Source of the DNA: Candidatus Aerophobota bacterium
GTDB taxonomy: Bacteria > Aerophobota > Aerophobia > Aerophobales > JAGGXI01
Reading direction: 5' to 3'
DNA length: 64,000 nucleotides
NCBI GenBank assembly: GCA_021163155.1
Contig: JAGGXI010000038.1
Location: forward strand, 7,731 to 71,730
Made by a program: the position numbers and the translations under genes
Part shown: positions 1 through 64,000 of the stretch, piece by piece
Layout: the number at the start of each line of letters is the position of its first letter
How positions within the stretch are numbered: the stretch's first letter is position 1
The notes under the pieces: model-generated
What the model was told of the DNA's origin: nothing
Seen by the model: only the letters and a program-made list of their open reading frames with translations
Databases searched by the model: none

Positions 1-42
1 ACGGAATTCTAAATTAAGTTTTAAGGAGACTTATATAAATCT

Positions 43-690
43 ATGCCAATAAATCCTAAAAGAAGAGTTAGACATACAAATGTGGAAGAGAAGACTTTCG
101 AGGCTCTTAAAGATATGATTTTAGTACAGGAGTTAAAACCTGGGGAGAGAATAATCCAGGATTCTGTTGCTAATAATCTTGGAGTGAGCAGAACACCAGT
201 AAAGAAAGCTTTAACAAAACTTGCTGAATTAGGGCTGGTTACTGTCAATTTAAAAGGACAAATTTATGTCAAAAGATTCTCTAAAAAGGAGATGCTGGCA
301 ACATATGATGTTCGAGAGGTATTGGAAGGATTATCTGCAAGACTGGCAGCAGAAAAGATAGGGGAGAAGGATATAAAAAAGATGCGAGAGATGTTTACTT
401 GTTTAAAGGAATCCGTAGGCGAATCCCCTTCTAAATTATATGCAGCTACTGATTTAAAATTTCATGAGTTTTTAGCACAGAAAAGTGGCAATGAGGTTTT
501 GTGTAAAATTATTCAAGGTTTTGGTATTCAAATTGCTGCATTTGAACCAGGAGTATTTAGATCTCCCAAAGATACTTTAAAGGACCATCTTAAAATCATT
601 GATGCTTTGGCGAATCATAATGGAGAGTTAGCTGAAACTTTGATGCGTACGCATATTAGAGCTACAAGAAAAAAAATTGCAAATTCATAA
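43..690 (+). CDS. GntR-family transcriptional regulator (wHTH plus FCD-like C-terminal domain)
   Basis: The N-terminal HTH 'GVSRTPVKKALTKLAELGLV' is typical of GntR. Length is 215 aa. It lies immediately upstream of the kor operon. Confidence 0.75.
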   Translation: MPINPKRRVRHTNVEEKTFEALKDMILVQELKPGERIIQDSVANNLGVSRTPVKKALTKLAELGLVTVNLKGQIYVKRFSKKEMLATYDVREVLEGLSARLAAEKIGEKDIKKMREMFTCLKESVGESPSKLYAATDLKFHEFLAQKSGNEVLCKIIQGFGIQIAAFEPGVFRSPKDTLKDHLKIIDALANHNGELAETLMRTHIRATRKKIANS

Positions 691-713
691 AAAAAGCTTT
701 AAAAGGAGAAAGG

Positions 714-929
714 ATGAAAAAAATTCATATAGATGAAAATCTATGCACAGGATGCGGTATTTGCATAGAATTTTGCCCTAAAAATGTTTTATCTTATTCA
801 CCCCAACGAAGTATTAGAGGAATTTATCCTGCACAGGTAGAAAATTTAGAGACTTGCACTCTCTGTAGGGTGTGTGAGTTATACTGCTCAGCTTTTGCTA
901 TAGCTGTGGAAGGAGAAAAAAATGAATAA
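714..929 (+). CDS. korD: 2-oxoacid:ferredoxin oxidoreductase delta subunit (2x[4Fe-4S] ferredoxin-like)
   Basis: Two CxxCxxCxxxCP motifs ('CTGCGICIEFCP', 'CTLCRVCELYC'). It overlaps the start of the alpha subunit. Confidence 0.7.
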   Translation: MKKIHIDENLCTGCGICIEFCPKNVLSYSPQRSIRGIYPAQVENLETCTLCRVCELYCSAFAIAVEGEKNE

Positions 930-2070
930 AAGAATTCTTTCCGGCACTCATCTCTTTCAGGGTGATGAAGCCTGTGTTGAAGGAGCCATAGCTGCCGGCT
1001 GCAATCTATTTGCCGGGTATCCAATTACTCCAGCTACTGAAATTTCTGAAAGACTATCCTGGAGATTATTTGACGTTGGAGGAATCTTTGTCCAGGGTGC
1101 AGATGAGCTTGATTCTTTAACTATTGTTATTGGCGCTGCTTGTGCTGGCTGGAAGTCTATGACCGCCACCTCAGGCAACGGAATATGCCTGATGCAGGAA
1201 TGCATAGGTTACGCAGCTATAACTGAAACTCCCTGCATAATTGTAGATGTGCAAAGAGCAGGCCCAGGAACAGGAGCAGCTACCAAAACTATGCAAGGGG
1301 ATGTCTATCAGGTAAGGTACGGGAGTAACGCCGATTACTCTATAATAGCACTTGCTCCAGAATCTCCACAGGAGATGTTTGACCTCACTGTGGAAGCTTT
1401 TAATCTCTCAGAGACTTATAGAGTGCCTACTTTTATTCTTGCTGATGAGATAGTTGGCCATATGAGAGAGAAAGTGGTCATTCCAGAAAAGGTAAAAATC
1501 ATCCAAAGAAAAAGAGCAAAATTCCCCCCACAGGAATTTCTTCCTTTTAAAGTAGAAAGTGATACCGATGTTCCCCCCATGCCCGCCTTTGGAGAAGGAT
1601 ATAGAATGCCAGTATCTGGCCTTACTCATACAGAAACAGGCTCCCCATCTACAGATTATGAAGTTCAGAAAAGAATGGTTTCCCGGTTGTGGAATAAAGT
1701 TGAAAAAAATGTAGAAAAGATAACCAAAATTGAGTCTGCATATCTGGAGGATGCACAAGTAATAGTTTTAGCTTATGGTTCTGTAGCAAGGTCTGCAAAG
1801 AGTGCTGTCCTTGAAGCAAGAAGACAGGGACTTAAAATAGGTTATCTTAGACTGATAACTATCTGGCCTTTTCCAGATAAAGTTATTGAAAATATTGCAA
1901 AAAGAAAGCCTAAGGCGATAATTTTTCCAGAAATGAATATGGGGAAAATGGTCAGAGAAGTAAAGAGAGTTGCTGGAGAGAGAACAAAGGTTATTTCTTT
2001 TCCTAAACCAGGGGTTGAACTTCATAAACCAAAAGAAATATATAATCTTATAAGGAGGGTAACCAATTGA
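922..2070 (+). CDS. korA: 2-oxoacid (2-oxoglutarate/pyruvate):ferredoxin oxidoreductase alpha subunit
   Basis: The 382-aa product resembles the KorA/PorA family ('GYPITPATEI', 'ILADEIVGHM'). It is translationally coupled to the delta and beta subunits. Confidence 0.85.
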   Translation: MNKRILSGTHLFQGDEACVEGAIAAGCNLFAGYPITPATEISERLSWRLFDVGGIFVQGADELDSLTIVIGAACAGWKSMTATSGNGICLMQECIGYAAITETPCIIVDVQRAGPGTGAATKTMQGDVYQVRYGSNADYSIIALAPESPQEMFDLTVEAFNLSETYRVPTFILADEIVGHMREKVVIPEKVKIIQRKRAKFPPQEFLPFKVESDTDVPPMPAFGEGYRMPVSGLTHTETGSPSTDYEVQKRMVSRLWNKVEKNVEKITKIESAYLEDAQVIVLAYGSVARSAKSAVLEARRQGLKIGYLRLITIWPFPDKVIENIAKRKPKAIIFPEMNMGKMVREVKRVAGERTKVISFPKPGVELHKPKEIYNLIRRVTN

Positions 2071-2903
2071 AAAAACATCCAGCTTTAAAATATTTTAGAT
2101 TTGATCGCCCAGGAAACCCTCATCTCTGGTGCCCAGGATGTGGAATACCTCAAATATGGTATTATACTATTAAAGCTATAGAGGAATTAAAATTGGATAT
2201 AGATAAAATTTTGTGGGTAGGGGGCAGCGGTTGCACGGGAAGAATGTGTACTTACTGGATAGGGGATTATTTTCATACCCTTCACGGTAGACCATTAGGG
2301 TTTGCCACTGGTGTAAAATTGGCTAATCCTGAGCTTACAGTAATCTGTCATATGGGGGATGGTGAAGTCGCCGGTATTGGTGGAAACCATCTCATCCAAA
2401 CAGCAAGACGAAATGTTGACCTGACAGCTATAGTAGTGAATAACTTTAACTATGGAATGACCGGTGGACAATTCTCGCCCACTACTCCTCGAGGGGCTTT
2501 CACAATGACCTCTCAATTAGGACATATCGAGTATCCTTTTGATTTATGCAAGCTGGCCGCTACTTGCGGAGCTACCTACGTAGCCAGATGGACTACTTTT
2601 CACTCTAGAGCTTTAATTAACTCTATTAAAAAGGGTATCCAAAAAAAAGGACTCTCTTTTATAGAGGTTATATCTCAATGTCCCACTCAATACGGAAGAA
2701 GAAATAAGATTGGGAATGGGATGCAAATGATGAAATGGTTTAAAAGGAGTTCAATAAGGAAAGAAAAAGCAGAAAAAACGCCTAAGGAAGAATTAAAGGA
2801 CAAATTTATTGTTGGCGAATTTGTAGATATAGAAAAGGCTGAATTTGGTGCCTCCTTGAGAGGACTTATTAAAAAAAGGAGAAAAGAAAGTGTCAAGAAT
2901 TGA
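2067..2903 (+). CDS. korB: 2-oxoacid:ferredoxin oxidoreductase beta subunit (TPP-binding)
   Basis: 'CPGCG' and 'GDG...G' TPP motifs are present. The start overlaps korA by 4 bp. Confidence 0.85.
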   Translation: MKKHPALKYFRFDRPGNPHLWCPGCGIPQIWYYTIKAIEELKLDIDKILWVGGSGCTGRMCTYWIGDYFHTLHGRPLGFATGVKLANPELTVICHMGDGEVAGIGGNHLIQTARRNVDLTAIVVNNFNYGMTGGQFSPTTPRGAFTMTSQLGHIEYPFDLCKLAATCGATYVARWTTFHSRALINSIKKGIQKKGLSFIEVISQCPTQYGRRNKIGNGMQMMKWFKRSSIRKEKAEKTPKEELKDKFIVGEFVDIEKAEFGASLRGLIKKRRKESVKN

Positions 2904-3426
2904 GGTAAGATTAACTGGGTTCGGCGGGCAAGGAGTAGTGCTTTCAGGAATCATTTTAGCCAGAGCGGCGATGTATGATAAAAAGGAGATGGTCCAGACT
3001 CAATCTTATGGTCCCGAGGCAAGGGGCGGAGCTTGCCGATCTGAGGTGGTTATCTCTGAGGAAGCTATACTTTATCCTTTAGTAGAAGAGGCTGATATTT
3101 TGGTAGCTATGTCTCAAGAAGCTCTGGATAAGCATATAGACAGTATAAAAAAAGGAGGAACTTTAATTATAGATTCAGATACAATATCTCGAGTCCCTGA
3201 AAAAATTGGAATTAAAGTGAATAAAGTCCCAGCTACCAGTATAGCCTCAGAAAAATTAGGCAAGGGGATTGTCGCTAATATAGTAATGCTGGGAGCTCTT
3301 ACCAATTTAGCAGATATAGTTAGCAAAGAAGCTATGGAAAAAGCAGTTAAAGAGAGCGTCCCACAAGGAACAGAGGCGATTAATTTAAAGGCATTAGAAG
3401 AAGGTTATCTTTGTGCCCAAAAGTAA
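2890..3426 (+). CDS. korC: 2-oxoacid:ferredoxin oxidoreductase gamma subunit
   Basis: 'LTGFGGQGVVLSGIILA' is the signature of the gamma subunit. Length is 178 aa. Confidence 0.8.
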   Translation: MSRIEVRLTGFGGQGVVLSGIILARAAMYDKKEMVQTQSYGPEARGGACRSEVVISEEAILYPLVEEADILVAMSQEALDKHIDSIKKGGTLIIDSDTISRVPEKIGIKVNKVPATSIASEKLGKGIVANIVMLGALTNLADIVSKEAMEKAVKESVPQGTEAINLKALEEGYLCAQK

Positions 3427-3573
3427 GGAGGGGAAGAAGGATTAAAGGATTAAAGGGGCAGAGGGAAAAACAAAACAGTGAGAAGTAAATTGGTAGCCGC
3501 AAGGCTCAGAGCCTGCGAAGAGGTGATATGTGAGAGGGGAAAACAAGAAAACATTAAAAAACAAGGAGAGGAA

Positions 3574-4779
3574 ATGAGATTATACGAATTTGAAGCTAAG
3601 AATATTTTTGCCTCTTATGGAATCCCTCTTCCTCAAGGAAAAATTATTACTACACCAAAAGAGGCAAAAAAAGTAGCTGAAGAAATCGGTAAGGAGGTAG
3701 CTCTTAAGGCTCAGGTGTTGGTTACAGGAAGAGGAAAATTGGGGGGAGTGAAATTTGCCTCCATCCCTGAAAAGGCCGAAAGTACTGCTTCTAAAATGCT
3801 TAAGGCCAGGATAAAGGGTTACTCTGTAGAACAAATACTAATTGAGGAAAAATTAGTAATAGAGCAAGAATTATATTTAGGGGCTACTTATGATGAAGTA
3901 GCAAAAAAAAGGATAATGATTTGTAGCAGTATGGGCGGTATGGATATAAATGAGGTCTCCCAAAAGCATCCAGAAAAAATATTCAAAGTGTTGATTGACC
4001 CTTTTATAGGGTTTCAACCTTATCAGGCTAAGGAGCTATCATATACATTAGGATTACCTCCCAAGATGTCTAAAACTATTCAATCAATAATACTTAATGT
4101 ATGGGAAATATTTATAAAATTTGATGCTACTCTCACCGAGATAAATCCTTTAGGATTAACAAAAGAAGGTAAGCTGATTATTTGTGATGCTCATATTGAA
4201 ATAGAAGATGATGCTCTATTTAGACAAAAAAAGAGATTGGAAGGGTTTGGTATTAATGAAAGAGAAGATAAAGCTCGTCCTCCAACCGAGTTTGAGATAA
4301 AAGCTGCTGAAATTGACAGGGCGGATTATCGAGGAGTTGCCGGAAGAGTAACTGAGTTTGGTGGTAATCTTGGTTTATTAATTGGAGCGGGCGGAGGCAG
4401 CCTGACTACTTTTGATGCCGTGCTTAATCATGGAGGAAAACCTGCTAATTACTGCGAAGTGGGAGGAAATGCTCCTGTAAGGAAAATATATAATTTAACT
4501 AAACTGATTTTAACCAAACAAAATGTAAAAGGACTGGCAGTAATCACTAATGTATATAGCAACTCAAGAGTGGATTTTATAGCCAGAGGGGTAATTAAAG
4601 CTATGGTAGAATTAGGGATAGACCCTAAAAGGTATCCCATTTTATTTAGGTCTGCTGGCGCCTTTGAAAAAGATGGCTATGCTATCCTTAGAAAGTACGG
4701 TGTAGAGTATTATGGCCGAGAGACTCCAATGGATGAAGCAGCAAGATTGGCGGTAGAGATGATGAAAAAGAGGGAGTAA
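3574..4779 (+). CDS. sucC: ADP-forming succinyl-CoA synthetase beta subunit (ATP-grasp)
   Basis: 'MRLYEFEAKNIFASYGIPLPQG' matches the SucC N-terminus. I use the ATG at 3574 with RBS 'aggagagg' rather than the GTG at 3478 in the ORF track. Confidence 0.75.
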   Translation: MRLYEFEAKNIFASYGIPLPQGKIITTPKEAKKVAEEIGKEVALKAQVLVTGRGKLGGVKFASIPEKAESTASKMLKARIKGYSVEQILIEEKLVIEQELYLGATYDEVAKKRIMICSSMGGMDINEVSQKHPEKIFKVLIDPFIGFQPYQAKELSYTLGLPPKMSKTIQSIILNVWEIFIKFDATLTEINPLGLTKEGKLIICDAHIEIEDDALFRQKKRLEGFGINEREDKARPPTEFEIKAAEIDRADYRGVAGRVTEFGGNLGLLIGAGGGSLTTFDAVLNHGGKPANYCEVGGNAPVRKIYNLTKLILTKQNVKGLAVITNVYSNSRVDFIARGVIKAMVELGIDPKRYPILFRSAGAFEKDGYAILRKYGVEYYGRETPMDEAARLAVEMMKKRE

Positions 4780-4782
4780 AAA

Positions 4783-5688
4783 ATGGCTATATTAATTGAT
4801 GAAAAAACTAAGGTGATAATTCAGGGTATTACGGGAAGGGAAGCGGTAACCTTTACCAGAGGAATGCTTGATTATGGAACAAAAGTAGTTGCTGGAGTAA
4901 CTCCAGACAAGGAAGGACAAAAAATATATGGTGTACCTGTATACAATTGTGTAAAAACTGCTTTGAAAAATCATAAAGCGAATACTTCTATTGTCTCTGT
5001 TCCTCCCAGATTTGCCAAAGATGCTACCTTTGAGGCTATAGATGCTGGAATTAAATTAATAAATGTATTTACAGAAAGGATCCCCCGAGCCGATGTTATA
5101 GAAATGATAGCTTTTGCTAAACAGAGAGAGGCAAGAATCGTTGGGCCTAACTCTCTGGGTATGATTTCTCCAGGAAAAATAAAATTGGGTTCTATAGGAG
5201 GACCTGTAGATGAATGTAATAAAGCTTTCACTCCCGGAAATGTGGCTGTTCTCTCTCGAAGTGGGGGAATGCTTGTAGAAACCTGCAGTCAGCTCTCTTT
5301 AAATGGGATAGGCCAAAGTATTGCTATAAACATTGGCGGAGACCCCATAATAGGCTCTACCTTTTATGAACTTCTTCCCTTATTAGAAAAAGACCTTCAA
5401 ACAAAAGTAATAGTGCTTTTCTGCGAGCCGGGAACTGTTCAGGAAGAGATAACGGCTAAATTTGTTAAAGAAGCCTCTTACACAAAACCTATTGTAGTTT
5501 TTATTGCTGGAAGCTTTGTAGATAATATGCAAGGGATGAGATTTGGGCATGCAGCAGTAATTGTTCATGGAGAGATGGGTTCTACTAAAGTAAAAGCCCG
5601 TATAATGAGAGAAGCTGGAATAAGAGTTGTAGATTACCATTCACAAATTGTAACTGAAGTAAGAAAAATATTAAAAGAGATTTCTTGA
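4783..5688 (+). CDS. sucD: succinyl-CoA synthetase alpha subunit (CoA-binding, phospho-His 'FGHAA')
   Basis: The CoA-binding N-terminus and 'MRFGHAAVIV' phosphohistidine loop are present. It directly follows sucC. Confidence 0.8.
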   Translation: MAILIDEKTKVIIQGITGREAVTFTRGMLDYGTKVVAGVTPDKEGQKIYGVPVYNCVKTALKNHKANTSIVSVPPRFAKDATFEAIDAGIKLINVFTERIPRADVIEMIAFAKQREARIVGPNSLGMISPGKIKLGSIGGPVDECNKAFTPGNVAVLSRSGGMLVETCSQLSLNGIGQSIAINIGGDPIIGSTFYELLPLLEKDLQTKVIVLFCEPGTVQEEITAKFVKEASYTKPIVVFIAGSFVDNMQGMRFGHAAVIVHGEMGSTKVKARIMREAGIRVVDYHSQIVTEVRKILKEIS

Positions 5689-5915
5689 GGGGGGTTATTA
5701 TGGGAATGTTTATCCAGATAAAAATTGATAAAGACAGATGTCAGGCTTCTTTAAATGATTGTAGAGAATGTATTAATATTTGCCCTGTAGATGTCTTTCA
5801 GTTTAAAGATGGACAGATAGTAACTATACCTTATAATGAAGATGAGTGCACTTTATGTTATATGTGTGAGAAAAAATGTCCTGATAAGGCAATAAAGGTT
5901 GTAAAACTCTATTAA
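5685..5915 (+). CDS. small 2x[4Fe-4S] ferredoxin
   Basis: Two Cys clusters ('CRECINICP', 'CTLCYMCEKKCP'). The gene overlaps the end of sucD. Confidence 0.6.
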   Translation: MRGVIMGMFIQIKIDKDRCQASLNDCRECINICPVDVFQFKDGQIVTIPYNEDECTLCYMCEKKCPDKAIKVVKLY

Positions 5916-5977
5916 TTTATAAACCTAAATTGGGCGATTTAAATTTTGTTCACTAAAATAATATCTGGAGGGAAAAT

Positions 5978-7363
5978 ATGAATAATCTTGATATGATTAT
6001 TAAGTCAAAAAATGTATTTATAGATGGCAGATTAATAGATTGCAGTATAGGAATAAAAGAAGGGAAGATTGCATCGATAAGCAAAACAGAATTAGAAAAA
6101 GCTAAGATAATTATTGATGCAAAAGAGAAAATTGTATTACCAGGCACTATAGACCCGCATGTGCATATAAGAGCTCCTGGACATGAAGAAAGGGAGACAT
6201 TTGAGACAGGTACAAAAGCAGCTGCAGCAGGTGGGGTTACCACATTAATTGAACATCCAATCTCTACCCCACCACCACATTCTCCAGAACTGGTAAAAAG
6301 AAGGATGGAGATAGCAAAAAATCAAATTGTAGTTGATATTGCATTTTTTGGTGCTGCAGGCATAGAATATTTAGATGATATTATTCCTTGCTCGAAAACT
6401 GGTATTGTTGCATTTAAAACTTTCTTGCATGAGGCTCCCAAAGGAAGAGAAAAAGAATTCGAAGGACTTACTGCACCCTTAGACGGGGACCTATACGAAG
6501 TTATGAAAAAAATAGCCAGAACAAATCTTTTAGCTGCCTTTCATGCAGAAAATAATAGCATAATAAAAAATCAAATTAAGATTTTTAGAGATAAAGGGGA
6601 AACCTCTCCAATTTATCATGTTAAATCTCGACCACCAATTGCTGAAATAGAGGCAACTTCAAAAATTTTATTATTTGCTGAAGAAACTGGTGCAAGGGTT
6701 CAAATATGTCACATCACCACACCAAGAGCTGTTGAATTAATAAATGATGCAAAAAGAAGGGGTATAGATGTAATAGCAGAAACATGCCCTCAATACTTAC
6801 TACTTAATGAGGAATACCTTAACAAATATGGTGCATATGCCAAATGTAACCCACCGCTTAGAACTGAGGAAGAGCGAAAAGCTATGTGGAGACTGGTAAA
6901 CGATGGAAGCATTGATACAATAGGTAGCGACCATGCTCCTTACACAAGGGAAGAAAAAGAGAGAGGCAAGGATAATATATTTAAGGCACCTTCAGGCTTA
7001 CCTGGTATTGAACAGAGATTACCCCTACTTTTCACTAAAGTAAAAGAGGGAGAACTTGCTTTAGGAAGAATGGTAGACCTTATTAGTAGAAACCCTGCAA
7101 AAATATTTGGTCTGTATCCAGGAAAAGGGACAATTACGATTGGCTCTGATGCAGATTTTGTAATTATTGATCCAAATAAAAAGGAAATTATCTCAAGAGA
7201 TAAAATGTTTACTAAAGTAAGAGATGTTGCAAAAGTATATGAAGGATGGGAGGTTTATGGAATACCTGAGATTACCATAGTCCGAGGAAATGTAGTTTTT
7301 GATAATGGTGAAATAAAGGTTTCTCCAGGATATGGGAAAATTATAAAACGACAACAGCATTGA
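5978..7363 (+). CDS. cyclic amidohydrolase (dihydropyrimidinase/hydantoinase/allantoinase family)
   Basis: The 'DPHVHIR' metal-binding motif and 461-aa length fit an amidohydrolase. Confidence 0.75.
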   Translation: MNNLDMIIKSKNVFIDGRLIDCSIGIKEGKIASISKTELEKAKIIIDAKEKIVLPGTIDPHVHIRAPGHEERETFETGTKAAAAGGVTTLIEHPISTPPPHSPELVKRRMEIAKNQIVVDIAFFGAAGIEYLDDIIPCSKTGIVAFKTFLHEAPKGREKEFEGLTAPLDGDLYEVMKKIARTNLLAAFHAENNSIIKNQIKIFRDKGETSPIYHVKSRPPIAEIEATSKILLFAEETGARVQICHITTPRAVELINDAKRRGIDVIAETCPQYLLLNEEYLNKYGAYAKCNPPLRTEEERKAMWRLVNDGSIDTIGSDHAPYTREEKERGKDNIFKAPSGLPGIEQRLPLLFTKVKEGELALGRMVDLISRNPAKIFGLYPGKGTITIGSDADFVIIDPNKKEIISRDKMFTKVRDVAKVYEGWEVYGIPEITIVRGNVVFDNGEIKVSPGYGKIIKRQQH

Positions 7364-7440
7364 GGATAAGGATTAATCTCTCTTTTTAAGAACTTTCTGC
7401 GATCACTTGATAGTACCAAAAAAGTATTAGTTTGCCAGGT

Positions 7441-7615
7441 TTATGGGTATCAAGGGATTTTCCCTGAAGGAGCCTTATAAGTTTGGGTAGATAAGTAGAG
7501 AGTGAATGAGTAGATGAGAAAAAGAGTAAATGCTAATGCATAAAGATGATGAGAAGGACTGTTCCTCTTACCCATCAACCCATCATTCCATTCACCCATT
7601 TACTCCTAAACAGCG
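7441..7615. repeat. compound family-A-related element with GA-rich and CT-rich imperfect inverted arms ('gggtagataagtagagagtgaatgagtagatgag' / 'cccatcaacccatcattccattcacccatttactcc')
   Basis: It shares the 'ttccctgaaggagccttataag' motif with 52625 and the 'cacccatttac' arm with 38600. Confidence 0.55.
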
Positions 7616-7680
7616 ATGGAGAGGAAGAATCCCGAGATATTCTTGACAGCTAGCTTTTGGAGGAAAATCCTTTTATAAAA

Positions 7681-7706
7681 TAGGGAACGGTCGCGACCGT
7701 TCCCTA
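7681..7706. promoter_or_regulatory. perfect 26-bp palindrome TAGGGAACGGTCGCGACCGTTCCCTA (candidate protein-binding site or GC hairpin)
   Basis: Read directly from the sequence. It lies in a 650-bp intergenic region upstream of the dpp-like operon and appears unique in the window. Confidence 0.4.
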
Positions 7707-7837
7707 CCTCAATAAATGTGGAATCTGTGATTTTGAAATTAATCTTTCTCTTCTTACATAGATCGTTATTAATGCAAATATTACGGATTTCAAGATATTC
7801 TAAAAATCTAACAAGATGAGTTTCCTACAAAAGTTGG

Positions 7838-7872
7838 TTGACAAAAAAAGGGAATAATATAAAGATAAGGTT
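7838..7872 (+). promoter_or_regulatory. candidate sigma70 promoter (TTGACA..TATAAA) for the peptide ABC operon
   Basis: A TTGACA at 7838 is followed by an A-rich spacer and TATAAA. It lies about 170 bp upstream of the gene at 8038. Confidence 0.35.
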
Positions 7873-8037
7873 TGATTTTGATAAGGAAAAGGCTAAAAAT
7901 AAGACCAAAAGGAGGTGAGAGAATAAATATAGTTATTAGCTGGGGAGAGAGAGTTTCGGAAGAAAGAATATATTAAATAACTAAATTTTTTAAAAATCTT
8001 TTAGGGAAAATAAATAATATCAAGGAGGCTGTGAAAG

Positions 8038-9618
8038 ATGGTAAATACGAGATGGAAATTGTTAGTTAAGAATATGACGATGCTGATATTAATAGTCTTT
8101 ACAATGGCGCTTTTTATCGGAATCGGCAGTGCTAACGAAGTAAAACCAACTTATGGAGGTACGCTAAAGGTTGGTGTATATAGACCTATTCCTAGCTTAG
8201 CCTATTATAGATCCTATGATGTGTCGCAAAATCTGACAACTATGGCAATCTGGGATACTTTGCTTCAATATGATGAAAACGGAAATCTATTACCTTGTCT
8301 TGCAGAGTCATGGGAAGTCCCAGATGCCAAAACAATTGTGCTTCATCTTAGAGAAGGAGTAAAATTTCACGATGGAAACACAATGGATGCAGAAGACGTT
8401 GTTGCAAGTATCAAATTTGCTACTTCACCAGAGGCAAAATCTCCTATGGCCTGGATGTTTGATTCAATGGAGAGCATAAAGGCACTGGATAATTTAACAG
8501 TACAAATAAATCTTAAGACACCAAGTACTGTTGATATTTTATATGCCTTAGCTACAGGTGAAGGCGGTGTTACCAGCAAGGAGGCTATAAAGAAATACGG
8601 TGTTGGACTTGGGGAACATCCAATAGGTGCAGGGCCATTTAAATTAGAAAAGTGGGAAAGGGGAAGTCGCGCAGTATTGGTTAAATTCGATGACTATTGG
8701 CAAAAAGGGAAACCTTATCTGGATAAAATTATCTTCAACATTATACAGGAAGAGTTTACAAACCTTACAAGTCTCAAGAGTGGAGATATTAACATGGCGT
8801 ATAGGATATCCTATAAGAATTTGAAATTACTTACAAATGTAGAAGATATTAACATCAATGCTTTTCCTACCTATAACATTTACTATCTTGCTTTAAAAGA
8901 CAATAAAGCTCCATTTAATGATGTGCGGGTTAGAAAAGCATTAAATTATGCTATTGATAGAAAAGCGTTAACAGAAGCCGTTACCTTTGGCTACGCTGTC
9001 CCGGCAATAACAGGTATTCCACCAAACTTAGCAGGTTCATTAGCAGGAATTGAGCCTCTGTATCCTTATGATCCAAAAAAAGCAAGGGAGCTTTTGAAGG
9101 AAGCAGGATATCCAAATGGTTTTTCATTTGAAGCGATAATTGGCGCTGTATCCCCTGATTTGGAGACAGGTTTAGTGCTTCAAAGGTATTTTAAGGCAAT
9201 TGGCGTTGACCTTAAACTTGTTGCAGAAGAACCAAGTACTATGTGGAGCCATCTACAAGCAGGAGCTTATAAGGATGCTGCTTTCAGTTTTTGGTATCCT
9301 GACTTCCCAGATGCCATGGGGACGCTTAGGCCTTTTTATTACTCAACAAATGCACCACCAGAAGGTTGCTGCAACTTTTCCTACTATGCCAATAAAGAGG
9401 TGGATAGATTATTAGATGAAGCAGCAAAAGAAACCGATAATGAGAGAAGAAGCAAGCTTTATATAGAAGTAAATAAGATACTTTACAATGATGCTGCAAA
9501 AGTATGGCTATACCACGTTCAGGAAGCATTACCTGCGTTAGCTAAAGTAAAAGGATTCAAGGCCGGTCCAATGTTTGGCTTCCAACACCTTATGACAGAT
9601 GTCTGGCTGGGGAAATAA
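8038..9618 (+). CDS. ABC transporter substrate-binding protein, peptide/nickel family 5
   Basis: The 526-aa product has a signal/TM N-terminus and a family-5 SBP fold. Downstream lie two permeases and two ATPases. Confidence 0.85.
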   Translation: MVNTRWKLLVKNMTMLILIVFTMALFIGIGSANEVKPTYGGTLKVGVYRPIPSLAYYRSYDVSQNLTTMAIWDTLLQYDENGNLLPCLAESWEVPDAKTIVLHLREGVKFHDGNTMDAEDVVASIKFATSPEAKSPMAWMFDSMESIKALDNLTVQINLKTPSTVDILYALATGEGGVTSKEAIKKYGVGLGEHPIGAGPFKLEKWERGSRAVLVKFDDYWQKGKPYLDKIIFNIIQEEFTNLTSLKSGDINMAYRISYKNLKLLTNVEDININAFPTYNIYYLALKDNKAPFNDVRVRKALNYAIDRKALTEAVTFGYAVPAITGIPPNLAGSLAGIEPLYPYDPKKARELLKEAGYPNGFSFEAIIGAVSPDLETGLVLQRYFKAIGVDLKLVAEEPSTMWSHLQAGAYKDAAFSFWYPDFPDAMGTLRPFYYSTNAPPEGCCNFSYYANKEVDRLLDEAAKETDNERRSKLYIEVNKILYNDAAKVWLYHVQEALPALAKVKGFKAGPMFGFQHLMTDVWLGK

Positions 9619-9785
9619 GGCTTTAGAAAAAATTTCGATTATAGTAATTATGAGTTAAAGGACAAGCTCATAGGTTAATTGTTGGTTGGGGAGTATATGC
9701 TCTCTCTAACCAAACTTTTCTTTAAGTAATTAGTCAATGGATGGGATTAACTGATTAATCAGTGTGAGAAGGTAAGGAGGTTTTT

Positions 9786-10817
9786 ATGGATCTTCTAAAA
9801 CAATTGAGTGAGGCTTCAGGAATCCCCGGACATGAAGAAGGGATTCGTAAAATTATCACCGAGACACTGAGAGGCTATGTAGACACAGTTGAGGTGGATC
9901 GTTTGGGAAATTTGATCGCCCATCGCAAAGGTGAAGGACCAACGGTGGCAATCGCTGCCCACATGGACGAGATTGGTTTCATTGTCAGCTTTATTGAAAA
10001 GGATTCTGGCTTCCTACGAATCCATCCCCTTGGCGGTTTTGATGTTAAGACACTAATTGCCCAAAGGGTGATCGTGCACACCGAGAAGGGAGATCTGATT
10101 GGATGCATTGGAAGCAAACCAGTGCATATCATGACCGATGAGGAACGTAAAAAGCCACCCGAGATGAAAGACCTGTTCATTGACCTTGGCTTACCTGAAA
10201 ATAGAGTGAAGGATTCTGTCAATATTGGAGACACAATTACTCTCCGCCAGGAGTTCCTTACCTATGAGAATGTTGTCTCTGGAAAGGCACTTGACGACCG
10301 TTCCGGCTTATATATTGGGATTGAGGCGATCAAGCAGGCTAAAAATACCGCTTGTAATCTTTACTTTTTGGGAACAACACAGGAGGAGGTTGGGTTGCGT
10401 GGGGCACGGGTGGCTGGGTTTGCAGTAAAGCCGCAGATTGGGATCGCACTTGATGCAACAATTGCTGCTGACATGCCTGGTGTCCCTGGCCCACAACAGA
10501 TAACAAAATTTGGGAAGGGTGTTGCAATCAAGTTGACTGATTCCTCCTCCATCTCTCATCCTGGATTAGTGCGAGCAATGCGCAAACTCGCTGATGAACG
10601 GAATATCCCCTATCAGATGGAAATCCTTCCTCATGGAGGTACCGACGCTGGGACACTGCAGATGGCTCAAGAAGGGGCAGCCGTGGTCACCCTTTCTCTT
10701 CCCACTCGATATGTCCACTCGGTAGTGGAGATGGCGCATACATCTGACCTTAAGGCGGCGATTGACCTGCTTGCAGCCTTCATCGAGACAGCAGATAAGT
10801 TAGATCTCACGCTCTGA
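9786..10817 (+). CDS. M42 family aminopeptidase (glutamyl aminopeptidase/FrvX-like)
   Basis: 'AHMDEIGF' and 'LDDRSG' motifs are present in a 343-aa product. This gene is clearly more GC-rich (about 50%) than its neighbours (about 35%). Confidence 0.8.
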   Translation: MDLLKQLSEASGIPGHEEGIRKIITETLRGYVDTVEVDRLGNLIAHRKGEGPTVAIAAHMDEIGFIVSFIEKDSGFLRIHPLGGFDVKTLIAQRVIVHTEKGDLIGCIGSKPVHIMTDEERKKPPEMKDLFIDLGLPENRVKDSVNIGDTITLRQEFLTYENVVSGKALDDRSGLYIGIEAIKQAKNTACNLYFLGTTQEEVGLRGARVAGFAVKPQIGIALDATIAADMPGVPGPQQITKFGKGVAIKLTDSSSISHPGLVRAMRKLADERNIPYQMEILPHGGTDAGTLQMAQEGAAVVTLSLPTRYVHSVVEMAHTSDLKAAIDLLAAFIETADKLDLTL

Positions 10818-10892
10818 CAAAAGAGAAGAAGAGAATTTTAAATCATTGAAATTTAAAAAATTTATTCTAATTAAATAAAGGAGCAGCACAAT

Positions 10893-10924
10893 CTTGAGGG
10901 GATATGAAACATTGTCCCCTCAAG
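10893..10924 (+). terminator. 10-bp-stem hairpin cttgagggga..tcccctcaag after the M42 gene
   Basis: The inverted repeat is read directly. It has no clear T-tract, so its terminator function is uncertain. Confidence 0.3.
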
Positions 10925-10952
10925 TGTCTTGCGTAAGTATAAAGGATAAACT

Positions 10953-11903
10953 ATGAGTGCAGATTTAGTAGCTTTTATATTGAGAAGACTTGTAACTGCA
11001 ACCCTTACAGTTATTGGAGTCTCTCTTGTAATTTTCTTACTATTGCAAGCAGCACCTGGTGACCCAGTTACTCTTATGACAGCTGGTCATAAGGTACCTA
11101 AAGAGACGATTGAAAAGATAAAACAAGGATTGAATTTAGATAAACCACTGTATATACAATATTGGCTATGGCTTAAAGGTATTATGCACGGAGATTTTGG
11201 AATCTCTTTCCTTAAAGATATCAAGGTTAGTAAACTGATATTAGAACGGCTGCCCGTTTCTTTACAACTTGTTTTACTAAGCGGACTATTAACTTTTCTA
11301 TTATCAATTCCAACTGGAATATTGGCGGCGCTTAAGGAGGCCACCATTACTGATAACGTCTTCATCACTCTTGCGATTATTACCTCATCAATGCCTGTAT
11401 TCTGGGTTGGGTTATTATTCATTATAATTTTCTCAATTTGGTTAGGATGGTTTCCTCCAATGGGTCTACACAGGCTCTTTGATATTAAGCATTTGGTTCT
11501 CCCTTGCTCAGCTTTATCATTTTCATTTACTGGCCTCCTATTCAGAATGACCAGGGCAAATATGTTGGAGGAATTGCAAAAAAATTATATAACAAAAGCC
11601 AAAGCAATGGGAATTCCGAATAAAAAAATAGTCGGAAGAGCTTTCAAAAATTCTTTAGCACCGATTCTAACCATATCGGGATTTATGATTGGCTCATATA
11701 TAGTTTTTGCAGTTCTTGTTGAATATGTGTTTGGATTGGGTGGGCTTGGTAGCTTATTAGTTGGGGCTACTCTCGCTCAAGATTATCCAATAGTTCTTGG
11801 TGTTACGGTATTTATTTCTATAGTCTTCGTATTCTCAAATTTTGTCGTTGATATACTATATGGTGTATTAGACCCCAGAATACGATATACTTCAAAGAAG
11901 TAG
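10953..11903 (+). CDS. ABC transporter permease (DppB/OppB-like)
   Basis: The 316-aa protein is multi-TM and ends with the conserved 'DPRIRY' tail. Confidence 0.85.
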   Translation: MSADLVAFILRRLVTATLTVIGVSLVIFLLLQAAPGDPVTLMTAGHKVPKETIEKIKQGLNLDKPLYIQYWLWLKGIMHGDFGISFLKDIKVSKLILERLPVSLQLVLLSGLLTFLLSIPTGILAALKEATITDNVFITLAIITSSMPVFWVGLLFIIIFSIWLGWFPPMGLHRLFDIKHLVLPCSALSFSFTGLLFRMTRANMLEELQKNYITKAKAMGIPNKKIVGRAFKNSLAPILTISGFMIGSYIVFAVLVEYVFGLGGLGSLLVGATLAQDYPIVLGVTVFISIVFVFSNFVVDILYGVLDPRIRYTSKK

Positions 11904-11911
11904 GTAAAAAT

Positions 11912-12775
11912 ATGGCTCGCTATGGATTCTTCAGCAGACAACTAAAAAAAGCATTTGGGGATATTTCAGCAAGCAACTTAGCCATAATAGGAATTGTAAT
12001 TGTAGGAATTTTTGCTATTATTGCTATTTTTGCTCCTTTTTTTGCTCCTTACAACCCTTATGATATAGATTTAATGGCTACATATCAATCCCCTTCGTTT
12101 GAGCACTTATTTGGCACTGATAATGTGGGTAGAGATACTTTCAGTCGTATTTTATATGGTTCACGGATGGCTTTTACAATTACTTTACTCATTGTAATTT
12201 TAGAACTGTCTATCAGTGTTCCATTAGGCTTGATATCTTCTTATATAGGAGGATATTTTGATGAAATAATAATGCGAATAATGGATATAATAATATCGAT
12301 TCCTCACCTTCTCCTGGCTATTGTAATAGTTGCTCTTTTAGGGCCTAATGTGCGTAATGCTATATTAGCAATAGGGATCAGTTATATACCGATGCTAACA
12401 AGGTTAGTTAGAAGTGTTACATTATCTATTAAAGAAGAACCTTATATTGAAGCCTGCCAGGTATTAAGATTTAGTGTGAAAAGGATTGTCTTTTATCATA
12501 TCCTTCCAAATATTGTTTCAGTGATTATTGTTCAAGTTTCATTGGATCTTGGATATGCACTTATTGATATGGCTTCACTTAGTTTTATAGGATTGGGAGT
12601 GCAACCCCCAAAAGCATCATGGGGTGCTATGTTATCAACTGGAAAGAATTATCTATTAAACACTCCCTGGATGTGTATATTCCCAGGTATAGCAATAGCC
12701 TTACTCGTTTTTGGCTTTAATCTTTTTGGAATAGGTTTGGAAAGAATTCTAAATCCAAGATATCAAAAGTATTAG
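11912..12775 (+). CDS. ABC transporter permease (DppC/OppC-like)
   Basis: The 287-aa protein is multi-TM with an EAA-like loop. Confidence 0.85.
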   Translation: MARYGFFSRQLKKAFGDISASNLAIIGIVIVGIFAIIAIFAPFFAPYNPYDIDLMATYQSPSFEHLFGTDNVGRDTFSRILYGSRMAFTITLLIVILELSISVPLGLISSYIGGYFDEIIMRIMDIIISIPHLLLAIVIVALLGPNVRNAILAIGISYIPMLTRLVRSVTLSIKEEPYIEACQVLRFSVKRIVFYHILPNIVSVIIVQVSLDLGYALIDMASLSFIGLGVQPPKASWGAMLSTGKNYLLNTPWMCIFPGIAIALLVFGFNLFGIGLERILNPRYQKY

Positions 12776-12821
12776 AGATTAAGTAATTGTAACTATTCAG
12801 CCTGTTCAATTATAGTATGGG

Positions 12822-12965
12822 GCTAATTGGCTGTTTAGTGGGTAGGGTGAGCTAATCGCCATTTGCAAAACAAGAGTTAGAGGTAATTGGGAGGCTAAAG
12901 CCTCCCCTACCCTGTAGAGAGCTTTAATAGATTGTCGAATCCTGGGCTAAAGTTAGTAGAGAGTA
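12822..12965. repeat. family-A REP-like intergenic element (core GGGAGGCTAAAGCCTCCCCTACCC plus 'ttgcaaaacaagagttagag') inserted between dppC-like and dppD-like
   Basis: Near-identical copies occur at 40945-41050 and, inverted, at 27720-27792. Confidence 0.8.
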
Positions 12966-13024
12966 CCTGAATAGTTACAAGTAATTTTCATAGGAAATTG
13001 TTGATATTGAGAAGAAAGAAAAAA

Positions 13025-13990
13025 ATGAAAATTAATAATAGTTTTCTTTTGATTAGAAATTTGTCAATATATTTTTATGCAAAGAAAAAAATTATAAAGG
13101 CGGTTGATGGGGTTACTTTAGAAGTCAAAAAAGGTGAGACAGTAGGAATAGCTGGTGAAAGTGGTTGTGGAAAGTCAACTCTCGCAAGATCAATTTTACG
13201 GCTTGTACCTCCTCCGGGGGAGATTGTTTCAGGCGAGATCCTTTATAAAAGATCTAATATACTTAAGATAAACGATCAGCAACTAAGGAATATAAGAGGT
13301 AATAAAATCTCTATTATTTTCCAGGATCCATCAATTTATTTAAATCCAACCGTTAGCATTGGGAAACAGATTTGTGATGTCATCATGGCTCATAATAATG
13401 TGAGTTTTAAAAATGCAAGAAGTAAAACTATACAATTATTAGACGAATTAGAGATTCAAGAACCTGGGGATAGATTTAAGAATTTCCCTTATGAATTCAG
13501 TGGAGGAATGAAACAGCGTGTTTTAATTGCAATGGCAATATCTTGTAATCCAGAATTGGTTATCGCTGACGAGCCTACCACTGCTTTGGATGTAACTATC
13601 CAAAGACAAATTCTGGAGTTAATAAAAGGAAAGTTGATAAAGAAGGATTCTTCCTTTCTTTTCATAACTCACGATTTAGGTATATTAGCTGAGATCTGTG
13701 ATAGAATATATATAATGTATGCAGGTAGTATTGTTGAACAGGCGAAAGCGACTGACCTTTTTCAGAAACCTTTACATCCTTACACCCAGAAACTTTTAGC
13801 TGCTATACCAAGACATGACATAAGAAAAGAATTAACAGAAATAAAAGGGTCTCCCCCCAGGCTGGATAATTTACCAATAGGATGCAGCTTTTATCCCCGT
13901 TGTGATATTCATACAGAGAAATGCTATCAAGAGAGGCCGCCTCTCTATAAAGTAGATGAAGACCATTTTGTGAGATGCTACAATGTTTGA
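13025..13990 (+). CDS. ABC transporter ATP-binding protein (DppD/OppD-like)
   Basis: Walker A 'GESGCGKST', signature 'FSGGMKQR' and Walker B 'IADEPT' are present. I prefer the ATG at 13025 over the TTG at 12998. Confidence 0.85.
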
Positions 13991-14990
13991 AGAGGAGATC
14001 AAATTACATAATCCTGTGCTAAAAACAATAAATTTAAAAAAGTACTTTCTTAGTGAGAAGAGTCTCCTCACCAGATTATTAGTTGGAGCAAAATGGGTGA
14101 AGGCTGTAGATGGAATCAATCTAGAGATGTATCCAGAGGAGGTGTTAGCCCTGGTTGGTGAAAGTGGATGTGGGAAGACAACCTTAGCTAAACTTATCCT
14201 CGGTCTACTTACACCTACCGATGGCAAGATTTATATTTATGGTAAATCACCCAGAGAATATGGTGCGCAATTAGCTACTATTTTGCAAATAGTTTTTCAA
14301 GAAGGACCTGCTTCTTTAAACCCACGAAAGAGGGTGGGAAGTTTAATTAAAGAAGTCATTAAGGTTCATAAAGTAGTAGATGTTGACAAAATTGATGAGA
14401 AGGCGAACTCAATTCTCGAAATGGTCGATCTGGGTAAAGAGTTTAAAGAAAGATTCTTCCATGAATTGAGTGGAGGTCAGGCTCAACGGGTGGTTATTGC
14501 AAGAGCATTAGCACTTAATCCTTCTATTTTAATAGCGGATGAACCAACATCAGCTTTAGATGTATCAATTCAAGCACGAATACTAAATTTATTGATGAGA
14601 TTGAAAAAAGAATTCCATCTGACGATGTTATTTATAACTCATAACCTGGGCATTGTTAGACAGATATCAAATAGAGTTGCTGTTATGTATTTGGGGAAAA
14701 TCGTTGAGTTGGGTAATACAGAAGAGATATTTGATTATCCTCGGCATCCCTATACTAAAGCTCTGTTGTCTGCGGTACCTATACCTGACCCCACTGTGAA
14801 AAGGGGAATAATTGTTCTAAAAGGAGAGACCCCAAGCCCAATAAATAGACCATCAGGTTGTGCGTTTCATCCCCGATGTCCATTTAAAAAAGGGATATGT
14901 AAGAATAAGGAACCCGAACTATTGAATTTAAATAATAATCATTATGTTGCTTGTCATTTTCCTATGAACTATAATTCTTCCAAATTTTGA
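13983..14990 (+). CDS. ABC transporter ATP-binding protein (DppF/OppF-like)
   Basis: Walker A 'GESGCGKTT', signature 'LSGGQAQR' and Walker B 'IADEPTS' are present. Confidence 0.85.
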   Translation: MFEEEIKLHNPVLKTINLKKYFLSEKSLLTRLLVGAKWVKAVDGINLEMYPEEVLALVGESGCGKTTLAKLILGLLTPTDGKIYIYGKSPREYGAQLATILQIVFQEGPASLNPRKRVGSLIKEVIKVHKVVDVDKIDEKANSILEMVDLGKEFKERFFHELSGGQAQRVVIARALALNPSILIADEPTSALDVSIQARILNLLMRLKKEFHLTMLFITHNLGIVRQISNRVAVMYLGKIVELGNTEEIFDYPRHPYTKALLSAVPIPDPTVKRGIIVLKGETPSPINRPSGCAFHPRCPFKKGICKNKEPELLNLNNNHYVACHFPMNYNSSKF

Positions 14991-15187
14991 TTAGGTAGCT
15001 AATTGCGGTGTGTTTAGTTTGAAAAGAGAACCTAATCTATTCTCTTGATAGTAATCAAATATGCTTTAAAAACCAGGCGAAGAAGGTCTGCAAATCTATC
15101 GTCTTACAGAGTTGGGATAGAGAAGAGAAAATGGATGGTAATTTTATGATACTAAATTCCAAAAATTTTAACCAGGAGGTATAAAAA

Positions 15188-15955
15188 ATGTCATTTAACA
15201 ATTGTTTAGAGCTTCTAACCAAGCATGAGTATGATAAGGCAAAATTTGATAAAGCAATACTCCCTGTTGGGTCAACGGAATGCCATGGGGAGCATTTACC
15301 CTACGGTACCGATGCTATAGTTGCTCAAAGATTATCTATGGAAATTGCAAAGAATGTAGGGGGTCTACTTGTATTGCCAACCATATCTTACGGAATGAGT
15401 ATGCATTACGCAAAATTCCCTATATCTATAACTCTCTCATCGGGGACTTTAATATCTGTATTGAAAGATGTTCTCTCATCCCTTCTTAATCATAATATTA
15501 AGAAATTAATAATAATTAATGGGCACGATGGTAACATAGCACCAATAGAAATTGCTACAAGAGAATTCAGAGTTATACACCCGGAGATAAAAATATGTGT
15601 ATTAGAAGCATGGTGGATAACAGCTGGCAAGCTTCTTCCCAGGGGAACATTTGCAGTTTGGGATGGACTTGGTCATGCTGGCGAAGGAGAAACTTCAATA
15701 ATGCTTGCTATGGAGCCTGAACTTGTAAAAATGAAATATGCTAAAGGGGTAGTCCCTAATTTACCTTCGGGAGATATTGAAATCAAGTGGCTTTTTGATG
15801 AGTTAACCCCTTACGGTGCTACAGGAGGTCCAGATAAAGCTACTAAAGAAAAAGGCGAAAAAATGGTGAAAGTTCTTGTCGACCATCTGGTAACTTTTAT
15901 TAAAGAAATGGATAAAAATGATTGGAAATATGGAATAGAAAAAGTGGATAAATAA
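15188..15955 (+). CDS. creatininase-family amidohydrolase (creatinine amidohydrolase/ArfB-like)
   Basis: The 'STECHGEHLPYGTD' motif is present. Length is 255 aa. Confidence 0.8.
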   Translation: MSFNNCLELLTKHEYDKAKFDKAILPVGSTECHGEHLPYGTDAIVAQRLSMEIAKNVGGLLVLPTISYGMSMHYAKFPISITLSSGTLISVLKDVLSSLLNHNIKKLIIINGHDGNIAPIEIATREFRVIHPEIKICVLEAWWITAGKLLPRGTFAVWDGLGHAGEGETSIMLAMEPELVKMKYAKGVVPNLPSGDIEIKWLFDELTPYGATGGPDKATKEKGEKMVKVLVDHLVTFIKEMDKNDWKYGIEKVDK

Positions 15956-15999
15956 CTATCTAAGTTTTATTAACTGATTTTTGGGGAGGGGTGATTTAA

Positions 16000-16899
16000 T
16001 TGTTAGTTATGCTCGTGCATGGAGGTGCATCTTCTCAAGTTAAAAATAGAGAAGCAAGAAACCAAGGTATACTAAAGGCTTTAAATGAAGGTTGGGCAAT
16101 TCTTGAGGGAGGTGGGTCCTCCGTAGATGCAGTAGAAGCAGCCATAACAACACTTGAAGATAATAAAAATTTCAATGCTGGTAGAGGTTCCCTGCTTCAA
16201 CTTGATGGTATCGCCAGAATGGATGCTTCTATAATGGAAGGCGAACATAGGAATGCTGGTGCTGTAGCCGCTCTGGAAGGGATTGCGAATCCAATTAAAG
16301 TAGCGAGATTAGTAATGGAAAAAACTCCTCACATATTGTTAGTAGGGAAAAAAGCCAAAGAATTTGCTCTCCACTATAAAGTAAAGGAAATGAAAACTAA
16401 TACAAATAAAAGGACGGAGTATCAGGAGAAAGCTTTGAAGAAAGGAGGAGCTATAGTAAAGATATACAAGGAGATATTTGGCACCGTAGGTGCTGTAGCC
16501 ATAGATTCAAAAAATCTTATTGCTGCCGGTGCTTCTACAGGTGGTATTTTAGGAATGCTGCCTGGTCGGGTAGGAGATAGCCCTCTAATAGGCTGCGGTA
16601 TATATGCCGATAACAGTGTGGGGGGTGTCTCTATGACCGGTACAGGTGAGAAGATAATTAGAATGACTTTAGCTAGAAACATAAACTATGAAATGGCTAA
16701 TGGTTATGAAGCTTTATCTTCTGTAAAAAGAGCTTTGAGAGAAATGTTAATTAGTATTGGAGGTGAAGCTGGAGCTATAGCCATAAAGAAAGACGGAGAC
16801 TTTGGCATAGCGCATACTACAAAATATATGTTTGCTGGATATAAAACAGAAACTGAGGGACCTTATGTTTCTGATAGGTTTAAAATAGTGCAAAAGTAG
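16000..16899 (+). CDS. isoaspartyl peptidase / L-asparaginase (Ntn-hydrolase, plant-type asparaginase family)
   Basis: The 'GTVGAVAID' Thr nucleophile, an 'AGASTGG' motif and 299-aa length fit this family. Confidence 0.8.
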   Translation: MLVMLVHGGASSQVKNREARNQGILKALNEGWAILEGGGSSVDAVEAAITTLEDNKNFNAGRGSLLQLDGIARMDASIMEGEHRNAGAVAALEGIANPIKVARLVMEKTPHILLVGKKAKEFALHYKVKEMKTNTNKRTEYQEKALKKGGAIVKIYKEIFGTVGAVAIDSKNLIAAGASTGGILGMLPGRVGDSPLIGCGIYADNSVGGVSMTGTGEKIIRMTLARNINYEMANGYEALSSVKRALREMLISIGGEAGAIAIKKDGDFGIAHTTKYMFAGYKTETEGPYVSDRFKIVQK

Positions 16900-16907
16900 A
16901 AATTTGA

Positions 16908-17180
16908 TTACTCTGGTATCAAGTAGGGATCTTCTGGAATAGCTATAATTTTGGTATTTTCCCCATATTTAGAAAAAGCTCTCTTAAGCCCTTCTTCCAT
17001 TGAAGCAATAGGAGTAACTAATAAATTTCTTAAAACATTATCATCTATTTCATCTGAATAATACATAATCTCAGCTTTTTTTAAAGTCTTACATATCTCC
17101 TCAACCTGCCATTGGTCAATTACAAAAAATTTAGGATTATTAATTTTATTAAGGAATTCATCAGCACTTTTTGTTTGCAT
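16908..17180 (-). CDS. hypothetical protein (only the distal 91 aa of the 170-aa ORF is likely real)
   Basis: The ORF-track N-terminus (17181-17420) runs through the repeated promoter module and reproduces the peptide 'NNKQFTINFFFVNP'. The same peptide appears at 25792..26022, so that part is an artefact. Confidence 0.3.
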   Translation of the reverse strand: MQTKSADEFLNKINNPKFFVIDQWQVEEICKTLKKAEIMYYSDEIDDNVLRNLLVTPIASMEEGLKRAFSKYGENTKIIAIPEDPYLIPE

Positions 17181-17320
17181 TAATAAATCCTCAAACTCTT
17201 TTTCCTCTATCCTGTTTTTGCATGAAGAGCAGATAATGATTGTTCCTCCTTCTTTAATTGCAGAAGGAAGAATTTCTTCCGAAAAACTTTTTCGCGTCGG
17301 AGGGTTGACAAAAAAAAAAT

Positions 17321-17385
17321 TAATAGTAAACTGTTTATTGTTGACAATTATTATAAAAATGTCTACAACATAAATACTTATTTTA
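17321..17385 (+). promoter_or_regulatory. repeated promoter/operator module 'agggTTGACAaaaaaaaaattaatagtaaactgtttattgTTGACAattattataaaaa' plus GntR-type palindrome ATGTctacaACAT (17359-17371)
   Basis: About 58 bp are identical to 25831-25900. It sits immediately upstream of the GntR-family gene. Confidence 0.55.
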
Positions 17386-17387
17386 AG

Positions 17388-18083
17388 ATGAGGTATTATA
17401 TGCCAATTTTTGAAAAACAAGAACGGTCAACAATGTTTACCAAAACTTTGAAACAGATTAGGAAGGCTATTAAATCCGGGAAGCTAAAGTCGGGAGATCG
17501 GCTTATTGAATCCAGGTTGGCTGAAGAGATGCAAATAAGCCGATTCCCTATACGTGAGGCAATACGCTATTTAGAAAAAGAAGGGCTCGTTGTTACAATC
17601 CCATTTAAGGGAGCTTATGTTGCTAATTTTGGTGAAAGAGATTTAGAGGAAGTTTATACTTTAAGGAGTGCACTCGAAGAACTTGCAGTACGAAAGCTTA
17701 TGGAAAGCCTTGACAGTAAAAAAATTGAGAAATTGGACTCTATCCTCAAAATGATGAAAAAAGCATCACAAGAGGGGAAAATAGATAAGTTGGTTTCGGT
17801 AGACATGAAGTTTCATCGAACGATCTGTGAGTTATCAGATCACCGTAAATTGCTGGATATGTGGCTAACCCTGGAGCATCAATTAAGGACGTTTATTACG
17901 TTGGAAGAACATCTGTATAAGGAACCGGATGCCCTTGTTAAAACTCATTATCCTGTCATTAAGGATATTAAATCTGGAGATATTAAACGTGCAGAGGAAA
18001 GCATTAGGAAGCACCTTTATAATGCATTGAATATAATTAAACATAGTTACATAAAAACATCTGCACATCAAAAAAATAATTAA
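17388..18083 (+). CDS. GntR-family (FadR/FCD subfamily) transcriptional regulator
   Basis: 'ESRLAEEMQISRFPIREAIRYLEKEGLV' forms the HTH, followed by a C-terminal FCD-like helical domain. The true start may be the ATG at 17400 or 17433. Confidence 0.75.
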   Translation: MRYYMPIFEKQERSTMFTKTLKQIRKAIKSGKLKSGDRLIESRLAEEMQISRFPIREAIRYLEKEGLVVTIPFKGAYVANFGERDLEEVYTLRSALEELAVRKLMESLDSKKIEKLDSILKMMKKASQEGKIDKLVSVDMKFHRTICELSDHRKLLDMWLTLEHQLRTFITLEEHLYKEPDALVKTHYPVIKDIKSGDIKRAEESIRKHLYNALNIIKHSYIKTSAHQKNN

Positions 18084-18189
18084 TTTAGAAATACACTATA
18101 AAATCACGAAAAGAATAGAAACAAAAATCAGAGAGAAGACTTTAAATAAAGTTGATATCTATTTTTATTTTACAAAAACAGAGGGGGTT

Positions 18190-19470
18190 ATGATGAGTAA
18201 TTTTCAAATCAGTGATGTCAGAGCAAGAGAAATTATTGATTGTAGGGGTTTTCCTACAGTACAGGTAGATATCTGCGTTGGCGATAAGATGATGGGTAGA
18301 GCAAATGTACCTGCGGGAAGGTCTACAGGGAGTAACGAGGCACATGAGCTTCGAGACGGAGATAAAAATCGTTATAGAGGACTAGGGGTTAAAAAGGCAG
18401 TAAACAATGTTAACGAGGTAATTGGCCCCAGATTGAAGGGATTAGACGTCACAGAGCAGAGGAAGATCGATATGGCGATGATCAGATTAGACGGAACACT
18501 AAATAAGAGCGCATTGGGGGCAAATGCGATTACAGGTGTATCATTAGCTATTGCTCGTGCCGCTGCCAATGTTTGCGGTCTCCCGCTCTATAGATATCTC
18601 AACCCAAACGGATATATTCTTCCAGTGCCTTTTATGAACTTATTAAATGGTGGGAAGCTTACCTCAAACTATCTTGAGATTCAAGAATTCATAATGGTTC
18701 CGGTAGGTGCGAAATCATTTAAAGAAGCACTTCAAATGACCACAGAAATAAATCTTATACTAAGAGATTTAGTGATAGAAAAGTATGGTATTTTAGCAGT
18801 GAATACGGGGGATGAAGGGGGATACGCCACACCGATGCATGGGATAAGAGAGCCTTTTGAATTTATGGCAAAAGCTGTAAAAAAAGCGGGATATGAAGAG
18901 AAGGTTGTATACGCGATGGACTGTGCGAGTACCCACTGGTATGACAAGAAAGAAAAAGTATATAAACTAAATAAAAAAAGTTATGATAGAGAAGAGCTAA
19001 TCAATCTTTATCGAGAATTAATTAACGAGTTTCCTATTATTTCGATGGAAGATCCCTTGGATGAGGATGACTTTGAGGGTTATGCTAAGATCACAAAAGA
19101 TTTAGGAATTCAAATTATAGGTGATGATCTATTTGTCACAAATGTAGAACGTATAAAGGAAGGCGTAAAGAAAAGAGCAGCTAATGCATTACTTCTAAAA
19201 GTGAATCAAGTGGGAACGCTTTCTGAAGCTTTGGATGCTGCAGACTTTGCTTATCGTAATCAATATAAAGTGCAGGTTTCAGAACGTTCTGGAGAAACGG
19301 AGGACTCTTTTATAGCAGATTTGGCAGTGGGATTAAACTGTGGACAAATCAAAACAGGCGCACCAGTACGTGGCGAGAGAACATCGAAATATAACCGTTT
19401 AATACAAATAGAGGAGGAACTAGGGACTTCAGCAATATATGCTGGCACAAAACTTGTAAAGTCTTTCTGA
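18190..19470 (+). CDS. eno: enolase (phosphopyruvate hydratase)
   Basis: 'EIIDCRGFPTVQ', 'STGSNEAHELRDGDK', 'LLKVNQVGTLSEA' and 'SERSGETED' are present. Confidence 0.85.
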   Translation: MMSNFQISDVRAREIIDCRGFPTVQVDICVGDKMMGRANVPAGRSTGSNEAHELRDGDKNRYRGLGVKKAVNNVNEVIGPRLKGLDVTEQRKIDMAMIRLDGTLNKSALGANAITGVSLAIARAAANVCGLPLYRYLNPNGYILPVPFMNLLNGGKLTSNYLEIQEFIMVPVGAKSFKEALQMTTEINLILRDLVIEKYGILAVNTGDEGGYATPMHGIREPFEFMAKAVKKAGYEEKVVYAMDCASTHWYDKKEKVYKLNKKSYDREELINLYRELINEFPIISMEDPLDEDDFEGYAKITKDLGIQIIGDDLFVTNVERIKEGVKKRAANALLLKVNQVGTLSEALDAADFAYRNQYKVQVSERSGETEDSFIADLAVGLNCGQIKTGAPVRGERTSKYNRLIQIEEELGTSAIYAGTKLVKSF

Positions 19471-19514
19471 ATGTGTAGGTTTATTTAAGGGAGAGGAAGA
19501 GCGGAAAAGGTTTA

Positions 19515-19575
19515 TTAGCCTCCCCTACCCAGGCCAAGCACTCTAACAGTTTGCCGAATCTGGGTTAAATATATC
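19515..19575. repeat. family-A REP-like element (inverted orientation) downstream of eno
   Basis: 'agcctcccctacccaggccaagcactctaacagtttgccgaatctgggtt' is the reverse complement of the copy at 27568 and 31746. Confidence 0.75.
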
Positions 19576-19597
19576 ATATGATGGAGGTAAATAGAGT

Positions 19598-20674
19598 ATG
19601 AAGACAAATAATTTTTTAGGACGTGATTGGATTGATGCAGAATTAGATTTTTCAAAAGAAGAATGGGAAACACTTATTGATATTGGTTTGGAGTTAAAGA
19701 AATTGCATGCTCTAAAACAAGATCAAACCCATATATTAAAAGGGAAAACATTGTTCACTATGTTTTTTAATCGGTCTCTCCGCACCAGGAGTACTTTCGC
19801 AACCGGAATTCAGCAGTTAGGTGGTTTTCATGTTAGCTTAGAGCCGGGTAAGACATATACACCCACAACTAAGGGGTATGACATACCCTACAAGACAGAA
19901 AGAATTTCTGATGTAGCTATGATTTTAGATAGAGTTGGCGACGCAATAGCTATAAGGATGTATGGTGAACCAACATATTGGATTTATGGATTTGCAAACC
20001 AGACAATGAAAGAATTTGCTAAATATGCGGAAATCCCAATAATTAACATGGAGGGTGATAAATACCATCCCACTCAAGCTCTGGCAGATATGATTACTAT
20101 AAAAGAAAAATTTGGTACTTTTAAAGGAATCAAGCTAACAATGTCATGGGCTTACTCTGGTTCAATTGCAAAGCCAAGAGCCGTCCCACAATCAACTATT
20201 CTTGCAGCAACAAAGATGGGCATGGATGTAACTCTCGCATATCCAGAAGGCTTTGAGCTCGATACTAAGGTTATCGAACATTGTAGAAAATTTGCAAATG
20301 AAAACAATGGTTCATTCAAAACTACTAATGATTTCAACGAAGGTTTTAAAGATGCACACGTTGTTTATCCTAAATCTTGGGGACCGGTTTCGTGTTTTAG
20401 CTATGTAGATAAAAGTGGAAAAGTTATCAAAAAATATGATCACGAAAAGGCAAGAAAACTAAATGAATCCAACAAAAGCTGGATTACTACTAAAAAACAG
20501 ATGGAAATAATTCATAAAGATGGTATATATATGCATTGCCTCCCGGCTGATAGAGGACAGGAAGTTACAGATGAGGTAATAGATGGTAAAAATTCTGTTA
20601 TAATTGATGAAGCAGAAAATAGACTTCATGCTCATAAAGCAATAATGGCAATGATTATGGGTGGTAGGTTATAA
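19598..20674 (+). CDS. carbamoyltransferase of the OTC/ATC superfamily (YgeW-like, substrate unknown)
   Basis: 'SLRTRSTF' is a variant of the STRTR motif, and the 'HCLPADRGQEV' HCLP motif is present. Length is 358 aa. Confidence 0.7.
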   Translation: MKTNNFLGRDWIDAELDFSKEEWETLIDIGLELKKLHALKQDQTHILKGKTLFTMFFNRSLRTRSTFATGIQQLGGFHVSLEPGKTYTPTTKGYDIPYKTERISDVAMILDRVGDAIAIRMYGEPTYWIYGFANQTMKEFAKYAEIPIINMEGDKYHPTQALADMITIKEKFGTFKGIKLTMSWAYSGSIAKPRAVPQSTILAATKMGMDVTLAYPEGFELDTKVIEHCRKFANENNGSFKTTNDFNEGFKDAHVVYPKSWGPVSCFSYVDKSGKVIKKYDHEKARKLNESNKSWITTKKQMEIIHKDGIYMHCLPADRGQEVTDEVIDGKNSVIIDEAENRLHAHKAIMAMIMGGRL

Positions 20675-20953
20675 ATATCAAAAAAGAATAACAGCTCAAT
20701 GAAAATTAAATTACGAATGTTTTTAAATATATATTTTCCCCTTTTATTTTAGTTTGTGGAATTTTATCTCCTGGGTTTATCCGTCCCCCTCATCTTCTTA
20801 ATGTAATTCGCCAGGAAAGTATTAGGTTGAGGATGCAATTCATAATTCCTTAAATAAAGGTCTTTTGACGAGATAAAAACAGAAGATACGATGGGCAAGT
20901 ATAAAATATGAGAATAAACGAAGACCTTTTTTAAAGAGAGAATTGTTGAAAAA

Positions 20954-21002
20954 TTATTTTTTTTAGAAACTTTCAGAGAAAGATAAATTAAATTATTTAT
21001 TA
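20954..21002 (+). promoter_or_regulatory. conserved upstream motif 'aaagagagaaNtgttgaaaaatta...ttttagaaactttcagaRaaa' (copy 1)
   Basis: The same motif occurs at 26329-26380 upstream of dctP. Confidence 0.4.
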
Positions 21003-21025
21003 TTAGAAAGGAATAAGGGCAAATT

Positions 21026-22381
21026 ATGTACATTAAAAACAGAGAGAAACTTACCTCACATGGTTATAAAAAAGGAAGGGAGGCAGCGATAGATATTATT
21101 GAATATACATTACATGCTATAGATCCTTATATAGCTACAAAAAATCTTGTTAAACTTTGTGGAGAAACCTTAACCGTTGGCCCTCTGAACTTTGACTTAT
21201 CCCAAAGAGGTAACATTTATGTTCTTGGCGCAGGGAAGGCTACCTTTCCCATCGCTAAAGCTCTCGAAGAGATTTTAGGGGGAAAAATTGCGAAAGGTCT
21301 TATAATCGTTAAGAAAGGTCAAGATGGGACTCTAAAAAAGATTAAGATAAGAGAGGCTTCTCATCCACTGCCTGGCAAAGAAGGGTTTAATGCAGCAAAA
21401 GAGATAATGAAAATAGCTAAACAAACACAAAAAAAAGATATTGTTTTTTGTACTATTACAGGAGGAAGTTCAGCCTTAGCTCCTCTTCCTGTCTCAAGCA
21501 TCAGTTTAAAAGAGAAAAAACAAATTAACGAGTTGCTTTTAACCAGCGGCGCTACAATAAGAGAAATCAATACAGTCAGAAAGCATCTTTCAAATATTAA
21601 GGGGGGGAAACTTGCTCTTTCCATATTTCCTGCAGAAATTATTAATTTAACAGTTTCTGATGTTACAGGGGACCCCTTAGATTACATAACTGGTCCAACT
21701 GTTCCAGATACTTCAAATTTTTCAGAAGCAATCTCTGTTCTAAAAAAATATAATTTATGGGATAAACTACCAAAATCGGTTATAAACTATTTACAAAATG
21801 CTACTCCAGAGTTAGAAACTCCTAAAAATTTTGGGAAATTCAGCTCCCTTGTCCACTCTTTTATTTTAATAAAAAGTGGAGTAGTATGTGAATCAGCGGC
21901 TGAAAAGGCAAAAGAACTCGGCTTTACCCCTATGATTCTAACTACTATGCTCGAAGGAGAGAGTAAAGAAGTAGGCATAGTATTGACAGGAATTGCTAAA
22001 GAAATCATACATCATAATAGGCCATTAATTCCTCCCTGTGCACTTATTGCGGGAGGAGAAACTACTGTCAAAATCAATAATGAACATGGTAAGGGAGGGC
22101 CGAATCAAGAATTTGCTTTAAGTGCCGCTTTACAACTCAGTTCCTATACCAACGTCACTGTTGCAGCAATTGATACAGATGGAACAGATGGACCAACTAA
22201 TATAGCCGGGGGACTTGTAGATAATTCCACAATGGAAAGGGCTAAAGAGAAGGGCTTTAATATATTTGAGTGTCTAGTAAAACATGACACTTCTCGTGTC
22301 TTACTCTCATTGGACGATGCAGTTATAACCAAAGCTACAGGAACTAACGCAAATGATTTTAAAATACTATTAGTGAGTTAA
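21026..22381 (+). CDS. glycerate 2-kinase (MOFRL/DUF4147 family)
   Basis: The 451-aa product has the 'GAGKA' and 'TGGSSA' motifs typical of GckA/TtuD-type glycerate kinase. Confidence 0.8.
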   Translation: MYIKNREKLTSHGYKKGREAAIDIIEYTLHAIDPYIATKNLVKLCGETLTVGPLNFDLSQRGNIYVLGAGKATFPIAKALEEILGGKIAKGLIIVKKGQDGTLKKIKIREASHPLPGKEGFNAAKEIMKIAKQTQKKDIVFCTITGGSSALAPLPVSSISLKEKKQINELLLTSGATIREINTVRKHLSNIKGGKLALSIFPAEIINLTVSDVTGDPLDYITGPTVPDTSNFSEAISVLKKYNLWDKLPKSVINYLQNATPELETPKNFGKFSSLVHSFILIKSGVVCESAAEKAKELGFTPMILTTMLEGESKEVGIVLTGIAKEIIHHNRPLIPPCALIAGGETTVKINNEHGKGGPNQEFALSAALQLSSYTNVTVAAIDTDGTDGPTNIAGGLVDNSTMERAKEKGFNIFECLVKHDTSRVLLSLDDAVITKATGTNANDFKILLVS

Positions 22382-22503
22382 CTCCAGTTCTTCGATAATA
22401 AAAGAAATTATACCATCTATTCCTTTATAAATTCCTAAATTATTAAGGTTTAAATCATAAAAGAATAAGAAAAAATAAAGAAAAAACAAGGAGAGTAATT
22501 AGT

Positions 22504-23664
22504 ATGAAGATTACGGGTTATATGAGGTCGGATGGTTCAGTGGGAGTCAGAAATTATATTGCTATTCTTCCGTCAGTTGGCTGTGCAAACGATTTCGTTT
22601 TAAAATTAGGAAATATTTACCCAAATGTTAAACTTTTAACACACCGTCAGGGATGTAGTCAAGTGGGTTTGGATAACGACCAAACAGTTCGTACTCTTAT
22701 TGGTTTGGGGAAAAATCCTAATATTGCAGGTGTACTAGTAGTTGGTTTGGGTTGCGAAACAATCAAGGCAGAATATATTGCAAAGGAAATATCAAAAACG
22801 AAAAAGATGGTCGAGTGTTTGGTTTTAAATAATGAAAATGGGGTTGCGTCTGCACTTTCAAAAGGGGCAAGATTGTTGAACCCAATGTTACAAGATGCTT
22901 CAAAAATGAAAAGAACCACCTGTGATATGGAACAGTTAATTATTGGTGTTAAATGTGGTCTCTCAGATTCAACATCTGGTATCACCTCCAATCCCGCTAC
23001 AGGCATTGTATCTGACATGGTTATTGAATCTGGGGGCACTGTCATTTTTGGAGAAACCCCTGAAATTATTGGAGTTGATCATATATTGGCTAAAAGGTCA
23101 GCAAATCAGGATGTTGTAAATAAATTACATCGTTTAATAAATGATTGCAAAGAGAGAGTAAAGGCATCAGGCGGAAATATACAAGAAGCAAACGTTGCTC
23201 CTGGTAATATAGCTGGTGGAATTACAACTATTGAAGAGAAATCTATTGGAGCTATTACAAAAGGAGGAAGAAAGACTTTGCAAGATGTACTTAAATATGG
23301 AGAGAAGCCAAAAGGAAAAGGCTTATTTTTTATGGATAGCCCTGGTCGAACTCCAGAAGCACTAACCGGCTTAATTGCAGCTGGAGCTCAGATTATCATT
23401 TTTTCAACTGGAGGAGGATCACCAGGAGGATCTCCTATTTCTCCAGTAATAAAAGTTACAGGAAACCGAAATACAGCACAACGATTAAAGGATATAATTG
23501 ATGTAGATGTCAGCTCAATAATTATGGGTAAGGAAACTTTAAAAGAGGCAGGTATAAAAATTTTCAAAAAGCTATGTAACGTAGCTAGTGGAGAAGTGAC
23601 AAAAGCAGAGATTCTTGGATATGGTTTAATAAGTATTTGGAATATATCTCCTTTATCTGGATAA
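22504..23664 (+). CDS. UxaA/GarD-family sugar-acid dehydratase, large (C-terminal) subunit
   Basis: The 386-aa protein resembles the altronate/galactarate dehydratase catalytic domain. The matching SAF subunit is encoded immediately downstream. Confidence 0.65.
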   Translation: MKITGYMRSDGSVGVRNYIAILPSVGCANDFVLKLGNIYPNVKLLTHRQGCSQVGLDNDQTVRTLIGLGKNPNIAGVLVVGLGCETIKAEYIAKEISKTKKMVECLVLNNENGVASALSKGARLLNPMLQDASKMKRTTCDMEQLIIGVKCGLSDSTSGITSNPATGIVSDMVIESGGTVIFGETPEIIGVDHILAKRSANQDVVNKLHRLINDCKERVKASGGNIQEANVAPGNIAGGITTIEEKSIGAITKGGRKTLQDVLKYGEKPKGKGLFFMDSPGRTPEALTGLIAAGAQIIIFSTGGGSPGGSPISPVIKVTGNRNTAQRLKDIIDVDVSSIIMGKETLKEAGIKIFKKLCNVASGEVTKAEILGYGLISIWNISPLSG

Positions 23665-23780
23665 GAAATAGATTAAGAAATATTAGTTTACATTTAAACG
23701 CCTATGATATAATTGGTCGAGAATTCTGTTCGAAAAATGTAAAAAAATGAGTTTTTAGCTATAGTAGCTGTAAAAATAGC

Positions 23781-23812
23781 ATAGTTTGCCGAATCTGGGT
23801 TAAAAATAATGA
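23781..23812. repeat. partial family-A repeat arm ('catagtttgccgaatctgggtt')
   Basis: It matches the arm of the 19515 copy. Confidence 0.5.
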
Positions 23813-23821
23813 TGGAGGATA

Positions 23822-24106
23822 TTGATGGAGGAAAAAAATGCAATTATGATGGAGGAAAAAGATAATGTAGCTACAGTTCTCTCTGCAGTAGAGAAAAACG
23901 ATAAAGTTAAGATTATACTGGGCAAGAATCATTTTACTGTACTGGCCAAGGAATCAATTCCTTTTGGGCATAAAGTTGCTTTAAGAAAAATAGCAAAAGG
24001 GGAAAATATCATTAAATATGGAGAAGTAATAGGTCGTGCAAGAGATGAAATTAAAAAAGGAACTTATATACATGTACACAACACACAAAGCATTGCTGGC
24101 AAATAA
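23822..24106 (+). CDS. SAF-domain small subunit of UxaA/GarD-family dehydratase
   Basis: The 94-aa product resembles the SAF/FlgA-like N-domain. The start is ambiguous because 'atgatggaggaaaaa' is tandemly duplicated. Confidence 0.55.
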   Translation: MMEEKNAIMMEEKDNVATVLSAVEKNDKVKIILGKNHFTVLAKESIPFGHKVALRKIAKGENIIKYGEVIGRARDEIKKGTYIHVHNTQSIAGK

Positions 24107-24376
24107 TCATCAATATTAAGTAATATATTTTACTGATATTCTGCATTAAGAGTGTATGAAAATAAATAAGTATTACAATAAAGGTATGGTTTAATCTTCT
24201 GTGAAATTGTCTATTTCTTTCTCATAATTATTATACACTTTTATTTGGCAATTGCCCTCTCATACAAGGATAACGTAAATGTGCAGTAATAAATTATGGG
24301 AGATCTGAACGCTCACATAAAGGATAGTGTCGAAAGATTAATCTTTTTTTAGGGGCTTTCCTAGTAGGAGAAGAAT

Positions 24377-25651
24377 ATGAATATTATCCTTCCTTATGGA
24401 AAAGATCGAGTCTCCGTCTCCTTTGACAGGGAACGCTTAGCGTTTATCTTAAATTTAAGTGAAGCATCTGGGCTAACTGACCTGAAAGTAGAAGTTGAAA
24501 GAGCACTTCAAAATCCGATTGGTACAAGTGGATTAAAGCATTTAGTAAAAGCAAACGATTCAGTAGTAATTCTTGTAGATGATAACACTCGGTTAACTCC
24601 TGTGAAAAGGATTATTCCCTATGTATTAAGTGAGTTGCTTAAAGTCGGAGTAAGTGAAAAAATGATTACTATATTAGTAGCCGCTGGCACGCACCGGGAT
24701 ATGACAGATTTAGAATTACGTGAGAAACTAGGTGCTAATATCTGCGATCGTTTTAAGATAGAGCAGCATAATTATAGAGATAAAAAACATCTCAGAAAGG
24801 TAGGAGAAACCGATGGCATTCCGATAGCGGTGAATGCTACTGCGGTTGAGGCAGATTTTCTGATGGGGATTGGAAATATTATTCCACACTGTGATTTCGG
24901 TTTTTCTGGTGGTGCAAAGATAGTAGAGCCAGGAATTTGCGGTTATACAGCTACTGCTTTTACTCATACACTATGTCAAATTGGTGATGAGATTCCATTA
25001 GGAAAAGTAGAGAACCCCGCTCGACTTAAAGCAGAAGCGATGGCGAAAAAGGCAGGACTGGCATTTATATTAAATGTAGTGCTCAATTCTAAAAATGAAA
25101 TAGTATCTATAGTGGCAGGAGATCCAGTTAAAGCACACCGTGAAGGAGTTAAAAAATCACGGTCTATTTATGGAGCATCCTTTTCGGAACCTGCAAAAAT
25201 CCTTATCTGCAGTGCCTATCCAGCAGATAAGGATTTCTGGCAAGCAGCTAAAGGCCTTGCAGCAGCCTATTTTGCTTGTAAGAAAGATGGTATAATTATA
25301 CTTACCTCACCATGTCGTGAGGGAGTTGCTGATAAAGTTCACTTACAATGGACGAATTATTGGTTAAAAATGACCTTTGCTGAGATTTGTAAGAAGTTAA
25401 ATAAGGCTGATTACGAAGATGAGGAGTTGGACTTTATAGCTGGTGGGGGAGCTGCGATGATTGCTCGAATTCGTGAACATGCTACTGTAATCCTTGTGTC
25501 AGATGGGATATCGGAAAAGGATACTGCGCGATTAGGATTTTTGAAAAGTCCCTCACTTCAGGAAGCGACTGATTTTGCTCTTCGCAGATTCAGAGATGGT
25601 TCTGTGGGTGTTATTCCAATGGGCGGAGACACATTGCCCCTGCGAATTTAG
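24377..25651 (+). CDS. LarA-like protein (nickel-pincer-dependent 2-hydroxyacid racemase/epimerase family, DUF2088)
   Basis: The 424-aa product has LarA-like size and an N-terminal DUF2088-like region. This call has low-moderate confidence. Confidence 0.55.
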   Translation: MNIILPYGKDRVSVSFDRERLAFILNLSEASGLTDLKVEVERALQNPIGTSGLKHLVKANDSVVILVDDNTRLTPVKRIIPYVLSELLKVGVSEKMITILVAAGTHRDMTDLELREKLGANICDRFKIEQHNYRDKKHLRKVGETDGIPIAVNATAVEADFLMGIGNIIPHCDFGFSGGAKIVEPGICGYTATAFTHTLCQIGDEIPLGKVENPARLKAEAMAKKAGLAFILNVVLNSKNEIVSIVAGDPVKAHREGVKKSRSIYGASFSEPAKILICSAYPADKDFWQAAKGLAAAYFACKKDGIIILTSPCREGVADKVHLQWTNYWLKMTFAEICKKLNKADYEDEELDFIAGGGAAMIARIREHATVILVSDGISEKDTARLGFLKSPSLQEATDFALRRFRDGSVGVIPMGGDTLPLRI

Positions 25652-25830
25652 TATAGGGTTTTTGTTAAAAAGTGTAAAAGTTTTAGGAAGAGAAGAATTA
25701 GGAATAAAGCCGAAAGAGAGATAAAAAACAAGTAAATTATTAGAGACCTCTGGGTATATTATGCTATAGATAGCATAATATTGTAACATAACTATGCCAC
25801 CGAAATAGTGTTAAAAGTGATTTGATACAG

Positions 25831-25906
25831 AGGGTTGACAAAAAAAAAATTAATAGTAAACTGTTTATTGTTGACAATCATTATAAAAAATGTCTGTAAT
25901 AGACAT
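25831..25906 (+). promoter_or_regulatory. second copy of the repeated promoter/operator module plus palindrome ATGTCTgtaatAGACAT (25890-25906)
   Basis: The sequence is identical to 17321-17385 except for 1-2 nt. It points toward the dctPQM TRAP genes. Confidence 0.55.
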
Positions 25907-26328
25907 GGTTCAATCTTCTCTGAAGTGCAATAGTTCTTTATTGTAATTATTCCACACTTTTCTCTCATTTGGTAATAGTAAACCGGGCTGAAAAGAAGTA
26001 GAAGGTCTAATCTGAGTTTCAAACCGATACCAACTGAGAGAAAAATTGAGGTAATATACAGGGTAGTAAAAAGAGAAGTTAAGGAAAAAGTTAAATAAGT
26101 AAGACAGAAAATTTTTTAAAAAAAAGGAACAGGGAAGGAAGTTGAATCCATCTGAGGGAAAGATAGAATTCGTAAAGTACCCTATTACGGGTTTGAAAAG
26201 GTATATAGAAATGGCGACCATAAAAGAAAACCAAAGGGGTTCTGGTAAGGAGAAGGTTAAAAATAAAGCCGAGCAAGGAGGTGAAAATATAAGAAGGTTA
26301 TTAGCCGGGAAACAAAGGAAAGCATCTT

Positions 26329-26380
26329 AAAGAGAGAAGTGTTGAAAAATTAACCTCTCTTTTTAGAAACTTTCAGAAAA
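26329..26380 (+). promoter_or_regulatory. conserved upstream motif (copy 2) immediately upstream of dctP
   Basis: It matches 20954-21002. Confidence 0.4.
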
Positions 26381-26442
26381 AAATGAACCATGTCTTTATG
26401 TTTATTATGCGTAAAAAATAAATAAATACAAGGAGATTTATT

Positions 26443-27525
26443 ATGAGGAAGATTCTAACAATGTTAGGTATTGTTGTTATGATAATCTTTACTTTCGGCC
26501 TGGTTTTTGCCGAAGGCCAAGAGGTTAGCAAGAAAGATCCCATAGTTATTAATATGGGTAACATTGATACTCCCTTTGAGCTTAATTTGAGCAATACAAA
26601 TGGTCAATTCTCCTCTACAGACATAAAATGCAGAGCATTTAAGAAGATTCTAGAAGCAAAAAGCCATGGAAGATTTAAAGTGAAAATTTATCCTAATGGT
26701 CAATTGGGAAATCAACAAGAAATGATGGAAATGAACAGAGAAGGATCTCTACAAATGACTGGATGCTCAGCCTCACCTATTGTTAGATATACCAAAGAGT
26801 TTATGGCATTTCAGATTCCATATATTTTTAAAGACGTAAATGTAGCATTAAAAGCAATGAATGGCCCTTTAGGAGAAGAGTTTAATGAGTTATTTGTGGA
26901 AAAAACTGGTATAAGATTTCTTGCTTGGGGGTTTGAGGGTTATTTCAATGTTGGTACAGTGAATAAGAAAGTTGTTGTTCCTTCTGATATGAAAGGCTTA
27001 AAGATAAGAAGTGGTATGTCTGCAATTAATGTGCAGATATTTAAACTTCTTGATGCAATTGCAACCCCAATACCTTTTACTGAAATTTATACCTCATTGC
27101 AGCAAAGAGTCATTGATGGAGTGTCAACACCAACAGGGTTTCATTATGCATTGAATTTATATGAGCAGGAAAAATATTTAAATATGGCTGATATTCTTTT
27201 TTCCTGGTCTCCAATCTCTATTAATGAAAAGTTTTATCGTTCTTTATCTAAAGAAGATCAATACCTCATTAAAGATGCTGCAGTAGAAGCTATGAAGACC
27301 TTTCAAGGTATGGTATTATGGGGACGTAGTCTGTGGATGGAGGAATTAAAAAAACAAGGTATGGAAGTAATAATCCCTACGCCAGAACAAAAGGCTTTAT
27401 GGATAAAAACTCTTAGAGATCCTATGATAAAATGGGCCAAAAAACAAATAGGTCCAGAATGGGTGGATAAGGTATTTAATGCTAGTAAGGAAGCAGAAGA
27501 AAAATTATACGGTTCTACCCAATAG
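26443..27525 (+). CDS. dctP: TRAP transporter substrate-binding protein (DctP family)
   Basis: The 360-aa product has a signal peptide, and DctQ and DctM follow it. Confidence 0.85.
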   Translation: MRKILTMLGIVVMIIFTFGLVFAEGQEVSKKDPIVINMGNIDTPFELNLSNTNGQFSSTDIKCRAFKKILEAKSHGRFKVKIYPNGQLGNQQEMMEMNREGSLQMTGCSASPIVRYTKEFMAFQIPYIFKDVNVALKAMNGPLGEEFNELFVEKTGIRFLAWGFEGYFNVGTVNKKVVVPSDMKGLKIRSGMSAINVQIFKLLDAIATPIPFTEIYTSLQQRVIDGVSTPTGFHYALNLYEQEKYLNMADILFSWSPISINEKFYRSLSKEDQYLIKDAAVEAMKTFQGMVLWGRSLWMEELKKQGMEVIIPTPEQKALWIKTLRDPMIKWAKKQIGPEWVDKVFNASKEAEEKLYGSTQ

Positions 27526-27567
27526 ATATCGAAGTTAAAGCTGTTAAAATATTCATATTTATCATAG

Positions 27568-27792
27568 ATTTGGCAAACTATTAGAGTGCTTGGCCTGGCT
27601 ATTGGAAAACCAATAAACCTCTTCCACCCTTCCTCTCCCTTAAGGGGGGTATAACCCTCACCTTAGTCCTCCCCCGTAAAGGGAGAGGGGAAGCGGAAGA
27701 AGTTCTGCTGGGTGAGGGTGAGGGTGACCCAGCCTCCCAATAGCCTCTAACTCTTGTTTTGCAAAGGGTGATTGAAGTCGCCCTACCCATTA
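27568..27792. repeat. full-length composite family-A REP-like element with a GC-rich internal hairpin
   Basis: It contains both arms ('tggcaaactattagagtgcttggcctgg' ... 'cagcctcccaatagcctctaactcttgttttgcaaa'). The ORF 27599..27790(-) lies inside it and is spurious. Confidence 0.8.
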
Positions 27793-27867
27793 AAAAGAGT
27801 ATTTTTGATTAGGGAAAAACCCTTTGAAAAATATAAGAATTAGACCTAATGCCATGTTTTGGAATTA

Positions 27868-27908
27868 ACTTTAGCTAATATTATTCAAATTGCCGAATCT
27901 AGGTTTAT
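27868..27908. repeat. partial family-A arm 'ttagctaatattattcaaattgccgaatctaggttt'
   Basis: It is near-identical to 31836-31872. Confidence 0.6.
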
Positions 27909-27946
27909 ATGTGAACAATTTTAGATAAAGGTGATTAGTAAAAACC

Positions 27947-28429
27947 ATGAATAAAATATTTTACTGGATTTGCAAAGTAGTTACTATCTTTTTAGTTCCA
28001 TTAATGACGATTGTTGTCTTTACACAGGTTATCATGCGTTATGTTTTTTCATCTCCCTTTCCTTGGGCTGAGGAGTTATCCAGGTATATTTTAGTATGGA
28101 TTTCATGCTTTGGAGCCGCTGTTGGAGTAAGAGAAGGGGTGCATGTAAGCATACTTACATTAAACAAACGATTGAAAGGGTGGATTAAATCTTTTGTAAC
28201 GTTTGCCATCCATTTTCTAGAAATAGGTTTCTTTACTGTCACTACAATCTCAGGTACCTTTCTTTCCTTAGGTATGTGGAACATAGAATCTTCAGCCATG
28301 AGGATACACATGACATTGCCTTATATTGCAATTCCTATCAGCTTTTTTTTTATGATGATATTTAGTTTTGAGTCATTGATTAGAGATATAAAAAATATCT
28401 TTTTAATAAATAACAAAACTGGAATTTAG
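27947..28429 (+). CDS. dctQ: TRAP transporter small permease (DctQ)
   Basis: A 160-aa protein with 4 TM helices, lying between dctP and dctM. Confidence 0.8.
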   Translation: MNKIFYWICKVVTIFLVPLMTIVVFTQVIMRYVFSSPFPWAEELSRYILVWISCFGAAVGVREGVHVSILTLNKRLKGWIKSFVTFAIHFLEIGFFTVTTISGTFLSLGMWNIESSAMRIHMTLPYIAIPISFFFMMIFSFESLIRDIKNIFLINNKTGI

Positions 28430-28439
28430 GAGAAATACC

Positions 28440-29717
28440 TTGCTGATACTGTTTTTCATAATATTTTTACTTGCCATAGTGATAGGTTTACCCGTAGCAT
28501 GGGCTCTGGGAGTAAGCGGTCTTATAGCTATGCCTCTTATGGACTTGCCTCTCAGTATAGTTCCTAGAAAAATTTTTATGGGTATGAACATATATGTACT
28601 GATGTGTATACCATTCTTCATCTTAACTGGAGAAATAATGGCTAGAGGAGGACTCACAAAGAGATTATTGAATTTTGCAGTTCTTCTAGTTGGTAGAATA
28701 AAAGGGGGCTTATCTTTAGCAAATGTTTTGGCAAGTATGCTATTTGGCGGAATTACGGGTTCGGCGGTTGCTGATGCAAGTGCATTGGGTTCTATAGAAA
28801 TACCTATGATGGTAGAGAATGGGTATGATGCAGATTTTTCTGCAGCGATTACTTCTGCTTCTGCATGTATAGGGCCTATAATTCCTCCGAGTATACCAGT
28901 AGTTATATATTCAATGGCAGTTGGTGGTGGAGTTTCAATAGGTGCTTTATTTGCAGCAGGTATAGTCCCTGGTATTTTGGTGGGAGTGGCTCTGATGTTA
29001 GCTTGCTATATAATTTCAAAAATAAGAGATTATCCAAGAAGAGAGCAAAGAGTAGCAATTAAAGATCTTTTAATTGGCTTTAAAGATGCATTTTTAGCAC
29101 TTATGACTCCCATTATTATTTTAGGTGGTGTAATAGGAGGTGTATTCTCACCTACAGAAGCCGGGGCAATAGCTGTTGTATATTCTTTTATCATTTCATT
29201 TTTTGTTTATCACGAATTAAAACTTTCTGATTTGCCAAGTTTGTTTTTACGAAGTGGTAGAACCTCTGCAATGGTAATGATCATAATTGGTACGTCCAGC
29301 ATCTTTGGGATGGTCATTGCGTATGGGCAAGTAGGATTAAAACTTGGAGAGTTTTTAAAACCAATGGGTTATTATGGTTTCATCCTGTCGGTAAATATTA
29401 TCTTACTTATTGTAGGTGGTTTCATGGATAATAATCCTGCCATAATAATTTTAGCTCCAATTTTTGCACCTATAGCAGCCAGGCTGGGAATAAATCCCAT
29501 TCATTTTGGTATTATTTTTGTCATGAATCTTATTATTGGTTTAATTACTCCTCCACTGGGGGAAGTTCTTTTTGTTGCTGCTCCACTTGCAGGCATATCA
29601 TTCGAAAAGGTTACAAAGGCAGTTTTGCCATTTATGATCATAGAAATTGGAGTTCTCTTGTTAGTAAGTTATATACCTTCTATTTCGCTATGGGCACCTA
29701 AAATACTTGGTTTTTAA
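28440..29717 (+). CDS. dctM: TRAP transporter large permease (DctM)
   Basis: The 425-aa multi-TM protein has a DctM-like N-terminus ('GLPVAWALG'). The start is a TTG. Confidence 0.85.
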   Translation: MLILFFIIFLLAIVIGLPVAWALGVSGLIAMPLMDLPLSIVPRKIFMGMNIYVLMCIPFFILTGEIMARGGLTKRLLNFAVLLVGRIKGGLSLANVLASMLFGGITGSAVADASALGSIEIPMMVENGYDADFSAAITSASACIGPIIPPSIPVVIYSMAVGGGVSIGALFAAGIVPGILVGVALMLACYIISKIRDYPRREQRVAIKDLLIGFKDAFLALMTPIIILGGVIGGVFSPTEAGAIAVVYSFIISFFVYHELKLSDLPSLFLRSGRTSAMVMIIIGTSSIFGMVIAYGQVGLKLGEFLKPMGYYGFILSVNIILLIVGGFMDNNPAIIILAPIFAPIAARLGINPIHFGIIFVMNLIIGLITPPLGEVLFVAAPLAGISFEKVTKAVLPFMIIEIGVLLLVSYIPSISLWAPKILGF

Positions 29718-29795
29718 TTAAAAATGTTATTTAGATTTACGGGGAAAAAATTATAAACAAAAACTTAAATTATATAAAGTAAATGGAGGAAAATT

Positions 29796-30653
29796 ATGGA
29801 AGTAAAAAATACCGTATGTCTTAACTCTACTGGTAAACTTAAACGTGTTCTACTATGTAAGCCAAAATATTACAAGCTTCTTCCCATTAGTGATGTAGCT
29901 AGGGATCTCGCTGATAAAGGAGTTGAGCAGAACAGGAATGAGGCATTAAAGATACACAAGGAGTTAGAAAATGTTTTTATTGATTTGGGCACTGATATTA
30001 GCTGGGTGGAACCAACTGAAGGATTTGGATGGCAAATATCAACTAGAGATACAGGGGTTAATACGCCCAAGGGAATGTTAATAGGGAGATTTCGTTATGC
30101 TGAGCGCAAAGGAGAAGAGATTTGCGTAAGGAAAACATATGAGAAGTTAGGAGAAAAAGTAGTAGGGCAAATTACCAGGGGTTGTGTAGAAGGAGGTGAT
30201 TGTTTTTTAATAAATGAAAACACACTAATTATAGGAAATGGTAATCGCAGTACCTATTCTGGATTTAAGAATGCAAAAGAGATTTTGAATCCCTATGGAA
30301 TACGAGTTTTTGTTGTTGAATTTCTTTCTAAGTGGAATCACTTAGACATGATTTTTTCACCTGTTGCTGAAAAATTAGCATTAGTTTGTGAAGATGCGGT
30401 CCCAGATTATCTAATTGGGCTTCTTGATGCACTTGGATGGGAGATTATAAGGCTTCCAGGTGAATATGCATTTAAGGGTGAGATTAACATGGCTGCTCTT
30501 GGAGATGGAAAAGTACTTTCATTTCGAGGAAACAGGATTAACAAGATGCTTAAAGCAAGAGGATTAGAGGTTTATGATCCAGAGTTTAGCTTTTTTGTGG
30601 CTGCTGGTATTGGACCGCATTGTGCGACTCTTGAGCTAGAAAGGGAGCCTTAA
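29796..30653 (+). CDS. pentein-superfamily guanidino/ureido hydrolase (DDAH/amidinotransferase/arginine-deiminase-like)
   Basis: The C-terminal catalytic Cys motif 'GIGPHCATLELE' is present. Length is 285 aa. Confidence 0.6.
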   Translation: MEVKNTVCLNSTGKLKRVLLCKPKYYKLLPISDVARDLADKGVEQNRNEALKIHKELENVFIDLGTDISWVEPTEGFGWQISTRDTGVNTPKGMLIGRFRYAERKGEEICVRKTYEKLGEKVVGQITRGCVEGGDCFLINENTLIIGNGNRSTYSGFKNAKEILNPYGIRVFVVEFLSKWNHLDMIFSPVAEKLALVCEDAVPDYLIGLLDALGWEIIRLPGEYAFKGEINMAALGDGKVLSFRGNRINKMLKARGLEVYDPEFSFFVAAGIGPHCATLELEREP

Positions 30654-30732
30654 ATTTGGTTTCATAATTGTTCTGATATATTTCTATAACCTCAATATAA
30701 AATTTGAAATTAAAGATTGAGAGGTATTTAGT

Positions 30733-31746
30733 ATGGAAAGAAAGGAAATTTCGAATTTAAATAATTTAATTTGGTTGTTAGATGATGTTTTTGATTCACA
30801 TTTAATAGAAAAGATAAGGGAGATTTTAAATAAACATGGTTACAATTTGATTACTACGAGGGGTAACAATTTTGAGCATGATTACACTAAATATGCTAAG
30901 AGTGTAAAAGGTATTTTACTACAGGTTGGTTTTCCATTAGGTGAAGAGGCCATAAAAGGACTAAAATCTTGTAAGATTATAGCGGTTACCGGTATAGGTA
31001 TTGATGATCTTGATATAAATGCAGCTACAAAATATAGGGTTGTTGTTACTAATGTGCCTGTTTTTTGTGTTGATGAAGTTTCTGATCATGCTTTAGCTCT
31101 AATTTTAGCACTTAATAGGCGATTACCAGATTGTCAAAATATGACTAAAAGTGGTTTATGGGACGCTGTTAATCTTAAATCCATAAGAAGACTCAAAGGC
31201 CAGGTTCTTGGAATAATTGGATTTGGTAAAATTGGAAAATTAGTTGCTAAAAAGGCAAAATGTTTTGGTTTACAAGTTAAAGTATATGATCCATATATAT
31301 CTAAATCAGAAGTTAACAGCTTAAAAATCAAAGATGTAGGGTTTGATGAATTAATAAGCACTGCTGATTACATCTCTTTACATTTACCTCTAAATAAAGA
31401 AACATATCATATGATAAATTCAAAGTTTTTTAACTCTATGAAAAAAACAGCTTATCTAATAAATGTTTCTAGAGGGGAAATAATAGATGAATCTGCATTG
31501 ATAAATGCATTGAAAACAGAAAGAATTGCAGGAGCTAGTCTGGATGTTTTATCTCATGAACCTCCTGAAATAACTAATCCATTACTATCAATGAAAAATG
31601 TTATAGTTACTCCTCATTCAGCGTTTATTTCTGAAGATTCATTGAAGAATCTCATAGAGATTTCCACAAAATCTATTATTGACTTTTTTGAAGGGAAGAA
31701 ACCTGAAAATATTATTAATCCTCAGGTTTTAAAAAATTATAGATGA
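30733..31746 (+). CDS. D-isomer-specific 2-hydroxyacid dehydrogenase (glycerate/hydroxypyruvate reductase-like)
   Basis: The NAD-binding motif 'GIIGFGKIGKLVAKKA' is present, with a catalytic His near the C-terminus. Confidence 0.85.
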   Translation: MERKEISNLNNLIWLLDDVFDSHLIEKIREILNKHGYNLITTRGNNFEHDYTKYAKSVKGILLQVGFPLGEEAIKGLKSCKIIAVTGIGIDDLDINAATKYRVVVTNVPVFCVDEVSDHALALILALNRRLPDCQNMTKSGLWDAVNLKSIRRLKGQVLGIIGFGKIGKLVAKKAKCFGLQVKVYDPYISKSEVNSLKIKDVGFDELISTADYISLHLPLNKETYHMINSKFFNSMKKTAYLINVSRGEIIDESALINALKTERIAGASLDVLSHEPPEITNPLLSMKNVIVTPHSAFISEDSLKNLIEISTKSIIDFFEGKKPENIINPQVLKNYR

Positions 31747-31872
31747 ACCCAGATTCGGCAAACTGTTAGAGCGCTTAGTCTGAGTAGAGGAGGCCAATAA
31801 ATTTCTTCCGCTCCCTTGAGGTGAGGATTGTGTTTTAGCTAATATTATTCAAATTGCTGAATCCAGGTTTAA
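31746..31872. repeat. family-A REP-like element downstream of the dehydrogenase
   Basis: 'cccagattcggcaaactgttagagcgcttagtctg...ggccaataaa...ttagctaatattattcaaattgctgaatccaggttt'. Confidence 0.75.
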
Positions 31873-31913
31873 GAATTTACCCGGCATTTAGAGATAAATC
31901 AAAGTAGTCAAAT

Positions 31914-32213
31914 TTAAAATGAAGACGTGTTATGTTCTCCGAGTTTAGTTAATTTATCTATTAATTTTCTTAACTTTTTAGGAAATGCTTTTATAAACTT
32001 CTCTGCTTTCCGGGTAGCTACTGCTCCCTGTAGGGATGGCTTAATTAAATCTTGCTCTTCTAAAATTCTCAAAGAGTATCTAACTTTATGTTGTGGACAA
32101 CCACTCAATTCGGATAACTTTATAATGCCAATAGGACTATTCTCAATAACAAATTTTAAAATGGTAATATGTCTTCCTAATAATTCTACTTCCTCATTAA
32201 GTTTACTTAACAT
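31914..32213 (-). CDS. small winged-helix DNA-binding protein (MarR/TrmB-like)
   Basis: The 99-aa product has an HTH-like 'LSELSGCPQHKVRYSLRILEEQDLI'. Confidence 0.45.
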   Translation of the reverse strand: MLSKLNEEVELLGRHITILKFVIENSPIGIIKLSELSGCPQHKVRYSLRILEEQDLIKPSLQGAVATRKAEKFIKAFPKKLRKLIDKLTKLGEHNTSSF

Positions 32214-32306
32214 TGCTTATCCCCCCTTCCATCAAAGTTAATTGAGGTTAATAATATCCCCTGCCCTCCTACTAATAAAATATTGGTTACTTTATTTATT
32301 ATAGTT

Positions 32307-32395
32307 CAACCCAGATAAGGTAATCGGGAGGTTAAAACCTCCCTTACCCAGGTCCGTCAACTTAACACTACTGAATCTGAGTTCGATTTTCCTAA
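32307..32395. repeat. family-A REP-like element (variant core GGGAGGTTAAAACCTCCC)
   Basis: 'cccagataaggtaatcgggaggttaaaacctcccttacccagg'. A further partial palindrome 'aggctttagcctc' lies at 32452. Confidence 0.65.
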
Positions 32396-32506
32396 TTGAT
32401 AGTCGCAAGACTCAGAACCTTTAAATAGTCTATAGCTATGGCTGAATCATCGCAGGCTTTAGCCTCTCACATCTCACGTTTCACCTCTTACGCATCACTT
32501 TTTTAT

Positions 32507-33079
32507 TTACCCTTTTAATCCTTTAATCCTATTCTTACGCAACCTAAAGGAGTTTAGCTGTTGGATATAAATCTCTCGTATATGCTCAAAAATCTCAAGA
32601 TATTCAGGGCTTCTATAGTCGGGGTAGGTCCATTCCCATGGAGCAAATCCCTTTTTTCTTCTGTATCTGAGGGTAACCTCAGCATAAATTCCTTTGCCAA
32701 GATAAAGACGGTGTTGATAATTCTTTGTTGTAGCCATAACTACCTTAGCAAGGGTGAGATAACCAGGGTCAAGGTTTAAATGGCGAGTATGAGAATAGGG
32801 ATAAAAAAATTTTTTCTCAAGTTCATTAGTGAATAATTTAGCTTCTATAATTTCTTCGGGACTAATTAATCTTTTAAAGCTGATAAATTTTCTCTTTAAC
32901 TTTTCACCCATCTCCTTTTTGTAGTAGGGGGTAAAATTAAAAAGCAAAACAGAACTCTTAAAATCGATGGGGCCGAATTTCTGACTCATCATATCCTCTG
33001 CTTGAGAAAATAAATCTTTTTCACTGGAAAGCATACCTACAATTAACTTCACTGAAATAGGTTGTTTGACTTTTCCCAC
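32507..33079 (-). CDS. conserved hypothetical protein (possibly DUF4416-like)
   Basis: The product is 190 aa. No catalytic motif was recognised. Confidence 0.4.
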   Translation of the reverse strand: MGKVKQPISVKLIVGMLSSEKDLFSQAEDMMSQKFGPIDFKSSVLLFNFTPYYKKEMGEKLKRKFISFKRLISPEEIIEAKLFTNELEKKFFYPYSHTRHLNLDPGYLTLAKVVMATTKNYQHRLYLGKGIYAEVTLRYRRKKGFAPWEWTYPDYRSPEYLEIFEHIREIYIQQLNSFRLRKNRIKGLKG

Positions 33080-33092
33080 AACTTACTTCCCA

Positions 33093-34091
33093 CTATTTTA
33101 TTACTAAAATTAAAAAATATCCTCCAATAGCAAGAGTCACTATCATCGCTATAGCATCATAACCCAATTTTAAAAAAGACTTGCGAGATCTATAAATCAA
33201 CCCTACTATTACTATAGCAGTGAGAATTATACCCAGGATAGCGGTAATTAAATGATTAATAGAGATATATCCTAAGAGTTCACCCTTCCGAAAGAAAAGG
33301 TCACACACAGGGATAATCATCATATCAAGAAAATTTGCTCCTAAGATATTTCCTATGGACATATCAAGAGAAAACTTAAGACTGCTTATGGAAATCACTA
33401 ATTCCGGTAGAGAAGTAGCCACAGCAAGAAAACTTGTCCCCACCAATGTCTCACTTAAACTCATTACCTTTGCTATATCTTCTCCAATTGTAGAGAGCCA
33501 TATTCCCAAAAAAACAATAGCAATAAAGCATAAGGAAAACTTTATAATTAGAGGAGCTAATCTATTTCTTTCTTCTTTTTTTCCAAAAGAAGAAATCTTT
33601 TTGTTTCTTTTATCATACTGGAATACAAGTATCAACCCTATAATGTAGATAAGGAGAATAATGAGGCTATCCAACCCAAATCCAAAAATACCTAATTTAA
33701 TATTTGACTGAAATCTAATAAGGATAAAGAATGAAATAATTCCAAGGGAAATTATGCATAAACCACTGGGGAGAATATGGTTTATCTCCACTCCCTTTAA
33801 TAAAGGGCCTTTACCCTGAATTAAATCTAAGAGGGCTATAATCATTAAATTTGCAACAATGGAACCAAAAATATTACCTACAGCTAAATTAGGAGAGCCA
33901 ACAACAGTTATTGAACTAACACTGGTAACAAACTCAGGAAGGGTGGTAGCTAAGGCTAAAAAGAAAAAACCCATTAAACCTCTTGTAATATTAGTCTTTG
34001 CACAGATGGCGTCCGCATATAAAGATAATCTATACCCTACAAAAAGAATGAGCAAAGCACAAATAAAAAATTTTAACCAGATAAATATCAA
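33093..34091 (-). CDS. Na+/Ca2+ exchanger family (CaCA/YrbG-like) membrane protein
   Basis: Two alpha-repeat motifs 'GNIFGSIVANL' and 'GNILGANFLDM' are present in a 332-aa product. Confidence 0.8.
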   Translation of the reverse strand: MIFIWLKFFICALLILFVGYRLSLYADAICAKTNITRGLMGFFFLALATTLPEFVTSVSSITVVGSPNLAVGNIFGSIVANLMIIALLDLIQGKGPLLKGVEINHILPSGLCIISLGIISFFILIRFQSNIKLGIFGFGLDSLIILLIYIIGLILVFQYDKRNKKISSFGKKEERNRLAPLIIKFSLCFIAIVFLGIWLSTIGEDIAKVMSLSETLVGTSFLAVATSLPELVISISSLKFSLDMSIGNILGANFLDMMIIPVCDLFFRKGELLGYISINHLITAILGIILTAIVIVGLIYRSRKSFLKLGYDAIAMIVTLAIGGYFLILVIK

Positions 34092-34100
34092 TCTATTTCC

Positions 34101-35024
34101 TTAATTTATGTTAATGGTTCCTATTAACTCCCTAAAATTGCCAATCCCTTTTTTATTTAAGTACTCTCTAATCCCCTCCTTCACCTTGAAGGGAGTTTGA
34201 GGGTCCACAAAATTTGCTGTTCCTATAGCTATTGCACTTGCCCCGGCAAGGATAAATTCTAAAGCATCTTCTGTACTCATAATTCCCCCCATTCCAATTA
34301 TAGGTAAACCTACTTTTTGAAATACTTGCCAAACCATCCTTACAGCAACAGGCTTTATCGCTGGCCCAGAAAGCCCTCCGGTAATATTACCTAATTTTGG
34401 TTTTCTTGTCTCTACATCAATAGCCATACCCCATAATGTATTTATCAAGGATAAAGCATCTGCTCCTCCTTCTTTGGCGGCCTGAGCAATTTCTACAATA
34501 TCAGTTACATTAGGAGTAAGTTTAACTATAAGAGGAAAATCAACAACATTTTTTAAGCCCTTAACCAAAGAAAAGACTAATTTTGGTTTGGTGCCTAAAA
34601 TAAACCCCCCTTTTAGGACATTAGGGCAGGATATATTAACCTCTAAGCCATCAATCCCTTCTAAGTGACTTAATCTTTGCCCAAGATGGAAATAATCCTC
34701 CTCATCTTCTCCACCAATACTTACAATTATCCTTGTATTTAGTTTTTGCAAAAAGGGGAATTTTGTCTTTATAAATACTTCTACGCCGGGATTTTCTAAT
34801 CCAATAGCATTTAAAAGGCCGCAAGGGGTTTCTGCCAGGCGAGGAGGCAAATTTCCTTCTCTTGGTTCCATGGTTACCGTCTTAGTTACTATACCCCCTA
34901 ATTCATTAATATCTATTAACTGAGAATACTCTTCTCCAAAACCAAATGTCCCTCCAGCAACCAAAACAGGATTTCCAAAATTAATCCCCCCAATTTCGAT
35001 TCTTAAACTTTCATCCTCTTTCAC
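34101..35024 (-). CDS. pyrD: dihydroorotate dehydrogenase catalytic subunit-like (class 1 DHOD / dihydropyrimidine dehydrogenase-like TIM barrel)
   Basis: 'NISCPN' and 'GLENPG' motifs are present in a 307-aa product. The gene is translationally coupled to the upstream rnfB-like gene. Confidence 0.75.
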   Translation of the reverse strand: MKEDESLRIEIGGINFGNPVLVAGGTFGFGEEYSQLIDINELGGIVTKTVTMEPREGNLPPRLAETPCGLLNAIGLENPGVEVFIKTKFPFLQKLNTRIIVSIGGEDEEDYFHLGQRLSHLEGIDGLEVNISCPNVLKGGFILGTKPKLVFSLVKGLKNVVDFPLIVKLTPNVTDIVEIAQAAKEGGADALSLINTLWGMAIDVETRKPKLGNITGGLSGPAIKPVAVRMVWQVFQKVGLPIIGMGGIMSTEDALEFILAGASAIAIGTANFVDPQTPFKVKEGIREYLNKKGIGNFRELIGTININ

Positions 35025-35827
35025 TCATTCATTCCTATTTCTACTATTACATCTCGGGGACATTTTTGGGCACATACACCACAACCCTGGCAATTTCTCT
35101 CATCTATATAAGGAAGCCCATTTATCATATGGCAAGCATCGAAAGGACAAATTCTTTCACAAATCCCACAGCCTATACAAGATTTTAGACAAATCTCCCG
35201 TGCCTTCTTCCCTTTATCCAAAGAAGCACAAGCTATTTTATATTGAACATCTCTATTTAGAATTTCTAAGGAGATTAAATTTCTCGGACAAGCTTTTACA
35301 CAACTTCCGCATCCAGTACATTTAACAATATCAATCTCTGGCAAGCCTTTCACCATAGTGATAGCATCAAAAAGGCAAGCATCTTCGCAATCTCCATAGC
35401 CAAGACAACCATAACAGCATGCTAAATCCGCTCCTAAAATCATATCTGCTGCACTACATTTTTTGATACCTTCATAATCTGCCTTTTTCATCTTTTCGCC
35501 ATTATGGGCTCTACAATGAACAAAAGCTATTTTTTTCTCTGTTGATTTTAGCTCTACTCCCATTATTTTAGCTATTCCCTGAGCAATACTTTCCCCTCCA
35601 ACTACGCAGGCATTAATAGAAGCATTCCCCTTAACAATCTCTTCCGCATAATTACGGCAACTCGCATGTCCACAACCACCACAATTAGCTCCAGGGAGAG
35701 CTTCCAAAATTTTCTCTATCTTAGGGTCCTCCTCAATCTTAAATTTTACATTAGCAATAGATAAAATAAAAGCAAAAAGAGCTCCTAAACCTCCCATTGT
35801 AGCAACAGAAATTAAAATTAAATTCAT
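35021..35827 (-). CDS. rnfB: RnfB-like iron-sulfur protein (N-terminal TM helix plus multiple 4Fe-4S motifs)
   Basis: A TM N-terminus is followed by 'CGGCGHASC' and four ferredoxin-type CxxCxxCxxxCP motifs. Confidence 0.65.
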   Translation of the reverse strand: MNLILISVATMGGLGALFAFILSIANVKFKIEEDPKIEKILEALPGANCGGCGHASCRNYAEEIVKGNASINACVVGGESIAQGIAKIMGVELKSTEKKIAFVHCRAHNGEKMKKADYEGIKKCSAADMILGADLACCYGCLGYGDCEDACLFDAITMVKGLPEIDIVKCTGCGSCVKACPRNLISLEILNRDVQYKIACASLDKGKKAREICLKSCIGCGICERICPFDACHMINGLPYIDERNCQGCGVCAQKCPRDVIVEIGMNE

Positions 35828-35847
35828 TTTTTCTCCCCAACTTTATA

Positions 35848-38021
<2,174 letters not shown>

Positions 38022-38177
38022 TTACCTGTTTTCCCAATTTTCTCACTCCGCCAGTGTAAAATTATCTCATGGTTCATAGCAAATTCAAAACAAAGTTTAA
38101 ATTACCTCATCGTTTATGTGGAAGCAAAATCTTGTATCCGCTGTTAGACAAAACAGTAATATCATTATCTTTTCATT

Positions 38178-38495
38178 TTATTTATTGAAGTATTCTCTTT
38201 GTATTACAGCCTGGGAAATTTTACTGCTAGGGCCATCTCCTCTGGCAACATTAACAGATACTTTGCCCTCTAGTGCCTGAAATATCTCTGATACATCACT
38301 ATGTGTAAAGCCAGGACAAAGTATAATTGCATCTATTTTCTCTTTTTCATAGATACTTTTAGAAACTTTTATTGCTTCGTCTTGAGTCTTCACAACAAAT
38401 GTTAAAAGTCTATACTTCCCTGTATCAATAATACTTTTATGTTTTTCATAATCTGCATCAGGTGCATGTGCTAGAAATAACGCCTTAAAAGCCAT
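38178..38495 (-). CDS. hypothetical protein
   Basis: The product is 105 aa with no recognised motif. Confidence 0.35.
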   Translation of the reverse strand: MAFKALFLAHAPDADYEKHKSIIDTGKYRLLTFVVKTQDEAIKVSKSIYEKEKIDAIILCPGFTHSDVSEIFQALEGKVSVNVARGDGPSSKISQAVIQREYFNK

Positions 38496-38523
38496 AATTT
38501 ACCCCCTTTTTTATTTTGAATTT

Positions 38524-38628
38524 CAACCTGCATTCGGTAAACTGTTAGAGTAATTAGGCTGGGTAGGGAAGGCCAATAAACCTCTTTTCCTCATTTACTC
38601 ATCCACCCATTTACCCATCTGCCCAGAG
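38524..38628. repeat. family-A REP-like element between the hypothetical gene and ispG
   Basis: 'cattcggtaaactgttagagtaattaggctgggtagggaaggccaataaacctc...cacccatttacccatctgccc'. Confidence 0.7.
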
Positions 38629-38634
38629 TTAATT

Positions 38635-39699
38635 CTAATAATTTCTTATACAATCAAGTAAAACTTTAGCTACCTCTTTTTCCTTAATTTTTCTTACTAC
38701 CTTCCCCTTTTTAAAAAGAATAGCTTCTCTTTTTCCGCAAACTACCCCTATATCTGCTCTCTTAGCTTCTGCAGGACCGTTAACTTCGCAACCCATAATA
38801 GCCACTTTTAAAGGAATCTTAATATCCTCAATTCCTAAAAGAACATCATTAACAATAGAAAACATATCTACTTTGCATCTTCCACAGGTAGGACAGGAGA
38901 TTAGAAGAGGAGTTTCTTTATATAAATTAAGACAATGTAAAATTTCGTAAGCTATCCTCACTTCCTCTACAGGGTCTGCAGTTAAAGAGACTCTAATAGT
39001 ATCCCCGATTCCTTGAGCAAGAAGAGTCCCAATCCCTATAGATGCCTTCACTACGCCCTGTGGAGGAGGACCCGCAGCAGTTACCCCTAAATGAAGAGGA
39101 TAAATGGTCTTCTTCGCAATAAGTTGATAAGAAAAAATACTGGCAAAAACATCGTGAGATTTCAGGGAAATAATAATGTTTAAAAAACCATTTTCCTCTA
39201 ACAATCTCACGGTTTCCAGTGCACTTTCTACCATAGCTTTAGCTATTATTTGAGGATTATTTCCCTGAGTTTTAATTTTCTGATCTAATTTTTTTTGCAA
39301 AGAACCTTCATTAACTCCTACCCGTAAAGGCATCCCTTCCTTTTCCGCTCTATCTGCTATAGATAATATCTCTTTTTTACTTATATTTCCCGGATTAATC
39401 CTTACCTTATCAATTCCTCTTTCTATAGCTTCCAAAGCTAATTTATAATTAAAATGAATATCAGCTATTAAAGGGACTTCTACTTTATCCTTAATTTGAG
39501 ATATAGCTTTAGCTGCTCTTGCCGTGGGGACAGCCACTCTTACCATCTTAGCTCCTGCTCTCTCAAGTTGCTGAATCTGTTTCACAGTAGCTGTTACATC
39601 CTCTGTATCTGTCTTAGTCATCCCTTGCACTACTATTGGATTACCAGCGCCGATATTTACCTTCCCCACCTTAATTAACTTACTTTTTCTCTTTTCCAT
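38635..39699 (-). CDS. ispG: 4-hydroxy-3-methylbut-2-en-1-yl diphosphate synthase (GcpE)
   Basis: The 354-aa product has a C-terminal 'CPTCGRC' 4Fe-4S motif. Confidence 0.9.
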   Translation of the reverse strand: MEKRKSKLIKVGKVNIGAGNPIVVQGMTKTDTEDVTATVKQIQQLERAGAKMVRVAVPTARAAKAISQIKDKVEVPLIADIHFNYKLALEAIERGIDKVRINPGNISKKEILSIADRAEKEGMPLRVGVNEGSLQKKLDQKIKTQGNNPQIIAKAMVESALETVRLLEENGFLNIIISLKSHDVFASIFSYQLIAKKTIYPLHLGVTAAGPPPQGVVKASIGIGTLLAQGIGDTIRVSLTADPVEEVRIAYEILHCLNLYKETPLLISCPTCGRCKVDMFSIVNDVLLGIEDIKIPLKVAIMGCEVNGPAEAKRADIGVVCGKREAILFKKGKVVRKIKEKEVAKVLLDCIRNY

Positions 39700-39767
39700 T
39701 CCTCTTTAATCATTATAAAAATAAGATAGAATGAGGCCAGGTCTTATAGCCTGGCCCACTCTTAAGG

Positions 39768-39953
39768 TTACTCTTCTTCTAAGGTGATAGCCTCCGAAGG
39801 ACAAGATTCTACACAAATGCCACATTCATCACAGTCATCAGGCCTAACCAAAGTAGCCACATCATCCACTAATTCGAGACAATTATTTGGACACTCATCA
39901 ACGCAAATCTCGCATCCTGTGCATACACTCTCATCAATAATAGGTTTCCCCAT
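39768..39953 (-). CDS. 2x[4Fe-4S] ferredoxin
   Basis: 'CTGCEICVDECP' and 'CDECGICVESCP'. Length is 61 aa. Confidence 0.7.
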   Translation of the reverse strand: MGKPIIDESVCTGCEICVDECPNNCLELVDDVATLVRPDDCDECGICVESCPSEAITLEEE

Positions 39954-39992
39954 TACCCACCTCCTATTGTAATATTTATATTTTTGCTTTCT

Positions 39993-40829
39993 TTAAAAGA
40001 AAGCAAAATCAAGAATCTCCATTAATATTGGCCTAATCTTTTTTCTTTCCACTATTAAATCGATCATCCCATGTTTCAATAAAGATTCTGATTTTTGAAA
40101 TCCATGAGGAATCTGTTGTTTGATGGTCTGTTTTATAACACGGGGACCAGCGAATCCTAAAAGAGCTCCAGGCTCTGCCAGAATAATGTCTCCTTGACCA
40201 GCAAAGCTTGCCATTACTCCTCCCATTGTAGGATGAGTAAGAAGAGAGATATAAAGCAATCCTTCACTTTTGAATCTAGCTATAGCGGCACTTGTCTTTG
40301 CCATTTGCATTAAGGAAAATAATCCCTCCTGCATTCTCGCTCCCCCTCCCGAACCAGAAATAATTAGAAGAGGATATCTTTTCTCCATAGCCTTCTCTAT
40401 AGAGAGGGTTACTCTCTCCCCCATCACTGACCCCATACTTCCCCCCATAAAGTTAAAATCGGTAACTACAACTGTTATTGCCCGACCGCCGATTTCCCCT
40501 TCTCCAGCTATAAGAGCCTCATCTAAACCTGTCCTTTCTCTACTTTTCTTTAACTTTTCTACATATTGAGGAAAGTTGAGAGGATCATCTGAATTCATCT
40601 GAAAATCATATTCTATAAAACTATTTTTATCTAAGATAATTTTTAGCCTCTCTTTAGCTCCTATACAAAAATGATAACCACATTTAGGGCAAACCTTCAT
40701 ATTGTTCTTTAAATTTTTGTTATAAATAATCTGGTGGCAATTATCACATTTAGTCCATAAACCATCAGGAATATCTATCTTTTTCTTACCTTTCTTTATT
40801 TTATTATAGGTACTTTCAAACCAGCCCAT
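39993..40829 (-). CDS. accD: acetyl-CoA carboxylase carboxyltransferase beta subunit
   Basis: An N-terminal Zn-ribbon 'CDNCHQ...CPKCGYH' is followed by a carboxyltransferase domain. Confidence 0.85.
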   Translation of the reverse strand: MGWFESTYNKIKKGKKKIDIPDGLWTKCDNCHQIIYNKNLKNNMKVCPKCGYHFCIGAKERLKIILDKNSFIEYDFQMNSDDPLNFPQYVEKLKKSRERTGLDEALIAGEGEIGGRAITVVVTDFNFMGGSMGSVMGERVTLSIEKAMEKRYPLLIISGSGGGARMQEGLFSLMQMAKTSAAIARFKSEGLLYISLLTHPTMGGVMASFAGQGDIILAEPGALLGFAGPRVIKQTIKQQIPHGFQKSESLLKHGMIDLIVERKKIRPILMEILDFAFF

Positions 40830-40944
40830 AATATTATACTCCCAAACTATTAAATTTTAGATCCTAAAAAATATCTAATTGAGGTGATCTAAAAACTTCT
40901 TTCACTCTATTTTTAACCTACTTCAACCCCCAAAATTTTAGACA

Positions 40945-41050
40945 ACCCACTTGTGGGTAGACTAATCGCCCTTTATAAAACAAGAGTTAAAAAGCGATTG
41001 GGAGGCTAAAGCCTCCCCCTACCCAGGTGGAGAACTTTAATGAGCTCATC
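40945..41050. repeat. family-A REP-like element (core GGGAGGCTAAAGCCTCCCCCTACCC)
   Basis: It is near-identical to 12822-12913. Confidence 0.8.
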
Positions 41051-41149
41051 TAATTACCAAACAAGAGTTGTTTTAGAATTTGTTTAGGGTTTAGTATTTT
41101 AATTTAATTTAATTTATATACTAATTTAAAATTGTCAAAATTTTTTAAG

Positions 41150-41250
41150 GAGGCCTTTCTTACACAGATTATTAAAAATGATTACAGCAATTTAACAAGG
41201 ATAATCTAATTTGTGTAATTTGGACTTCTATCTGCGAAATTAAAGATTTA
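41150..41250 (-). repeat. family-C repeat (inverted orientation)
   Basis: The reverse complement matches 42530-42625 ('aaatct.t.atttcgcagata.aagtccaaattacaca..' plus 'gtaatcattttaa.aatctgtgtaa'). Confidence 0.7.
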
Positions 41251-41269
41251 TCCCTTTAGAAAGAATTCT

Positions 41270-41500
41270 TTAACAGGATTTACCAGATTCTATCTTCCCC
41301 AATTTAGAAAAAATCTCTGCCTTACCTCTAATTTTTACGGCAGATATATCTCTGGTGAATTGACAAATCCAGACCTCGTCTTTGTCTAACTTTTCTGTAT
41401 GGTGAATTACGGTCTCTTTGCCTCGAGTTAAGCCTATAATAGTTACAGAATCTTCTAATGCTTTTACTACAATAAAATCGGCTAACTCTGCCTCTTCCAC
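41270..41500 (-). CDS. hypothetical small protein
   Basis: The product is 76 aa with no motif recognised. Coding status is uncertain. Confidence 0.3.
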   Translation of the reverse strand: MEEAELADFIVVKALEDSVTIIGLTRGKETVIHHTEKLDKDEVWICQFTRDISAVKIRGKAEIFSKLGKIESGKSC

Positions 41501-41589
41501 TTTATATTCACCTCTCTCCTTAAATACTTTTGATTTATCTTCGGTTAAATAATAATACAGTTTTTAATTTAGGTCAACTATGACAAATT

Positions 41590-41616
41590 GGGGGTCAGGT
41601 CTCAACATTTGACATT
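41590..41616 (+). repeat. GGGGTCAGGTCTCAACATTTGACATTT motif (left inverted copy flanking eamA)
   Basis: It is the reverse complement of 42842-42869. Related copies lie at 53949 and 56600. Confidence 0.7.
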
Positions 41617-41618
41617 TC

Positions 41619-42488
41619 TTATCCCCATATTCCTACTAAAAATACTCCTGCAAATATTGCAGTCATGCCTAAAAACGAACTTTTAGTAGGTTTTTCTTTT
41701 AAAAATAGAATACTGAGAAAAAAAGCAAACAATACTACAAGTCCTCTAATGGGAGACAATAAACTTGCTCGTTCTATTTTTAAAGCTGATAACCAAAAAA
41801 TCCAACCAATAAAGGAGCCGAAGAATCCAGATAAAATAGCTACTTCTACTCCTTTTATAGAACACTTAAGCCTTCTTTTAGCTCGACTGATTAATCCTGT
41901 GAGACCCCAAGCAATACTAATCACAACCATTAAAATAAATTGATATGCAAGGGGGTCCATTCCGTGATTAAAGCAGTATTTAGTAGGAATAACCTCAGCT
42001 ATCCCCCAAATAAGGCCTGCGGAAAGAGCCAGGATAGACCCCAATTTTGGGGTATAAAAACAGTTCTCTTCTCGTTTAGTGAGAAGATATGCTCCCCAAA
42101 CTACCAGAAAAGCCGAGAGAAATACCACAAATTTTGCTTCTTCACCCAAAAGTAGTATTGCAGCAGAAACTCCCCAGAAAGGGGCAGTATTTGCCAAAGA
42201 TGTGGCTTTGTGAACTGCAATTTTACTTATAGCGATAAGGTACAGCATCTCGCCAATAAATGAATCTAAGAATCCCCCTATAATGGCAATCAGAATAAGT
42301 TTAGGTTCAGGAAAGTCTAATCCTCCGCTTAACAAAACATAGGGAATGAAGAAAAGTAATCCAAAGAGACTTCTAATAGTCGCATAAACTGCAATATCTG
42401 TATCTCTTAAGGCAATTTTATTTATAACTAAAGATATTGCCCAAAATAGAGATGCTCCTGCGGCAAGCACAATAGGCAATGGGTTCAT
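41619..42488 (-). CDS. EamA/DMT-family transporter
   Basis: A 289-aa protein with 10 TM helices and two EamA repeats. Confidence 0.8.
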   Translation of the reverse strand: MNPLPIVLAAGASLFWAISLVINKIALRDTDIAVYATIRSLFGLLFFIPYVLLSGGLDFPEPKLILIAIIGGFLDSFIGEMLYLIAISKIAVHKATSLANTAPFWGVSAAILLLGEEAKFVVFLSAFLVVWGAYLLTKREENCFYTPKLGSILALSAGLIWGIAEVIPTKYCFNHGMDPLAYQFILMVVISIAWGLTGLISRAKRRLKCSIKGVEVAILSGFFGSFIGWIFWLSALKIERASLLSPIRGLVVLFAFFLSILFLKEKPTKSSFLGMTAIFAGVFLVGIWG

Positions 42489-42503
42489 TAGTATCTCCTC
42501 TGT

Positions 42504-42650
42504 TAGAGATTTCTAGAAAAGTCAAAAATCTCTGATTTCGCAGATAAAAGTCCAAATTACACAGATAAATTATTCTTACTAAATCAGTGTAATCATTTTA
42601 AAAATCTGTGTAATCAGAAGCCTCTGGAGATTTTTCAGAGGTCTCCTGAT
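42504..42650 (+). repeat. family-C repeat, long copy
   Basis: 'gagatttctagaaaagtcaaaaatctctgatttcgcagataaaagtccaaattacacagat...gaagcctctggagatttttcagaggtctc'. Confidence 0.8.
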
Positions 42651-42728
42651 AAATGGTTTGGTATCCTGATATTATAAAACTACTTTACTGTATATATCAG
42701 AAAAACAATTTTTATCAAATTGAGCTAT

Positions 42729-42826
42729 TTTGAGATTTCTAGAAAAGTCAAAAATCTCTGATTTCGCAGATAAAAGTCCAAATTACACAGATCAAAGGAC
42801 TCTGGAGGTTTTTTTAGAAGCTTCTT
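42729..42826 (+). repeat. family-C repeat (tandem second copy, about 225 bp after the first)
   Basis: 55 bp are identical to 42504-42570. Confidence 0.8.
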
Positions 42827-42841
42827 ATTTTATAAAATGTT

Positions 42842-42869
42842 AAATGTTGAGACCTGACCTCTATTCTCT
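42842..42869 (-). repeat. GGTCAGGTCTCAACATTTAACATTT motif (right inverted copy flanking eamA)
   Basis: It is the reverse complement of 41590-41616. Confidence 0.7.
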
Positions 42870-42880
42870 TAAATTTAAAT

Positions 42881-42915
42881 TTGACATAAAGATAGCTTTT
42901 GATAGGATTAGGGAC
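42881..42915 (+). promoter_or_regulatory. candidate sigma70 promoter TTGACAtaaagatagcttttgaTAGGAT for metG
   Basis: The hexamer spacing is appropriate and it lies 40 bp upstream of the metG start. Confidence 0.35.
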
Positions 42916-42953
42916 AAGCAAAAACAGGATTAAAGAGAGCAAAGGAAGAGAAG

Positions 42954-44489
42954 TTGAAAAAAAATTTTTATATTACCACTCCTATATACTATGTTAATGA
43001 CATCCCTCATTTAGGGCATGCGTATACTACTATAGCTGCTGATGTTTTAGCAAGATATAAACGCTTAAGAGGATACAATGTATTTTTTCTTACAGGAACC
43101 GATGAACATGGAGATAAGATTGCCCGAACAGCAGAAAAAAAGGGGATCAGTCCTCATGAGCTTACAGATAAGGTAGTAATTAGATTTAAAAACCTCTGGA
43201 AAGAACTTTATATTTCTAATGACGATTTTATTCGAACTACTGAATTTCGACACATTGAAGCTGTAAAAGAAGTTTTCTTGAAATTATATAAACAAGATGA
43301 TATCTATAAGGGAAAATATAAGGGATGGTATTGCATTTCCTGTGAAAGTTTTTGGCTGGAATCTCAACTAAAAGAAGGAAATCTTTGCCCAGAGTGTGGA
43401 CGAAAAGTAGAGAAAGTGGAGGAAGAGAGTTATTTTTTTCGACTCTCTAAATACCAAAAAAAACTATTGGAGCATTTTGAAAAAAATCCCAATTTTGTCT
43501 TACCTCCTACTCGCAGAAATGAGGCAATAAAATTTATTAAAAGCGGATTGAAAGACCTTAGCGTCACCCGTTTAAAATTAAATTGGGGTATACCCTGCCC
43601 CATCCAAAAAGAACATACCATTTACGTGTGGGTTGATGCACTACTCAATTATATTTCTGCTATAGGATATCCTTTTGGAAAGGAAAAATTCTCCTTCTTT
43701 TGGCCTGCAGATGTTCAGATAGTTGGCAAAGACATCTTAAAGTTTCATGCTATAATCTGGCCCTCTATTTTAATGGCTTTAGGTTTAAAACTTCCCAAAA
43801 TAGTTTTTGCTCATGGTTGGTGGAAAGTAAATAACGAAAAAATGTCAAAATCAAAAGGTAATGTAATCGATCCCAAAGAGATAACAGAAAAATATGGAGT
43901 CGATCCTCTTCGTTACTTTCTTCTTAGAGAACTTCCTTTTGGAGGAGATGGAAGCTTCTCTACATTTTTATTTATCAAGCGGGTAAATAGCGACCTGGCA
44001 AATAATTTAGGGAATCTACTCAATAGAACACTTCCTTTGGTAATAAAGTATTGCGATAGCAAAGTTCCTTACCCTGATAAAGAAAATAACGATGAAATAG
44101 GAATAAAGAAGAGAGCAGAAGAAATCATTTCTCAATTAGATGAGATGATGAATACTCTCTCCTTTTCCAAAGCTCTCTCTTTAATCTGGGAAATAGCAAA
44201 ATTAACTAATTTGTATATAAATAAGTCCGCACCCTGGAGTTTGGCTAAGGATAAAAGCAAAGAAGGAGAATACCGCACAGTTTTATATAATGTTTTGGAT
44301 TCCTTGCGGATAATTACCATTCTTGTCTTCCCTTTTATTCCCCAATCAGCAAAAAAGATGTGGAATCAATTGGGGATTGAAGAAGAGCTGGAAAAGCAAA
44401 TTTTGGATGAAGAAAGTATTAAAAAAGGAATAATCCCAGGAACAAAGATAAAAAAAGGACCTCCTCTTTTCCCTCGTATTGAAGAATAG
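42954..44489 (+). CDS. metG: methionyl-tRNA synthetase
   Basis: 'HLGHAYT' (HIGH) and 'KMSKSKGN' (KMSKS) motifs plus a Zn-knuckle are present. Length is 511 aa. Confidence 0.9.
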   Translation: MKKNFYITTPIYYVNDIPHLGHAYTTIAADVLARYKRLRGYNVFFLTGTDEHGDKIARTAEKKGISPHELTDKVVIRFKNLWKELYISNDDFIRTTEFRHIEAVKEVFLKLYKQDDIYKGKYKGWYCISCESFWLESQLKEGNLCPECGRKVEKVEEESYFFRLSKYQKKLLEHFEKNPNFVLPPTRRNEAIKFIKSGLKDLSVTRLKLNWGIPCPIQKEHTIYVWVDALLNYISAIGYPFGKEKFSFFWPADVQIVGKDILKFHAIIWPSILMALGLKLPKIVFAHGWWKVNNEKMSKSKGNVIDPKEITEKYGVDPLRYFLLRELPFGGDGSFSTFLFIKRVNSDLANNLGNLLNRTLPLVIKYCDSKVPYPDKENNDEIGIKKRAEEIISQLDEMMNTLSFSKALSLIWEIAKLTNLYINKSAPWSLAKDKSKEGEYRTVLYNVLDSLRIITILVFPFIPQSAKKMWNQLGIEEELEKQILDEESIKKGIIPGTKIKKGPPLFPRIEE

Positions 44490-45329
44490 ATGAAATTAAG
44501 AGATAAGGTAGAGTACCTTTGGTATAAATACAATTTCACTCCTAGAAGAGACTTAGGTCAAAATTTTCTCATTGACTCTCACATAGTTGAAAAAATAGTG
44601 GACACTATTAAACCCGATAAAAAAGATACAATCTTGGAAATAGGAGCAGGAACAGGGGTCTTAACAGAAAAATTAGTTAAAAAAGGGGGGAAAGTAATTG
44701 CTGTGGAAATAGATAAAAACCTGGGAGAGGCATTAAAGAAAGAATTTAAAGAATATTTAAACTTAAAGATAATTTGTGGAGATATAACACAAATATCCTT
44801 TGATGAAGAGTTTAAGCAAGCAAAGTCGGTTAAATTAGTAGGAAATCTACCTTATTACATAGCTTCCCTAATTTTATTGGATATGATTAAAAAAGATTGG
44901 GTTAAATTTATGGTAGTAATGGTACAAAGAGAGGTGGCAGAAAAACTTTTAGCTAAACCAGGAAATAAAAAAAGAGGAAGATTAACTGTTTTAATGAACT
45001 ATTACGGGCAAGGAGAAAAAATAATTGATATTCCTCCTCAAGCCTTTACTCCTCCTTCTAAGGTCGGGGCAACTCTGCTTAAAATAGAAAAAAGGGAGAG
45101 ATGCAAGTTAAAAGATGAGAACAACTTTTTCTCTGTAGTGAAAGCAGCTTTCTCTTTGCGGCGCAAAATGATTACAAATTCCTTAAGTAAAGAATTAGGA
45201 ATAAATAAAGACTCAATTAAAGAAAAATTAGAAAGTATAGGAATAGATTGGAGAAAGAGGGCGGAAGACTTAACAGAGGAAGAATTCATCAGCATAAGCA
45301 ACAATTTAGGAGTAAAAAATGCCCATTAA
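44490..45329 (+). CDS. rsmA: 16S rRNA (adenine1518/1519-N6)-dimethyltransferase
   Basis: 'GQNFL' and 'EIGAGTGVLT' motifs are present in a 279-aa product. Confidence 0.9.
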   Translation: MKLRDKVEYLWYKYNFTPRRDLGQNFLIDSHIVEKIVDTIKPDKKDTILEIGAGTGVLTEKLVKKGGKVIAVEIDKNLGEALKKEFKEYLNLKIICGDITQISFDEEFKQAKSVKLVGNLPYYIASLILLDMIKKDWVKFMVVMVQREVAEKLLAKPGNKKRGRLTVLMNYYGQGEKIIDIPPQAFTPPSKVGATLLKIEKRERCKLKDENNFFSVVKAAFSLRRKMITNSLSKELGINKDSIKEKLESIGIDWRKRAEDLTEEEFISISNNLGVKNAH

Positions 45330-46359
45330 TACTATAGAATGGATAGATAGCCAAATTAAAATTATTGACCAGACTCTACTTCCTCAAAAGCTAAAATATA
45401 TTTATTGCAAAGATATAGAGAGTTTAAAAAAAGCAATAGTTTCTCTTAAAATAAGAGGAGCTCCAGCTTTGGGGATAGCTGCGGCCCTGGGAATAGTCCT
45501 GGAAATGAAGAAATCTTCTGCTAAAGATTACTCCCACTTTAAAGAAGAGCTGGAAGATACGATAAGCTATATAGGTTCTTCTCGTCCTACAGCAGTAAAT
45601 CTTTTTCGGTCCTTAAAAAGGATGCATAATTGTATGGAAAAAAATAGGAAGAAAAAAATAGAAAAAATTAAAGAGGCTTTAGAGAAAGAAGCTCTCCAAA
45701 TTATAGAAGAAGATAAAAGATGTAATCGTCTAATAGGGAAAAAGGGGGCCTCTCTCATTAAAGATGGAGATACTATTCTTACCCATTGCAATGCTGGAGC
45801 ATTAGCCACCGCTGATTATGGAACTGCTTTAGGAATTATTTATAGAGCTAAAGAGGAGGGAAAAAGAGTCAGGGTTTATGTTGATGAGACAAGACCTCTT
45901 CTTCAGGGAGCAAGATTGACTACCTGGGAACTTTTAAAAGAGGGAATTGAAACCACACTTATATGCGATAACATGGCAGGTGAGGTGATGAGAGAAGGAA
46001 AAATTGATAAGATTTTAGTGGGAGCGGATAGGATAGCCGCCAACGGAGATACAGCTAATAAAATAGGAACTTATACTTTAGCTGTCCTGGCAAAAGAGAA
46101 TAGAATCCCTTTTTATATAGTCTCTCCTTTATCAAGCATTGATTTATCCTTACCAAAAGGAGAAGAGATCCCTATTGAACAAAGAGATAAAAATGAAGTG
46201 ATAAAAGGATTGGGGAAAGTTATCGCCCCTGAAGAAGTTAAAGTTTATAATCCCGCTTTCGATATAACCCCCGCTAAATATATTAAAGGTATAATTACAG
46301 AAAAAGGAATATATAGGTCTCCTTACAAAAAGAGTTTAAAAAATTTAGGAGGAAAATAG
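45319..46359 (+). CDS. mtnA: S-methyl-5-thioribose-1-phosphate isomerase / eIF-2B-like family
   Basis: 'GADRIAANGDTANKIGTY' is present in a 346-aa product. Confidence 0.8.
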   Translation: MPINTIEWIDSQIKIIDQTLLPQKLKYIYCKDIESLKKAIVSLKIRGAPALGIAAALGIVLEMKKSSAKDYSHFKEELEDTISYIGSSRPTAVNLFRSLKRMHNCMEKNRKKKIEKIKEALEKEALQIIEEDKRCNRLIGKKGASLIKDGDTILTHCNAGALATADYGTALGIIYRAKEEGKRVRVYVDETRPLLQGARLTTWELLKEGIETTLICDNMAGEVMREGKIDKILVGADRIAANGDTANKIGTYTLAVLAKENRIPFYIVSPLSSIDLSLPKGEEIPIEQRDKNEVIKGLGKVIAPEEVKVYNPAFDITPAKYIKGIITEKGIYRSPYKKSLKNLGGK

Positions 46360-46361
46360 AT

Positions 46362-46664
46362 ATGAAAAAGATTATAGATAAAGAACAAACAAGATATATT
46401 GCTCATTTAGCAAGACTAAAATTAAGTAAAGAGGAAGAGAAAAAATTTACTAAACAACTAAGAGATATCTTATCTTATGTAGATAAATTAAAAGAAATAG
46501 ACACTAAAAATATTCCCCCCACCTCTCACATTATTCCTCTTAACAATGTGTTTAGAGAAGATAAAAAAAGAGACTCTTTACCTTTAGAAAAGGTTTTATC
46601 CAACGCTCCTCAGCAAAAACGGAAATATTTTCAAGTTCCCAAAATAATTGATATAATAGGTTAA
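46362..46664 (+). CDS. gatC: Asp/Glu-tRNA amidotransferase subunit C
   Basis: The 100-aa product has the 'IAHLARLKLSKEE' GatC N-terminus. Confidence 0.8.
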   Translation: MKKIIDKEQTRYIAHLARLKLSKEEEKKFTKQLRDILSYVDKLKEIDTKNIPPTSHIIPLNNVFREDKKRDSLPLEKVLSNAPQQKRKYFQVPKIIDIIG

Positions 46665-47147
46665 TCACTTCTTTTTTTTTATGCCTTCTTTTATTATGAA
46701 AATAGGTAAGACTAAAAGAGAATTATAAAGAGAGGAAAGAAAAACAAGAAAAGTTAAATGAGTTCGTGAAAAAGAAGAGATGTGAAAAATTGAGGAAAAA
46801 GAAATAAGGAGAAATCCATTAAGAATAGTAGATAAGCACATAATAATGAGAAGAAGTATTAAATTCTCTTCATAAACTTTCTCTCTTATTTCCCCAACAA
46901 GAAAACCAACTATACACAAGGTAAATGCATTTACACCCCAAAGAGGAAAAAAGAGAACATCTTTTAAAATGCCTATTATAAAACCAGATATTACCCCTTG
47001 CCTCCATCCATTATACCAAGCCCATAAAACAAGTAAGATTAAAAAAAGGTCGGGGCTGCCCCTTTTAATTTGAAATCCTCCTATCAAAGTAATCTGGAGA
47101 ATAAGAATGACTAAAAATAAAATAATAAATATAATTGCTTTCTTCAT
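46665..47147 (-). CDS. mreD: rod shape-determining protein MreD
   Basis: A 160-aa polytopic protein directly downstream of mreC. Confidence 0.7.
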   Translation of the reverse strand: MKKAIIFIILFLVILILQITLIGGFQIKRGSPDLFLILLVLWAWYNGWRQGVISGFIIGILKDVLFFPLWGVNAFTLCIVGFLVGEIREKVYEENLILLLIIMCLSTILNGFLLISFSSIFHISSFSRTHLTFLVFLSSLYNSLLVLPIFIIKEGIKKKK

Positions 47148-47959
47148 TCTTCTATCTTTATAATGAATAACTCCTCTAATTTTCTAAAATCTACATAAGG
47201 AGTTACTTCTACATATTGGAATAATTGGTGAGGATTCTTCTTTATCAGAGAAATTTCTCCAACAAGAATCCCTTTAGGGAAAATTCCTCCTAATCCAGAG
47301 GTTATTATCTTATCTCCTACTTTAACGGATACTTTATTGGGCAGGTATATCAATTCACATTTTTCCTCCTCACCCTTACCTTGAAGGATAGCTATATCTC
47401 TAGTTTTTTCATCCCGAACCCCTACCTTACTTCTTTTATCAAGAATTGATAATATTTTAGCCTGATGAGGATAAATCTCAATTATTCTTCCTACTAACCC
47501 CTGAGCATTAACTACCACCATATTTTTCTTTACCCCTTCTTTACCACCCTTCCCAATAAAAATGGTATCAAAATAGCTAAAAGGAGAATAAGCTATAACT
47601 TCTACAGGTATAAGATTAAATGCTTGCCTCTTTTTAAACTCAAGCGTTCTCTTCAATTTATCATTATCGGAAAGGATATGGCGGTAATAATTTTCTTGCT
47701 GGAAAGTGAGCTTATTAACCTTCTCCTTAAGCATCTGATTTTCTTTTCTTAATTTTTTGGCTTCATAAATATTCCCTATAGACTCGGTAAGCTCTGTTTT
47801 GAAATTAAAGAAGCATCTCTGGAAAGATTCCACAAAGAAATAACTCCTCTCTTTCACTTCAATGGGTAGGTCTCTTTTATAGTTAGAAACTAATATTAAA
47901 ACAAAAGATATAAAAAGAAAACTAATTAAAAAAATTGTCTTTGAACCAATTTTTCCCAA
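47144..47959 (-). CDS. mreC: rod shape-determining protein MreC
   Basis: An N-terminal TM helix and coiled coil are followed by a C-terminal beta domain. It lies between mreB and mreD. Confidence 0.85.
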   Translation of the reverse strand: MGKIGSKTIFLISFLFISFVLILVSNYKRDLPIEVKERSYFFVESFQRCFFNFKTELTESIGNIYEAKKLRKENQMLKEKVNKLTFQQENYYRHILSDNDKLKRTLEFKKRQAFNLIPVEVIAYSPFSYFDTIFIGKGGKEGVKKNMVVVNAQGLVGRIIEIYPHQAKILSILDKRSKVGVRDEKTRDIAILQGKGEEEKCELIYLPNKVSVKVGDKIITSGLGGIFPKGILVGEISLIKKNPHQLFQYVEVTPYVDFRKLEELFIIKIEE

Positions 47960-47979
47960 TTCTTGCTCACTTTATTTAA

Positions 47980-48073
47980 ACTCAGATTCGAAAAAGTTAA
48001 AAATCTCTGATTTCGCAGATAAAAATCGAGATTACACAGATTGAGGCCTTTGGAGGTTTTTCAGAGGCCTCTA
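47980..48073 (+). repeat. family-C repeat in the mreB-mreC intergenic region
   Basis: 'aaatctctgatttcgcagataaaaatcgagattacacagattgaggcctttggaggtttttcagaggcctc'. Confidence 0.8.
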
Positions 48074-48103
48074 ATAAATTACCAAATCTGGATAAACATA
48101 ATT

Positions 48104-49138
48104 TCAATAAGGAGTTATTTCTACCGAGGATAAAATATCGGGGTTATCCAATAGCTTCCCTGTCCCTAAAGCTACTGAAAGAAGAGGGTCGGAAGCTAAT
48201 TTTACTGGAAGGTGTATTCTCTGATATAGATATTTATCAAAACCTTTAATACAGGATCCACCACCTGTAAGATATACTCCCCCCCGTCTTACATCTCCAG
48301 CAAGATCTGGAGGACACTTTTCTAAAACAGCTTCTACCATCTCACAAATTGCATTAATCACCGGCGAAAGAGCTTCTCCTATCTCCTCCGAATTTACTTC
48401 CATCTCTACAGGAAAGCCTGTGTTTAAATCTCTTCCATCTATTTTCATCTTCTCTTCCTTGGGAGGAGGATAAATACATCCTATCTCTATCTTTATTTTT
48501 TCCGCCATCTGTTCCCCGATAAGCAAAGCATGCTTTTCCTTTAAATAATGGATTATGGCCTCTGTCATCTCATCACCAGCTACTCGAATAGAATCGCTAA
48601 CTACTATACCATTCAAGGAGACTATTGTCGTTTCACTGGTTCCTCCCCCGATATCTACCACCATACTGCCTGACGGCTTAGATATAGGTAGATTTATTCC
48701 AATAACAGCGGCTACAGATTCAGCCACAAGGTGAACTCGTCGCGCTCCTGCAGCCATTCCCATATCCATTGCTGCTCTCTTCTCCACTTTAGTTGCACAA
48801 GAAGGAATACCAATTACAAGGCGAGGTCCAATTAAAACACGGTGAGGCAAAACATGGGAAATAAAATATTTAACCATCTTTTCTGTGATATCAAAATCAG
48901 CGATCACTCCATCCTGAAGAGGTTTAATAGCCAAAATATTTTGAGGAGTCTTGCCTATCATCTCCTTAGCTTCTTTTCCTATGCCTACAATTTCCCCATT
49001 CCCTTGACTAACAGCCAACACAGAAGGCATATTTAAAACAATTCCTTTCTTTTGAGCATAAATTAAAGTATTAGTAGTCCCTAAATCTATTCCCAAATTG
49101 TTTCCGAATATTCTAAAGCTAAAGATATCTTTAAGCAT
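48104..49138 (-). CDS. mreB: rod shape-determining protein MreB (actin-like ATPase)
   Basis: 'IDLGTTNT', 'VVDIGGGTSE' and 'LTGGG' motifs are present. Confidence 0.95.
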   Translation of the reverse strand: MLKDIFSFRIFGNNLGIDLGTTNTLIYAQKKGIVLNMPSVLAVSQGNGEIVGIGKEAKEMIGKTPQNILAIKPLQDGVIADFDITEKMVKYFISHVLPHRVLIGPRLVIGIPSCATKVEKRAAMDMGMAAGARRVHLVAESVAAVIGINLPISKPSGSMVVDIGGGTSETTIVSLNGIVVSDSIRVAGDEMTEAIIHYLKEKHALLIGEQMAEKIKIEIGCIYPPPKEEKMKIDGRDLNTGFPVEMEVNSEEIGEALSPVINAICEMVEAVLEKCPPDLAGDVRRGGVYLTGGGSCIKGFDKYLYQRIHLPVKLASDPLLSVALGTGKLLDNPDILSSVEITPY

Positions 49139-49248
49139 AATAGTCTCTCTTCTTCCTTACTATATTATATTATATCTGCATAGAAAGAGAAAGTCAAATT
49201 TGCAAAATTTGAAAATAGATATATAATGCTAAAAAAGAGGAGATTATA

Positions 49249-51111
49249 ATGATACTTCGTCAATTAAGAAACTCTGTCAAACCAATAGTATGGGCAATAA
49301 TTATAGGGTTTTCAGCTTCTCTTTTTTTTATGTACGGTCTCCACAGATCAGAAAGAGAAAAACCTATTGTTAAAGTTAATGGTGCCCCTATATCTTATAC
49401 AAACTTTGCACAAGCTTATCAAAATGCCTATGATAGTTATCAACAAAAGTATCAGGGAAATATAACTCCCCAAATAGAGAAGTATTTAAGATATCAGATA
49501 TTATCTCAGTTAGTAACTACAGAACTCATCTGGCAAGAAGTGAAAAAATCCAAGATAAATGTAAACGAGCAAGAATTAACGGAGGAGATAAAGAAGATAA
49601 TAAAAAATTTTCCTTCTCGAGAGGCATTTATAAGATATCTCAACTATAAACATATTCCTTACAATGACTTTAAACAGGAGGTTAAAAAGCAATTAGCCAT
49701 AAATAAACTTATCGAAAGAATTAAAGAGAGTGCCTCAATAACTGATGAAGAAATTAAAGACTACTGGCTAAAGGAAAATGAGAGGATAAAGGCTGAATAT
49801 ATAATCCTTAAAACAGAAAACTACGAAAAAGAGATAAATACTACTCAAAAAGAGATAAAAAAATATTATACAGAACATAAAGAAGAGTTTACCATTCCTG
49901 AAAAGGTGAGTGTAAACTATATTATTATAAACCCTGAGGATTTTAATAAAAAGATAAAAATCACAGAGGAAGTACTAAAAAAATATTACGATAGTCATTT
50001 AAAAGAATTTGAAGTTCCTGAAAAAAGGAGAGCCAGCCACATCTTGATAAGAATACCCTCTAATGGAGAGGGAAAAGAAGCAAAGGAAAAAATAGAAGAG
50101 ATAGAGGAAAAAATAAAGCAAGGCTCTAATTTTGCTCTCCTGGCTAAAAAATATTCTCAAGATAAAGCATCAGCTAAAGAGGGAGGAGACATAGGATTCG
50201 TTACTTCTAAAGAGATAGTCCCCTCTTTTAGTGAGGCTCTTTTCTCCTTGGAAAAAATAGGAGAGGTCAGTGAAGTTGTAAAAACGCCTTTTGGTTATCA
50301 CCTAATTAAGCTAACAGGTATAAAACCAGCTTACACCAAATCTTTTGAAAAAGTAAAAGGAGATATTAAAAAAAGATTATTAAAGGAAAAGAGCGAAGAA
50401 TTAGCTAAAAAAGAGGCAGAAAAAATCAAGAAAGAATTTAAAGATTACATTAAAAAATATCCAGATAATTTAAAAACTACTCCTCTTTTTGCTCGCACTG
50501 AATCATTTATTAAAGAATTAGGATGGGTTCCTCAATTCACTAAGGTAGCTTTTTCCCTTAAAAAAGGAGACATCAGTTCTCCTATAAAAACCTCTATGGG
50601 ATATTGCCTTCTTAAATTAAAAGAGAAAAACCCTTCTTATATTCCTGAGTTAAAAGAGATAACTGAAGAGGTAAAAAAAGCGGTAATCAAAAAGAAATCT
50701 ATGGAATTCGCCTATAAAAAAGCAGAACAAATAGTTAAAGAAGGAGAGGAAGGAAATTCTTTTTCTTCTCTTGCTCAAAAATTTAATTTGGAATATAAAA
50801 GCTTAAAATACCTTAAAAGAGGGGAGCAGATAGAAGGGATTAATAGCAATGAGGATAGGGAGAAGTTCCTCAACACCGCCTTTTCTCTGGGAAAGAGAAA
50901 AATAAGCAAGCCTTTACTCCTACAAAATAGCTATTATATAATAAAATTATCAGATAGAGACCCTCAGTGGGAGGAATTTCATAAAAAAGAAAAGGAAATT
51001 GCCAGGAATTTACTCTCCCAGAAAAAGAGAGAATATGTAAATACCTGGCTTGAGAAATTAAATAAAGAGGCAAAAATAGTAGATAATACCAAGCTATTCT
51101 TCCCCTCTTAA
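49249..51111 (+). CDS. ppiD: periplasmic chaperone/peptidyl-prolyl isomerase PpiD-like (SurA-N plus parvulin domain)
   Basis: An N-terminal TM helix and a parvulin domain ('SHILIR...GGDIGFV...FGYHLIKL'). Length is 620 aa. Confidence 0.75.
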   Translation: MILRQLRNSVKPIVWAIIIGFSASLFFMYGLHRSEREKPIVKVNGAPISYTNFAQAYQNAYDSYQQKYQGNITPQIEKYLRYQILSQLVTTELIWQEVKKSKINVNEQELTEEIKKIIKNFPSREAFIRYLNYKHIPYNDFKQEVKKQLAINKLIERIKESASITDEEIKDYWLKENERIKAEYIILKTENYEKEINTTQKEIKKYYTEHKEEFTIPEKVSVNYIIINPEDFNKKIKITEEVLKKYYDSHLKEFEVPEKRRASHILIRIPSNGEGKEAKEKIEEIEEKIKQGSNFALLAKKYSQDKASAKEGGDIGFVTSKEIVPSFSEALFSLEKIGEVSEVVKTPFGYHLIKLTGIKPAYTKSFEKVKGDIKKRLLKEKSEELAKKEAEKIKKEFKDYIKKYPDNLKTTPLFARTESFIKELGWVPQFTKVAFSLKKGDISSPIKTSMGYCLLKLKEKNPSYIPELKEITEEVKKAVIKKKSMEFAYKKAEQIVKEGEEGNSFSSLAQKFNLEYKSLKYLKRGEQIEGINSNEDREKFLNTAFSLGKRKISKPLLLQNSYYIIKLSDRDPQWEEFHKKEKEIARNLLSQKKREYVNTWLEKLNKEAKIVDNTKLFFPS

Positions 51112-51402
51112 TCGGGTGACAGCGCCTCTTTGTACTCTTAACTTTACCTTATCCTCTACTTCTATTTCTAAATAATTTTTCTTAACATTAGTAACAGTTC
51201 CATATATTCCCCCGGTGGTAATTATCTTATCTCCCTTCTTCAAACTTTCTACCATTTGTCTATGTTCTTTCTGTTTCTTCCTTTGAGGAAGGATGAGAAG
51301 AAAGTAAAAAATAACAAAGATAAGAACAAGAGGCATTAAAGATCCAATCATTCCTCCTGCTCCTCCTGTTTGCCCATTAGCAGCCCATGCAATAGCATTC
51401 AT
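51094..51402 (-). CDS. yajC: preprotein translocase subunit YajC
   Basis: A 102-aa protein with a single TM helix, upstream of tgt as in many bacteria. Confidence 0.8.
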   Translation of the reverse strand: MNAIAWAANGQTGGAGGMIGSLMPLVLIFVIFYFLLILPQRKKQKEHRQMVESLKKGDKIITTGGIYGTVTNVKKNYLEIEVEDKVKLRVQRGAVTRLRGEE

Positions 51403-51407
51403 TTCTT

Positions 51408-52529
<1,122 letters not shown>

Positions 52530-52618
52530 TTATTTTAGAATCAAGAAAACCCATTTTGTTCCCTTTAATCCTGCTTTTCCTTGACCGTATCAGGAAATTA
52601 TACCTATAATCTACTACT

Positions 52619-52660
52619 GAGGGTATTTCCCTGAAGAAGCCTTATAGGAGCTACCTTAAC
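52619..52660. repeat. partial family-A-associated motif 'gggtatttccctgaagaagccttatagga'
   Basis: It matches 7447-7480 ('gggtatcaagggattttccctgaaggagccttataag'). Confidence 0.5.
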
Positions 52661-52756
52661 GAGAAGACGAGCAGAAACAATTCAAAGCAGATATACAGCG
52701 ACGAAAGGGAATACCCAAAATCTTCTTGATATATAATATCAGGAATATAAAGGAAG

Positions 52757-53782
52757 TCAAATTATGAGCATTGCATCTCCGAAGGAGAGGAAACGATATT
52801 TTTCCTTTATTGCTTCCTTGTAAGCGGCAAGCAATTTTTCCTTACCCACAAAAGCAGATACTAATAGAATAAGTGAGGTCCCTGGCATATGAAAGTTGGT
52901 AATAAGGGAATCCACTATCTTAAATCTATATCCCGGATAAATGAACAGCTTTGTCCATCCCTCTCCCTCCTCAATTAAACCAGTAGATTTAGCCTGTGTT
53001 TCCAGAGCTCGAGTAGCACTGGTTCCTACAGTTACCACTCTTCTCGCTTCCCTAATAATCTTAGCTGCTTTAGCCTCAATTTTATAAAATTCCTCTGGAA
53101 TTTGATTCTCTTCCACTATTTCTTTATTTAAACGCTTAAAGCTGGCCCATCCGGTATGCAATGTCACCTCTACTATTTTCACCCCTTTATCTTTTATTTT
53201 TTGCAATAAAGAAGGGGTAAAATGGAGTCCTGCTGTGGGAGCAGCAATGGCTCCTCCCTCTTTAGCATAAACAGTTTGATATCTTTCTCTATCTTCGGGG
53301 CTGGGGCATCCTTCCCTTTTGATATAAGGAGGAAGAGGAACCTGACCAATCTTCGCTATAACTCTATTTAATTTGCTTGGAGGAGTAAATTTAACTACTG
53401 CCTTTGCTCCTTCACCCTTCTTTAATATATATGCTTTAAGTTCTGTCTCCGGGAAAAAAATTGAACTATCTTCTCTTATGCTCTTAGCCGGTTTCAGTAA
53501 ACATTCCCAAATATCTTCCTCTTTTTTCTTTAAAAGAAGAACTTCAGCTTTGCCTCCCGTAGTTTCTTTTTTTCCTTTCAATCGAGCAGGTATCACATAT
53601 GTATTGTTTAATACCAATACATCCCCTTCCTGGAAATAATGCAGAATCTCATAAAATCTTTTATGCTCTATTTCCCCCTTTTCTCTGTGAAGCACCAAAA
53701 GACGAGACTCATCCCTTTGGGGAGCTGGATATTGAGCAATTAATTCTCCTGGAAGCTGATAATAAAAATCTTTTAACCTCAA
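52757..53782 (-). CDS. queA: S-adenosylmethionine:tRNA ribosyltransferase-isomerase
   Basis: 'LPPYI' and 'TVGTSATR' motifs are present in a 341-aa product. Confidence 0.9.
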   Translation of the reverse strand: MRLKDFYYQLPGELIAQYPAPQRDESRLLVLHREKGEIEHKRFYEILHYFQEGDVLVLNNTYVIPARLKGKKETTGGKAEVLLLKKKEEDIWECLLKPAKSIREDSSIFFPETELKAYILKKGEGAKAVVKFTPPSKLNRVIAKIGQVPLPPYIKREGCPSPEDRERYQTVYAKEGGAIAAPTAGLHFTPSLLQKIKDKGVKIVEVTLHTGWASFKRLNKEIVEENQIPEEFYKIEAKAAKIIREARRVVTVGTSATRALETQAKSTGLIEEGEGWTKLFIYPGYRFKIVDSLITNFHMPGTSLILLVSAFVGKEKLLAAYKEAIKEKYRFLSFGDAMLII

Positions 53783-53948
53783 CTGATTTTCCTTTATTCT
53801 TTTCTTTTAAAATTACCAATAATTACTCATTGGTCAAGAAGATTTCTAGCTTTCCCCTCCATCGCTGTCCATTACGAGTAAATGGGTAAATGAGTTAATT
53901 GGACAAACTTTGTACTATTTTTTGTAGTTTCTTTACTTTTTCCTCATA

Positions 53949-53975
53949 TGGGTCAGGTCTTCAAACTTGACATAA
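53949..53975 (+). repeat. GGGTCAGGTCTTCAAACTTGACATAAA motif (left boundary of the accessory island) with an adjacent hairpin
   Basis: A direct copy lies at 56600. It is followed by the inverted repeat gtcttcaaacttgacataaat...atttatgtcgaagac. Confidence 0.65.
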
Positions 53976-54114
53976 ATATTAATTTATGGTAATGATAATT
54001 TATGTCGAAGACCATTAAGAATTTCCCATCCAGGCGCCCTTTATCATATCAGTACAAAGCATAAGGAATACAGTAGCCGCGGCAGACATCGACGTCACAA
54101 GAATTCCATCAAAA

Positions 54115-54714
54115 TTGGAAGCGCGAAGTGGACTTGGAAGCCGCGCTGAAGTTATACCAGCCATAGATAAACTTTTTGGCGAGTTATACAAAGACGCTCA
54201 AGAAAACGCACTTTGCATAATTGCGGAATGTTTAATAGCAGAAAGCCCACAATTGGCCGAAAGCGTACAAGAAATTCTTGGAAAAGACGGTTATCAATTC
54301 ATTGATGGTTCATTTGTTCCTGTTGGTTTACTAGATCAAAGAGAGGCCAAGTTCTTGCCTATAAGCTCAGCCACCGAGATTGCTAGAGCTACCTCTCGAT
54401 TAATTAATGGTGATTACAGCGGCGCAATAACATCAGCATGTGGTGCCGTCGATATCGTAATGCAGTAAATCTATAAAGAGCAAGGCCTGGGCGAAGCAGG
54501 TAAAGCCTCCTTTCAGGCTAAAGTGAATACTGCTGCTAAGCAATTACGCCTATTTGAAGCAATGGAAAGCGAATTTCGGAAAGTAGGCATGCCTGAAAAG
54601 GATACATCGGAATTAGTAAAGGAAATGAAAAGTGCCACTAACCATGCAGCACAGGCGTTACAAGTCTTGAGGCGTGCTATGGGAGACACCCATGGCATCT
54701 CTAAGATACAATAG
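54115..54714 (+). pseudogene. GC-rich ORF of unknown function interrupted by an in-frame TAA (54466-54468); the C-terminal segment carries a HEPN-like 'RAMGDTHG' (Rx5H) motif
   Basis: ORFs 54115..54468 and 54523..54714 are in the same frame and separated only by the stop. The frame is also open upstream to 54019 with no start codon there. Confidence 0.4.
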
Positions 54715-54958
54715 CCAGGGATTCTCTAATTCTTCTTTAGTCACAAAACGCCATTTACCGCTATCTTCCAAAACTTTTGTATTCTCATCCAGCAAAGAGT
54801 ATAGAACGATAGTCCTAAAAACACTTCCCAGTCTTCTTACCCACCATTTGTGAATAAAGTAAATCGGCGGTATTTTTCCTTGGCGTGGGCTTCCCGTTCC
54901 GCAATTTCGTTAACCTGTTCAATAGGGAAATCTATTTTTATAGGTCTTTGTTTCACTT

Positions 54959-55351
54959 TTATTCCTCTATTGCCTTTGCGACAATTTCATCTATAACTTT
55001 AATGAATTCCTCAGCTTTCTCAAGCCAGGTCTTGATATCTTCCTTGTTGAATTCAACAAAGTCTTCATAATCTCCCCTTTGCCTGAATTCAAACATTTTA
55101 TTGTAAAAATCTCCGAATTTTTCCCCAACAACACCTGCCTTTACAAATTCTCTATTAAATAAGCTCCTTATTCCACTGTGTTTTGAAGAATAAAGATCCT
55201 TTGTTAGAAGAAGTGCAACAGATTCATAAAAGATGGCATAATATATTCTGTTGACAGTGGCAAACAGTTTTGAATTATCAAACATTATCTTTGCTTCTTC
55301 AAAGGTCTCTTTGGCTCTCTCCCTCCTGTAGTTGATAATTTTCTCTTTCAT
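54959..55351 (-). CDS. HEPN-domain protein (toxin component of a HEPN/MNT pair)
   Basis: The 130-aa product has an 'RQRGDYEDF' Rx4-6-type motif region. Its start overlaps the MNT gene stop by 4 bp. Confidence 0.75.
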   Translation of the reverse strand: MKEKIINYRRERAKETFEEAKIMFDNSKLFATVNRIYYAIFYESVALLLTKDLYSSKHSGIRSLFNREFVKAGVVGEKFGDFYNKMFEFRQRGDYEDFVEFNKEDIKTWLEKAEEFIKVIDEIVAKAIEE

Positions 55352-55695
55352 TTAACAGGCACTCCTTCTTTGTCAATATTCCAGTGAATGGGCATAGCTT
55401 TTGCCAATGGTGATTTCCAGAAGTTGGTAGCTTCTATAAGGATTCCAAATACGACATTGTACTTTAACTCTATTCTGAAGCTCATACTGAAAATCTTTTC
55501 TCTTAAACTGTCATTGACATCACATTCAAGTAGAATTAATACATCAATATCCGATTCCTCATCAAAATCTCCTCTTACCTTAGAACCGTAAAGAATGACC
55601 CCAGCATCTGGGAATCTTTCCAGCACTCTTTTTTTTAACTCCTGTAAAGCTTTTTTCTCATTTTCTTTTAATTTCAACTCTTCTACATTCTTCAT
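55348..55695 (-). CDS. minimal nucleotidyltransferase (MNT, pol-beta superfamily; antitoxin/AMPylase component)
   Basis: 'YGSKVRGDFDEESDIDVLIL' matches the GSx9-13Dx[DE] motif. Confidence 0.85.
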   Translation of the reverse strand: MKNVEELKLKENEKKALQELKKRVLERFPDAGVILYGSKVRGDFDEESDIDVLILLECDVNDSLREKIFSMSFRIELKYNVVFGILIEATNFWKSPLAKAMPIHWNIDKEGVPVK

Positions 55696-56150
55696 TTTCT
55701 TACCTCAATCATCGGAACAAAGCATTCCATCAAACTTAATCCACCATGAAAATATATACTGTATTTTCCCGGTACAGGCCATATATATCGGGATTTCACA
55801 AGATAATAACCAGAAAAATCTACAACATAACCATCTTGCACCAGATGAGAAGCATCTGCTTGATTCATAGAGATGTATCTATTGCTGCCAAAAACATCCC
55901 TTAAAGCTCTCTTCTTGTTATCCGGAACTGGGAAAGCAAATCCAGCTTCTGAACGAATATACCCATGGTCAGATAGAATTATAATCTTGCTGGTTTTAAG
56001 TTTAGTTGCCAATTCCATCACGATTTTTTCTGTAGTTTCATGCATATTCTCAAGAGATGAGATTACAGTATGCCCTACCTGAATTTTGTCCAGCAAACAA
56101 TCCGGAAAATAAGACCAGATATATTTTTCCCTACCCGTAATCCTTATCAT
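55692..56150 (-). CDS. short alkaline-phosphatase-superfamily protein resembling the C-terminal part of a PglZ domain
   Basis: 'ILSDHGY' and the C-terminal 'HGGLSLMECFVPMIEV' fit the PglZ family. The protein is only 152 aa, bounded by a stop immediately upstream. Its start overlaps the MNT gene by 4 bp. Confidence 0.4.
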   Translation of the reverse strand: MIRITGREKYIWSYFPDCLLDKIQVGHTVISSLENMHETTEKIVMELATKLKTSKIIILSDHGYIRSEAGFAFPVPDNKKRALRDVFGSNRYISMNQADASHLVQDGYVVDFSGYYLVKSRYIWPVPGKYSIYFHGGLSLMECFVPMIEVRK

Positions 56151-56185
56151 TTAAATCAATTTTTATTTACTATTTTCATATTGTA

Positions 56186-56413
56186 TTATTTCTCCTCTGG
56201 AATATACACAAGTAACTCACCAACGGAGCAATTTAAAGCCTTGCAAAGTTTTTCGAGAACCTCGTAGGTTACCTGTTTTGCACCTGTGCCACCATTTTTC
56301 CCCATCTTGGAGAGAGCATTAATAGAAATACCTGTCCTCTTGCTTAACTGGGTGTAATTCAGGTCTCTCTCAGCTAAAAGTATCTTTAATCTATTTTTTA
56401 TCATTTTTTCCAT
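56186..56413 (-). CDS. XRE/Cro-C1-type HTH transcriptional regulator
   Basis: 'LSKRTGISINALSKM' forms the HTH. It is the first gene of the minus-strand operon. Confidence 0.8.
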   Translation of the reverse strand: MEKMIKNRLKILLAERDLNYTQLSKRTGISINALSKMGKNGGTGAKQVTYEVLEKLCKALNCSVGELLVYIPEEK

Positions 56414-56599
56414 CCCTAAGTAACTTTTTTATATTTAAAATTTGGATATTTACAATGAGAAATGTATAAAACCACTTGACAAGTATAAACGGATATGGCA
56501 AAATTACAATAGTAGATGTAAATAATTAACTTACAAAATGATTATATACACTAACTATTATAATCCAAATATTTCCTGAGTCAATATTTTCTTAGTATA

Positions 56600-56616
56600 G
56601 GGTCAGGTCTTCAAGA
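56600..56616 (+). repeat. GGTCAGGTCTTCAAGAG motif (right boundary of the accessory island)
   Basis: Direct copy of the motif at 53949. Confidence 0.6.
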
Positions 56617-58075
56617 GGCCTGTTCTCTTATTGAACTCTTTAATTAGTTTATCTATTTTACCAACTTGTTTATGAATATTACCCCAATAGTCTTCACAAT
56701 CATACCATTGAGCATTTAACTCATCCAATTCTTTACCCTGCTGTTCTATCCAGGTGTAGTATTTAAGGTTATGAATTCGTTTTTTATCATAATAAGTTAA
56801 CTCTTCCATATAATCAGTAGATAACCCAAGTAAATGTTGGTGATAGTCAACAGCAGCATCTATCTTGCCATATGAATTATTATATTCTTCTTCCATTTCT
56901 TTTAATCTTGATTTATAAAGCTCCATAGAATCTGTAAATACAGTCATAACTATATCATTCTTAGTTAATTCATAATACTTAGCAAACTTAATAGCCATTA
57001 TTACATTAGCCGCACTGGAAATACCTAATAAAGGCAACTGTTCAATTAATCTCTTAGAAACATTCATTTCTTTTAAATAATCTTTGCCAGCGGGTTCATT
57101 AAATACCCGCACCAGTCCCATGCTATCATTATCATCAACATCAATTATCATATCGGTATTCTTTACATTGTGAATCCAGGGTACGTGTTTGTCACCAATA
57201 CCTTCAATCCTATGAGCACCATAACCATTAGATAATAAAGTTGGACACTGCAGGGCTTCACCAACAACAATTTTACTGGTTGGATACAACTCTTTTAAGT
57301 AATCTCCGCATCCTAAAGTACCTGAAGAACCAGAAGTTAAAACAACTCCGGCATATTTATCATCTGGACCCATTACCTCTTTTAAAACTTCTTCCATAGC
57401 ATGACCGGTAACTTCATAATGCCAGAGATGATTACCAAATTCATCAAACTGGTTAAATACTACTACATTATCTCTTGTTTTTTTTAATTCCCAGGATTTG
57501 TCAAAAATCTCTTTTACGTTGCTTTCACTTCCAGGAGTAGCAATAACTTCTCCTGCCACTTTAGTTAGCCAGTCAAAGCGTTCTTGACTCATCCCTTCGG
57601 GTAAGATAGCAATTGATTCACAGGATAATAAATCAGCATCATAAGCACCGCCCCGACAATAATTACCTGTAGAAGGCCAAACTGCCTTATGAAAAGTAGG
57701 GTCAAATTGTCCAGTAATCAGTCTGGGTACTAAACAACCAAAGGTAGCTCCAACCTTATGAGAGCCGGTTGGAAACCATTTACCCACTAAAGCAATGATT
57801 TTAGCGTCAACTCCTGTAAGTTCTTTGGGTAATTCTATATAATTGACTCCACTATACAAACCACCATTTTTCACTGGTTCATTTTTCCAGGTAACCCTGA
57901 AAAGATTATATGAATTAATGTCCCATAACCCTATATTTTTAAGTTTATTTTTAATCCTATCAGGAACAAGTTCAGGATTCTCCATCTCCTCAAAAGTGGG
58001 AATGATAATATTCTTCTCTTTAGCTCTTTTTATTGTCCTTTCAAGTTGTTCTTCATTAATAGTTAAATCAATCAT
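56603..58075 (-). CDS. PLP-dependent enzyme, fold type II (tryptophan-synthase-beta/threonine-synthase-like) with a roughly 100-aa N-terminal extension
   Basis: 'FPTGSHKVGATFG' is the PLP-lysine motif (compare ThrC PTGSFKDR). Length is 490 aa. Confidence 0.6.
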   Translation of the reverse strand: MIDLTINEEQLERTIKRAKEKNIIIPTFEEMENPELVPDRIKNKLKNIGLWDINSYNLFRVTWKNEPVKNGGLYSGVNYIELPKELTGVDAKIIALVGKWFPTGSHKVGATFGCLVPRLITGQFDPTFHKAVWPSTGNYCRGGAYDADLLSCESIAILPEGMSQERFDWLTKVAGEVIATPGSESNVKEIFDKSWELKKTRDNVVVFNQFDEFGNHLWHYEVTGHAMEEVLKEVMGPDDKYAGVVLTSGSSGTLGCGDYLKELYPTSKIVVGEALQCPTLLSNGYGAHRIEGIGDKHVPWIHNVKNTDMIIDVDDNDSMGLVRVFNEPAGKDYLKEMNVSKRLIEQLPLLGISSAANVIMAIKFAKYYELTKNDIVMTVFTDSMELYKSRLKEMEEEYNNSYGKIDAAVDYHQHLLGLSTDYMEELTYYDKKRIHNLKYYTWIEQQGKELDELNAQWYDCEDYWGNIHKQVGKIDKLIKEFNKRTGLLKT

Positions 58076-58399
58076 TTTTCATACTCCTCATTTATTTTAA
58101 AAAGTCTCAAAGCCCTGATTATATGTTTCTCTTGAATTCGCTTCTATACTTTATTCATTCATTATTTTATAGCAAGACCTTCTTTTTTCTTACCGTTTAC
58201 TTTACTGTCTCCTTCAGATTTTAACTTTATTTTAATAAAAATCCAGTAGATTGACAACCAACTTTTATAGAAAATTCATCTTATTAGATTTTTAGAATAT
58301 TTAGAATATTTTGAAATCCGTAATATTTGCATTAACAACGATCCATATAAGAAGAGAAAGATTAATTTCAAAATCACAGATTCCACATTTAGGGTATGG

Positions 58400-58600
58400 T
58401 TACCTTTGTAGCATCTGAGTTTGCGCTACAAAGGACGGTAGCCGCAACCTTTACCCCGCTAAATAGTAGTAACATCTAATGGGGTTTAGGTTGTGCTGTT
58501 TTACGCAGGTGGTAGCCGCAACCTTTAGGTTGCGCAAAGAAGACCGTTACACAATAATGCAGGCTCTGAGCCTCGCGGCTACCATTTTTCCTGCAAAAGA
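58400..58600 (+). ncRNA. candidate structured 5' leader RNA or riboswitch upstream of gspE (GC-rich, nested hairpins, ends in a hairpin plus T-tract)
   Basis: - The 17-mer GGTAGCCGCAACCTTTA occurs twice, at 58439 and 58512.
- A hairpin cctttgtagc/gctacaaagg is present.
- A 9-bp outer stem ggtagccgc...gcggctacc is followed by 'atttttcc'.
- GC content is well above the local background. Confidence 0.35.
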
Positions 58601-58686
58601 TAGCTGACAAATGGTATTAAAGCTATTTACAAGCAAAAAATAGATAAACACAAGACTTATTTTTCTTAATTCTTAGTTTTAAATTA

Positions 58687-58783
58687 TTGAGATTTCTGAA
58701 AAAATCAGAAATCTCTGATTTCGTAGATAAAAATCGAGATTACACAGATTAGAGGCCTCTGAAGGTTTTTCAGAGATCTCTTA
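58687..58783 (+). repeat. family-C repeat immediately upstream of gspE
   Basis: 'gagatttctgaaaaaatcagaaatctctgatttcgtagataaaaatcgagattacacagattagaggcctctgaaggtttttcagagatctc'. Confidence 0.8.
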
Positions 58784-58837
58784 TTGTCAGGTTGACGAAA
58801 ACTTCTATTATAATATTATATAAAAGAAAGGGCAATC

Positions 58838-60556
58838 ATGGCAAAAATAGCGAGAGTAAGTCTTAGTGATATTCTGCTTAAAGAAGGATTCATTTCCGAA
58901 AAAGAGATTCAAAAAGCTGAAGAGTATCAAAAGAAACATAAAGGAAATCTTTCTGAAATATTTATTAAATTAAGAATGGTTACTGAGGATGAACTGGTAA
59001 GGGCACTAGCAGAACAGTTAAGTATCCCCCATATGAAACTCACCAATTATAAACTAGATCCTGAGATAATGAGTATGCTTCCAGAGAAGGTAATTAGAAA
59101 AAATAAAGTTGTCCCTTTATCTAGAACTGCTAATACTCTTACTGTGGCTACCGCTGACCCCCTTAATATTCTCCTTCTTGATAATCTTAGAGCAATGACA
59201 GGGTGCAATATACAAACTATTGTTTCCACAAACTCTGACATCGAGCAAGCCATCGGTGACTACTATTCAACAATGGCTTCAAAAGACCTTGAAAATTTAA
59301 TTAAACAATCCGAAAGGGATAAAGGAAAAATAGAACTAATCATAGAAAGAGAAATGGTAAATTTAGACGAGTTAAAAAAACAGGCTGAAGAAGCTCCTGT
59401 TATAAAAATAGTTAATCTTATCTTTTCTCGAGGTATAAAAGAGCGAGCCAGCGATATTCACTTAGAGCCCTTTGAGAAAAACTTACAGATAAGATATAGA
59501 ATCGATGGGATTCTATATACTGCATTTCTTCTTCCTAAAAAATTACAAAATGCCATAATCTCGAGGATAAAAATTCTGTCAGAAATGGATATTGCTGAGC
59601 ATAGACTCCCTCAAGACGGAAGATTTAGAATTAAAGCCTATAATAGAGACATTGACTTCCGCGCTTCTACCATTCCAACTCGATTTGGAGAAAAAGTTGT
59701 TCTTCGCCTTTTAGACAAGGCTCATCTTCAAGGATTAACTATCGATACATTAGGATTTGAAGAAAATGTCTTAAAAAAATACAAGAAAGCAATACATCAG
59801 CCCTATGGAATGATTATTTTAACCGGTCCTACTAGCTGTGGAAAATCTACCTCTCTTTATGCAGCCATCAGAGCTATAAATAGCTCTGATAAAAATATTC
59901 TTACTATTGAAGACCCTGTAGAATATGAATTAGAAGGTATTAATCAAGTCCAAATTCATGAAGAAATAGGGCTAACCTTTCCTCGAGCCCTTCGTTCTTT
60001 TCTCCGCCAAGATCCGGATATAATTATGGTTGGTGAGATGAGAGATACAGAAACAGCAAATATAGGAATACAAGCCTCTCTTACTGGCCACCTTCTCTTT
60101 ACCACTCTTCATACCAATAACGCTACTGGAGCTATAACCAGACTGATTAATATGGGAATAGAACCATTTCTTATTGCCGGAACTCTTAATTTTGTGGGAG
60201 CGCAAAGATTAATGAGAAAAGTATGCAAACACTGCCGTATTGCTTATAAACCCTCCAAAAAACTTATTGAAGAATTAAAAATAGAGGATAAAATAAACAA
60301 AGAGACTCTATTCTATAAAGCAAAAGGATGTCCTTTATGTAATAATACCGGTTACCAGAGGAGAATGGCTGTTATGGAAGCATTGGAAATAGATGATGAT
60401 ATAAAAGAGTTAATTCTCGCTAAAACTTCCGATGCTGAATTAAAAAAAGCTGCCATTTCCAAAGGAATGGTTAGCTTAAAAGAGAATGCCTTATCTAAAG
60501 TGATAAAAGGGGAGACTACCATTGAAGAGTTAGCCAGAGTAACAGGAACATTGTAG
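58838..60556 (+). CDS. gspE: type II secretion / type IV pilus assembly ATPase (GspE/PilB) with an N-terminal MshEN-like domain
   Basis: Walker A 'GPTSCGKST', Asp box, Walker B and a tetracysteine motif ('CKHC...CPLC') are present. The N-terminal 'LSDILLKEGFISEKEIQKAEEYQ' and 'LSEIFIKLRMVTEDELVRALAEQ' repeats resemble MshEN. Confidence 0.9.
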   Translation: MAKIARVSLSDILLKEGFISEKEIQKAEEYQKKHKGNLSEIFIKLRMVTEDELVRALAEQLSIPHMKLTNYKLDPEIMSMLPEKVIRKNKVVPLSRTANTLTVATADPLNILLLDNLRAMTGCNIQTIVSTNSDIEQAIGDYYSTMASKDLENLIKQSERDKGKIELIIEREMVNLDELKKQAEEAPVIKIVNLIFSRGIKERASDIHLEPFEKNLQIRYRIDGILYTAFLLPKKLQNAIISRIKILSEMDIAEHRLPQDGRFRIKAYNRDIDFRASTIPTRFGEKVVLRLLDKAHLQGLTIDTLGFEENVLKKYKKAIHQPYGMIILTGPTSCGKSTSLYAAIRAINSSDKNILTIEDPVEYELEGINQVQIHEEIGLTFPRALRSFLRQDPDIIMVGEMRDTETANIGIQASLTGHLLFTTLHTNNATGAITRLINMGIEPFLIAGTLNFVGAQRLMRKVCKHCRIAYKPSKKLIEELKIEDKINKETLFYKAKGCPLCNNTGYQRRMAVMEALEIDDDIKELILAKTSDAELKKAAISKGMVSLKENALSKVIKGETTIEELARVTGTL

Positions 60557-60590
60557 TCAGAGGCCCAGGCACTTCAAAAGGAGAAATAAT

Positions 60591-61823
60591 ATGGCTATTT
60601 ATAGTTATATAGCTATAGACCATAATGGGAAAAGAAAAAAGGAAATGATTGATGCAGAGAACGAAAGAACAGTAATCGCTCAACTGAGAATGCAAAAATT
60701 AATCCCTCTTTCTATAAAAAAGAGAAACAAACTTTCCGTTTCTCTCACTAAAAAATCGAGTTCTGGAATGGCGATCTTTAAACCTCGTATAAAAGGGAAA
60801 GATATAATTATTTTTTTCCGCCAATTTGCAACCCTTATTAATGCTGGGCTTCCCATGGTCCAAGCACTTGATATTATGATTAACCAGACCCAGAACACAA
60901 CTTTAAAAACCATAGCAGGGGAGGTAAAAAAAGATGTAGAGGCAGGAATATCCTTATCTGAAGCCTTATCTAAACATTCTAAAATTTTTTCTTCTCTTTC
61001 TCAAAATATGATAAAGGCAGGAGAAATGGGAGGAGTTATCGATGTAGTTCTTCTCCGATTAGCTGATTATTTAGAATATACAGAAAGTATAAAACGACGA
61101 ATGAGCTCTGCTATGCGTTATCCTATTTTCGTTCTCTTTATGGCTGGTGGACTTATTGGGATTCTCCTCTTTATTGTTCTTCCTAAAATGGAGGTTCTTT
61201 TTAAAGAATCCCTTCATACTAAACTTCCCGCACTTACTCAATTTATACTTACATTATCAAATGTAGCCAAGCAAAAATTTTACTTTATTTTCCTTATTGT
61301 TGGTATTATTTTACTTTTCTATTATTTTATTAAAAAATCAGTGAGAGGAAGCTATATTTTGGATAAAATCAAGCTAAAGCTTCCTGTGATAGGAAAATTA
61401 TTTCATGAAATTGCCTTATCGAGATTTGCGAGAACACTGGCTACTTTATCTGATAGTGGAGTCCCTATACTCGATTCTATAGAAATGACAGGAAAAATGA
61501 GTGAGAATAAATTCATCGAAAAAGCAACTATGGAGGCGAAATCCTCTTTGAAGGAAGGAGAAACATTATCTGCTCCCTTACGGAAATACACAGTATTTCC
61601 CCCTATGGTAACAAGTATGATTTCTGTAGGTGAAAAGACGGGAGCGCTTGATGAGATGCTTAATAAGATTGCCGATTTTTACGACCGAGAAGTAGAGGTA
61701 ATGGTGAATTCTTTAGCCAGTTTAATAGAACCACTCTTAATAATCTTTTTAGGAGCAACAGTGGGAATAGTAGTAGTAGCTATGTATCTTCCTTATTTTA
61801 CTATGTTTCAACACATTGGCTAA
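60591..61823 (+). CDS. gspF: type II secretion system F / type IV pilus platform protein (GspF/PilC)
   Basis: The 410-aa product has two T2SSF repeats and 3 TM helices. Confidence 0.9.
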   Translation: MAIYSYIAIDHNGKRKKEMIDAENERTVIAQLRMQKLIPLSIKKRNKLSVSLTKKSSSGMAIFKPRIKGKDIIIFFRQFATLINAGLPMVQALDIMINQTQNTTLKTIAGEVKKDVEAGISLSEALSKHSKIFSSLSQNMIKAGEMGGVIDVVLLRLADYLEYTESIKRRMSSAMRYPIFVLFMAGGLIGILLFIVLPKMEVLFKESLHTKLPALTQFILTLSNVAKQKFYFIFLIVGIILLFYYFIKKSVRGSYILDKIKLKLPVIGKLFHEIALSRFARTLATLSDSGVPILDSIEMTGKMSENKFIEKATMEAKSSLKEGETLSAPLRKYTVFPPMVTSMISVGEKTGALDEMLNKIADFYDREVEVMVNSLASLIEPLLIIFLGATVGIVVVAMYLPYFTMFQHIG

Positions 61824-64000
61824 CACAGAGGAGAAAAAGATAGAGAAGAAAACTTCTTATATCGATTTATCCCTTAAGATCGGACTTATAGAATTATTCT
61901 TTCTTACCCCTCTTATTTTTTATGCCTGGGCAACCACATTCACCGTCACTAAAAATACGGTAGCAGAAATTATTATTCTTACCCTCACCGCTTTATGGGT
62001 AATTAACCTTATAGAGGGAAAAAATTACCCTTCTCTTAAATTTCCCTTAAGTTTACCTATACTCTCTTTTTTGGTAGTTATCTTGATCTCTTTATTCCAA
62101 ACTCATACTTATTATACCTCCTTTTTAGACCTTGCTCGATGGAGTAGCTATATCCTTGTTTACTTTATTATCACTTCTTGTTTAAGGAGAAAAAAATGGA
62201 TAAAGGTACTGCTCATCGCTGTTCTCTCGGCCTCTTTCATCGCCTCATCTTATGCTATTTTTCAGTTTTACGGAATCGATTTCCCTTTCTGGAAGAAGCT
62301 CTCCGGAAGAATGCGTCTTTTCTCTACCTTTGGCAACCCAAATTATCTCTCTGGGTATTTAGCCGCCTGCCTTCCCATTGCTTTCACTTTTTTTTGTTTA
62401 TCTAAAAAAAGATTATTTTTAGGGATTATTATAGTCATTCTTTATACAGGAGTATTAATAACCAATATTGGAGGATGCATCGCTCTCTTTGGAGCAGCCA
62501 TTTTTATATTATTAACTCTTCTGATTTATAAGGAAAAAGTTTTTTTTAAAGATAACCACCTCTCTTTATTGCTGCTTATTCTTGCTTTTACAATAGTTAC
62601 CGCAATTTACTCCACTCATAATCCTTTAAATCCCAAAGGGAAAAATGTGATTGCAGAAGGGACAGCTTATACCAACTTTGGATATTCTTCTACCCAACAG
62701 CGTTTTTTAATCTGGCTCTCTACATATGAAATGATTAAAGAGCATCCCTTTCTTGGTTCTGGGGTAGGAACCTTTAGAATTCATTACCCCGCTGCCCAGG
62801 GAAAAATTCTCTCCCAAGAAAAAAATAGAAAATATATCCCCCAGGCAAATAAATCTATAAATGCTCACAACGATTATCTACATATATGGGTAGAAACAGG
62901 AATTATAGGCCTTCTCTGTTTTATCTGGATTATAGCTATCTTTTACAAAAAAACCTTCTTTTACCTTAAAAAAGTAAAAAAGGAAGAAAAATTTTTTTTA
63001 ATTGGCTTATCTGGGGGAGGAGTAGCTATCCTTATCCATGCTTTATTTAGCTTTCCCTTTCATATTATACAAAATGGTCTTCTTTTTTGGCTTTTCCTTT
63101 CTCTATCCACCTTAATAGGGGAGAAGAAGATTAAAGAGGAAGAAGAGGGGGGGAATAAGGAAAATAAGGATGGAGGAAAATTTATTATTTTAAAAAGAGC
63201 CATCCAAATAAGCGTAGTTCTTTTAGCCATTTCTTTAGGAATTTTAAGAGTAAAGCTCTTTATCGCTGATACTCACATAAAGATTGCAGAAATGATGATG
63301 AAGGAAAAAGCTTATCCCGCGGCGGCTTCTGAGTTAACCAAATCTTTAAAATTTGATAACCATAACGGATTAGCCTTTGCCAATCTGGGAGAGTGTTATG
63401 GATATTTAAAATTATACGATAAATCTTTTTACGCCCTAAAGAGAGCGGAAGTAAACTGGATATATCCTTATCTTTATAACAATTTAGGATGCTCTTATAT
63501 AGGTATGAAAAAATGGGATGAGGCTGAGAAAATGTTTAAAAAAAATATCTCGCTTTTCCCCAATTCTGCTAACGCTTATTTTAATTTGGGTAATCTCTTT
63601 CTTCTTAAGGCAAAGGAGGATATTCTTAATGAAAATACGAAACTGGCAAAAAAAAATTTAAATAAAGCTTTTATTCTTTATGAGCAGGGTAAGATTTTTA
63701 AGCATACTTTTCCTTTACCTTTAAGACTCGCTCAGGCTTATAATAAAGTAGGGGAAGGAGACTTAAAAGAGAAAGCTCCCTCACCTTTCTCTTTTTTTAC
63801 CCCTAAATCTTCTCCTTTCCTTGACATTCTTATTCCCTTAATAAAATGCGGTGGAGAAGGATGTTTTAGATTATTTTTTTATCTTCCCCCGCAGGAAAAC
63901 TATACTCCAAAAGCAAAGATAAATATAGAAATAGAGGATGAGGAAAAAAAATTGGTTGAAAATTTCACCCTAGAGAAAGAAATATTCCCTTTTAATAATA
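61816..64000 (+). CDS. O-antigen-ligase-like (Wzy_C) polytopic membrane protein fused to C-terminal TPR repeats; partial, continuing beyond the window
   Basis: A single frame is open from about 61816 to the window end. 'NAHNDYLHIWVETGIIGLL' is an O-antigen ligase motif and is followed by TPR-like repeats. It is missing from the ORF track because there is no stop codon. The start (TTG at 61816) is uncertain. Confidence 0.65.
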   Translation, partial: MANTEEKKIEKKTSYIDLSLKIGLIELFFLTPLIFYAWATTFTVTKNTVAEIIILTLTALWVINLIEGKNYPSLKFPLSLPILSFLVVILISLFQTHTYYTSFLDLARWSSYILVYFIITSCLRRKKWIKVLLIAVLSASFIASSYAIFQFYGIDFPFWKKLSGRMRLFSTFGNPNYLSGYLAACLPIAFTFFCLSKKRLFLGIIIVILYTGVLITNIGGCIALFGAAIFILLTLLIYKEKVFFKDNHLSLLLLILAFTIVTAIYSTHNPLNPKGKNVIAEGTAYTNFGYSSTQQRFLIWLSTYEMIKEHPFLGSGVGTFRIHYPAAQGKILSQEKNRKYIPQANKSINAHNDYLHIWVETGIIGLLCFIWIIAIFYKKTFFYLKKVKKEEKFFLIGLSGGGVAILIHALFSFPFHIIQNGLLFWLFLSLSTLIGEKKIKEEEEGGNKENKDGGKFIILKRAIQISVVLLAISLGILRVKLFIADTHIKIAEMMMKEKAYPAAASELTKSLKFDNHNGLAFANLGECYGYLKLYDKSFYALKRAEVNWIYPYLYNNLGCSYIGMKKWDEAEKMFKKNISLFPNSANAYFNLGNLFLLKAKEDILNENTKLAKKNLNKAFILYEQGKIFKHTFPLPLRLAQAYNKVGEGDLKEKAPSPFSFFTPKSSPFLDILIPLIKCGGEGCFRLFFYLPPQENYTPKAKINIEIEDEEKKLVENFTLEKEIFPFNN

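Follow-up and report, generated by a model that had tools for sequence, protein, structure and literature searches.

A candidate GntR promoter-operator module is duplicated upstream of the dctPQM TRAP transporter genes in a Candidatus Aerophobota bacterium

A 60-bp module occurs twice in the 64-kb window (the whole stretch of Candidatus Aerophobota DNA that was analyzed), once upstream of a gene for a GntR-family regulator and once upstream of the dctPQM genes of a TRAP transporter. On the basis of sequence comparison, we propose that the module probably combines a sigma-70-type promoter with the operator of the neighbouring FCD-type GntR regulator and that this unit has been reused before dctPQM. 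The operator would overlap both the -10 box and the site where transcription is expected to begin. Copy 1, which heads the gntR-eno-otc-glxK-uxaA-larA gene set, would be the ancestral and presumably autoregulated gntR promoter, and copy 2 would be a paralogous copy approximately 0.55 kb upstream of dctPQM, with copying putatively directed from the former to the latter. In this Aerophobetes lineage, gntR and dctPQM are 8.5 kb apart, and having the second cassette would let the same repressor still control the transporter. Binding of a GntR dimer to the palindrome would block RNA polymerase, and a ligand, probably a hydroxy- or sugar-acid imported by the TRAP transporter or a metabolite of it, would release the repressor.

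The best ungapped match pairs positions 17300-17359 (copy 1) with 25830-25889 (copy 2), both on the plus strand, as are all features below unless stated otherwise, and 59 of the 60 positions are identical. The sole mismatch is a T at 17349 in copy 1 versus a C at 25879 in copy 2. When a 1-nt difference in the length of an A-run is allowed, the match runs on through ATGTCT to 17365 and 25896, respectively; outside the module edges, the DNA around the two copies is unrelated. The window contains exactly two occurrences of the 44-mer running from the first TTGACA to TTGACAAT, against 0 expected (100 shuffles). The original prediction had described an exact duplication of approximately 58 bp; the repeat is real, but it is not exact, the one mismatching base having been written as a dot, and the first start, given as 17321, was approximately 20 nt off, as the string begins at 17301. 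Its remark that the repeat generates identical artefactual peptides in the open reading frame track was borne out by the shared minus-strand peptide IVNNKQFTINFFFVNP. In the independent metagenome assemblies L002 and L089/L090, both copies occur and the copy-specific T/C difference is kept; L091 has copy 2, and L001 and L003 have copy 1. Because both copies and the T/C difference recur in independent assemblies, the repeat is not an assembly artefact; the two strains that share these features show 99.3-99.7% identity in this region.

Copy 1 spans -100 to -41 and ends 41 nt before the start codon of gntR (17400..18083). As expected for a FadR-type GntR gene, its product has in Pfam an N-terminal winged-helix GntR domain (PF00392, E = 3.5e-15, residues 18-74) and a C-terminal FCD effector-binding domain (PF07729, E = 5.5e-23, residues 84-206). 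We found 860 homologues of this protein, and no NCBIfam equivalog reached its cut-off, the best being phnR_burk with 114 bits against a cut-off of 271 bits. The promoter scan and the orthologous promoters point to a -35 box, TTGACA, at 17305..17310 and a -10 box, TAAACT, at 17327..17332, separated by an A-rich spacer of 16 nt; TTGACA-16-TAAACT scores 10/12 in the scan and is among the top scores at both copies. The predicted -10 box lies within an operator-like half-site of the putative GntR operator region (17326..17355, GTAAACTGT TTATTGT TG ACAATTATT), namely GTAAACTGT. Inside this region is a perfect inner core, ATTGT-TG-ACAAT (17337-17348), and the stretch ATTGTTGACAAT is the candidate GntR-protected site. 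The corresponding putative parts of copy 2 are the -35 box at 25835-25840, the -10 box at 25857-25862 and the operator core at 25867-25878. In silico, the core of both copies has the T.GT-N(0-3)-AC.A palindromic form of GntR/FadR operators.

Orthologous modules were found 5′ of gntR in L004-L007, and upstream of orthologous gntR genes with 82-85% identity, TTGACA is followed after 16 nt by TAAACT or TAAATT and then by GTTTATTGT. The distance from TTGACA to TAAAYT is 16-17 nt in the orthologous promoters of L005, L007, L010, L011, L013-L016 and L027; at the -10 position, L004 has TTAACT. At the same place in distant orthologues from Desulfobacterales and Chloroflexi is the palindrome GTAAAYTGT-NN-ACARTTTAC, with the inner core ATTGT-NN-ACAAT. 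The exact sequence GTAAAYTGTNNACARTTTAC is present in 10 orthologue loci, directly upstream of gntR or eno-glxK-gntR, and TTGACA stands there 17 nt before the TAAATT that makes the left arm. In the Desulfobacterales orthologues, the left arm of the palindrome GTAAATTGT-TG-ACAGTTTAC includes the -10 box TAAATT, and in the Chloroflexi orthologues (30-35% identity), TATAAT precedes GTCRATTGTCGACARTCKAC. Overall, the ATTGT/ACAAT core within the 20-bp palindrome is kept upstream of orthologues in three phyla. Relative to the 20-bp consensus, which we built from the exact sites in the 10 orthologue loci rather than from the literature and which comes largely from other phyla with regulators 30-60% identical, the window operator has 3 or 5 mismatches depending on the register, and only its 12-bp inner core is perfect. 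Within the window, the two modules are the only matches to the 20-mer consensus with at most 3 mismatches (0.19 expected) and to the inner-core pattern AYTGTNNACART (0.25 expected).

The original prediction had placed the operators elsewhere, taking the second TTGACA as a second -35 box and, as GntR operators, the palindromes that follow each copy, ATGTCTACAACAT at 17359..17371 (ATGT-N5-ACAT) and ATGTCTGTAATAGACAT at 25890..25906 (ATGTCT-N5-AGACAT). Both palindromes are present, fit a loose T.GT..AC.A pattern and would overlap the -10 position relative to the second TTGACA. Palindrome 1 reads ATGTTTACAACAT in strains L001 and L089, where it is a perfect 5-3-5 palindrome (ATGTT-TAC-AACAT), and at a comparable position L004 and L007 carry other small palindromes that begin with ATGT. 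However, the sequence and spacing of these palindromes differ between the copies and in orthologous promoters, L005 and L006 being without any, and palindromes of this size are common by chance (4-bp arms are found in 47% and 6-bp arms in 5% of 30-nt segments drawn at random from this sequence), palindrome 1 being at chance level. Palindrome 2 spans the boundary where the module extension meets an unrelated, separately repeated element, X, and its right arm, GACAT, is the start of that element as found in L087 and L088. Additionally, the usual spacer of FadR-type sites is N0-3, shorter than the 5 nt seen here, and the second TTGACA lies in the operator core ATTGT-TG-ACAAT, as the centre of the palindrome conserved across the three phyla. 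It is therefore quite improbable that the module consists of tandem promoters with the operators downstream; the palindromes exist, but their assignment as operators is not supported.

Between the copies lie co-directional catabolic genes (18190..25651) for an enolase, an OTCase-like carbamoyltransferase, a glycerate 2-kinase-like protein (DUF4147/MOFRL), a split UxaA/GarD-like dehydratase (GD_AH and SAF) and a full-length LarA-like racemase. Copy 2, at about -613 to -554, does precede the dctPQM leader as predicted, ending 554 nt before the start codon of dctP (26443-27525; Pfam DctP 6e-62), which is followed by dctQ (27947-28429; DctQ 1.7e-31) and dctM (28440-29717; DctM 3.2e-115). In other phyla, orthologues of eno, glxK, the uxaA-like genes, larA and the 2-hydroxyacid dehydrogenase are clustered with gntR orthologues. 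The genes dctM-P-Q come immediately after gntR in L004 and L007; L092 has gntR-glxK-dctPQM and L094 has gntR-eno-glxK-dctPQM, with a single operator each, at the cluster head. Since distant relatives thus hold the TRAP genes and gntR in one co-directional cluster with a single promoter-operator, co-regulation is plausible. The earlier proposal that the regulator controls both itself and the transporter therefore gains from the promoter-like module before both and from the recurrence of gntR-TRAP neighbourhoods, but its placement of the operators is not supported.

The leader upstream of dctP contains two repeated segments. Element X (25901..26050) is a non-coding segment of approximately 150 nt with a conserved long hairpin (folding z-score -2.3), homologous to L088 1300-1440 and L087 3205-3320; relatives have it in the interval from dctP to dctQ, and its first ~45 nt also follow the module 5′ of gntR in L005 and L006. 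Rfam covariance models gave no match at gathering score in the window and none at E <= 1 in 25700-26500. Element Y (26327..26387), the proximal upstream segment of dctP, has a second copy at 20931-20987, upstream of the glycerate-kinase gene, and is conserved upstream of dctP in L087 and L088. In sister lineages, the promoter-operator module (M), X and Y are all found in different spacers. The module is absent from the larA-dctP spacer of L087, a close relative with 86% DctP identity; in that lineage, therefore, dctP can be expressed without the second copy. The 554-nt leader is unusually long, and the conserved segment Y could carry the working promoter of dctP. The distance of copy 2 from dctP, the L087 spacer, the degeneracy of the operator relative to the 20-bp consensus and the origin of that consensus largely in other phyla all count against the proposed promoter-operator reading.

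The same distance and the same spacer would suit an account in which copy 2 is a rearrangement relic of a former gntR promoter context, without a present role for the TRAP genes, and dctPQM is transcribed by read-through from larA or from a promoter in Y. Both flanks of copy 2 (GATTTGAT on the left and the start of X on the right) match the region upstream of gntR in L005, which copy 1 resembles over the module only, and X and Y are differently placed in close relatives. Moreover, copy 1 abuts a truncated LarA-like remnant on the minus strand (16908..17290), which ends at the left edge of the module and thereby indicates that the gntR end of the cluster has been rearranged. This remnant holds the C-terminal domain only (Pfam LarA_C profile positions 35-146, with no Lar_N), and the remainder of its open reading frame reads through the module; a Lar_N remnant elsewhere in the window and a close full-length homologue were sought, and neither was found. 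Nevertheless, DNA not under selection should decay, as it did in the LarA fragment, whereas the -35 box, the -10 box and the operator core are all intact in copy 2, which is one base off copy 1 although the DNA outside the module is unrelated, and which is constant between two strains apart from one A-to-T change in the spacer. No site resembling a plus-strand terminator was found from copy 2 to dctP, which also speaks against a relic. We therefore consider this account unlikely and retain the reading of copy 2 as a reused promoter-operator.

It is very improbable that the module represents the end of a mobile element (a MITE or an IS fragment) or that the copies are attL/attR-type repeats around an 8.5-kb island, even though direct repeats bound an 8.5-kb gene block, one copy sits at a gene-truncation breakpoint and the genome contains many dispersed intergenic repeats (families D1, D2 and I3-I5). 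Only two copies occur in the 64 kb even with 3 mismatches allowed, and terminal inverted repeats and a target-site duplication were not noticed on reading the flanks; the many dispersed copies, TIR and TSD that mark MITE/REP-type elements are thus lacking within the window. An att-bounded island would hold an integrase or recombinase inside its repeats, but all seven genes between the copies encode a regulator or metabolic enzymes, and transposases are likewise absent. Furthermore, the block holds gntR-eno-glxK, which are ancestral neighbours in other phyla, and the module is orthologous to the gntR promoters of relatives.

The duplicated cassette is best read as ordinary promoter reuse, joining what is known of putative mobile promoters with what is known of autoregulated GntR operons. 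A survey of 1362 genomes, as summarized in PMC3575422, reports more than 4000 families of reused promoters, mostly pairs (Matus-Garcia, Nijveen, van Passel 2012), and the original statement that such duplication is uncommon is overstated in this light. The survey defines putative mobile promoters by an identity of 80% or higher across 50 nt or more, in the range from -150 to -50 relative to the start codon (PMC3575422). Similar to these, the modules described here are near-identical (59/60) sequences upstream of non-paralogous genes, for a GntR regulator and a DctP solute-binding protein, without an associated IS element. Copy 1 lies largely inside the -150 to -50 range and copy 2 outside it, a range that is a criterion of the survey and not a biological one. 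What sets the present case apart is that the copied sequence, as promoter plus operator, is attributable to one particular regulator, and that its probable source can be traced to the gntR promoter. We see a small chance that the cassette was copied between intergenic regions by a short-patch mechanism and that the regulon grows by duplication of cis-elements; if true, M, X and Y would be shuffled intergenic modules. On this reading, recombination by RecA between the two 60-bp direct repeats might also delete or amplify the 8.5-kb catabolic block.

Autoregulated FadR-subfamily GntR repressors with T.GT-N-AC.A operators include B. subtilis GntR, UxuR/ExuR, LldR and PdhR, and the FadR-subfamily repressor DgoR of E. 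coli has the operator TTGTAGTACAA. Similar to these repressors, the regulator in the window combines a winged helix-turn-helix GntR domain with an FCD domain, has a TTGT-NN-ACAA core predicted to lie over the -10/+1 region of its own promoter and heads a cluster for hydroxy-/sugar-acid catabolism and transport. Unlike them, it has no NCBIfam equivalog above cut-off, and its operator consensus, GTAAAYTGT-NN-ACARTTTAC, was deduced here. As in other DctPQM-type operons, dctP, dctQ and dctM are co-directional and stand beside a transcription factor and catabolic enzymes. The classical DctPQM of Rhodobacter is under the two-component system DctSR; in contrast, the window points to control by a GntR/FCD repressor through a promoter cassette present in duplicate and a long leader.

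The core of our findings is a promoter-like module of about 60 bp that stands before both gntR and the dctPQM transporter genes. The two copies (17300-17359 and 25830-25889, plus strand) are identical at 59 of 60 positions, the sole mismatch being T at 17349 in copy 1 against C at 25879 in copy 2. If an A-run is allowed to differ in length by one base, the match extends through ATGTCT to 17365 and 25896, respectively; on either side, the resemblance then ends sharply. Within the 64 kb, there are exactly two occurrences of the 44-mer TTGACA...TTGACAAT (0 expected from shuffles), and a search tolerating up to 3 mismatches revealed no third. The original prediction of a promoter-like module at two loci was therefore borne out, with zero such matches expected by chance, although the string in its first copy begins at 17301 and not at 17321. 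The artefactual peptide said to be shared by the two loci was likewise found (IVNNKQFTINFFFVNP, minus strand), and the ORF reading through copy 1 is identical to the NCBI protein J7K55_02385 from a Candidatus Aerophobetes MAG.

The repeat is genuine and did not arise in assembly. Both copies are present in assemblies L002 and L089/L090, copy 2 in L091, and copy 1 in L001 and L003. The second strain (L089-L091) shares 99.3-99.7% identity with the window in this region and keeps the copy-specific T/C difference; therefore, the duplication is older than the strain split. The same retained difference in both strains leaves gene conversion between the copies unsupported. Both copies carry an A10 homopolymer in the spacer between the -35 and -10 boxes (17311-17320 and 25841-25850), which could in principle vary in length. 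Phase variation at this run was rejected, as the available assemblies displayed no length polymorphism; copy 2 of L089 has a single A-to-T substitution in the spacer. Exact 24-mer scans of genome_contigs and metagenome_contigs returned no match. JGI contigs that do carry the module or a pattern match (L002, L089-L091 and L005) were also absent from the scan output, so the scans are uninformative on other copies. A degenerate module pattern gave 70 matches in metagenome_contigs, none adjoining a gntR homologue, and all 70 were treated as chance.

Reading the module as a promoter is sensible. In four loci with gntR orthologues of 82-85% identity (L004-L007), a related sequence occupies the same position upstream of gntR, with TTGACA, 16 nt, TAAACT/TAAATT/TTAACT and then GTTTATTGT; therefore, the module represents the native gntR promoter region. 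Among Desulfobacterales orthologues (41-64% identity), the exact palindrome GTAAATTGT-TG-ACAGTTTAC was found in 10 loci, in every case immediately ahead of gntR or of eno-glxK-gntR, with TTGACA 17 nt before a TAAATT that belongs to the left arm of the palindrome. Chloroflexi orthologues (30-35% identity) have TATAAT followed by GTCRATTGTCGACARTCKAC. The portion conserved in all three phyla (Aerophobetes, Desulfobacterales and Chloroflexi) is ATTGT-NN-ACAAT. FadR-type GntR proteins are known to bind sites of the type T.GT-NN-AC.A, and the regulator has the domains and predicted operator type of this subfamily; no NCBIfam equivalog scored above cut-off for it. From these sites we infer GTAAAYTGT-NN-ACARTTTAC, with the core ATTGT-NN-ACAAT, as the putative operator consensus of an uncharacterised GntR orthologue group spanning Desulfobacterales, Chloroflexi and Aerophobetes. 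The core is perfect in the window at 17337-17348 and 25867-25878, the outer right arm being degenerate. Matches to the 20-mer consensus with at most 3 mismatches (0.19 expected in the window) and to the inner-core pattern (0.25 expected) numbered two each, both confined to the modules. Compared with the Desulfobacterales palindrome, Aerophobetes-type sequences are longer by about 7 bases (TTATTGT) and therefore have two overlapping registers. In copy 1, the predicted -35 and -10 boxes would lie at 17305-17310 and 17327-17332 and transcription would start near 17339; the operator would thus span -10 and +1, and a bound repressor would block the promoter. The second -35 box proposed originally falls within the conserved palindrome core.

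The operators had initially been placed in two palindromes downstream of the module, and this assignment needs correcting. Both palindromes exist (17359-17371, ATGTCTACAACAT; 25890-25906, ATGTCTGTAATAGACAT), but they are not conserved: each copy has a different one, and neither occurs in L005 or L006. Among random 30-nt windows of this sequence, 47% contained a palindrome with 4-bp arms and 5% one with 6-bp arms. In the second palindrome, the right arm (GACAT...) is the beginning of element X, a non-coding segment discussed below. Small, different palindromes starting with ATGT lie at a comparable position in L004 and L007, and in strains L001 and L089 the first palindrome is a perfect ATGTT-TAC-AACAT. 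They may have a minor role, for example as a 5′-UTR hairpin; folds of the 5′-UTRs were no better than those of shuffles.

Co-regulation of the TRAP genes by GntR, the other half of that proposal, is plausible and is supported by comparative gene context; it would act through the putative operators within the module. The TRAP transporter is a recurrent neighbour of this regulator's gene. In L004 and L007, dctM-P-Q directly follow gntR (a different TRAP family, 42% DctM identity). Two further comparison loci, L092 (gntR-glxK-dctPQM) and L094 (gntR-eno-glxK-dctPQM-prpD-dctPQM), encode DctP proteins 47-54% identical to that of the window and have one promoter-operator each, at the cluster head. 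In the window, gntR and dctPQM lie 8.5 kb apart, and the second cassette stands ahead of the transporter.

On the plus strand, gntR (GntR + FCD, 17400-18083) is preceded by an asparaginase gene (16000-16899) and followed by genes for enolase (18190-19470), an OTCase-like carbamoyltransferase (19598-20674), a DUF4147/MOFRL glycerate 2-kinase-like protein (glxK, 21026-22381), a UxaA/GarD-like large subunit (22504-23664), a SAF small subunit (23822-24106) and a full-length LarA-like racemase (24377-25651). Copy 2 and a 553-nt non-coding leader (25890-26442) then precede dctP (26443-27525), dctQ (27947-28429), dctM (28440-29717), an ADI/DDAH-like enzyme (29796-30653) and a D-2-hydroxyacid dehydrogenase (30733-31746). 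A similar set recurs with this GntR group (window 15188-31746; loci L008, L092, L094 and L095), comprising enolase, MOFRL glycerate kinase, a split UxaA-like dehydratase, LarA-like racemase, 2-hydroxyacid dehydrogenase, OTCase-like and ADI/DDAH-like enzymes and TRAP transporters, with carbamate kinase in relatives. It suggests an uncharacterised pathway that channels glycerate towards 2-phosphoglycerate and PEP and may also yield ATP by a carbamoyl-phosphate-linked step. Overall, we provide a testable regulon hypothesis for uncultivated Candidatus Aerophobetes, in which one GntR/FCD repressor would act through two near-identical cassettes on a cluster that includes a TRAP transporter and appears to funnel carbon via glycerate 2-kinase and enolase. 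It would exemplify regulon maintenance by promoter copying, the gene set being kept in the regulon after cluster expansion.

The duplication was originally described as uncommon, which overstated its rarity. A published survey reports more than 4000 families of putative mobile promoters in 1362 genomes, defined as sequences ahead of unrelated genes that share 80% identity or more along 50 nt or more (PMC3575422). Our module agrees with this category in identity and in preceding unrelated genes; only the position of copy 2, outside the survey's -150 to -50 range, differs. The module is a further case of already known promoter reuse, and the current understanding of bacterial gene regulation is unchanged by it. 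MITE, att-site and Rfam explanations of the module or leader each failed their tests, Rfam giving no match for the leader region or element X, and a tblastn search for a decayed gntR over 540 nt of the dctP leader gave only noise.

The history of the copies is only partly resolvable, and we favour neither as the source. An orphan LarA fragment comprising only the C-terminal domain (16908 to about 17290, minus strand; annotated in other assemblies as a gene of 90 aa) is cut off precisely where copy 1 has its left edge. It lacks Lar_N and the first ~34 LarA_C profile positions, and its frame continues straight into the module; therefore, this edge is a rearrangement breakpoint. The rest of the window does not contain the missing N-terminal half, a close full-length homologue could not be found, and the full-length LarA is no more than a distant relative of the fragment. 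The sequences on either side of copy 2 are similar to the region ahead of gntR in L005, which copy 1 matches over the module only. Together with the LarA breakpoint, this suggests that the gntR end may be the rearranged one. At the other end, the close relative L087 (86% DctP identity) has the order SAF-larA-[235 nt]-dctP-X-dctQ without the module. Compared with it, the window is longer by ~552 bases downstream of larA, a stretch made up of ~100 unique nt, the module, X and a further ~150 nt; insertion in the window lineage and deletion in the L087 lineage are both possible. The flanks of this stretch (25652-25725 and 26204-26285) look like diverged direct repeats, but weakly so: their alignment score exceeds that of shuffles by only ~2.9 sd and remains under the highest shuffled score.

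Other intergenic segments also differ in position among relatives. Element X (~150 nt, 25901-26050) lies upstream of dctP in the window, whereas close relatives have it in the dctP-dctQ spacer (L088, 1300-1440; L087, 3205-3320); in L005, its initial ~45 nt stand behind the gntR promoter (~555-600). It contains a conserved 11-bp stem, TTTTCTCTCA...TGAGAGAAAA, and folds as a long hairpin (z = -2.3; three sequences, no covariation). Segment Y (TTAAAGAGAGAA.TGTTGAAAAATTA...TTTTTAGAAACTTTCAGA) is duplicated at 20931-20987 and 26327-26387, 39 nt upstream of the glxK start codon and 56 nt upstream of that of dctP. Conserved ahead of dctP in both L087 and L088, it also recurs in part behind X in the latter. 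As a sigma-70 promoter it was unconvincing, with TTGAAA-to-TAGAAA spacings of 16 nt (dctP) and 12 nt (glxK). X and Y sit in different spacers in sister lineages, and intergenic mosaicism seems common in this clade.

Additionally, a REP/MITE-like family of 50-90-nt intergenic repeats occurs in both orientations, mostly just after genes (12845-12896, 19485-19573, 23783-23808, 27555-27643, 27731-27773, 31746-31813, 38522-38586 and 40955-41040); one copy lies between dctP and dctQ, the position taken by element X in relatives. A ~55-nt core, AAATCTCTGATTTCGCAGATAAAAGTCCAAATTACACAGAT, has five copies (41209-41257 on the minus strand, 42504-42587, 42730-42813, 47979-48062 and 58687-58770) in spacers adjoining unrelated housekeeping genes, its neighbours being an EamA transporter, MetRS, mreB/mreC and a T2SS/T4P ATPase; this core may represent either a dispersed repeat or a further reused promoter. 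Finally, ~95-nt inverted repeats with 95% complementarity lie 50 kb apart, at 7713-7881 and 58214-58391.

Follow-up and report, generated by a model that had tools for sequence, protein, structure and literature searches.

The 64-kb window (the whole stretch of DNA that was analyzed), from an uncultured Aerophobetes bacterium, carries an apparently co-regulated locus of 13 genes that probably strips nitrogen from a guanidino- or ureido-bearing organic acid and passes the carbon on to phosphoenolpyruvate (PEP). The explanation we tentatively favor is a composite catabolic regulon not described before, with a GntR/FCD protein as its repressor, in which a guanidino or ureido group would be removed and a C3 hydroxy-acid unit converted to PEP. 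It builds on what we observed directly: the genes present, their families and active-site features, the promoter and leader elements they share, and a core that recurs in other lineages. That core consists of the regulator, an uptake system, a pentein hydrolase, a MOFRL kinase and a variant enolase, to which this lineage has added the transcarbamylase and the LarA/UxaA/TRAP part.

The gene map, Pfam and NCBIfam place 12 genes between 18190 and 31746, all on the + strand as the first-pass annotation had described, and the short minus-strand ORFs in this interval gave no family matches. The nearby hydantoinase-like and creatininase-like genes are likewise real (an allantoinase-type amidohydrolase at 5978–7363 and a creatininase-family gene at 15188–15955). 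The 5' part of the window, upstream of the island, also encodes a 2-oxoacid:ferredoxin oxidoreductase and an ADP-forming acyl-CoA synthetase. This upstream cluster meets the island at a seam (16908–17420) marked by a truncated LarA gene and a promoter duplication; 3' of 31746 lie opposite-strand housekeeping genes. A REP/MITE-like, hairpin-forming intergenic repeat (core AGTTTGCCGAATCTGGGTT; 19485–19573) has further copies at 23781–23808, 27555–27704, 27870–27907 and 31746–31871.

The regulator gene (17388–18083, + strand; Pfam GntR and FCD domains), for which the ATG at 17400 may be the real start, falls just outside the island as first drawn, from 18190. A 77-nt block 5' of gntR (17283–17359, + strand) contains a promoter-like site, TTGACA-N16-TAAACT, and the palindrome ATTGTTGACAAT (17337–17348); a second, 88% identical copy with the same palindrome (25813–25889, + strand; palindrome at 25867–25878) precedes the TRAP genes, where it starts a leader of ~550 nt 5' of dctP. 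A 50–60-nt leader motif (AAAGAGAGAAKTGTTGAAAAATTA...TTTTTAGAAACTTTCAGA) lies immediately 5' of the kinase gene (20931–20987, + strand) and again immediately 5' of dctP (26327–26387, + strand), with a weaker third copy before larA (24344–24372). Gaps of merely 79–80 bp separate dctM, the pentein gene and the dehydrogenase gene. Taken together, the promoter duplicates, the second leader motif and the short intergenic gaps suggest that the island is co-regulated. GntR regulators with 34–35% identity adjoin the enolase/pentein genes of two other lineages (L172 and L173), each of which has two TTGTYRACAA-like sites directly 5' of the enolase gene; these sites and the duplicated block lend weight to the GntR control proposed earlier. 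The TTGACA –35 box overlaps part of the putative operator, so that the conservation of this “operator” is partly confounded.

The 12-gene island as a whole was found in near-identical Aerophobetes contigs only, but its core (GntR/FCD regulator, enolase, transporter and pentein) recurs in the two high-GC metagenome contigs just mentioned, with the MOFRL kinase in one of them; the cluster is therefore conserved across genomes in its core and not as a unit. L172 (GC 60%) combines an enolase (60% identical), a MOFRL kinase (48%), an ABC transporter, a pentein (71%), a creatininase and a GntR/FCD regulator (34%). In L173 (GC 65%), a GntR/FCD gene is transcribed divergently from the genes for enolase (59%) and pentein (66%), and two enzyme types seen upstream in our window, 2-oxoacid:ferredoxin oxidoreductase and ADP-forming acyl-CoA synthetase, are encoded next to them.

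The enolase-family protein (18190–19470, + strand) is of archaeal type, with 549 bits against TIGR01060 and M. jannaschii enolase as its best PDB match. It passes this model, but its active-site residues are non-canonical: Cys18, Ala42, Arg44, Leu157 and Glu365 stand in place of the canonical Ser, Ser36, Ala38, His159 and His373. The copies of L172, L173 and L130, like representative P0408, have these substitutions too. In yeast numbering, the changes common to all four cluster-associated enolases are His159→Leu, His373→Glu, Ser36→Ala and Ala38→Arg, and all four retain Lys345, Glu168, Glu211, Lys396 and the metal ligands. This altered active site was unexpected, and it is seen again, beside the same partners, in unrelated bacteria. 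Judged by these residues, the cluster-linked enolase appears to be pathway-specific, which we count in favor of the regulon; with a TIGR01060 score far over the cut-off, it could still be an ordinary enolase. The DUF4147/MOFRL kinase (21026–22381, + strand; Pfam) belongs to the class II glycerate 2-kinase family (PDB 1x3l, 336 bits; 2b8n, 272 bits) and has homologs with 47–50% identity in L172, L105 and L130 and 39% in L126.

The nitrogen side of the locus begins with a putative guanidino/ureido-modifying hydrolase of the pentein fold (29796–30653, + strand), a member of a 285-aa family with a weak match to Pfam ADI/DDAH and named “hypothetical protein” by NCBI's automatic annotation. Its model (pLDDT 90) is closest to the ArgZ N-domain and DDAH, and the invariant residues suggest Cys276 and His182 as candidate catalytic residues. 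In six of eight independent contexts of this family, a carbamoyl-handling enzyme is encoded no more than 10 kb from the pentein gene, and in five it is a decarbamoylating one (a transcarbamylase, M20 or CN-hydrolase). L174 has two transcarbamylases and an M20 hydrolase, L172 and L009 have M20, and L173 has a CN-hydrolase; carbamate kinase accompanies the pentein in L176. Some contexts hold amino-acid ABC transporters alone, which fits an arginine-like substrate over a hydroxy acid, and in L007 and L008 the pentein gene adjoins corrinoid methyltransferase genes. Recurrence in L172, L173 and L174 backs the logic initially put forward, that is, amidino or carbamoyl removal joined to glycerate → 2-phosphoglycerate (2-PG) → PEP.

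The second nitrogen enzyme is a knotted-type transcarbamylase of 358 aa (OTC358; 19598–20674, + strand), AOTCase-like within the OTC superfamily by profile, motif and fold evidence and probably catabolic. N-acetylornithine transcarbamylase is its best HMM and PDB match and gives the highest TM-scores (0.83–0.84) of the fold search, the top 50 of which did not include YgeW; YgeW HMMs gave 161–172 bits against cut-offs of 453–500. The YgeW type assigned in the first-pass annotation is thus ruled out by HMM, motifs, predicted fold and length. Otherwise its gene typing was mostly right, so that its observation holds as to the genes present and fails in this one subtype. DxxxSMG is absent from the protein, as are two of the three residues that specify AOTCases. 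The family of OTC358 (mean column identity 80% across phyla), annotated as ornithine or N-acetylornithine carbamoyltransferase, adjoins YgeY, YgfK, SsnA-like, hydantoinase and xanthine dehydrogenase genes and not arg genes, with carbamate kinase in 15 of 42 loci. Since the family adjoins carbamate kinase in reductive uric-acid clusters of other phyla, OTC358 can be regarded as a YgeW analog by context.

The remaining genes, all on the + strand, form the hydroxy-acid part. The large subunit of a UxaA/GarD-family dehydratase (22504–23664; Pfam GD_AH_second and GD_AH_C; PDB 6u7l) keeps the four cysteines (C27, C51, C84 and C151, as aligned with E. coli UxaA and GarD) typical of sugar-acid dehydratases (PMC6336799), and a SAF-domain small subunit follows (23825–24106; Pfam SAF, N-terminal part of TIGR03248; a 93-aa gene call in L004). 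The split dehydratase noted earlier is therefore present, but its subunit order is large then small. The LarA-family (nickel-pincer cofactor) 2-hydroxyacid racemase/epimerase (24377–25651; Pfam Lar_N and LarA_C) scores best against malate racemase LarAH6 (330 bits; cut-off 500) and matches Mar2 (PDB 6d6z) best, with the His, Lys and Arg columns conserved. Then come the TRAP genes dctP (26443–27525; Pfam DctP; PDB matches at ~30% identity with mixed ligands), dctQ (27947–28429; Pfam, 109 bits; overlooked by gene calls on metagenome contigs L003–L005) and dctM (28440–29717; Pfam, 386 bits). Beyond the pentein gene lies a D-isomer-specific 2-hydroxyacid dehydrogenase (30733–31746; Pfam; glyoxylate/hydroxypyruvate reductase, PGDH or CtBP-like), all of whose NCBIfam matches fall under cut-off and which PGAP names “C-terminal binding protein.” The closest LarA relatives have unrelated gene contexts, and none of 80 loci anchored on LarA relatives held the transcarbamylase, kinase, enolase or pentein; the LarA/UxaA/TRAP part seems to be a hydroxy-acid module assembled on its own.

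The route that we propose from these families is inferred as to all its substrates, the sequence of its steps and the direction in which the transcarbamylase works. The TRAP system would take up a carboxylate bearing a guanidino or ureido group; the pentein enzyme would hydrolyze guanidino to ureido, or the ureido group further; and the knotted transcarbamylase would phosphorolyze the ureido group to an amine and carbamoyl phosphate, with ATP then coming from a carbamate kinase encoded outside the window (the 64 kb, and thus the island, hold none). The LarA-type racemase may make the leftover 2-hydroxy-acid skeleton stereochemically uniform, and the iron-dependent UxaA-type dehydratase and the D-2-hydroxyacid dehydrogenase would yield a glycerate-like C3 acid, which the MOFRL kinase would phosphorylate at O2 and the enolase-family enzyme convert to PEP. 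No carboligase is present, and the island holds no aminotransferase or aldolase. The first-pass interpretation is partly supported, including its suggestion of an undescribed pathway: no described pathway matched, and all specificity-level HMMs fell under cut-off.

A less likely reading is that two independent pathways lie side by side. TRAP, the LarA epimerase, the UxaA-type dehydratase and the 2-hydroxyacid dehydrogenase would then form a hydroxy- or sugar-acid module and feed a lower branch in which the MOFRL kinase and enolase take glycerate to 2-PG and on to PEP, like that of the non-phosphorylative Entner-Doudoroff route, to which MOFRL kinases and archaeal-type enolases belong. The pentein and transcarbamylase would act on an unrelated amino-acid-like guanidino compound (e.g., methylarginine or a compound of the citrulline type). 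The usual company of LarA relatives (TRAP, GntR and dehydratase, without a nitrogen enzyme), the L039 locus with its split UxaA, LarA and TRAP genes, the sugar-acid-type cysteines, and the frequent position of pentein genes beside amino-acid ABC transporters fit such a division, as do the corrinoid methyltransferase genes, expected if methylamines are released. However, the pentein gene sits inside the TRAP operon, 79 bp 3' of dctM; gntR and the TRAP genes have duplicate promoters; enolase, kinase and GntR in L172 and L173 accompany the pentein and not LarA/UxaA; and the island has no 2-keto-3-deoxy-acid aldolase or kinase. Far less probable is chance proximity of two housekeeping genes, a glycolytic enolase and a transcarbamylase of arginine biosynthesis, to a hydroxy-acid operon. 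Passage of the TIGR01060 equivalog model and the extreme conservation and annotation of the transcarbamylase family would agree with this, but the enolase lacks two canonical His residues, its variant clade accompanies GntR and pentein in other lineages, and the transcarbamylase lacks most of the specificity residues and has no arg neighbors.

Improbable, too, is an anaerobic fermentation of purine-derived, allantoin-type ureides spanning the entire + strand region 43–31746. Here an allantoinase would open the ring, the pentein would be a ureido-hydrolase, the dehydrogenase would oxidize ureidoglycolate, the transcarbamylase would be an oxamate- or ureido-transcarbamylase, kinase and enolase would form the glycerate branch, and energy would be conserved by the 2-oxoacid:ferredoxin oxidoreductase and CoA ligase. 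The amidohydrolase indeed passes the allantoinase model TIGR03178 (384 bits; cut-off 357.9; NCBI name AllB), but its scores under the models for hydantoin-5-propionate amidohydrolase and dihydropyrimidinase are nearly as high. Ureido intermediates are hydrolyzed by pentein dihydrolases, among them ArgZ, the closest structure; the transcarbamylase family occurs in uric-acid degradation clusters elsewhere (PMC12507026); and the E. coli allantoin regulon likewise joins a glycerate-to-2-PG branch to a transcarbamylase/carbamate-kinase branch (PMC12535856). Against this, the window lacks glyoxylate carboligase, tartronate-semialdehyde reductase, AllC, AllE, an AllD-type dehydrogenase and carbamate kinase, and the seam separates the amidohydrolase's cluster from the island.

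The regulon we favor resembles several known systems in part. With the galactarate/glucarate (GarD-GarL-GarR-GarK), allantoin (Gcl-GlxR-GlxK) and lower archaeal non-phosphorylative Entner-Doudoroff pathways it shares a UxaA/GarD-family dehydratase, a reductase-type dehydrogenase, a glycerate 2-kinase and an enolase, which would lead to PEP, but it has no aldolase or carboligase, its kinase is MOFRL class II and not of the GarK/GlxK class, its dehydratase is two polypeptides and its enolase active site is variant. LarA relatives (38–48% identical, in 80 genomes) commonly occur with DctPQM, GntR/FCD and a two-subunit dehydratase, so that racemase, dehydratase and transporter stand side by side as in the island; their dehydratase, however, is aconitase X (AcnX; PF04412 and PF01989) and not UxaA/SAF, with the sole exception of L039 (split UxaA, LarA and TRAP together), and none has the nitrogen enzymes, kinase or enolase. 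OTC358 shares with N-acetylornithine transcarbamylase (Xanthomonas ArgF', PDB 3kzk/3m5c; best sequence match, 189 bits) an extended 120s loop, a Pro-containing loop, the VVY(A/P)KSWG segment and the HCLP motif, but scores 262 under that HMM's cut-off of 288, carries Asn185→Pro, Lys302→Glu and a 12-residue insertion in the 240s region, and lies in a catabolic context with no arg operon. In reductive uric-acid clusters, OTC358 relatives (64–78% identical) stand beside YgeY, YgfK and carbamate kinase, and a ~50%-identical sister clade beside SsnA-like, hydantoinase, xanthine dehydrogenase and carbamate kinase genes; our window has no adjacent ring-reducing or ring-opening uricolytic genes or carbamate kinase. 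Given such neighbors, the family appears to fill YgeW's ureido-cleaving, carbamoyl-phosphate-forming role. The arginine and agmatine deiminase pathways consist of a deiminase, a catabolic transcarbamylase, carbamate kinase and a transporter. Here the pentein belongs to a separate family (the DDAH, ADI and ArgZ HMMs all score far under cut-off), OTC358 is knotted and AOTCase-like without ornithine or putrescine motifs, the window lacks carbamate kinase and an antiporter, and the whole is coupled to hydroxy-acid enzymes and a kinase/enolase pair. A pentein-fold guanidino hydrolase, an OTC-superfamily transcarbamylase and an uptake system are nonetheless common to both, and the logic would be the same: a guanidino group becomes a ureido group, which then yields an amine and carbamoyl phosphate.

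Gene calls, Pfam and HMM models gave clear family assignments to twelve plus-strand genes at 18190-31746 (deposited as MCD6471958-69; G+C of the window about 36%), and the first-pass annotation's picture of a co-oriented run of genes stands. An enolase (18190-19470; TIGR01060) comes first, followed by OTC358, an OTC-superfamily transcarbamylase of 358 aa (19598-20674; Pfam, HMM), a DUF4147/MOFRL kinase, the UxaA/GarD large and SAF small subunits of a split dehydratase, a LarA-family protein, the TRAP proteins DctP, DctQ and DctM, a pentein (DDAH/ADI-like) of 285 aa and a D-2-hydroxyacid dehydrogenase. The window belongs to a Candidatus Aerophobetes metagenome-assembled genome, and its LarA-like protein matches a deposited Aerophobetes protein at 100% identity. 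The gene for a GntR/FCD regulator (17388-18083) lies 107 bp upstream of this island; minus-strand ORFs within the island had no family match, and the genes downstream of it are housekeeping genes on the opposite strand. Elsewhere in the window, a HEPN-domain gene and an adjoining nucleotidyltransferase-domain gene (54959-55695, minus strand) form a typical toxin-antitoxin-like pair.

The enolase passes its equivalog model (549 bits, cut-off 300), lies nearer to the M. jannaschii enzyme (503 bits) than to bacterial enolases (about 390-430 bits), keeps Lys345, Glu168, Glu211, Lys396 and Arg374 (yeast numbering), and has its metal ligands (D/E/D) and the motifs KVNQ, QEF, GDEGG and QIKTG intact. 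Three canonical features are all altered: GGxHA reads GGKLTS, with Leu157 in place of His159 (codon 18658-18660); SHRSGETED reads SERSGETED, with Glu365 in place of His373 (codon 19282-19284); and the loop PSGASTG reads PAGRSTG (Ser36 to Ala42, Ala38 to Arg44). DSRGNPT has likewise become DCRGFPT (Cys18). In yeast enolase, His159 and His373 have roles in substrate binding and catalysis. The same changes are found in all four cluster-associated copies, that of the window and those of three comparison contigs (L172, 1389-2663; L173, 8594-9865; L130, 15074-16351); among the 30 best representatives inspected, only one (P0408) shows the pattern and most others are canonical. At the least, these substitutions appear to mark a dedicated paralogue clade, and possibly a changed substrate; the cluster-associated clade may have taken on a new function, which, if true, would be a rare event in a family not otherwise known to have more than one function. 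L130 was down-weighted as strong support for a link between transcarbamylase, kinase and enolase: H4MPT C1 genes are also present on that contig, where kinase and enolase are transcribed divergently, and this pair could therefore belong to central metabolism.

The pentein gave a confident model (pLDDT 90), with TM-scores of 0.81/0.84 to ArgZ and 0.75/0.85 to DDAH, and its invariant C276 (GPHC) and H182 (NHLD) match the C-terminal nucleophilic Cys and the His of the HLD motif. By HMM it falls in no characterised pentein subfamily, the best being DDAH of the M. tuberculosis type (55 bits, cut-off 300) and ArgZ scoring 48 bits against 450; relatives share 60-71% identity, and the NCBI pipeline names them “hypothetical protein.” We viewed the family in eight independent contexts, where it usually adjoins an uptake system and has a carbamoyl-handling enzyme within 10 kb in six of the eight. 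On L172 (G+C 60%; here and below, a percentage behind a gene name gives its identity to the window protein) the pentein (71%) occurs with the enolase (60%), the MOFRL kinase (48%), a Bmp-type ABC system, a bona fide creatininase, GntR/FCD (34%), PreA, a racemase-like protein and M20. On L173 (G+C 65%), the gene for GntR/FCD (35%) points away from those of the enolase (59%) and the pentein (66%); an ADP-forming acyl-CoA synthetase adjoins them together with a 2-oxoacid:ferredoxin oxidoreductase, and a CN-hydrolase is nearby; the synthetase and oxidoreductase types are also found upstream of the island in the window. Other contexts hold GntR, an amino-acid ABC system, pentein, aldehyde oxidoreductase, hydantoinase, M20, two transcarbamylases and xanthine dehydrogenase (L174, G+C 54%); carbamate kinase, pentein, creatininase and a further pentein (L176, G+C 58%); three tandem penteins, M20 and a creatinase-like M24 (L009, G+C 61%); or only amino-acid ABC transporters (L007/L008, G+C 49%, and L175, G+C 55%), joined in L007/L008 by corrinoid methyltransferase genes. 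At 10001-20858 of L007 and L008 the pentein stands with an AsnC regulator, a branched-chain-type ABC transporter, DUF1638, the corrinoid activase RACo, a methyltransferase and a B12-binding protein, a setting that would fit release of methylamine from methylated guanidino compounds, with demethylation.

The first-pass annotation had offered the island as a single pathway to be sought as a conserved cluster, and this fared differently for the whole and for a part. For the whole island, near-identical copies are confined to contigs from its own lineage; a core of pentein, variant enolase and GntR/FCD regulator is found in three unrelated lineages, with the MOFRL kinase in two of the three. Conservation of the whole island anchored on LarA was rejected, since transcarbamylase, kinase, enolase and pentein were missing from all 80 species-representative loci surveyed (GTDB collection; LarA relatives at 38-48% identity) and from those of the two closest LarA relatives, which, at 47-50% identity, lie in unrelated contexts. 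The surveyed loci commonly carry DctPQM, GntR/FCD and a two-subunit aconitase-X dehydratase, sometimes a 2-hydroxyacid dehydrogenase, and the split UxaA in only one of the 80 (L039). The LarA/UxaA/TRAP part thus follows a known theme of racemase, dehydratase and transporter for a 2-hydroxy acid and is in the window a lineage-specific assembly. In the loci L010-L089 the most frequent neighbors of the LarA relatives are the large and swivel subunits of aconitase X, TRAP and GntR (for example L015, 8304-9922; L011, 3631-9933; L014, 2300-9573), and several also have urocanase, imidazolonepropionase-like and formiminotransferase genes alongside, which hints at an uncharacterized racemase-plus-dehydratase route for a hydroxy acid feeding histidine catabolism at those loci.

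Within this hydroxy-acid part of the island, the LarA-like protein has Lar_N and LarA_C domains (Pfam), and its H106, H171, K181, H197, R72, Q289 and K292 do not vary across 30 sequences; these would include the equivalents of the catalytic His, cofactor-tethering Lys and Ni-binding His of the L. plantarum enzyme. It is not assignable to a characterised specificity, with the malate racemase LarAH6 scoring best (330 bits, cut-off 500) and the lactate racemase model reaching 287 bits against 460. The split dehydratase, encoded large subunit first and small subunit second, has the SAF, GD_AH_second and GD_AH_C domains (Pfam). Four conserved cysteines have been proposed to bind iron in the UxaA/GarD superfamily (PMC6336799), and C27, C51, C84 and C151 of the large subunit (22504-23664) align with those of UxaA and GarD. 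The sulfolactate sulfo-lyase SuyAB is likewise a heteromer of a small SAF and a large subunit but is reported without the four cysteines; since all four are retained here, that reading is disfavoured, and the residues would favour a dihydroxy-acid dehydratase. The kinase (DUF4147 and MOFRL domains; PDB 1x3l, 336 bits, and 2b8n, 272 bits) scores 248 bits against a cut-off of 550 for the glycerate 2-kinase equivalog HMMs. All three TRAP components are present (Pfam 210, 109 and 386 bits for DctP, DctQ and DctM); relatives of DctP in the PDB, at about 30% identity and with mixed ligands, were uninformative as to its ligand. Gene calls on metagenome contigs missed dctQ (27947-28429), calling instead a 90-aa antisense ORF (L003 and L004, 8244-8516), and the plus-strand gene is backed by its Pfam match.

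OTC358 had been described in the first-pass annotation as a carbamoyltransferase of the YgeW type, an assignment that we withdraw. It reaches 161 and 172 bits against the YgeW models TIGR03316 and NF005538 (cut-offs 500 and 453); YgeW proteins are recognised by a length of about 395 aa, extra terminal helices, an extended 240s loop and PDB 3q98 as closest fold, whereas OTC358 has 358 aa and matches 3q98 at only 151 bits. Its best HMM match is N-acetylornithine transcarbamylase (AOTCase; NF003384, 262 bits, below the cut-off of 288), as is its best PDB match (189 bits). A predicted model (pLDDT 86.7) gave its highest TM-scores (0.83-0.84) to AOTCase and its top E-value to the P. furiosus OTCase, and YgeW was not among the top 50 of that fold search. 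The carbamoyl-phosphate motifs SxRT, HPxQ and HxLP are present (SLRT at 60, HPTQ at 157, HCLP at 313); the ornithine motif DxxxSMG of the 240s loop is absent from OTC358 and from 29 family members, which have VYPK(S/A/C)WG in its place. AOTCase specificity resides in Glu92, Asn185 and Lys302 (PMC4581275), and in the alignment two of these three are changed in OTC358 (Asn185 to Pro, Lys302 to Glu), the position of Glu92 being ambiguous. With a defining feature failing every time, membership of YgeW, OTCase and AOTCase was rejected in turn, and OTC358 is, as judged by sequence and predicted fold, a separate clade of knotted-type transcarbamylases. Its members are 64-90% identical (mean column identity 80%) and span Elusimicrobiota, Caldiserica, Chloroflexota, Spirochaetota, Cloacimonadota and others. 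Since the family (P0001-P0120) lacks the defining motifs of both OTCase and AOTCase, its public names, “ornithine carbamoyltransferase” or “N-acetylornithine carbamoyltransferase,” are probably wrong across many phyla.

The neighbors of the OTC358 family elsewhere are the gene set of the reductive uric-acid (2,8-dioxopurine) pathway, described only recently, where YgeW splits a ureido group and so forms carbamoyl phosphate (PMC12507026, PMC12990295). Among 42 loci with the family or a sister clade of about 50% identity, carbamate kinase is a neighbor in 15; also found are a second transcarbamylase paralogue, a bona fide YgeY (419 bits, cut-off 321), YgfK (1299 bits), an SsnA-like amidohydrolase, hydantoinase, xanthine dehydrogenase subunits, PreA-like reductases and adenine deaminase. 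These neighborhoods make OTC358 a putative analogue of YgeW, a result that bears on the annotation of anaerobic uric-acid degradation clusters outside Enterobacteria and Clostridia. Unlike the reductive uric-acid clusters, the window has none of these genes adjoining OTC358. About 36 kb from the OTC358 gene, a CysK/CBS-like PLP enzyme of 490 aa (56603-58075, minus strand) is 67% identical to a family found within 10 kb of the transcarbamylase in 11 of the 42 loci, often with carbamate kinase.

Upstream of the regulator, a plus-strand cluster (43-16899) encodes a second GntR/FCD regulator, a three-subunit 2-oxoacid:ferredoxin oxidoreductase, a succinyl-CoA-synthetase-like beta/alpha pair, an allantoinase-type amidohydrolase, an Opp-type ABC system, an M42 peptidase, a creatininase-family protein and Asparaginase_2. 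This cluster may be part of the same metabolism as the island. In L129, L172 and L173, several of its enzyme types are again encoded next to a pentein or a transcarbamylase.

The regulatory sequences tie several of the island's genes together. Both gntR and the TRAP genes are preceded by a copy of a 77-nt block (17283-17359 and 25813-25889, respectively) that includes a promoter-like site and the palindrome ATTGTTGACAAT; in the 64 kb, the 18-nt core of this block matches at these two places alone (0.08 expected). A second motif of about 57 nt, including TGTTGAAAAATTA, similar to one half of the candidate operator, lies immediately 5' of the kinase and dctP start codons (20931-20987 and 26327-26387; 89-96% identity), with a weaker copy at larA (24344-24372). 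Two TTGTYRACAA-like sites stand directly 5' of the enolase in both L172 and L173 despite a G+C of 60-65%; since one member of every pair overlaps with a TTGACA -35 box, promoter strength partly confounds their conservation. Spacing and motifs make four transcription units likely: gntR-eno-OTC358; kinase-uxaL-SAF; larA; and dctPQM-pentein-dehydrogenase. The long leaders gave no sign of a riboswitch or other known RNA: at Rfam's gathering threshold the window had no match, and across the island, leaders included, a limit of E <= 1 brought up nothing meaningful. The leader hairpin was rejected as a conserved terminator or attenuator because its stem is missing from the copy before the kinase gene. 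A REP/MITE-like repeat with the core AGTTTGCCGAATCTGGGTT and a long GA-rich hairpin (19485-19573, 23781-23808, 27555-27704, 27870-27907 and 31746-31871) occurs in both orientations and only in the island's intergenic gaps (four core copies, none expected), and accounts for their unusual length. At the left border, a truncated LarA-family gene (16908-17420, minus strand; LarA_C only, 61 bits) abuts the duplicated promoter block, through which its first ~45 codons read; it looks like a seam from insertion or rearrangement. The idea that it duplicates the island LarA was rejected, the two sequences being unrelated.

What the sequences show is the gene complement, the features of the active sites, the promoters in common and the recurring core; every substrate, the direction of each reaction and the sequence of steps are inferred. 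The most likely reading, at a little under even confidence, is of a composite regulon repressed by GntR/FCD that would remove a guanidino or ureido group and pass a C3 unit to PEP. The TRAP system would import a carboxylate carrying such a group; the pentein, with Cys276 and His182 and a fold nearest to the dihydrolase ArgZ and to DDAH, would hydrolyze guanidino to ureido or further; and OTC358 would phosphorolyze the ureido group to an amine and carbamoyl phosphate. No carbamate kinase is encoded in the 64-kb window, which leaves the deiminase, transcarbamylase and carbamate kinase set of an ATP-yielding pathway of the arginine-deiminase type incomplete; a carbamate kinase gene outside the window would have to supply the ATP step. 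The 2-hydroxy-acid skeleton would be worked on by LarA, the iron-dependent dehydratase of UxaA type and the D-2-hydroxyacid dehydrogenase, the C3 unit would reach PEP through the MOFRL kinase and the enolase-family enzyme, and the upstream oxidoreductase and CoA ligase could carry pyruvate to acetate and ATP.

Two separate pathways may instead simply lie adjacent, a hydroxy- or sugar-acid module and a nitrogen module for an arginine-like compound, a reading that we consider unlikely if still a serious contender; in its favor are the LarA-anchored loci, where the nitrogen enzymes are missing, and against it is the promoter block that gntR shares with the TRAP genes. An allantoin-type ureide fermentation spanning 43-31746 seems distinctly improbable; the upstream amidohydrolase does pass the allantoinase model TIGR03178 (384 bits, cut-off 357.9). 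That the enolase and transcarbamylase are housekeeping enzymes present by chance we regard as very improbable, the equivalog score of the enolase speaking for it and the active-site changes common to every cluster-associated copy against it. Improbable, too, is a bolder version of the chemistry, in which the MOFRL kinase and the His-less enolase form not a glycerate kinase with an ordinary enolase but a pair that phosphorylates and then eliminates, giving with the pentein and transcarbamylase a new pathway of substrate-level phosphorylation: a 3-N-substituted 2-hydroxypropanoate (isoserine, 3-ureido-lactate, 3-guanidino-lactate) would be converted to PEP, with Glu365 in place of His373 handling the nitrogen leaving group. 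If true, this would mean substrate-level phosphorylation from guanidino or ureido acids in anaerobes.

Three poorly characterized families (the pentein, the AOTCase-like catabolic transcarbamylase and the variant enolase) now share a recurring genomic and regulatory context, and a core regulon degrading a guanidino or ureido acid would, if true, add a route for organic nitrogen in uncultured sediment anaerobes, namely Aerophobetes and the high-GC organisms of L172 and L173. Our literature search found no description of the island's gene combination or of the enolase variant, and no report of His-less enolases. The proposed logic resembles that of the arginine and agmatine deiminase pathways, and likewise the YgeW step of anaerobic urate degradation, here joined to a glycerate-to-PEP branch.

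Follow-up and report, generated by a model that had tools for sequence, protein, structure and literature searches.

A dispersed hairpin-ended repeat of a Candidatus Aerophobetes genome as a probable promoter-homing MITE

Five copies of a short, hairpin-bearing repeat lie between the genes of a Candidatus Aerophobetes genome, and they raise the question whether such hairpins are conserved for a function of RNA or are the traces of mobile DNA. Both options had been put forward in a preliminary description of the stretch analyzed here (64,000 nt, the window). We consider it probable, at roughly 80%, that each repeat is a copy of a promoter-homing, non-autonomous DNA transposon (MITE).

Copies and anatomy of the repeat

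Re-reading of the window bore out the five copies at essentially the coordinates given before, and the two hairpins (5' and 3') and the core matched the previous description. The 34-nt core pattern gave five matches at three or fewer mismatches versus 0.00 expected (100 shuffles), and no sixth copy was found in the window by blastn or nhmmer profiles. The intergenic location held for 5/5 copies, the neighbours according to Pfam being accD, EamA, MetG, MreB/MreC and a T2SS-E/PilB-type ATPase. The identity of the five copies to the consensus ranges from 82 to 95%.

The complete long-form copy of the candidate MITE (42506-42645, plus strand, 140 nt) matches the consensus at 92.5% identity along its entire length (nhmmer E=3.6e-41); it lies 17 nt ahead of the start codon of eamA and is flanked by the imperfect duplication CTGTTA/CTGATA. 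The copy at 41150-41262 on the minus strand is a decayed long form (82.6% identity to the long-form consensus, nhmmer E=1e-25). The idea that these two are insert-bearing copies was rejected, both representing the complete form of the element. Short-form copies lie on the plus strand at 42732-42824, where the 3' end is decayed (TAGAAGCTTC), at 47981-48071 in the mreB-mreC spacer and at 58689-58780 upstream of the pilB/gspE-like ATPase gene. The whole block inserted between mreB and mreC covers 47982-48092 (111 nt); within it, homology to the family spans 47990-48071, the 5' tip is altered and 21 extra nt are present on the 3' side.

The full form of ~141 nt consists almost wholly of two ~60-nt imperfect terminal inverted repeats (TIRs), and the short form of ~92 nt lacks the inner right arm. 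The TIR test was positive when the 5' end, GAGATTTCTGAAAAAG-TCAGAAATCTCTGATTTCGCAGAT, was compared with the reverse complement of the 3' end, GAGGCCTCTGAAAAACCTCCAGAGGCCTCTGATTACACAGAT, the arms reaching ~60 nt. Each arm opens with a palindrome at its terminus, GAGnnnTCTGAAAAA-loop-CAGAnnnCTC; behind it a GATTACAC(A/C)GAT-like motif occurs in two spaced copies, which are putative transposase-binding sites. The elements range from 64 to 190 nt and contain no ORF; folded as DNA, the sequence forms three hairpins (z=-10).

Evidence of insertion

Target-site duplications (TSDs) were recognized at the mreB-mreC copy (TAAAC, left 47977-47981, right 48093-48097, plus strand) and at the pilB-side copy (TTATT, 58684-58688 and 58781-58785). 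Among the complete Aerophobetes copies, 14 of 21 have abutting direct repeats that measure 5 bp or more: 5 bp in ten, 6 bp in two and 7 bp in two, with a mode of 5. The share among mismatched-flank controls is 3.1% (p~7e-17). The remaining seven have no clean TSD, and some of them are recombinant or decayed. In the other phyla an exact 5-bp TSD was present at 24/55 copies and a 6-bp one at 2/55.

Comparison with relatives revealed empty sites. The mreB-mreC spacer has 144 nt in the window versus 28, 28, 12 and 16 nt in the relatives L032-L035 (82-84% MreC identity), and the alignment with these four showed a single GTAAA/TAAAC-like site and no element. The pilB promoter is conserved but element-free in L026/L028, relatives with 90% protein identity, and in L031, with 87%. 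A sister species (~87% nucleotide identity) carries ~30 near-identical copies at other sites. Copies were present at 23 metagenome loci, many at contig ends, with copy-to-copy identity of 97-100%. Judging from these identities, the sister species probably went through a recent burst, and the five copies of the window appear old and partly decayed. The transposition event itself was not observed.

Altogether, the long TIRs, the 5-bp TSDs, presence/absence with clean empty sites, the near-identical copies in the sister genome and the enrichment at contig ends strongly support the MITE option of the preliminary description. The preliminary description had overlooked the TIRs and TSDs as well as the constant distance to the -35 promoter box.

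Position relative to promoters

Promoter scans placed an accD promoter (TTGACA-16-TAAATT) at 41111-41138 on the minus strand, outside the element, as the target of the 41150 copy, whose 3' end (GGCCTC, at 41150) is 11 nt away from the -35 box on its upstream side. This promoter is kept in the relative L036, where a short-form copy occupies the same 11-nt distance. This one promoter was struck independently in two species, in opposite orientations, with different TSDs (TTAAA in the window versus GAGTA in L036) and by a long versus a short form. The pilB promoter (TTGACG-16-TATTAT, 58792-58819, plus strand, promoter scan), likewise a target outside the element, begins 11 nt past the 3' end of the 58689-58780 copy. 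The mreB-mreC copy is not at a promoter.

The same spacing recurs across the family. TTGAC begins exactly 11 nt past the element end in 14/54 flanks (background 0.0015, p~1e-27), and two further flanks among the 54 have it at offset 12, both coinciding with 6-bp TSDs. Among the loci from the genome collection, TTGAC was at offset 11 for 22/107 ends and at offsets 10-12 for 32/107 (p~1e-53). A -10 hexamer follows at 16-18 nt in 79% of 58 targeted ends versus 15% of all TTGAC sites, and a co-directional ORF lies downstream for 44 of the 58. Either element end may face the promoter (10 versus 6 cases). Only about one-third of element ends adjoin a TTGAC, so the elements strongly prefer such sites but do not keep to them strictly.

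Related elements in other phyla

A scan with the terminal motif recovered the same architecture, 5-bp duplications and TTGACA spacing at >100 loci in several other phyla, the bacteria with such relatives of the element being uncultivated. The TIR motif occurs, with lineage-specific variants, in >107 stretches of species-representative genomes from Thermodesulfobacteriota/Syntrophaceae, Stahlbacteria, WOR-3, Omnitrophota, Ratteibacteria and Dehalococcoidales. Because the same design is found in several other phyla, the family of the window is one lineage of a widespread superfamily. In 86 superfamily sequences, positions 4-6 of the terminal hairpin have both sides changed in 24, 22 and 39 cases, respectively, which 0/500 shuffles reached. 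Such covariation is equally expected of a DNA hairpin or palindrome at the end of a transposon.

Discussion

If the repeats are promoter-homing MITEs, a transposase acting in trans would cut the target, mostly with a 5-bp stagger, and the stagger would leave the 5-bp duplications. Targets are not picked at random: the duplication has its promoter-proximal edge 6 bp upstream of a sigma-70-type -35 hexamer (TTGACA), so that either element end, in either orientation, stands 11 bp from the -35. Insertions would be placed ahead of genes without disrupting them, and the short forms would have arisen by loss of the inner right arm. The transposase would probably use DDE-type chemistry, and it may recognize either the DNA of the -35 or RNA polymerase bound at the promoter. 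A search of the window, ~190 kb of sister-species contigs and 109 further loci (147 loci besides the window in another count) turned up neither an autonomous element nor a transposase whose ends match.

The other option had been an RNA family, either of small regulators (sRNA) or of signals acting in cis (attenuator, RNase site), with hairpins conserved for RNA function. The strong structure (z=-10), the covariation at positions 4-6 across the superfamily, a terminator-like match at one copy and the location of the 42506 copy, which would fall in the eamA 5' leader, speak for it. We regard it as very improbable. The Rfam search proposed earlier returned 0 matches at the gathering score in the window and none on any copy at E<=1 (five copy-bearing loci). 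The changes formerly thought compensatory turned out to be G-T wobbles or mismatches on one side only; in the set of 23 Aerophobetes copies, two pairs are changed on both sides versus 1.2 expected, a value equalled by 173/500 shuffles, and in L021 both direct copies of the terminus are changed identically (GAGACCTC twice), which breaks the pairing. The terminator scan, covering four copies (41150, 42506, 42732 and 58689), gave one terminator-like match, at 58757-58775; an intrinsic terminator was rejected, the T-run being in the loop rather than after the stem. Both orientations occur relative to neighbouring genes and promoters, insertion is evident from the TSDs and empty sites, and hairpins stand at both DNA termini, as transposon ends would have them. 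The RNA alternatives of the preliminary description are therefore unsupported. The terminal hairpins could also mark an IS200/IS605-derived PATE or a REP/REPIN-RAYT system, in which a Y1 (HUH) transposase moves the element in single-stranded form. Each terminus is indeed palindromic with a covarying stem, and the two ends of one element differ in their triplets (ATT/AAT versus GCC/GGC, AGC/GCT or GTC/GAC), which suggests recognition specific to structure and not to sequence. Such an origin nevertheless seems improbable, since IS200/IS605 and REP/REPIN make no TSD and insert beside a fixed 4-5-nt target, whereas the copies here are bordered on either side by duplicated 5-bp sequences that vary, and no conserved flanking tetra- or pentanucleotide was found around them. 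Moreover, the hairpins are terminal, whereas those of PATEs and REPs are subterminal, and TIRs that are symmetrical from arm to arm over such a length are typical of DDE elements.

The exact position directly upstream of bona fide promoters, the palindromic termini beside the -35 and the conservation of the architecture across phyla would also suit a module recruited by the host (an insulating terminator, or an UP-like or transcription-factor-binding palindrome) and held at -47 by selection, which is compatible with a MITE origin. We think this unlikely: either end, of different sequence, may face the promoter, the near-identical copies with TSDs point to recent insertion and not to ancient conserved regulation, and the orthologous promoters of relatives work without the element. 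Selection could add to the promoter-proximal distribution; it cannot explain the exact 11-nt spacing, and acting on random insertions it cannot yield single-nucleotide precision, including the coupling of 6-bp TSDs with the 12-nt offset. A simple local segmental duplication confined to the 18-kb region would account for all five window copies lying within 41-59 kb, two of them only 86 nt apart, and deserves next to no credence. It is already refuted by the sister-species copies, which sit at unrelated loci, and by the >100 loci in other phyla that share the design; in addition, the copies have unrelated flanks and a TSD of their own each. Restriction of the copies to this locus, named in the preliminary description as a ground for refutation, does not apply, since the family is spread genome-wide and over several phyla.

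No sequence similarity of the family to Rfam, plasmids, phages or the searchable literature was found. 5-bp duplications combined with several subterminal binding sites are known from Tn3-derived TIMEs and the Mu/Tn7/Tn5053 group, of which Tn7 and Tn5053 insert at a set distance from a recognized site or nucleoprotein complex; the ends start with GGGG in Tn3 (IRs about 38 bp) and are TGT...ACA in Mu/Tn7. The family shares with them the 5-bp AT-rich target duplication, long structured ends and repeated internal motifs, and with Tn7/Tn5053 the set distance, but differs in its GAG...CTC ends, its orientation-independent insertion and the lack of any associated genes found. A Tn3-derived TIME was rejected: the TSD length fits, but the ends start with GAG(A/G) and there is no Tn3-type IR. 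Bacterial MITEs in general (Neisseria Correia/NEMIS, pneumococcal RUP, enterobacterial ERIC/IRU, cyanobacterial Nezha and MITEAba12; PMC6382973 for MITEAba12) resemble the family in their 90-190 nt, absence of an ORF, TIRs, short TSDs, numerous intergenic copies at scattered sites, insertions that differ between relatives and ability to fold if transcribed. Unlike them, the family has no known parent IS, keeps a fixed distance to the -35, bears a covarying palindrome at each terminus and spans several phyla.

The behaviour that comes nearest among known systems is that of the TnGBS ICEs, the ISLre2 family and the ISKra4 group (p-MULT elements). These are Mutator-like DDE elements, with an N1-N2 targeting signature in the transposase, that target sigma-A promoters and insert 15-17 bp upstream of the -35 with 8-9-bp duplications (Guerillot et al. 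2014, PMC3942029). They and the family alike keep a constant distance on the upstream side of a sigma-70-type -35, and in both the promoter-proximal edge of the duplication is ~6-7 bp from it (11-5 in the family, about 16-9 in those elements). They also share the terminal bases 5'-G/3'-C, and insertion in both orientations is seen in the family as well as in elements with near-symmetrical IRs (ISKra4 group, ISLbu1). Unlike these autonomous elements of 1.1-52 kb, the family has a 5-bp TSD (a few of 6-7 bp, none of 8-9) and 11 bp to the -35, and their IRs (e.g., GGGCGTAGCC..., GGGTGCATTT...), those of the listed ISKra4-group members included, are unrelated to GAGATTTCTGAAAAAG; no MITE derivative of them and no Mutator-like transposase linked to the family was found. 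The analogy with Ty3/Ty1, promoter-homing retroelements of eukaryotes that integrate upstream of Pol III genes, is drawn in the same paper (PMC3942029). The safe-haven strategy is alike, with integration just upstream of transcription units and fixed relative to the initiation machinery, but Ty3/Ty1 use reverse transcription and an integrase, and chemistry, hosts and targets differ.

More tentatively, and with considerable doubt, we propose an undescribed multi-phylum superfamily of promoter-homing MITEs, served by a new transposase with a 5-bp stagger and GAG...CTC ends that would read the sigma-70 -35 or promoter-bound RNA polymerase, the ends being structure-specific terminal hairpins. To our knowledge, this combination of stagger and ends matches no IS family in the ISfinder scheme. 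If the proposal is true, bacteria would have invented promoter targeting a second time, independently, and the superfamily might bring with it a new transposase family.

Repeat copies in the window and architecture of the element

All five copies of the ~100-bp repeat named in the preliminary description were found on reading the sequence, at 41150–41262 (-), 42506–42645, 42732–42824, 47982–48092 and 58689–58780 (+), and every one of them is intergenic, as had been claimed. The 34-nt degenerate core gave five matches with at most three mismatches versus 0.00 expected, and short-word blastn together with two nhmmer profiles detected no sixth copy in the 64-kb window. Pfam identified the neighbouring genes as those of AccD, an EamA transporter, MetG, MreB/MreC/MreD and a T2SS-E/PilB ATPase. 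NCBI records under the name Candidatus Aerophobetes contain an identical MreC and a PilB of 87% identity.

A search of public metagenome contigs for the core located 23 loci in the two JGI metagenomes 3300001749 and 3300027742, and in many of these loci the core match lay at a contig end. They belong to a sister species whose DNA is ~87% identical to the window, and carry ~30 element copies with a mutual identity of 97–100%; these fresh copies revealed the full design. The complete element is 141 nt long and consists of two imperfect inverted arms of ~60 nt each, with termini of the type GAGnnnTCTGAAAAA. The left arm reads GAGATTTCTGAAAAAG-TCAGAAATCTC-TGATTTCGCAGAT-(9)-GATTACACAGAT and the right arm, in reverse complement, GAGGCCTCTGAAAAACCTCCAGAGGCCTC-TGATTACACAGAT-(10)-GATTACACTGAT. 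A short form of ~92 nt lacks the inner right arm, and certain copies stop at the first CAGAGGCCTC; the window copies at 41150 and 42506 represent the long, complete form. The 5′ and 3′ hairpins described previously do exist, but they are the two element termini, each a palindrome, and the supposed core is the inner left arm. Folded computationally as single-stranded DNA, the element forms three hairpins (-35.6 kcal/mol, z=-10).

A perfect palindrome of ~21 nt (CCCTGCCTGCCGCAGGCAGGG and variants) is nested in the arm after CTGATTACAC at five collected loci (L043, L044, L051, L056 and L075), where it occupies an identical position in the copies of several MAGs of Thermodesulfobacteriota and Ratteibacteria. 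It is a second, still smaller palindromic element carried by the first.

Evidence for mobile insertion

The repeats are mobile insertions of the MITE type. Of 21 complete copies, 14 are abutted by direct repeats 5 bp or longer (5 bp at ten copies, 6 bp at two and 7 bp at two), versus 3.1% of mismatched flank pairs (p~7e-17). These target-site duplications (TSDs) are variable in sequence and AT-rich, e.g., TTATT on either side of the 58689 copy. The mreB–mreC spacer measures 144 nt in the window and 28, 28, 12 and 16 nt in four relatives (MreC identity 82–84%), which include both metagenomes rich in element copies at other loci. The length difference is accounted for by the 111-nt insertion at 47982–48092, flanked by TAAAC and distinguished by an aberrant tip and 21 extra nucleotides. 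The pilB promoter is retained without the element in relatives at 90% and 87% PilB identity; the intergenic sequence ahead of it does not align between species, so that no exact empty site could be defined. Neither eamA nor the two copies beside it are present in L036, a relative of ~87% identity.

In L036, a TrpBP-like gene and metG are separated only by back-to-back promoters. The eamA block of the window (~1.3 kb, 41580–42876, with eamA at 41619–42488) is bounded by a 42-nt inverted repeat of 79% identity (41576–41617/42835–42876), a layout suggestive of a cassette acquired on its own or of a hot spot for rearrangement. Two metagenome loci, L012 (1251–1391) and L015 (3010–3150), share the element and the 3′ flank (99.9% over 1391 nt); their 5′ flanks are unrelated, with TTGACA 11–12 nt away in each. 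Either copies have recombined here, or the assembly is chimeric at the repeat. At positions 1–127 of L014, a 35-nt truncated 5′ terminus adjoins a 93-nt fragment that matches, at 100% identity, a section of a thioredoxin-reductase-like gene 1.6 kb off (1653–1745), an arrangement that is a MITE-associated duplication or rearrangement and no IS.

Targeting of promoters

In 14 of the 54 flanks available, TTGAC started exactly 11 nt past an element end, versus a background of 0.0015 in the non-ORF sequence of these loci (p~1e-27). Two further flanks had it at 12 nt, and these belonged to the two copies with 6-bp duplications; hence, the duplication edge nearest the promoter lies at a constant 6 bp upstream of the hexamer. 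In 10 of these cases it was the 3′ end that faced the hexamer, and in the other 6 it was the 5′ end. When all lineages were pooled, 58 of 189 distinct ends had TTGAC at 10–12 nt. A −10-like hexamer followed 16–18 nt further on at 79% of these 58 targeted ends versus 15% of TTGAC sites overall in that DNA, and a co-directional ORF started within 250 nt of 44 of the 58. The targeted TTGAC sites are real promoters. In the window, the promoter scan placed the accD promoter (TTGACA-16-TAAATT) beside copy 41150 and that of pilB (TTGACG-16-TATTAT) beside copy 58689.

The strongest single case of targeting is the accD promoter, which was struck independently in the window and in L036. The copy in the window is a decayed long form that turns its 3′ end to the −35 and is flanked by a duplication of TTAAA. 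The L036 copy is a short form that faces this same −35 with its 5′ end and is flanked by a duplication of GAGTA. Each lies 11 nt from TTGACA, with conserved flanks around it. Inspection of the reconstructed empty sites by eye revealed no symmetric target of the type TGTCAA-N6-TSD-N6-TTGACA, and TTGACA occurred on just one side unless the promoters there were divergent, as at locus L084. A single hint of direct DNA reading of the −35, rather than of promoter-bound RNA polymerase, comes from locus L023, where the target TTGACC lies inside an apparent coding fragment and has no −10.

At the sister-species locus L011 (7115–7209 and 7282–7368), a copy lies 12 nt upstream of a tRNA-gene promoter, so targeting extends to RNA genes. 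The window also contains a 77-nt direct repeat (17283–17359 versus 25813–25889, 88%) with two TTGACA boxes and an A10 run, which looks like a duplicated promoter region.

Distribution among lineages

The core motif, which is specific to its lineage, had no match in the genome collection; it is the terminal inverted repeat (TIR) motif alone that is widespread. A second scan of this collection with the terminal motif alone (TCTGAAAAA-N1-5-CAGA-NNN-CTCTGATT; ~1–2 chance matches expected by our own estimate) gave more than 107 stretches, from MAGs labelled Thermodesulfobacteriota, Syntrophaceae, Syntrophorhabdus, Deltaproteobacteria, Stahlbacteria, WOR-3, Omnitrophota, Ratteibacteria and Dehalococcoidales. 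Three matches (L076, L080 and L112) appear to be due to chance. The remaining stretches listed share a common architecture of 64–190 nt with termini that vary by lineage, which counts against binning contamination. Among the other-lineage stretches listed, exact TSDs of 5 bp were found in 24 of 55 and of 6 bp in 2, and TTGAC lay at 11 nt from 22 of 107 ends and at 10–12 nt from 32 (p~1e-53). The family follows this strategy in at least six or seven lineages, mostly uncultivated anaerobes. Genomes rich in copies include those with contigs CAWHBU010000002.1 and CAVXWK010000001.1.

A different repeat, a perfect hairpin of ~140–170 nt with sub-threshold plant-miRNA matches in Rfam, occupies 2746–2915 of L039, a Thermodesulfobacteriota MAG locus, and is probably another MITE.

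Search for the parent transposase and comparison with known systems

TIR regular expressions identified no parent IS in the window or any collected locus, an all-vs-all blastp of 566 ORFs no transposase common to the loci, and the viral-contig scan only two loci, neither of which provided a parent IS. The plasmid and phage collections had no match to the element. Several candidates were rejected: the TIR pairs at L057 (4185–5712) and L106 (1753–3493) enclose housekeeping ORFs, the widely spaced pairs in L119–L147 lack the family signature from at least one end each when the end sequences are read, and the truncated TIR at the start of L014 adjoins the thioredoxin-reductase-like duplicate. Literature searches on the motif strings, Aerophobetes repeats and promoter-targeting MITEs found no description of the family. 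Apart from a parent IS, the element displays every testable hallmark of a MITE. No family of the ISfinder scheme is known to combine GAG...CTC ends with 5-bp duplications.

Promoter-targeted transposition has been called atypical among prokaryotic transposable elements and documented in two Mutator-like lineages, the TnGBS/ISLre2 family and the ISKra4 group; these DDE transposons insert 15–17 bp upstream of the sigma-A −35 and generate 8–9-bp repeats, and members with symmetrical inverted repeats (IRs) insert either way round (PMC3942029). Our element resembles them in its targeting and in a proximal cut ~6–7 bp from the −35, but its duplication is 5 bp instead of 8–9, and its ends show no resemblance to the ISKra4-group IRs in the supplement of that study. 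As the duplication departs from a defining feature and the IRs are unrelated, the element was not filed in this family.

Role of the terminal hairpins

The preliminary description had suggested an RNA-level function or a MITE, citing compensatory-looking changes in the hairpins. Across the 23 Aerophobetes copies, the three helices are 92% paired but have no covariation above shuffles. The changes cited proved one-sided, and Rfam returned nothing at gathering score for the window or at E<=1 for the five copy-bearing loci. Covariation appeared superfamily-wide, where terminal-stem positions 4–6 vary with their partners (ATT/AAT, GCC/GGC, GTC/GAC, GTT/AAC, AGC/GCT and CGC/GCG). Both-sided cells numbered 89 versus 30.5 expected, a value reached by 0 of 500 shuffles, and a single element has different triplets at its two ends; the hairpin or palindrome is therefore kept as a structure and not merely as a sequence. 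Homogenisation within the palindrome could also produce such covariation. Since the covarying hairpins are the very termini of the transposon, they point to a DNA-level requirement rather than an RNA gene, and we read them, from sequence comparison, as probably serving in synapsis or in recognition of the ends, perhaps in the form of a hairpin or cruciform. An RNA function of the element is possible but improbable.

Other repeats in the window

At least two further families of dispersed short repeats (~45–70 nt, 80–91% identical, in both orientations), with no sequence kinship to the MITE, are present at 19499–19572, 27555–27643, 31746–31813 and 38522–38586, and also at 12845–12896, 27731–27773 and 40955–40989. 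An inverted repeat of ~170 nt (7713–7881 versus 58214–58391; 95% complementarity over 95 nt) spans 50 kb and has one segment ~300 nt upstream of the 58689 copy, and a 30-nt GC-rich hairpin-like motif is common to 3487–3516 and 58559–58588. Near position 32000, the GC skew switches from about +0.2 (1–32 kb) to about −0.23 (32–40 kb), giving a cumulative maximum near 32 kb, which could be a replication landmark or a mere change in gene orientation.

Implications

A MITE alone would be ordinary; promoter homing, a new geometry, covarying termini, a multi-phylum spread and a missing transposase together make this family a lead for mobile-DNA specialists. Promoter-targeted transposition is rare in prokaryotes, and here the safe-haven strategy of the Mutator-like lineages recurs, but with another cut geometry and in a tiny non-autonomous element. 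The missing transposase offers searches a defined target, and the sharp spacing gives a direct handle on how it senses the promoter, be it −35 DNA or bound RNA polymerase. Element copies also account for contig breaks and rearrangements in these MAGs. In phyla without experimentally mapped promoters, an element end plus 11 nt is a ready marker of real sigma-70 promoters.

Follow-up and report, generated by a model that had tools for sequence, protein, structure and literature searches.

TIRYT-family terminal inverted repeats around an eamA transporter gene of Candidatus Aerophobetes

The inverted repeats that enclose the transporter gene eamA and its leader in Candidatus Aerophobetes are genuine transposon relics, derived from a little-studied family of tyrosine (HUH) transposases found in many phyla. 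Comparison with other genomes establishes that their 24-mer, GGGGTCAGGTCTCAACATTTGACA, is the terminal inverted repeat (TIR) of the TIRYT or "TIRtron" family, within the GGGGWSAS class of TIRs, and a previously unannotated repeat of an uncultured phylum is now assigned to a defined, barely studied family of mobile elements. As a whole, the account that we find probable is that these are solo TIRYT-family TIRs and that the eamA arrangement was vertically inherited and later lost in a sister clade. The two copies, TIR a and TIR b (Table 1), would have arrived as transposon ends without carrying eamA, and the data demonstrate neither transport of the gene by these ends nor its regulation by them. 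Throughout, the window is the whole stretch of DNA that was analysed, 64 kb in length.

Table 1. Positions of the repeats, genes and promoters discussed in the text, numbered from the first nucleotide of the window.
Feature	Position	Strand	Description
mtrB (TRAP)	41270-41500	-	PF02081, E 5e-32; directly outside TIR a
mtrB promoter	41577-41549	-	TTGACC-17-TATTAT (promoter scan); conserved in L122, L198, L201, L210
TIR a	41591-41615	+	Solo TIRYT-family TIR GGGGTCAGGTCTCAACATTTGACA(T); inner end 3 nt from eamA stop codon
Direct repeat 1	41607-41615	+	ATTTGACAT, 9 nt; inner end of TIR a
eamA	41619-42488	-	DMT/EamA-family transporter, 289 aa; PF00892, E 4.8e-36
eamA leader	42489-42837	-	Two family-C MITE-like elements and predicted promoter
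Family-C repeats	42503-42569 and 42729-42795		97% identical, 226 nt apart (repeat finder)
Family-C extents	~42504-42647; ~42730-42824		Long form; short form
Predicted eamA promoter	42700-42671	-	CTGATA-18-TATAAT (promoter scan)
TIR b	42838-42861	-	Solo TIR GAGGTCAGGTCTCAACATTTAACA; faces TIR a inward; 350 nt upstream of eamA ATG
Direct repeat 2	42879-42887	+	ATTTGACAT; holds metG promoter -35
metG promoter	42881-42908	+	TTGACA-16-TAGGAT (promoter scan)
TIR c	53949-53972	+	TTCAAAC variant; 5/24 mismatches to consensus
Region behind TIR c	53949-54101	+	TTGACA-17-TAATGA-6-ATG, ATG at 54002; frameshifted N-terminal TIRYT stub
TIR d	56600-56614	+	Partial TIR, outer 15 nt, GGGTCAGGTCTTCAA

Direct reading and a repeat finder both pair GGTCAGGTCTCAACATTTGACATTT at 41593-41617 (+) with its reverse complement at 42835-42859 (-), 24 of the 25 positions being identical and the other a single G-to-A change. 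The near-perfect inverted copies that an earlier note on this DNA had described around eamA and two family-C repeats are therefore real, and both take the general form GGTCAGGTCTCAACATTT(G/A)ACATTT. A weaker similarity continues outward to give 42-nt arms (41576-41617 and 42835-42876, 79%), although this extension consists of alternating A/T matches and is not convincing. Measured against the cross-phylum consensus GGGGTCAGGTCTCAACATTTGACA, the 24-mer of TIR a (41591-41614) has no mismatches in 24 and that of TIR b (42838-42861) has two; TIR b is identical in L001-L004, L200 and L211. The outer end of TIR a, GGGGTCAG, fits GGGGWSAS, and that of TIR b, GAGGTCAG, differs from it by one change. 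The earlier note had proposed looking for target-site duplications just outside the repeats, and none was found at the outer ends, where the flanks read ...CAAATTG|GGGG and CCTC|TATTCTC. Since Y1 transposases (IS200/IS605) make no target-site duplication, this absence is not diagnostic. A tblastn search of the window with three TIRYT proteins found no remnants of such a gene between TIR a and TIR b.

The pattern GGTCAGGTCTYMAMNNTTRACA matched more than 116 contigs, against about 17 expected by chance according to our own calculation. By their record titles, the matches listed represent at least 10 phyla, with Atribacterota, Desulfobacterota, Planctomycetia, Omnitrophota, Aminicenantes, Clostridia, Cloacimonadota, Nitrospirota, Verrucomicrobiales, Aerophobetes and others among them. 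These listed matches comprise 215 TIR copies in 116 loci, and 72 of their 101 adjacent TIR pairs face inward with a bimodal spacer of 4-162 nt or 965-1004 nt. Hairpin dimers, with a spacer of at most 162 nt, make up 59 of the 72 inward pairs, and grouped TIR arrays are present in L019 and L087. Among the gene-sized inward pairs in the same list, 12 of 13 hold an ORF of about 320 aa, intact or decayed, that starts with MARPLRI; the TIRs of these twelve pairs, all in other genomes, lie 965-1489 nt apart in an orientation like that of the eamA pair. We would describe the family layout as inward-facing TIRs that either stand close together, as a MITE/REPIN-like hairpin dimer with a spacer of 4-160 nt, or enclose the transposase gene at a distance of about 1 kb from each other. 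The earlier reading of the motif as a terminal inverted repeat is upheld in this respect, as it flanks a Y1_Tnp/DnaA_C gene inward in 12 other genomes.

The TIRYT ORF matches PF01797 (Y1_Tnp) and PF08299 (Bac_DnaA_C) and falls below the cut-off of NF047646. The enzyme is a Y1_Tnp (HUH) transposase fused to a DnaA_C-like helix-turn-helix domain, in which the HUH motif and the Y-x-H-x-NP motif with the catalytic Tyr are invariant. Di Nocera, De Gregorio & Rocco (2013; PMC3733652) described TIRYT enzymes and TIRtrons with GGGGWSAS TIRs that occur as singles, dimers and groups, and Quentin et al. (2018; PMC6006769) described a TnpA_Y1 subclass 2.1 with Bac_DnaA_C; the two are equal to each other. 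In a motif scan, TTGACA within the TIR lies 28-34 nt upstream of the ATG in six TIRtrons (29 nt in four), and the arrangement TTGACA-17-TAnnAT-6-ATG was read in several TIRtrons and at TIR c of the window. On this spacing, the promoter of a leaderless transposase gene is predicted to take its -35 element from the upstream TIR, in the TTGACA at its inner end. At the opposite end of the element, TIRYT ORFs often stop inside the downstream TIR, in the same frame. Folding gave -1.0 kcal/mol (z -0.27) for a single TIR and -32.5 kcal/mol (z -15) for the dimer. Viral carriage of the TIR is scarcely represented, with only 2 matches among 2.9 million viral contigs. The near-identity of the 24-mer across many phyla, the placement of the -35 element within the TIR ahead of a leaderless transposase gene, and a downstream TIR that contains the stop codon were not found in the text of PMC3733652 or PMC6006769.

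Within the window the TIRs are single copies, at a density of 3-4 per 64 kb; there is no hairpin dimer, and the members of the eamA pair are 1223 nt apart. The 64-kb window has no intact TIRYT gene, only the frameshifted stub at 54002-54101 behind TIR c, where tblastn aligns RPLRISHPGALYHIS at 54009-54101 (E 0.019) and the promoter spacing is that of intact TIRtrons. The copies in Candidatus Aerophobetes appear to be few and fossil, the third of them lying 12 kb away from the eamA pair with nothing but a frameshifted 5' stub. The earlier note had also placed the same motif class at the bounds of a defense island, and this is confirmed by two + strand copies of GGGTCAGGTCTTCAA, at 53950-53964 and 56600-56614, which stand on either side of HEPN/nucleotidyltransferase genes. 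The latter copy, TIR d, supplies the last codons and TGA stop of a PALP-domain ORF (56603-58075, -).

The product of eamA is listed by NCBI as a DMT family transporter of Candidatus Aerophobetes. It is 96% identical to P0003, from the same species, and 80% identical to P0002, and the next relatives do not exceed 49%. The L004 allele has one family-C copy in the eamA leader. The GC content of eamA (40%, against 33-39% for its neighbours) is no evidence of a foreign origin. No known RNAs were detected in the window with Rfam at gathering thresholds or by a tRNA scan. Regulation of eamA by TRAP, by analogy with ycbK of B. subtilis, was considered and dropped because the window contains no run of six or more (G/U)AG triplets.

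The comparative check that the earlier note had suggested was informative, and it establishes both that eamA is polymorphic and where the junction lies. Two eamA-carrying lineages have the TIR, and three relatives lack the gene. The former are the window and L198, which has both eamA (EamA 80% identical) and TIR a, in the same position and with 23 of 24 nucleotides conserved; its contig ends 313 nt upstream of eamA, and the comparison accordingly reaches TIR a and not TIR b. In L122, L201 and L210 the eamA segment is absent between conserved mtrB and metG genes. These alleles join at the 9-nt direct repeat ATTTGACAT, one copy of which is the inner end of TIR a and the other of which contains the metG -35, and a join there indicates deletion in the eamA-less relatives rather than TIR-to-TIR excision. 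L210 and L201 retain AACATTTGACAT, which agrees with the TIR inner end at all 12 nt (equalled in 0/2000 and 4/2000 shuffles, respectively), and their metG -35 lies within this stretch. The "empty site" of L122 could not be upheld as a clean TIR-to-TIR indel, given the TIR inner end retained in L210 and L201. A decayed TIR outer half in L210 was also rejected; its position and length fit, but 490 of 2000 shuffles scored equally. L122 has no recognisable TIR, and at its junction stands the metG-type version TAAATTTGACAT, which leaves room for more than one event.

Site patterns in mtrB favour loss of eamA over gain: no shared-derived site unites the window with L198, whereas three unite L198 with the eamA-less clade and two unite the window with that clade. 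The direction of loss, which we infer from these 5 informative sites in the 228-nt mtrB, is correspondingly provisional. More distant relatives (EamA 48% in L212, MetG 68% in L213-215, TRAP 78-82% in L202-207) have other gene neighbourhoods and could not polarise the event, and a metagenome scan with MetG returned two close relatives only, L122 and L123. In the account that we prefer, the arrangement of TIR a and eamA would be old, vertically inherited and common to the L198 lineage, and the sister clade would have lost eamA by deletion between the two ATTTGACAT repeats at the TIR a inner end and the metG -35. Conservation of TIR a between the window and L198 (23/24) is above that of eamA third codon positions (80%), which hints at a constraint that would not be expected of a pure fossil.

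Accidental similarity in AT-rich intergenic DNA has practically no probability as an explanation of the inverted repeat. The low complexity of the flanks is all that speaks for it, and it is refuted by the 24/25 match, by the lack of any match to the 24-mer with six or fewer mismatches in 20 shuffles of the window, and by the recurrence of the same sequence in more than 116 foreign contigs. At that mismatch threshold, 582 kb of unrelated loci gave no match either, orthologous eamA loci excepted. A more substantial alternative is that TIR b-eamA-TIR a is a non-autonomous, transposase-less TIRtron that was once mobile as a unit, with eamA in the transposase's place, and that it inserted between the mtrB and metG promoters in an ancestor of the Aerophobetes clade through TIRYT acting in trans. 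We regard this as unlikely, but the geometry of TIR a, eamA and TIR b exceeds what independent insertions would predict and counts against the account preferred here. The two TIRs face each other exactly as the ends of a single element do, for each solo TIR the side on which a partner is "expected" is that of eamA, and the spacing falls in the gene-containing class. The gene reads from TIR b to TIR a and stops 3 nt from TIR a, as a TIRYT gene does in a TIRtron. Without the family-C insertions and the intervening 84 nt, as in the one-copy L004 allele, about 30 nt would separate its ATG from TIR b. Other genes can occur within TIR pairs, for example a 169-aa passenger ORF beside TIRYT in L067, or HigB/HTH toxin-antitoxin genes with an IS110 fragment in L044. 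EamA has no close relative outside the clade (at most 49% identity), its distant homologues occur in other contexts, and in more distant relatives the neighbours of metG or mtrB are other genes; from this isolation and these differing neighbours it follows that eamA did at some time arrive at the mtrB-metG site. At the copy density of this genome, finding two TIRs within 1.3 kb is improbable for independent, unclustered insertions (p ~0.02-0.08, our estimate), although TIRs cluster locally in other genomes, which makes independence a poor null. Against movement as a unit stands the junction: the polymorphism in eamA that the earlier note's mobile unit would entail does exist, yet no presence/absence ends coincide with both TIR outer ends, and in the eamA-less alleles the inner end of TIR a survives, with the direct repeat as the junction. 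Nor did any of the collections searched contain the unit a second time, EamA of at least 80% identity occurring at the mtrB-metG locus only; inward pairs around non-transposase genes are rare elsewhere (1 of 16 gene-sized gaps), and the window is without an intact TIRYT. If the unit did move, TIRYT-type Y1 transposases can mobilise ordinary genes between two TIRs, which would be a new route of gene mobility by HUH transposases, and the TIR-lined toxin-antitoxin clusters of other phyla and the HEPN/MNT island of the window could reflect the same cassette-like shuffling.

Control of eamA, mtrB or metG through the motif, acting as binding site or promoter element, is a further reading, of a kind that the earlier note had also envisaged in proposing a conserved regulatory module whose right copy drives eamA. 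This we judge very improbable, and for eamA the proposal fails. TTGACA does look like a working -35 in TIRtrons and at TIR c, the promoters of mtrB and metG each have a copy of the eamA pair immediately upstream, conservation of TIR a between the window and L198 is high, and in L210 and L201 the metG -35 coincides with sequence of the TIR inner end. The earlier note was right to see a -35 box in the motif, and in other genomes the box serves the transposase gene, but here no -10 follows either copy at 16-18 nt, and TTGACA/TTAACA is unlisted in the promoter scan, which places the predicted eamA promoter in the leader. The distance from the outer end of the 24-mer to the -35 differs between mtrB (13 nt) and metG (19 nt), L122 conserves both promoters without a recognisable TIR, and in at least 10 phyla the 24-mer stands beside a transposase gene or in hairpin dimers, in unrelated contexts. 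On the account of solo fossil TIRs, the repeats would have no detectable promoter role for eamA.

Among the closest known systems, TIRtrons agree in that the outer end of TIR a fits GGGGWSAS, a RAYT-like Y1 gene, whose C-terminus is Bac_DnaA_C/HTH, lies between the TIRs, the copies occur as singles, dimers and groups, and the TIR itself is non-palindromic. Unlike a TIRtron, the pair in the window encloses eamA and not a transposase gene, the copies are solo, and the stub is the only trace of TIRYT. REP/REPIN-RAYT systems, reportedly described by Nunvar in 2010, by Bertels and Rainey in 2011 and by Ton-Hoang in 2012, likewise have a single-copy Y1 gene flanked by inverted repeats and no target-site duplications, and their dispersed inward doublets fold into long hairpins, as those of the TIR do in other genomes and not in the window. 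A REP, however, is a short palindrome with a GTAG/CGTC tag, whereas the TIR has neither internal hairpin nor tag, and the TIRYT protein differs from RAYT in scoring below the NF047646 cut-off and in its extra DnaA_C domain. IS200/IS605 elements of the IS608 type share the HUH/Y1 chemistry and the expectation of no target-site duplication, and in principle any DNA between two recognised ends is excisable; their ends, however, are different subterminal hairpins on one strand and not inverted repeats, and the eamA unit has no TnpB and no sign of excision at its ends. MITEs and composite transposons resemble it in having inverted ends that bracket a non-transposase gene with no transposase inside, but the eamA unit is single-copy, lacks a target-site duplication and has its polymorphic junction away from its ends.

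To our knowledge, E. coli TnpA_REP, in vitro, is the only case in which the ability of a RAYT/TIRYT enzyme to move DNA has been put to the test. A nearly invariant 24-bp TIR with a Y1/DnaA_C transposase of about 320 aa, present in at least 10 phyla, offers a convenient system in which to test the mobility of such enzymes. Pieces of the TIR also bear on host genes: a 9-nt piece would have been an end point of the deletion by which a transporter gene was lost, the -35 region of the essential gene metG is identical to the TIR inner end in the eamA-less alleles L201 and L210, and elsewhere in the window TIR d supplies the stop codon of a gene.

Inverted repeats bracket eamA, as the earlier note had described: direct reading gives GGGGGTCAGGTCTCAACATTTGACATTT at 41590-41617 and GAGGTCAGGTCTCAACATTTAACATTT as the reverse complement of 42833-42861, and a repeat finder returned an inverted pair with 42-nt arms (79%) and a 25-nt core with one mismatch. 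No target-site duplication, a further feature to be checked, is present at the left (TIR a) or right (TIR b) copy. The minus-strand gene order is accD, mtrB (encoding TRAP, the trp RNA-binding attenuation protein) and eamA; TIR a has the eamA stop codon on one side, at a distance of 3 nt, and the mtrB promoter on the other, and the metG promoter is 17 nt downstream of TIR b. Inside the pair is also the 350-nt eamA leader, which holds two copies (67 nt or more) of a repeat, family C, 226 nt apart. A protein identical to EamA is named in NCBI as a DMT family transporter of Candidatus Aerophobetes.

When GTDB was scanned with GGTCAGGTCTYMAMNNTTRACA, using one genome per species, at least 116 contigs matched, where about 17 are expected by chance if uniform base composition is assumed. 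Titles of the matches listed include Atribacterota, Desulfobacterota, Planctomycetia, Omnitrophota, Aminicenantes, Clostridia, Cloacimonadota, Nitrospirota, Verrucomicrobiales, Aerophobetes and others. The consensus drawn from these matches, (A/T)GGGGTCAGGTCTCAACATTTGACA, agrees with TIR a at 24 of 24 positions and with TIR b at 22. Among the matches listed, the fetched loci contain 215 copies, and the 101 adjacent pairs are mostly inward (72, with 15 outward and 14 direct), with bimodal inward spacers of 4-162 nt or 965-1004 nt and a few longer. Long, perfect hairpins form from the short-spacer dimers (-32.5 kcal/mol, z -15); a unit on its own does not fold (-1 kcal/mol, z -0.3). The long-spacer pairs enclose an ORF of about 320 aa beginning MARPLRI.., with an N-terminal PF01797 (Y1_Tnp) and a C-terminal PF08299 (Bac_DnaA_C) domain, which scores just under the cut-off of NF047646 (REP-associated tyrosine transposase); its N-H-x-H (HUH) and Y-x-H-x-N-P motifs are invariant in 11 of 11 proteins.

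[quoted passage not shown] 2013 (PMC3733652), who found TIR copies to be single, dimeric or grouped and GGGGWSAS to be common to many of them. Most TIRYTs were placed by Quentin et al. 2018 (PMC6006769) in TnpA_Y1 subclass 2.1, which has members with Bac_DnaA_C or HTH C-terminal domains. The GGGGTCAG of the window repeat agrees with GGGGWSAS, and the repeats therefore belong to this known, barely studied family, of which they are solo TIRs. The family is not reported for Aerophobetes in either paper. It is noteworthy for a TIR that is invariant across phyla, brings its own promoter and has side effects on host genes. The TIR inner half (positions 11-24, window 41601-41614) consists of two hexamers, T(C/T)(C/A)ACA-N-TTGACA, whose common variants TCCACA and TTCACA (L007, L038, L053 and other loci) resemble the 3' half of the DnaA box TTATCCACA; the transposase has a DnaA_C-like domain. 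In PMC6006769 only the outer GGGGWSAS was compared with the DnaA box, and no likeness was seen.

The TTGACA of the TIR does serve as a predicted -35 box for transposase genes: in six TIRtrons from a motif scan the ATG follows it at a distance of 28-34 nt (29 nt in four). In several of these, and at window copy TIR c, a spacer of 17 nt leads to a TAnnAT -10 box with the ATG 6 nt further on, which implies a leaderless mRNA. At the other end, several TIRYT ORFs terminate in ..NVET and a stop codon, coded by AATGTTGAGACCTGA of the downstream TIR.

A shorter form of the motif, GGGTCAGGTCTTCAA, had been linked to the defence region; it occurs there at 53950 (TIR c) and 56600 (TIR d), both on the plus strand, with the HEPN/MNT pair of the window between them. 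Behind TIR c is a truncated TIRYT stub (RPLRISHPGALYHIS) that has a frameshift at codon 2-3 and cannot be recognised beyond about 54101. After it, unrelated sequence replaces the rest of the former element and runs into the HEPN/nucleotidyltransferase gene; a small HTH-like gene was also seen there by eye. TIR d supplies the last codons (..LLKT) and the TGA stop of a PALP-domain ORF (56603-58075, minus strand) in the frame in which TIRYT ORFs end, and judging from the sequence this enzyme may have had its native C-terminus replaced. Small ORFs resembling toxin-antitoxin or defence genes are scattered among TIR copies in several phyla (L019 3663-7504, L044 269-2373, L087 380-1899, window 53.9-56.6 kb). 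By eye these are PIN-, MNT/HEPN- or HicAB-like, and HigB with an HTH partner in L044 was confirmed by Pfam; some have predicted TTGACA-17-TATATT promoters that use the TIR's own -35.

Features of the eamA locus, the defence region and the repeat families (window positions unless a locus is named)
Feature	Position	Strand	Remarks
accD	39993-40829	-	
mtrB/TRAP	41270-41500 (L198 1302-1526)	-	PF02081, E 5e-32
mtrB promoter	41577-41549		TTGACC-17-TATTAT, predicted
TIR a	41591-41615	+	
eamA, EamA/DMT transporter	41619-42488	-	PF00892, E 4.8e-36
eamA promoter, best candidate	42700-42671		CTGATA-18-TATAAT, between two family-C copies
TIR b	42838-42861	-	
metG promoter	42881-42908		TTGACA-16-TAGGAT, predicted
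metG	start 42954	+	
TIR c	53949-53972	+	intact TTGACA-17-TAATGA-6-ATG, ATG at 54002; TIRtron promoter geometry
HEPN/nucleotidyltransferase	54959-55695		
PglZ fragment	55692-56150		weak
TIR d	56600-56614	+	partial, outer 15 nt only
Family C	42504-42647, 42730-42824, 47979-48062, 58687-58770	+	
Family C	41160-41257	-	
Family C, outside window	L122 2365-2450; L201 ~1600-1770		
Dispersed repeat	7713-7881 / 58214-58391		95-nt inverted pair, 95%
AATCGCC..AACAAGAGTTA family	12845-12896 / 27731-27773 / 40955-40989		
77-nt direct repeat	17283-17359 / 25813-25889		two TTGACA boxes, upstream of two genes

Same-species contigs (L001-L005, L200, L211) share the window arrangement. In the relatives L198/L199 (EamA 80% identical) eamA is again followed by mtrB, with TIR a in the same place; the L198 contig stops 313 nt upstream of eamA, and the comparison covers the TIR a side. 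Three further relatives, L122 (MetG 85% identical), L201 (TRAP 89%) and L210 (GCA_034659655.1, MetG 83%), lack eamA and keep ispG-fer4-accD-mtrB and metG. The presence/absence polymorphism anticipated for a mobile unit is thus real, but it does not end at the TIRs. At the L210 and L201 junction, ..AACATTTGACAT|AAAGA.., the -10 part of the metG promoter follows immediately after the TIR's inner 12 nt (shuffles scoring as well as this inner-end match: 0/2000 and 4/2000). A five-way alignment shows that the eamA-less alleles are joined at the 9-mer ATTTGACAT, which occurs twice in the window in direct orientation, at 41607-41615 (TIR a inner end) and 42879-42887 (metG -35). L210 and the window share an AAATTGG flank at equal distance from the mtrB -35; the 13 nt that replace the TIR outer half in L210 are GC-rich, with no significant similarity to the TIR. 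The L122 junction carries a metG-type version, TAAATTTGACAT, and may therefore reflect an additional event. A clean indel read from L122 (41581-42875 replaced by 14 nt, ends within 10-14 nt of both TIRs) was revised after L210 and L201.

With two outgroups to polarise them, the shared-derived sites in mtrB come to 0 for the window with L198, 3 for L198 with the eamA-less clade and 2 for the window with that clade; the eamA-bearing genomes are therefore not sisters, on thin data of 228 nt and 5 informative sites. One loss of eamA would be more parsimonious than two gains, and we infer that the L122/L201/L210 clade lost the segment. A deletion between the two 9-nt repeats could account for this and would require no transposase. 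Under the insertion alternative the ends of the inserted segment would not be TIRs, and insertion with a 9-nt duplication is not the mode of Y1 enzymes (IS200/IS605).

The mobile-element reading of the earlier note holds for the repeats, which are transposon TIRs; that eamA was once cargo between TIR b and TIR a of one mobile unit is unproven, and we consider it unlikely. The locus does mimic a TIRtron in its inward orientation, gene direction and eamA stop codon abutting the downstream TIR; were the family-C elements and the intervening 84 nt absent, the eamA ATG would be about 30 nt from TIR b. Each TIR is partnerless save for the other, eamA at the mtrB-metG site is clade-specific, more distant relatives have other neighbours, and identity to the closest other EamA homologues does not exceed 49%. 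Non-transposase genes also lie between inward TIRs at two foreign loci: L044, where HigB/HTH and an IS110 fragment are enclosed, and L067 (3149-4685), a 1489-nt TIRtron in which a 169-aa ORF without a Pfam match, possibly a passenger gene, separates the upstream TIR from the TIRYT gene. Against this, TIR-flanked eamA is known at a single locus, the junction of the eamA-less alleles is away from the TIR ends and the window has no transposase. Cargo-only inward pairs are moreover rare, since, among the matches listed, the gene-sized gaps of other genomes (adjacent TIRs 600-2500 nt apart) include only 1 inward case without a TIRYT (10 outward, 5 direct), compared with 12 inward, 2 direct and 0 outward with one.

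The other reading, a regulatory module driving eamA, is not supported. Neither the TTGACA/TTAACA of TIR a nor that of TIR b has a -10 partner, the best candidate promoter is elsewhere, and L122, which has no recognisable TIR, has the mtrB and metG promoters. The metG -35 of L210 and L201 does lie within 12 nt that match the inner end of the TIR exactly. Between the window and L198, TIR a matches at 23/24 positions and eamA third codon positions at 80% (P ~0.03 under neutrality), but the 118-nt spacer that holds TIR a is 91% identical overall, so promoter/terminator constraint, not TIR function, may explain its conservation.

TRAP of B. subtilis controls the EamA-type gene ycbK. In the window and L198 the mtrB gene immediately follows eamA, and in more distant Aerophobetes (L202, L205-L207) it is found by a LysE exporter gene or upstream of trpB-like/trpE/trpG/trpD; no TRAP-type array of at least six (G/U)AG triplets occurs anywhere in the window. 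Family C is MITE-like and comes in a long (~145 nt) and a short (~95 nt) form; it has hairpins at its ends and contains an inverted repeat (CTGATTTCGCAGAT../..ATCTGTGTAATCAG). Its insertion in L201 falls exactly between the promoters of mtrB and metG. The eamA leader of L004 has one copy where the window has two, either real or an assembly collapse, and L211 has an additional ~30-nt palindrome within copy 1. At the point occupied by family C in the window (42489-42510), some 20 nt before the eamA ATG (TAACAG), L198 (1-313) carries an insertion of another repeat type, found in the window at 19499-19572, 27555, 31746 and 38522; from these sequences, the point appears to be a hot spot for insertion. 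Short intergenic repeats are unusually abundant in this genome.
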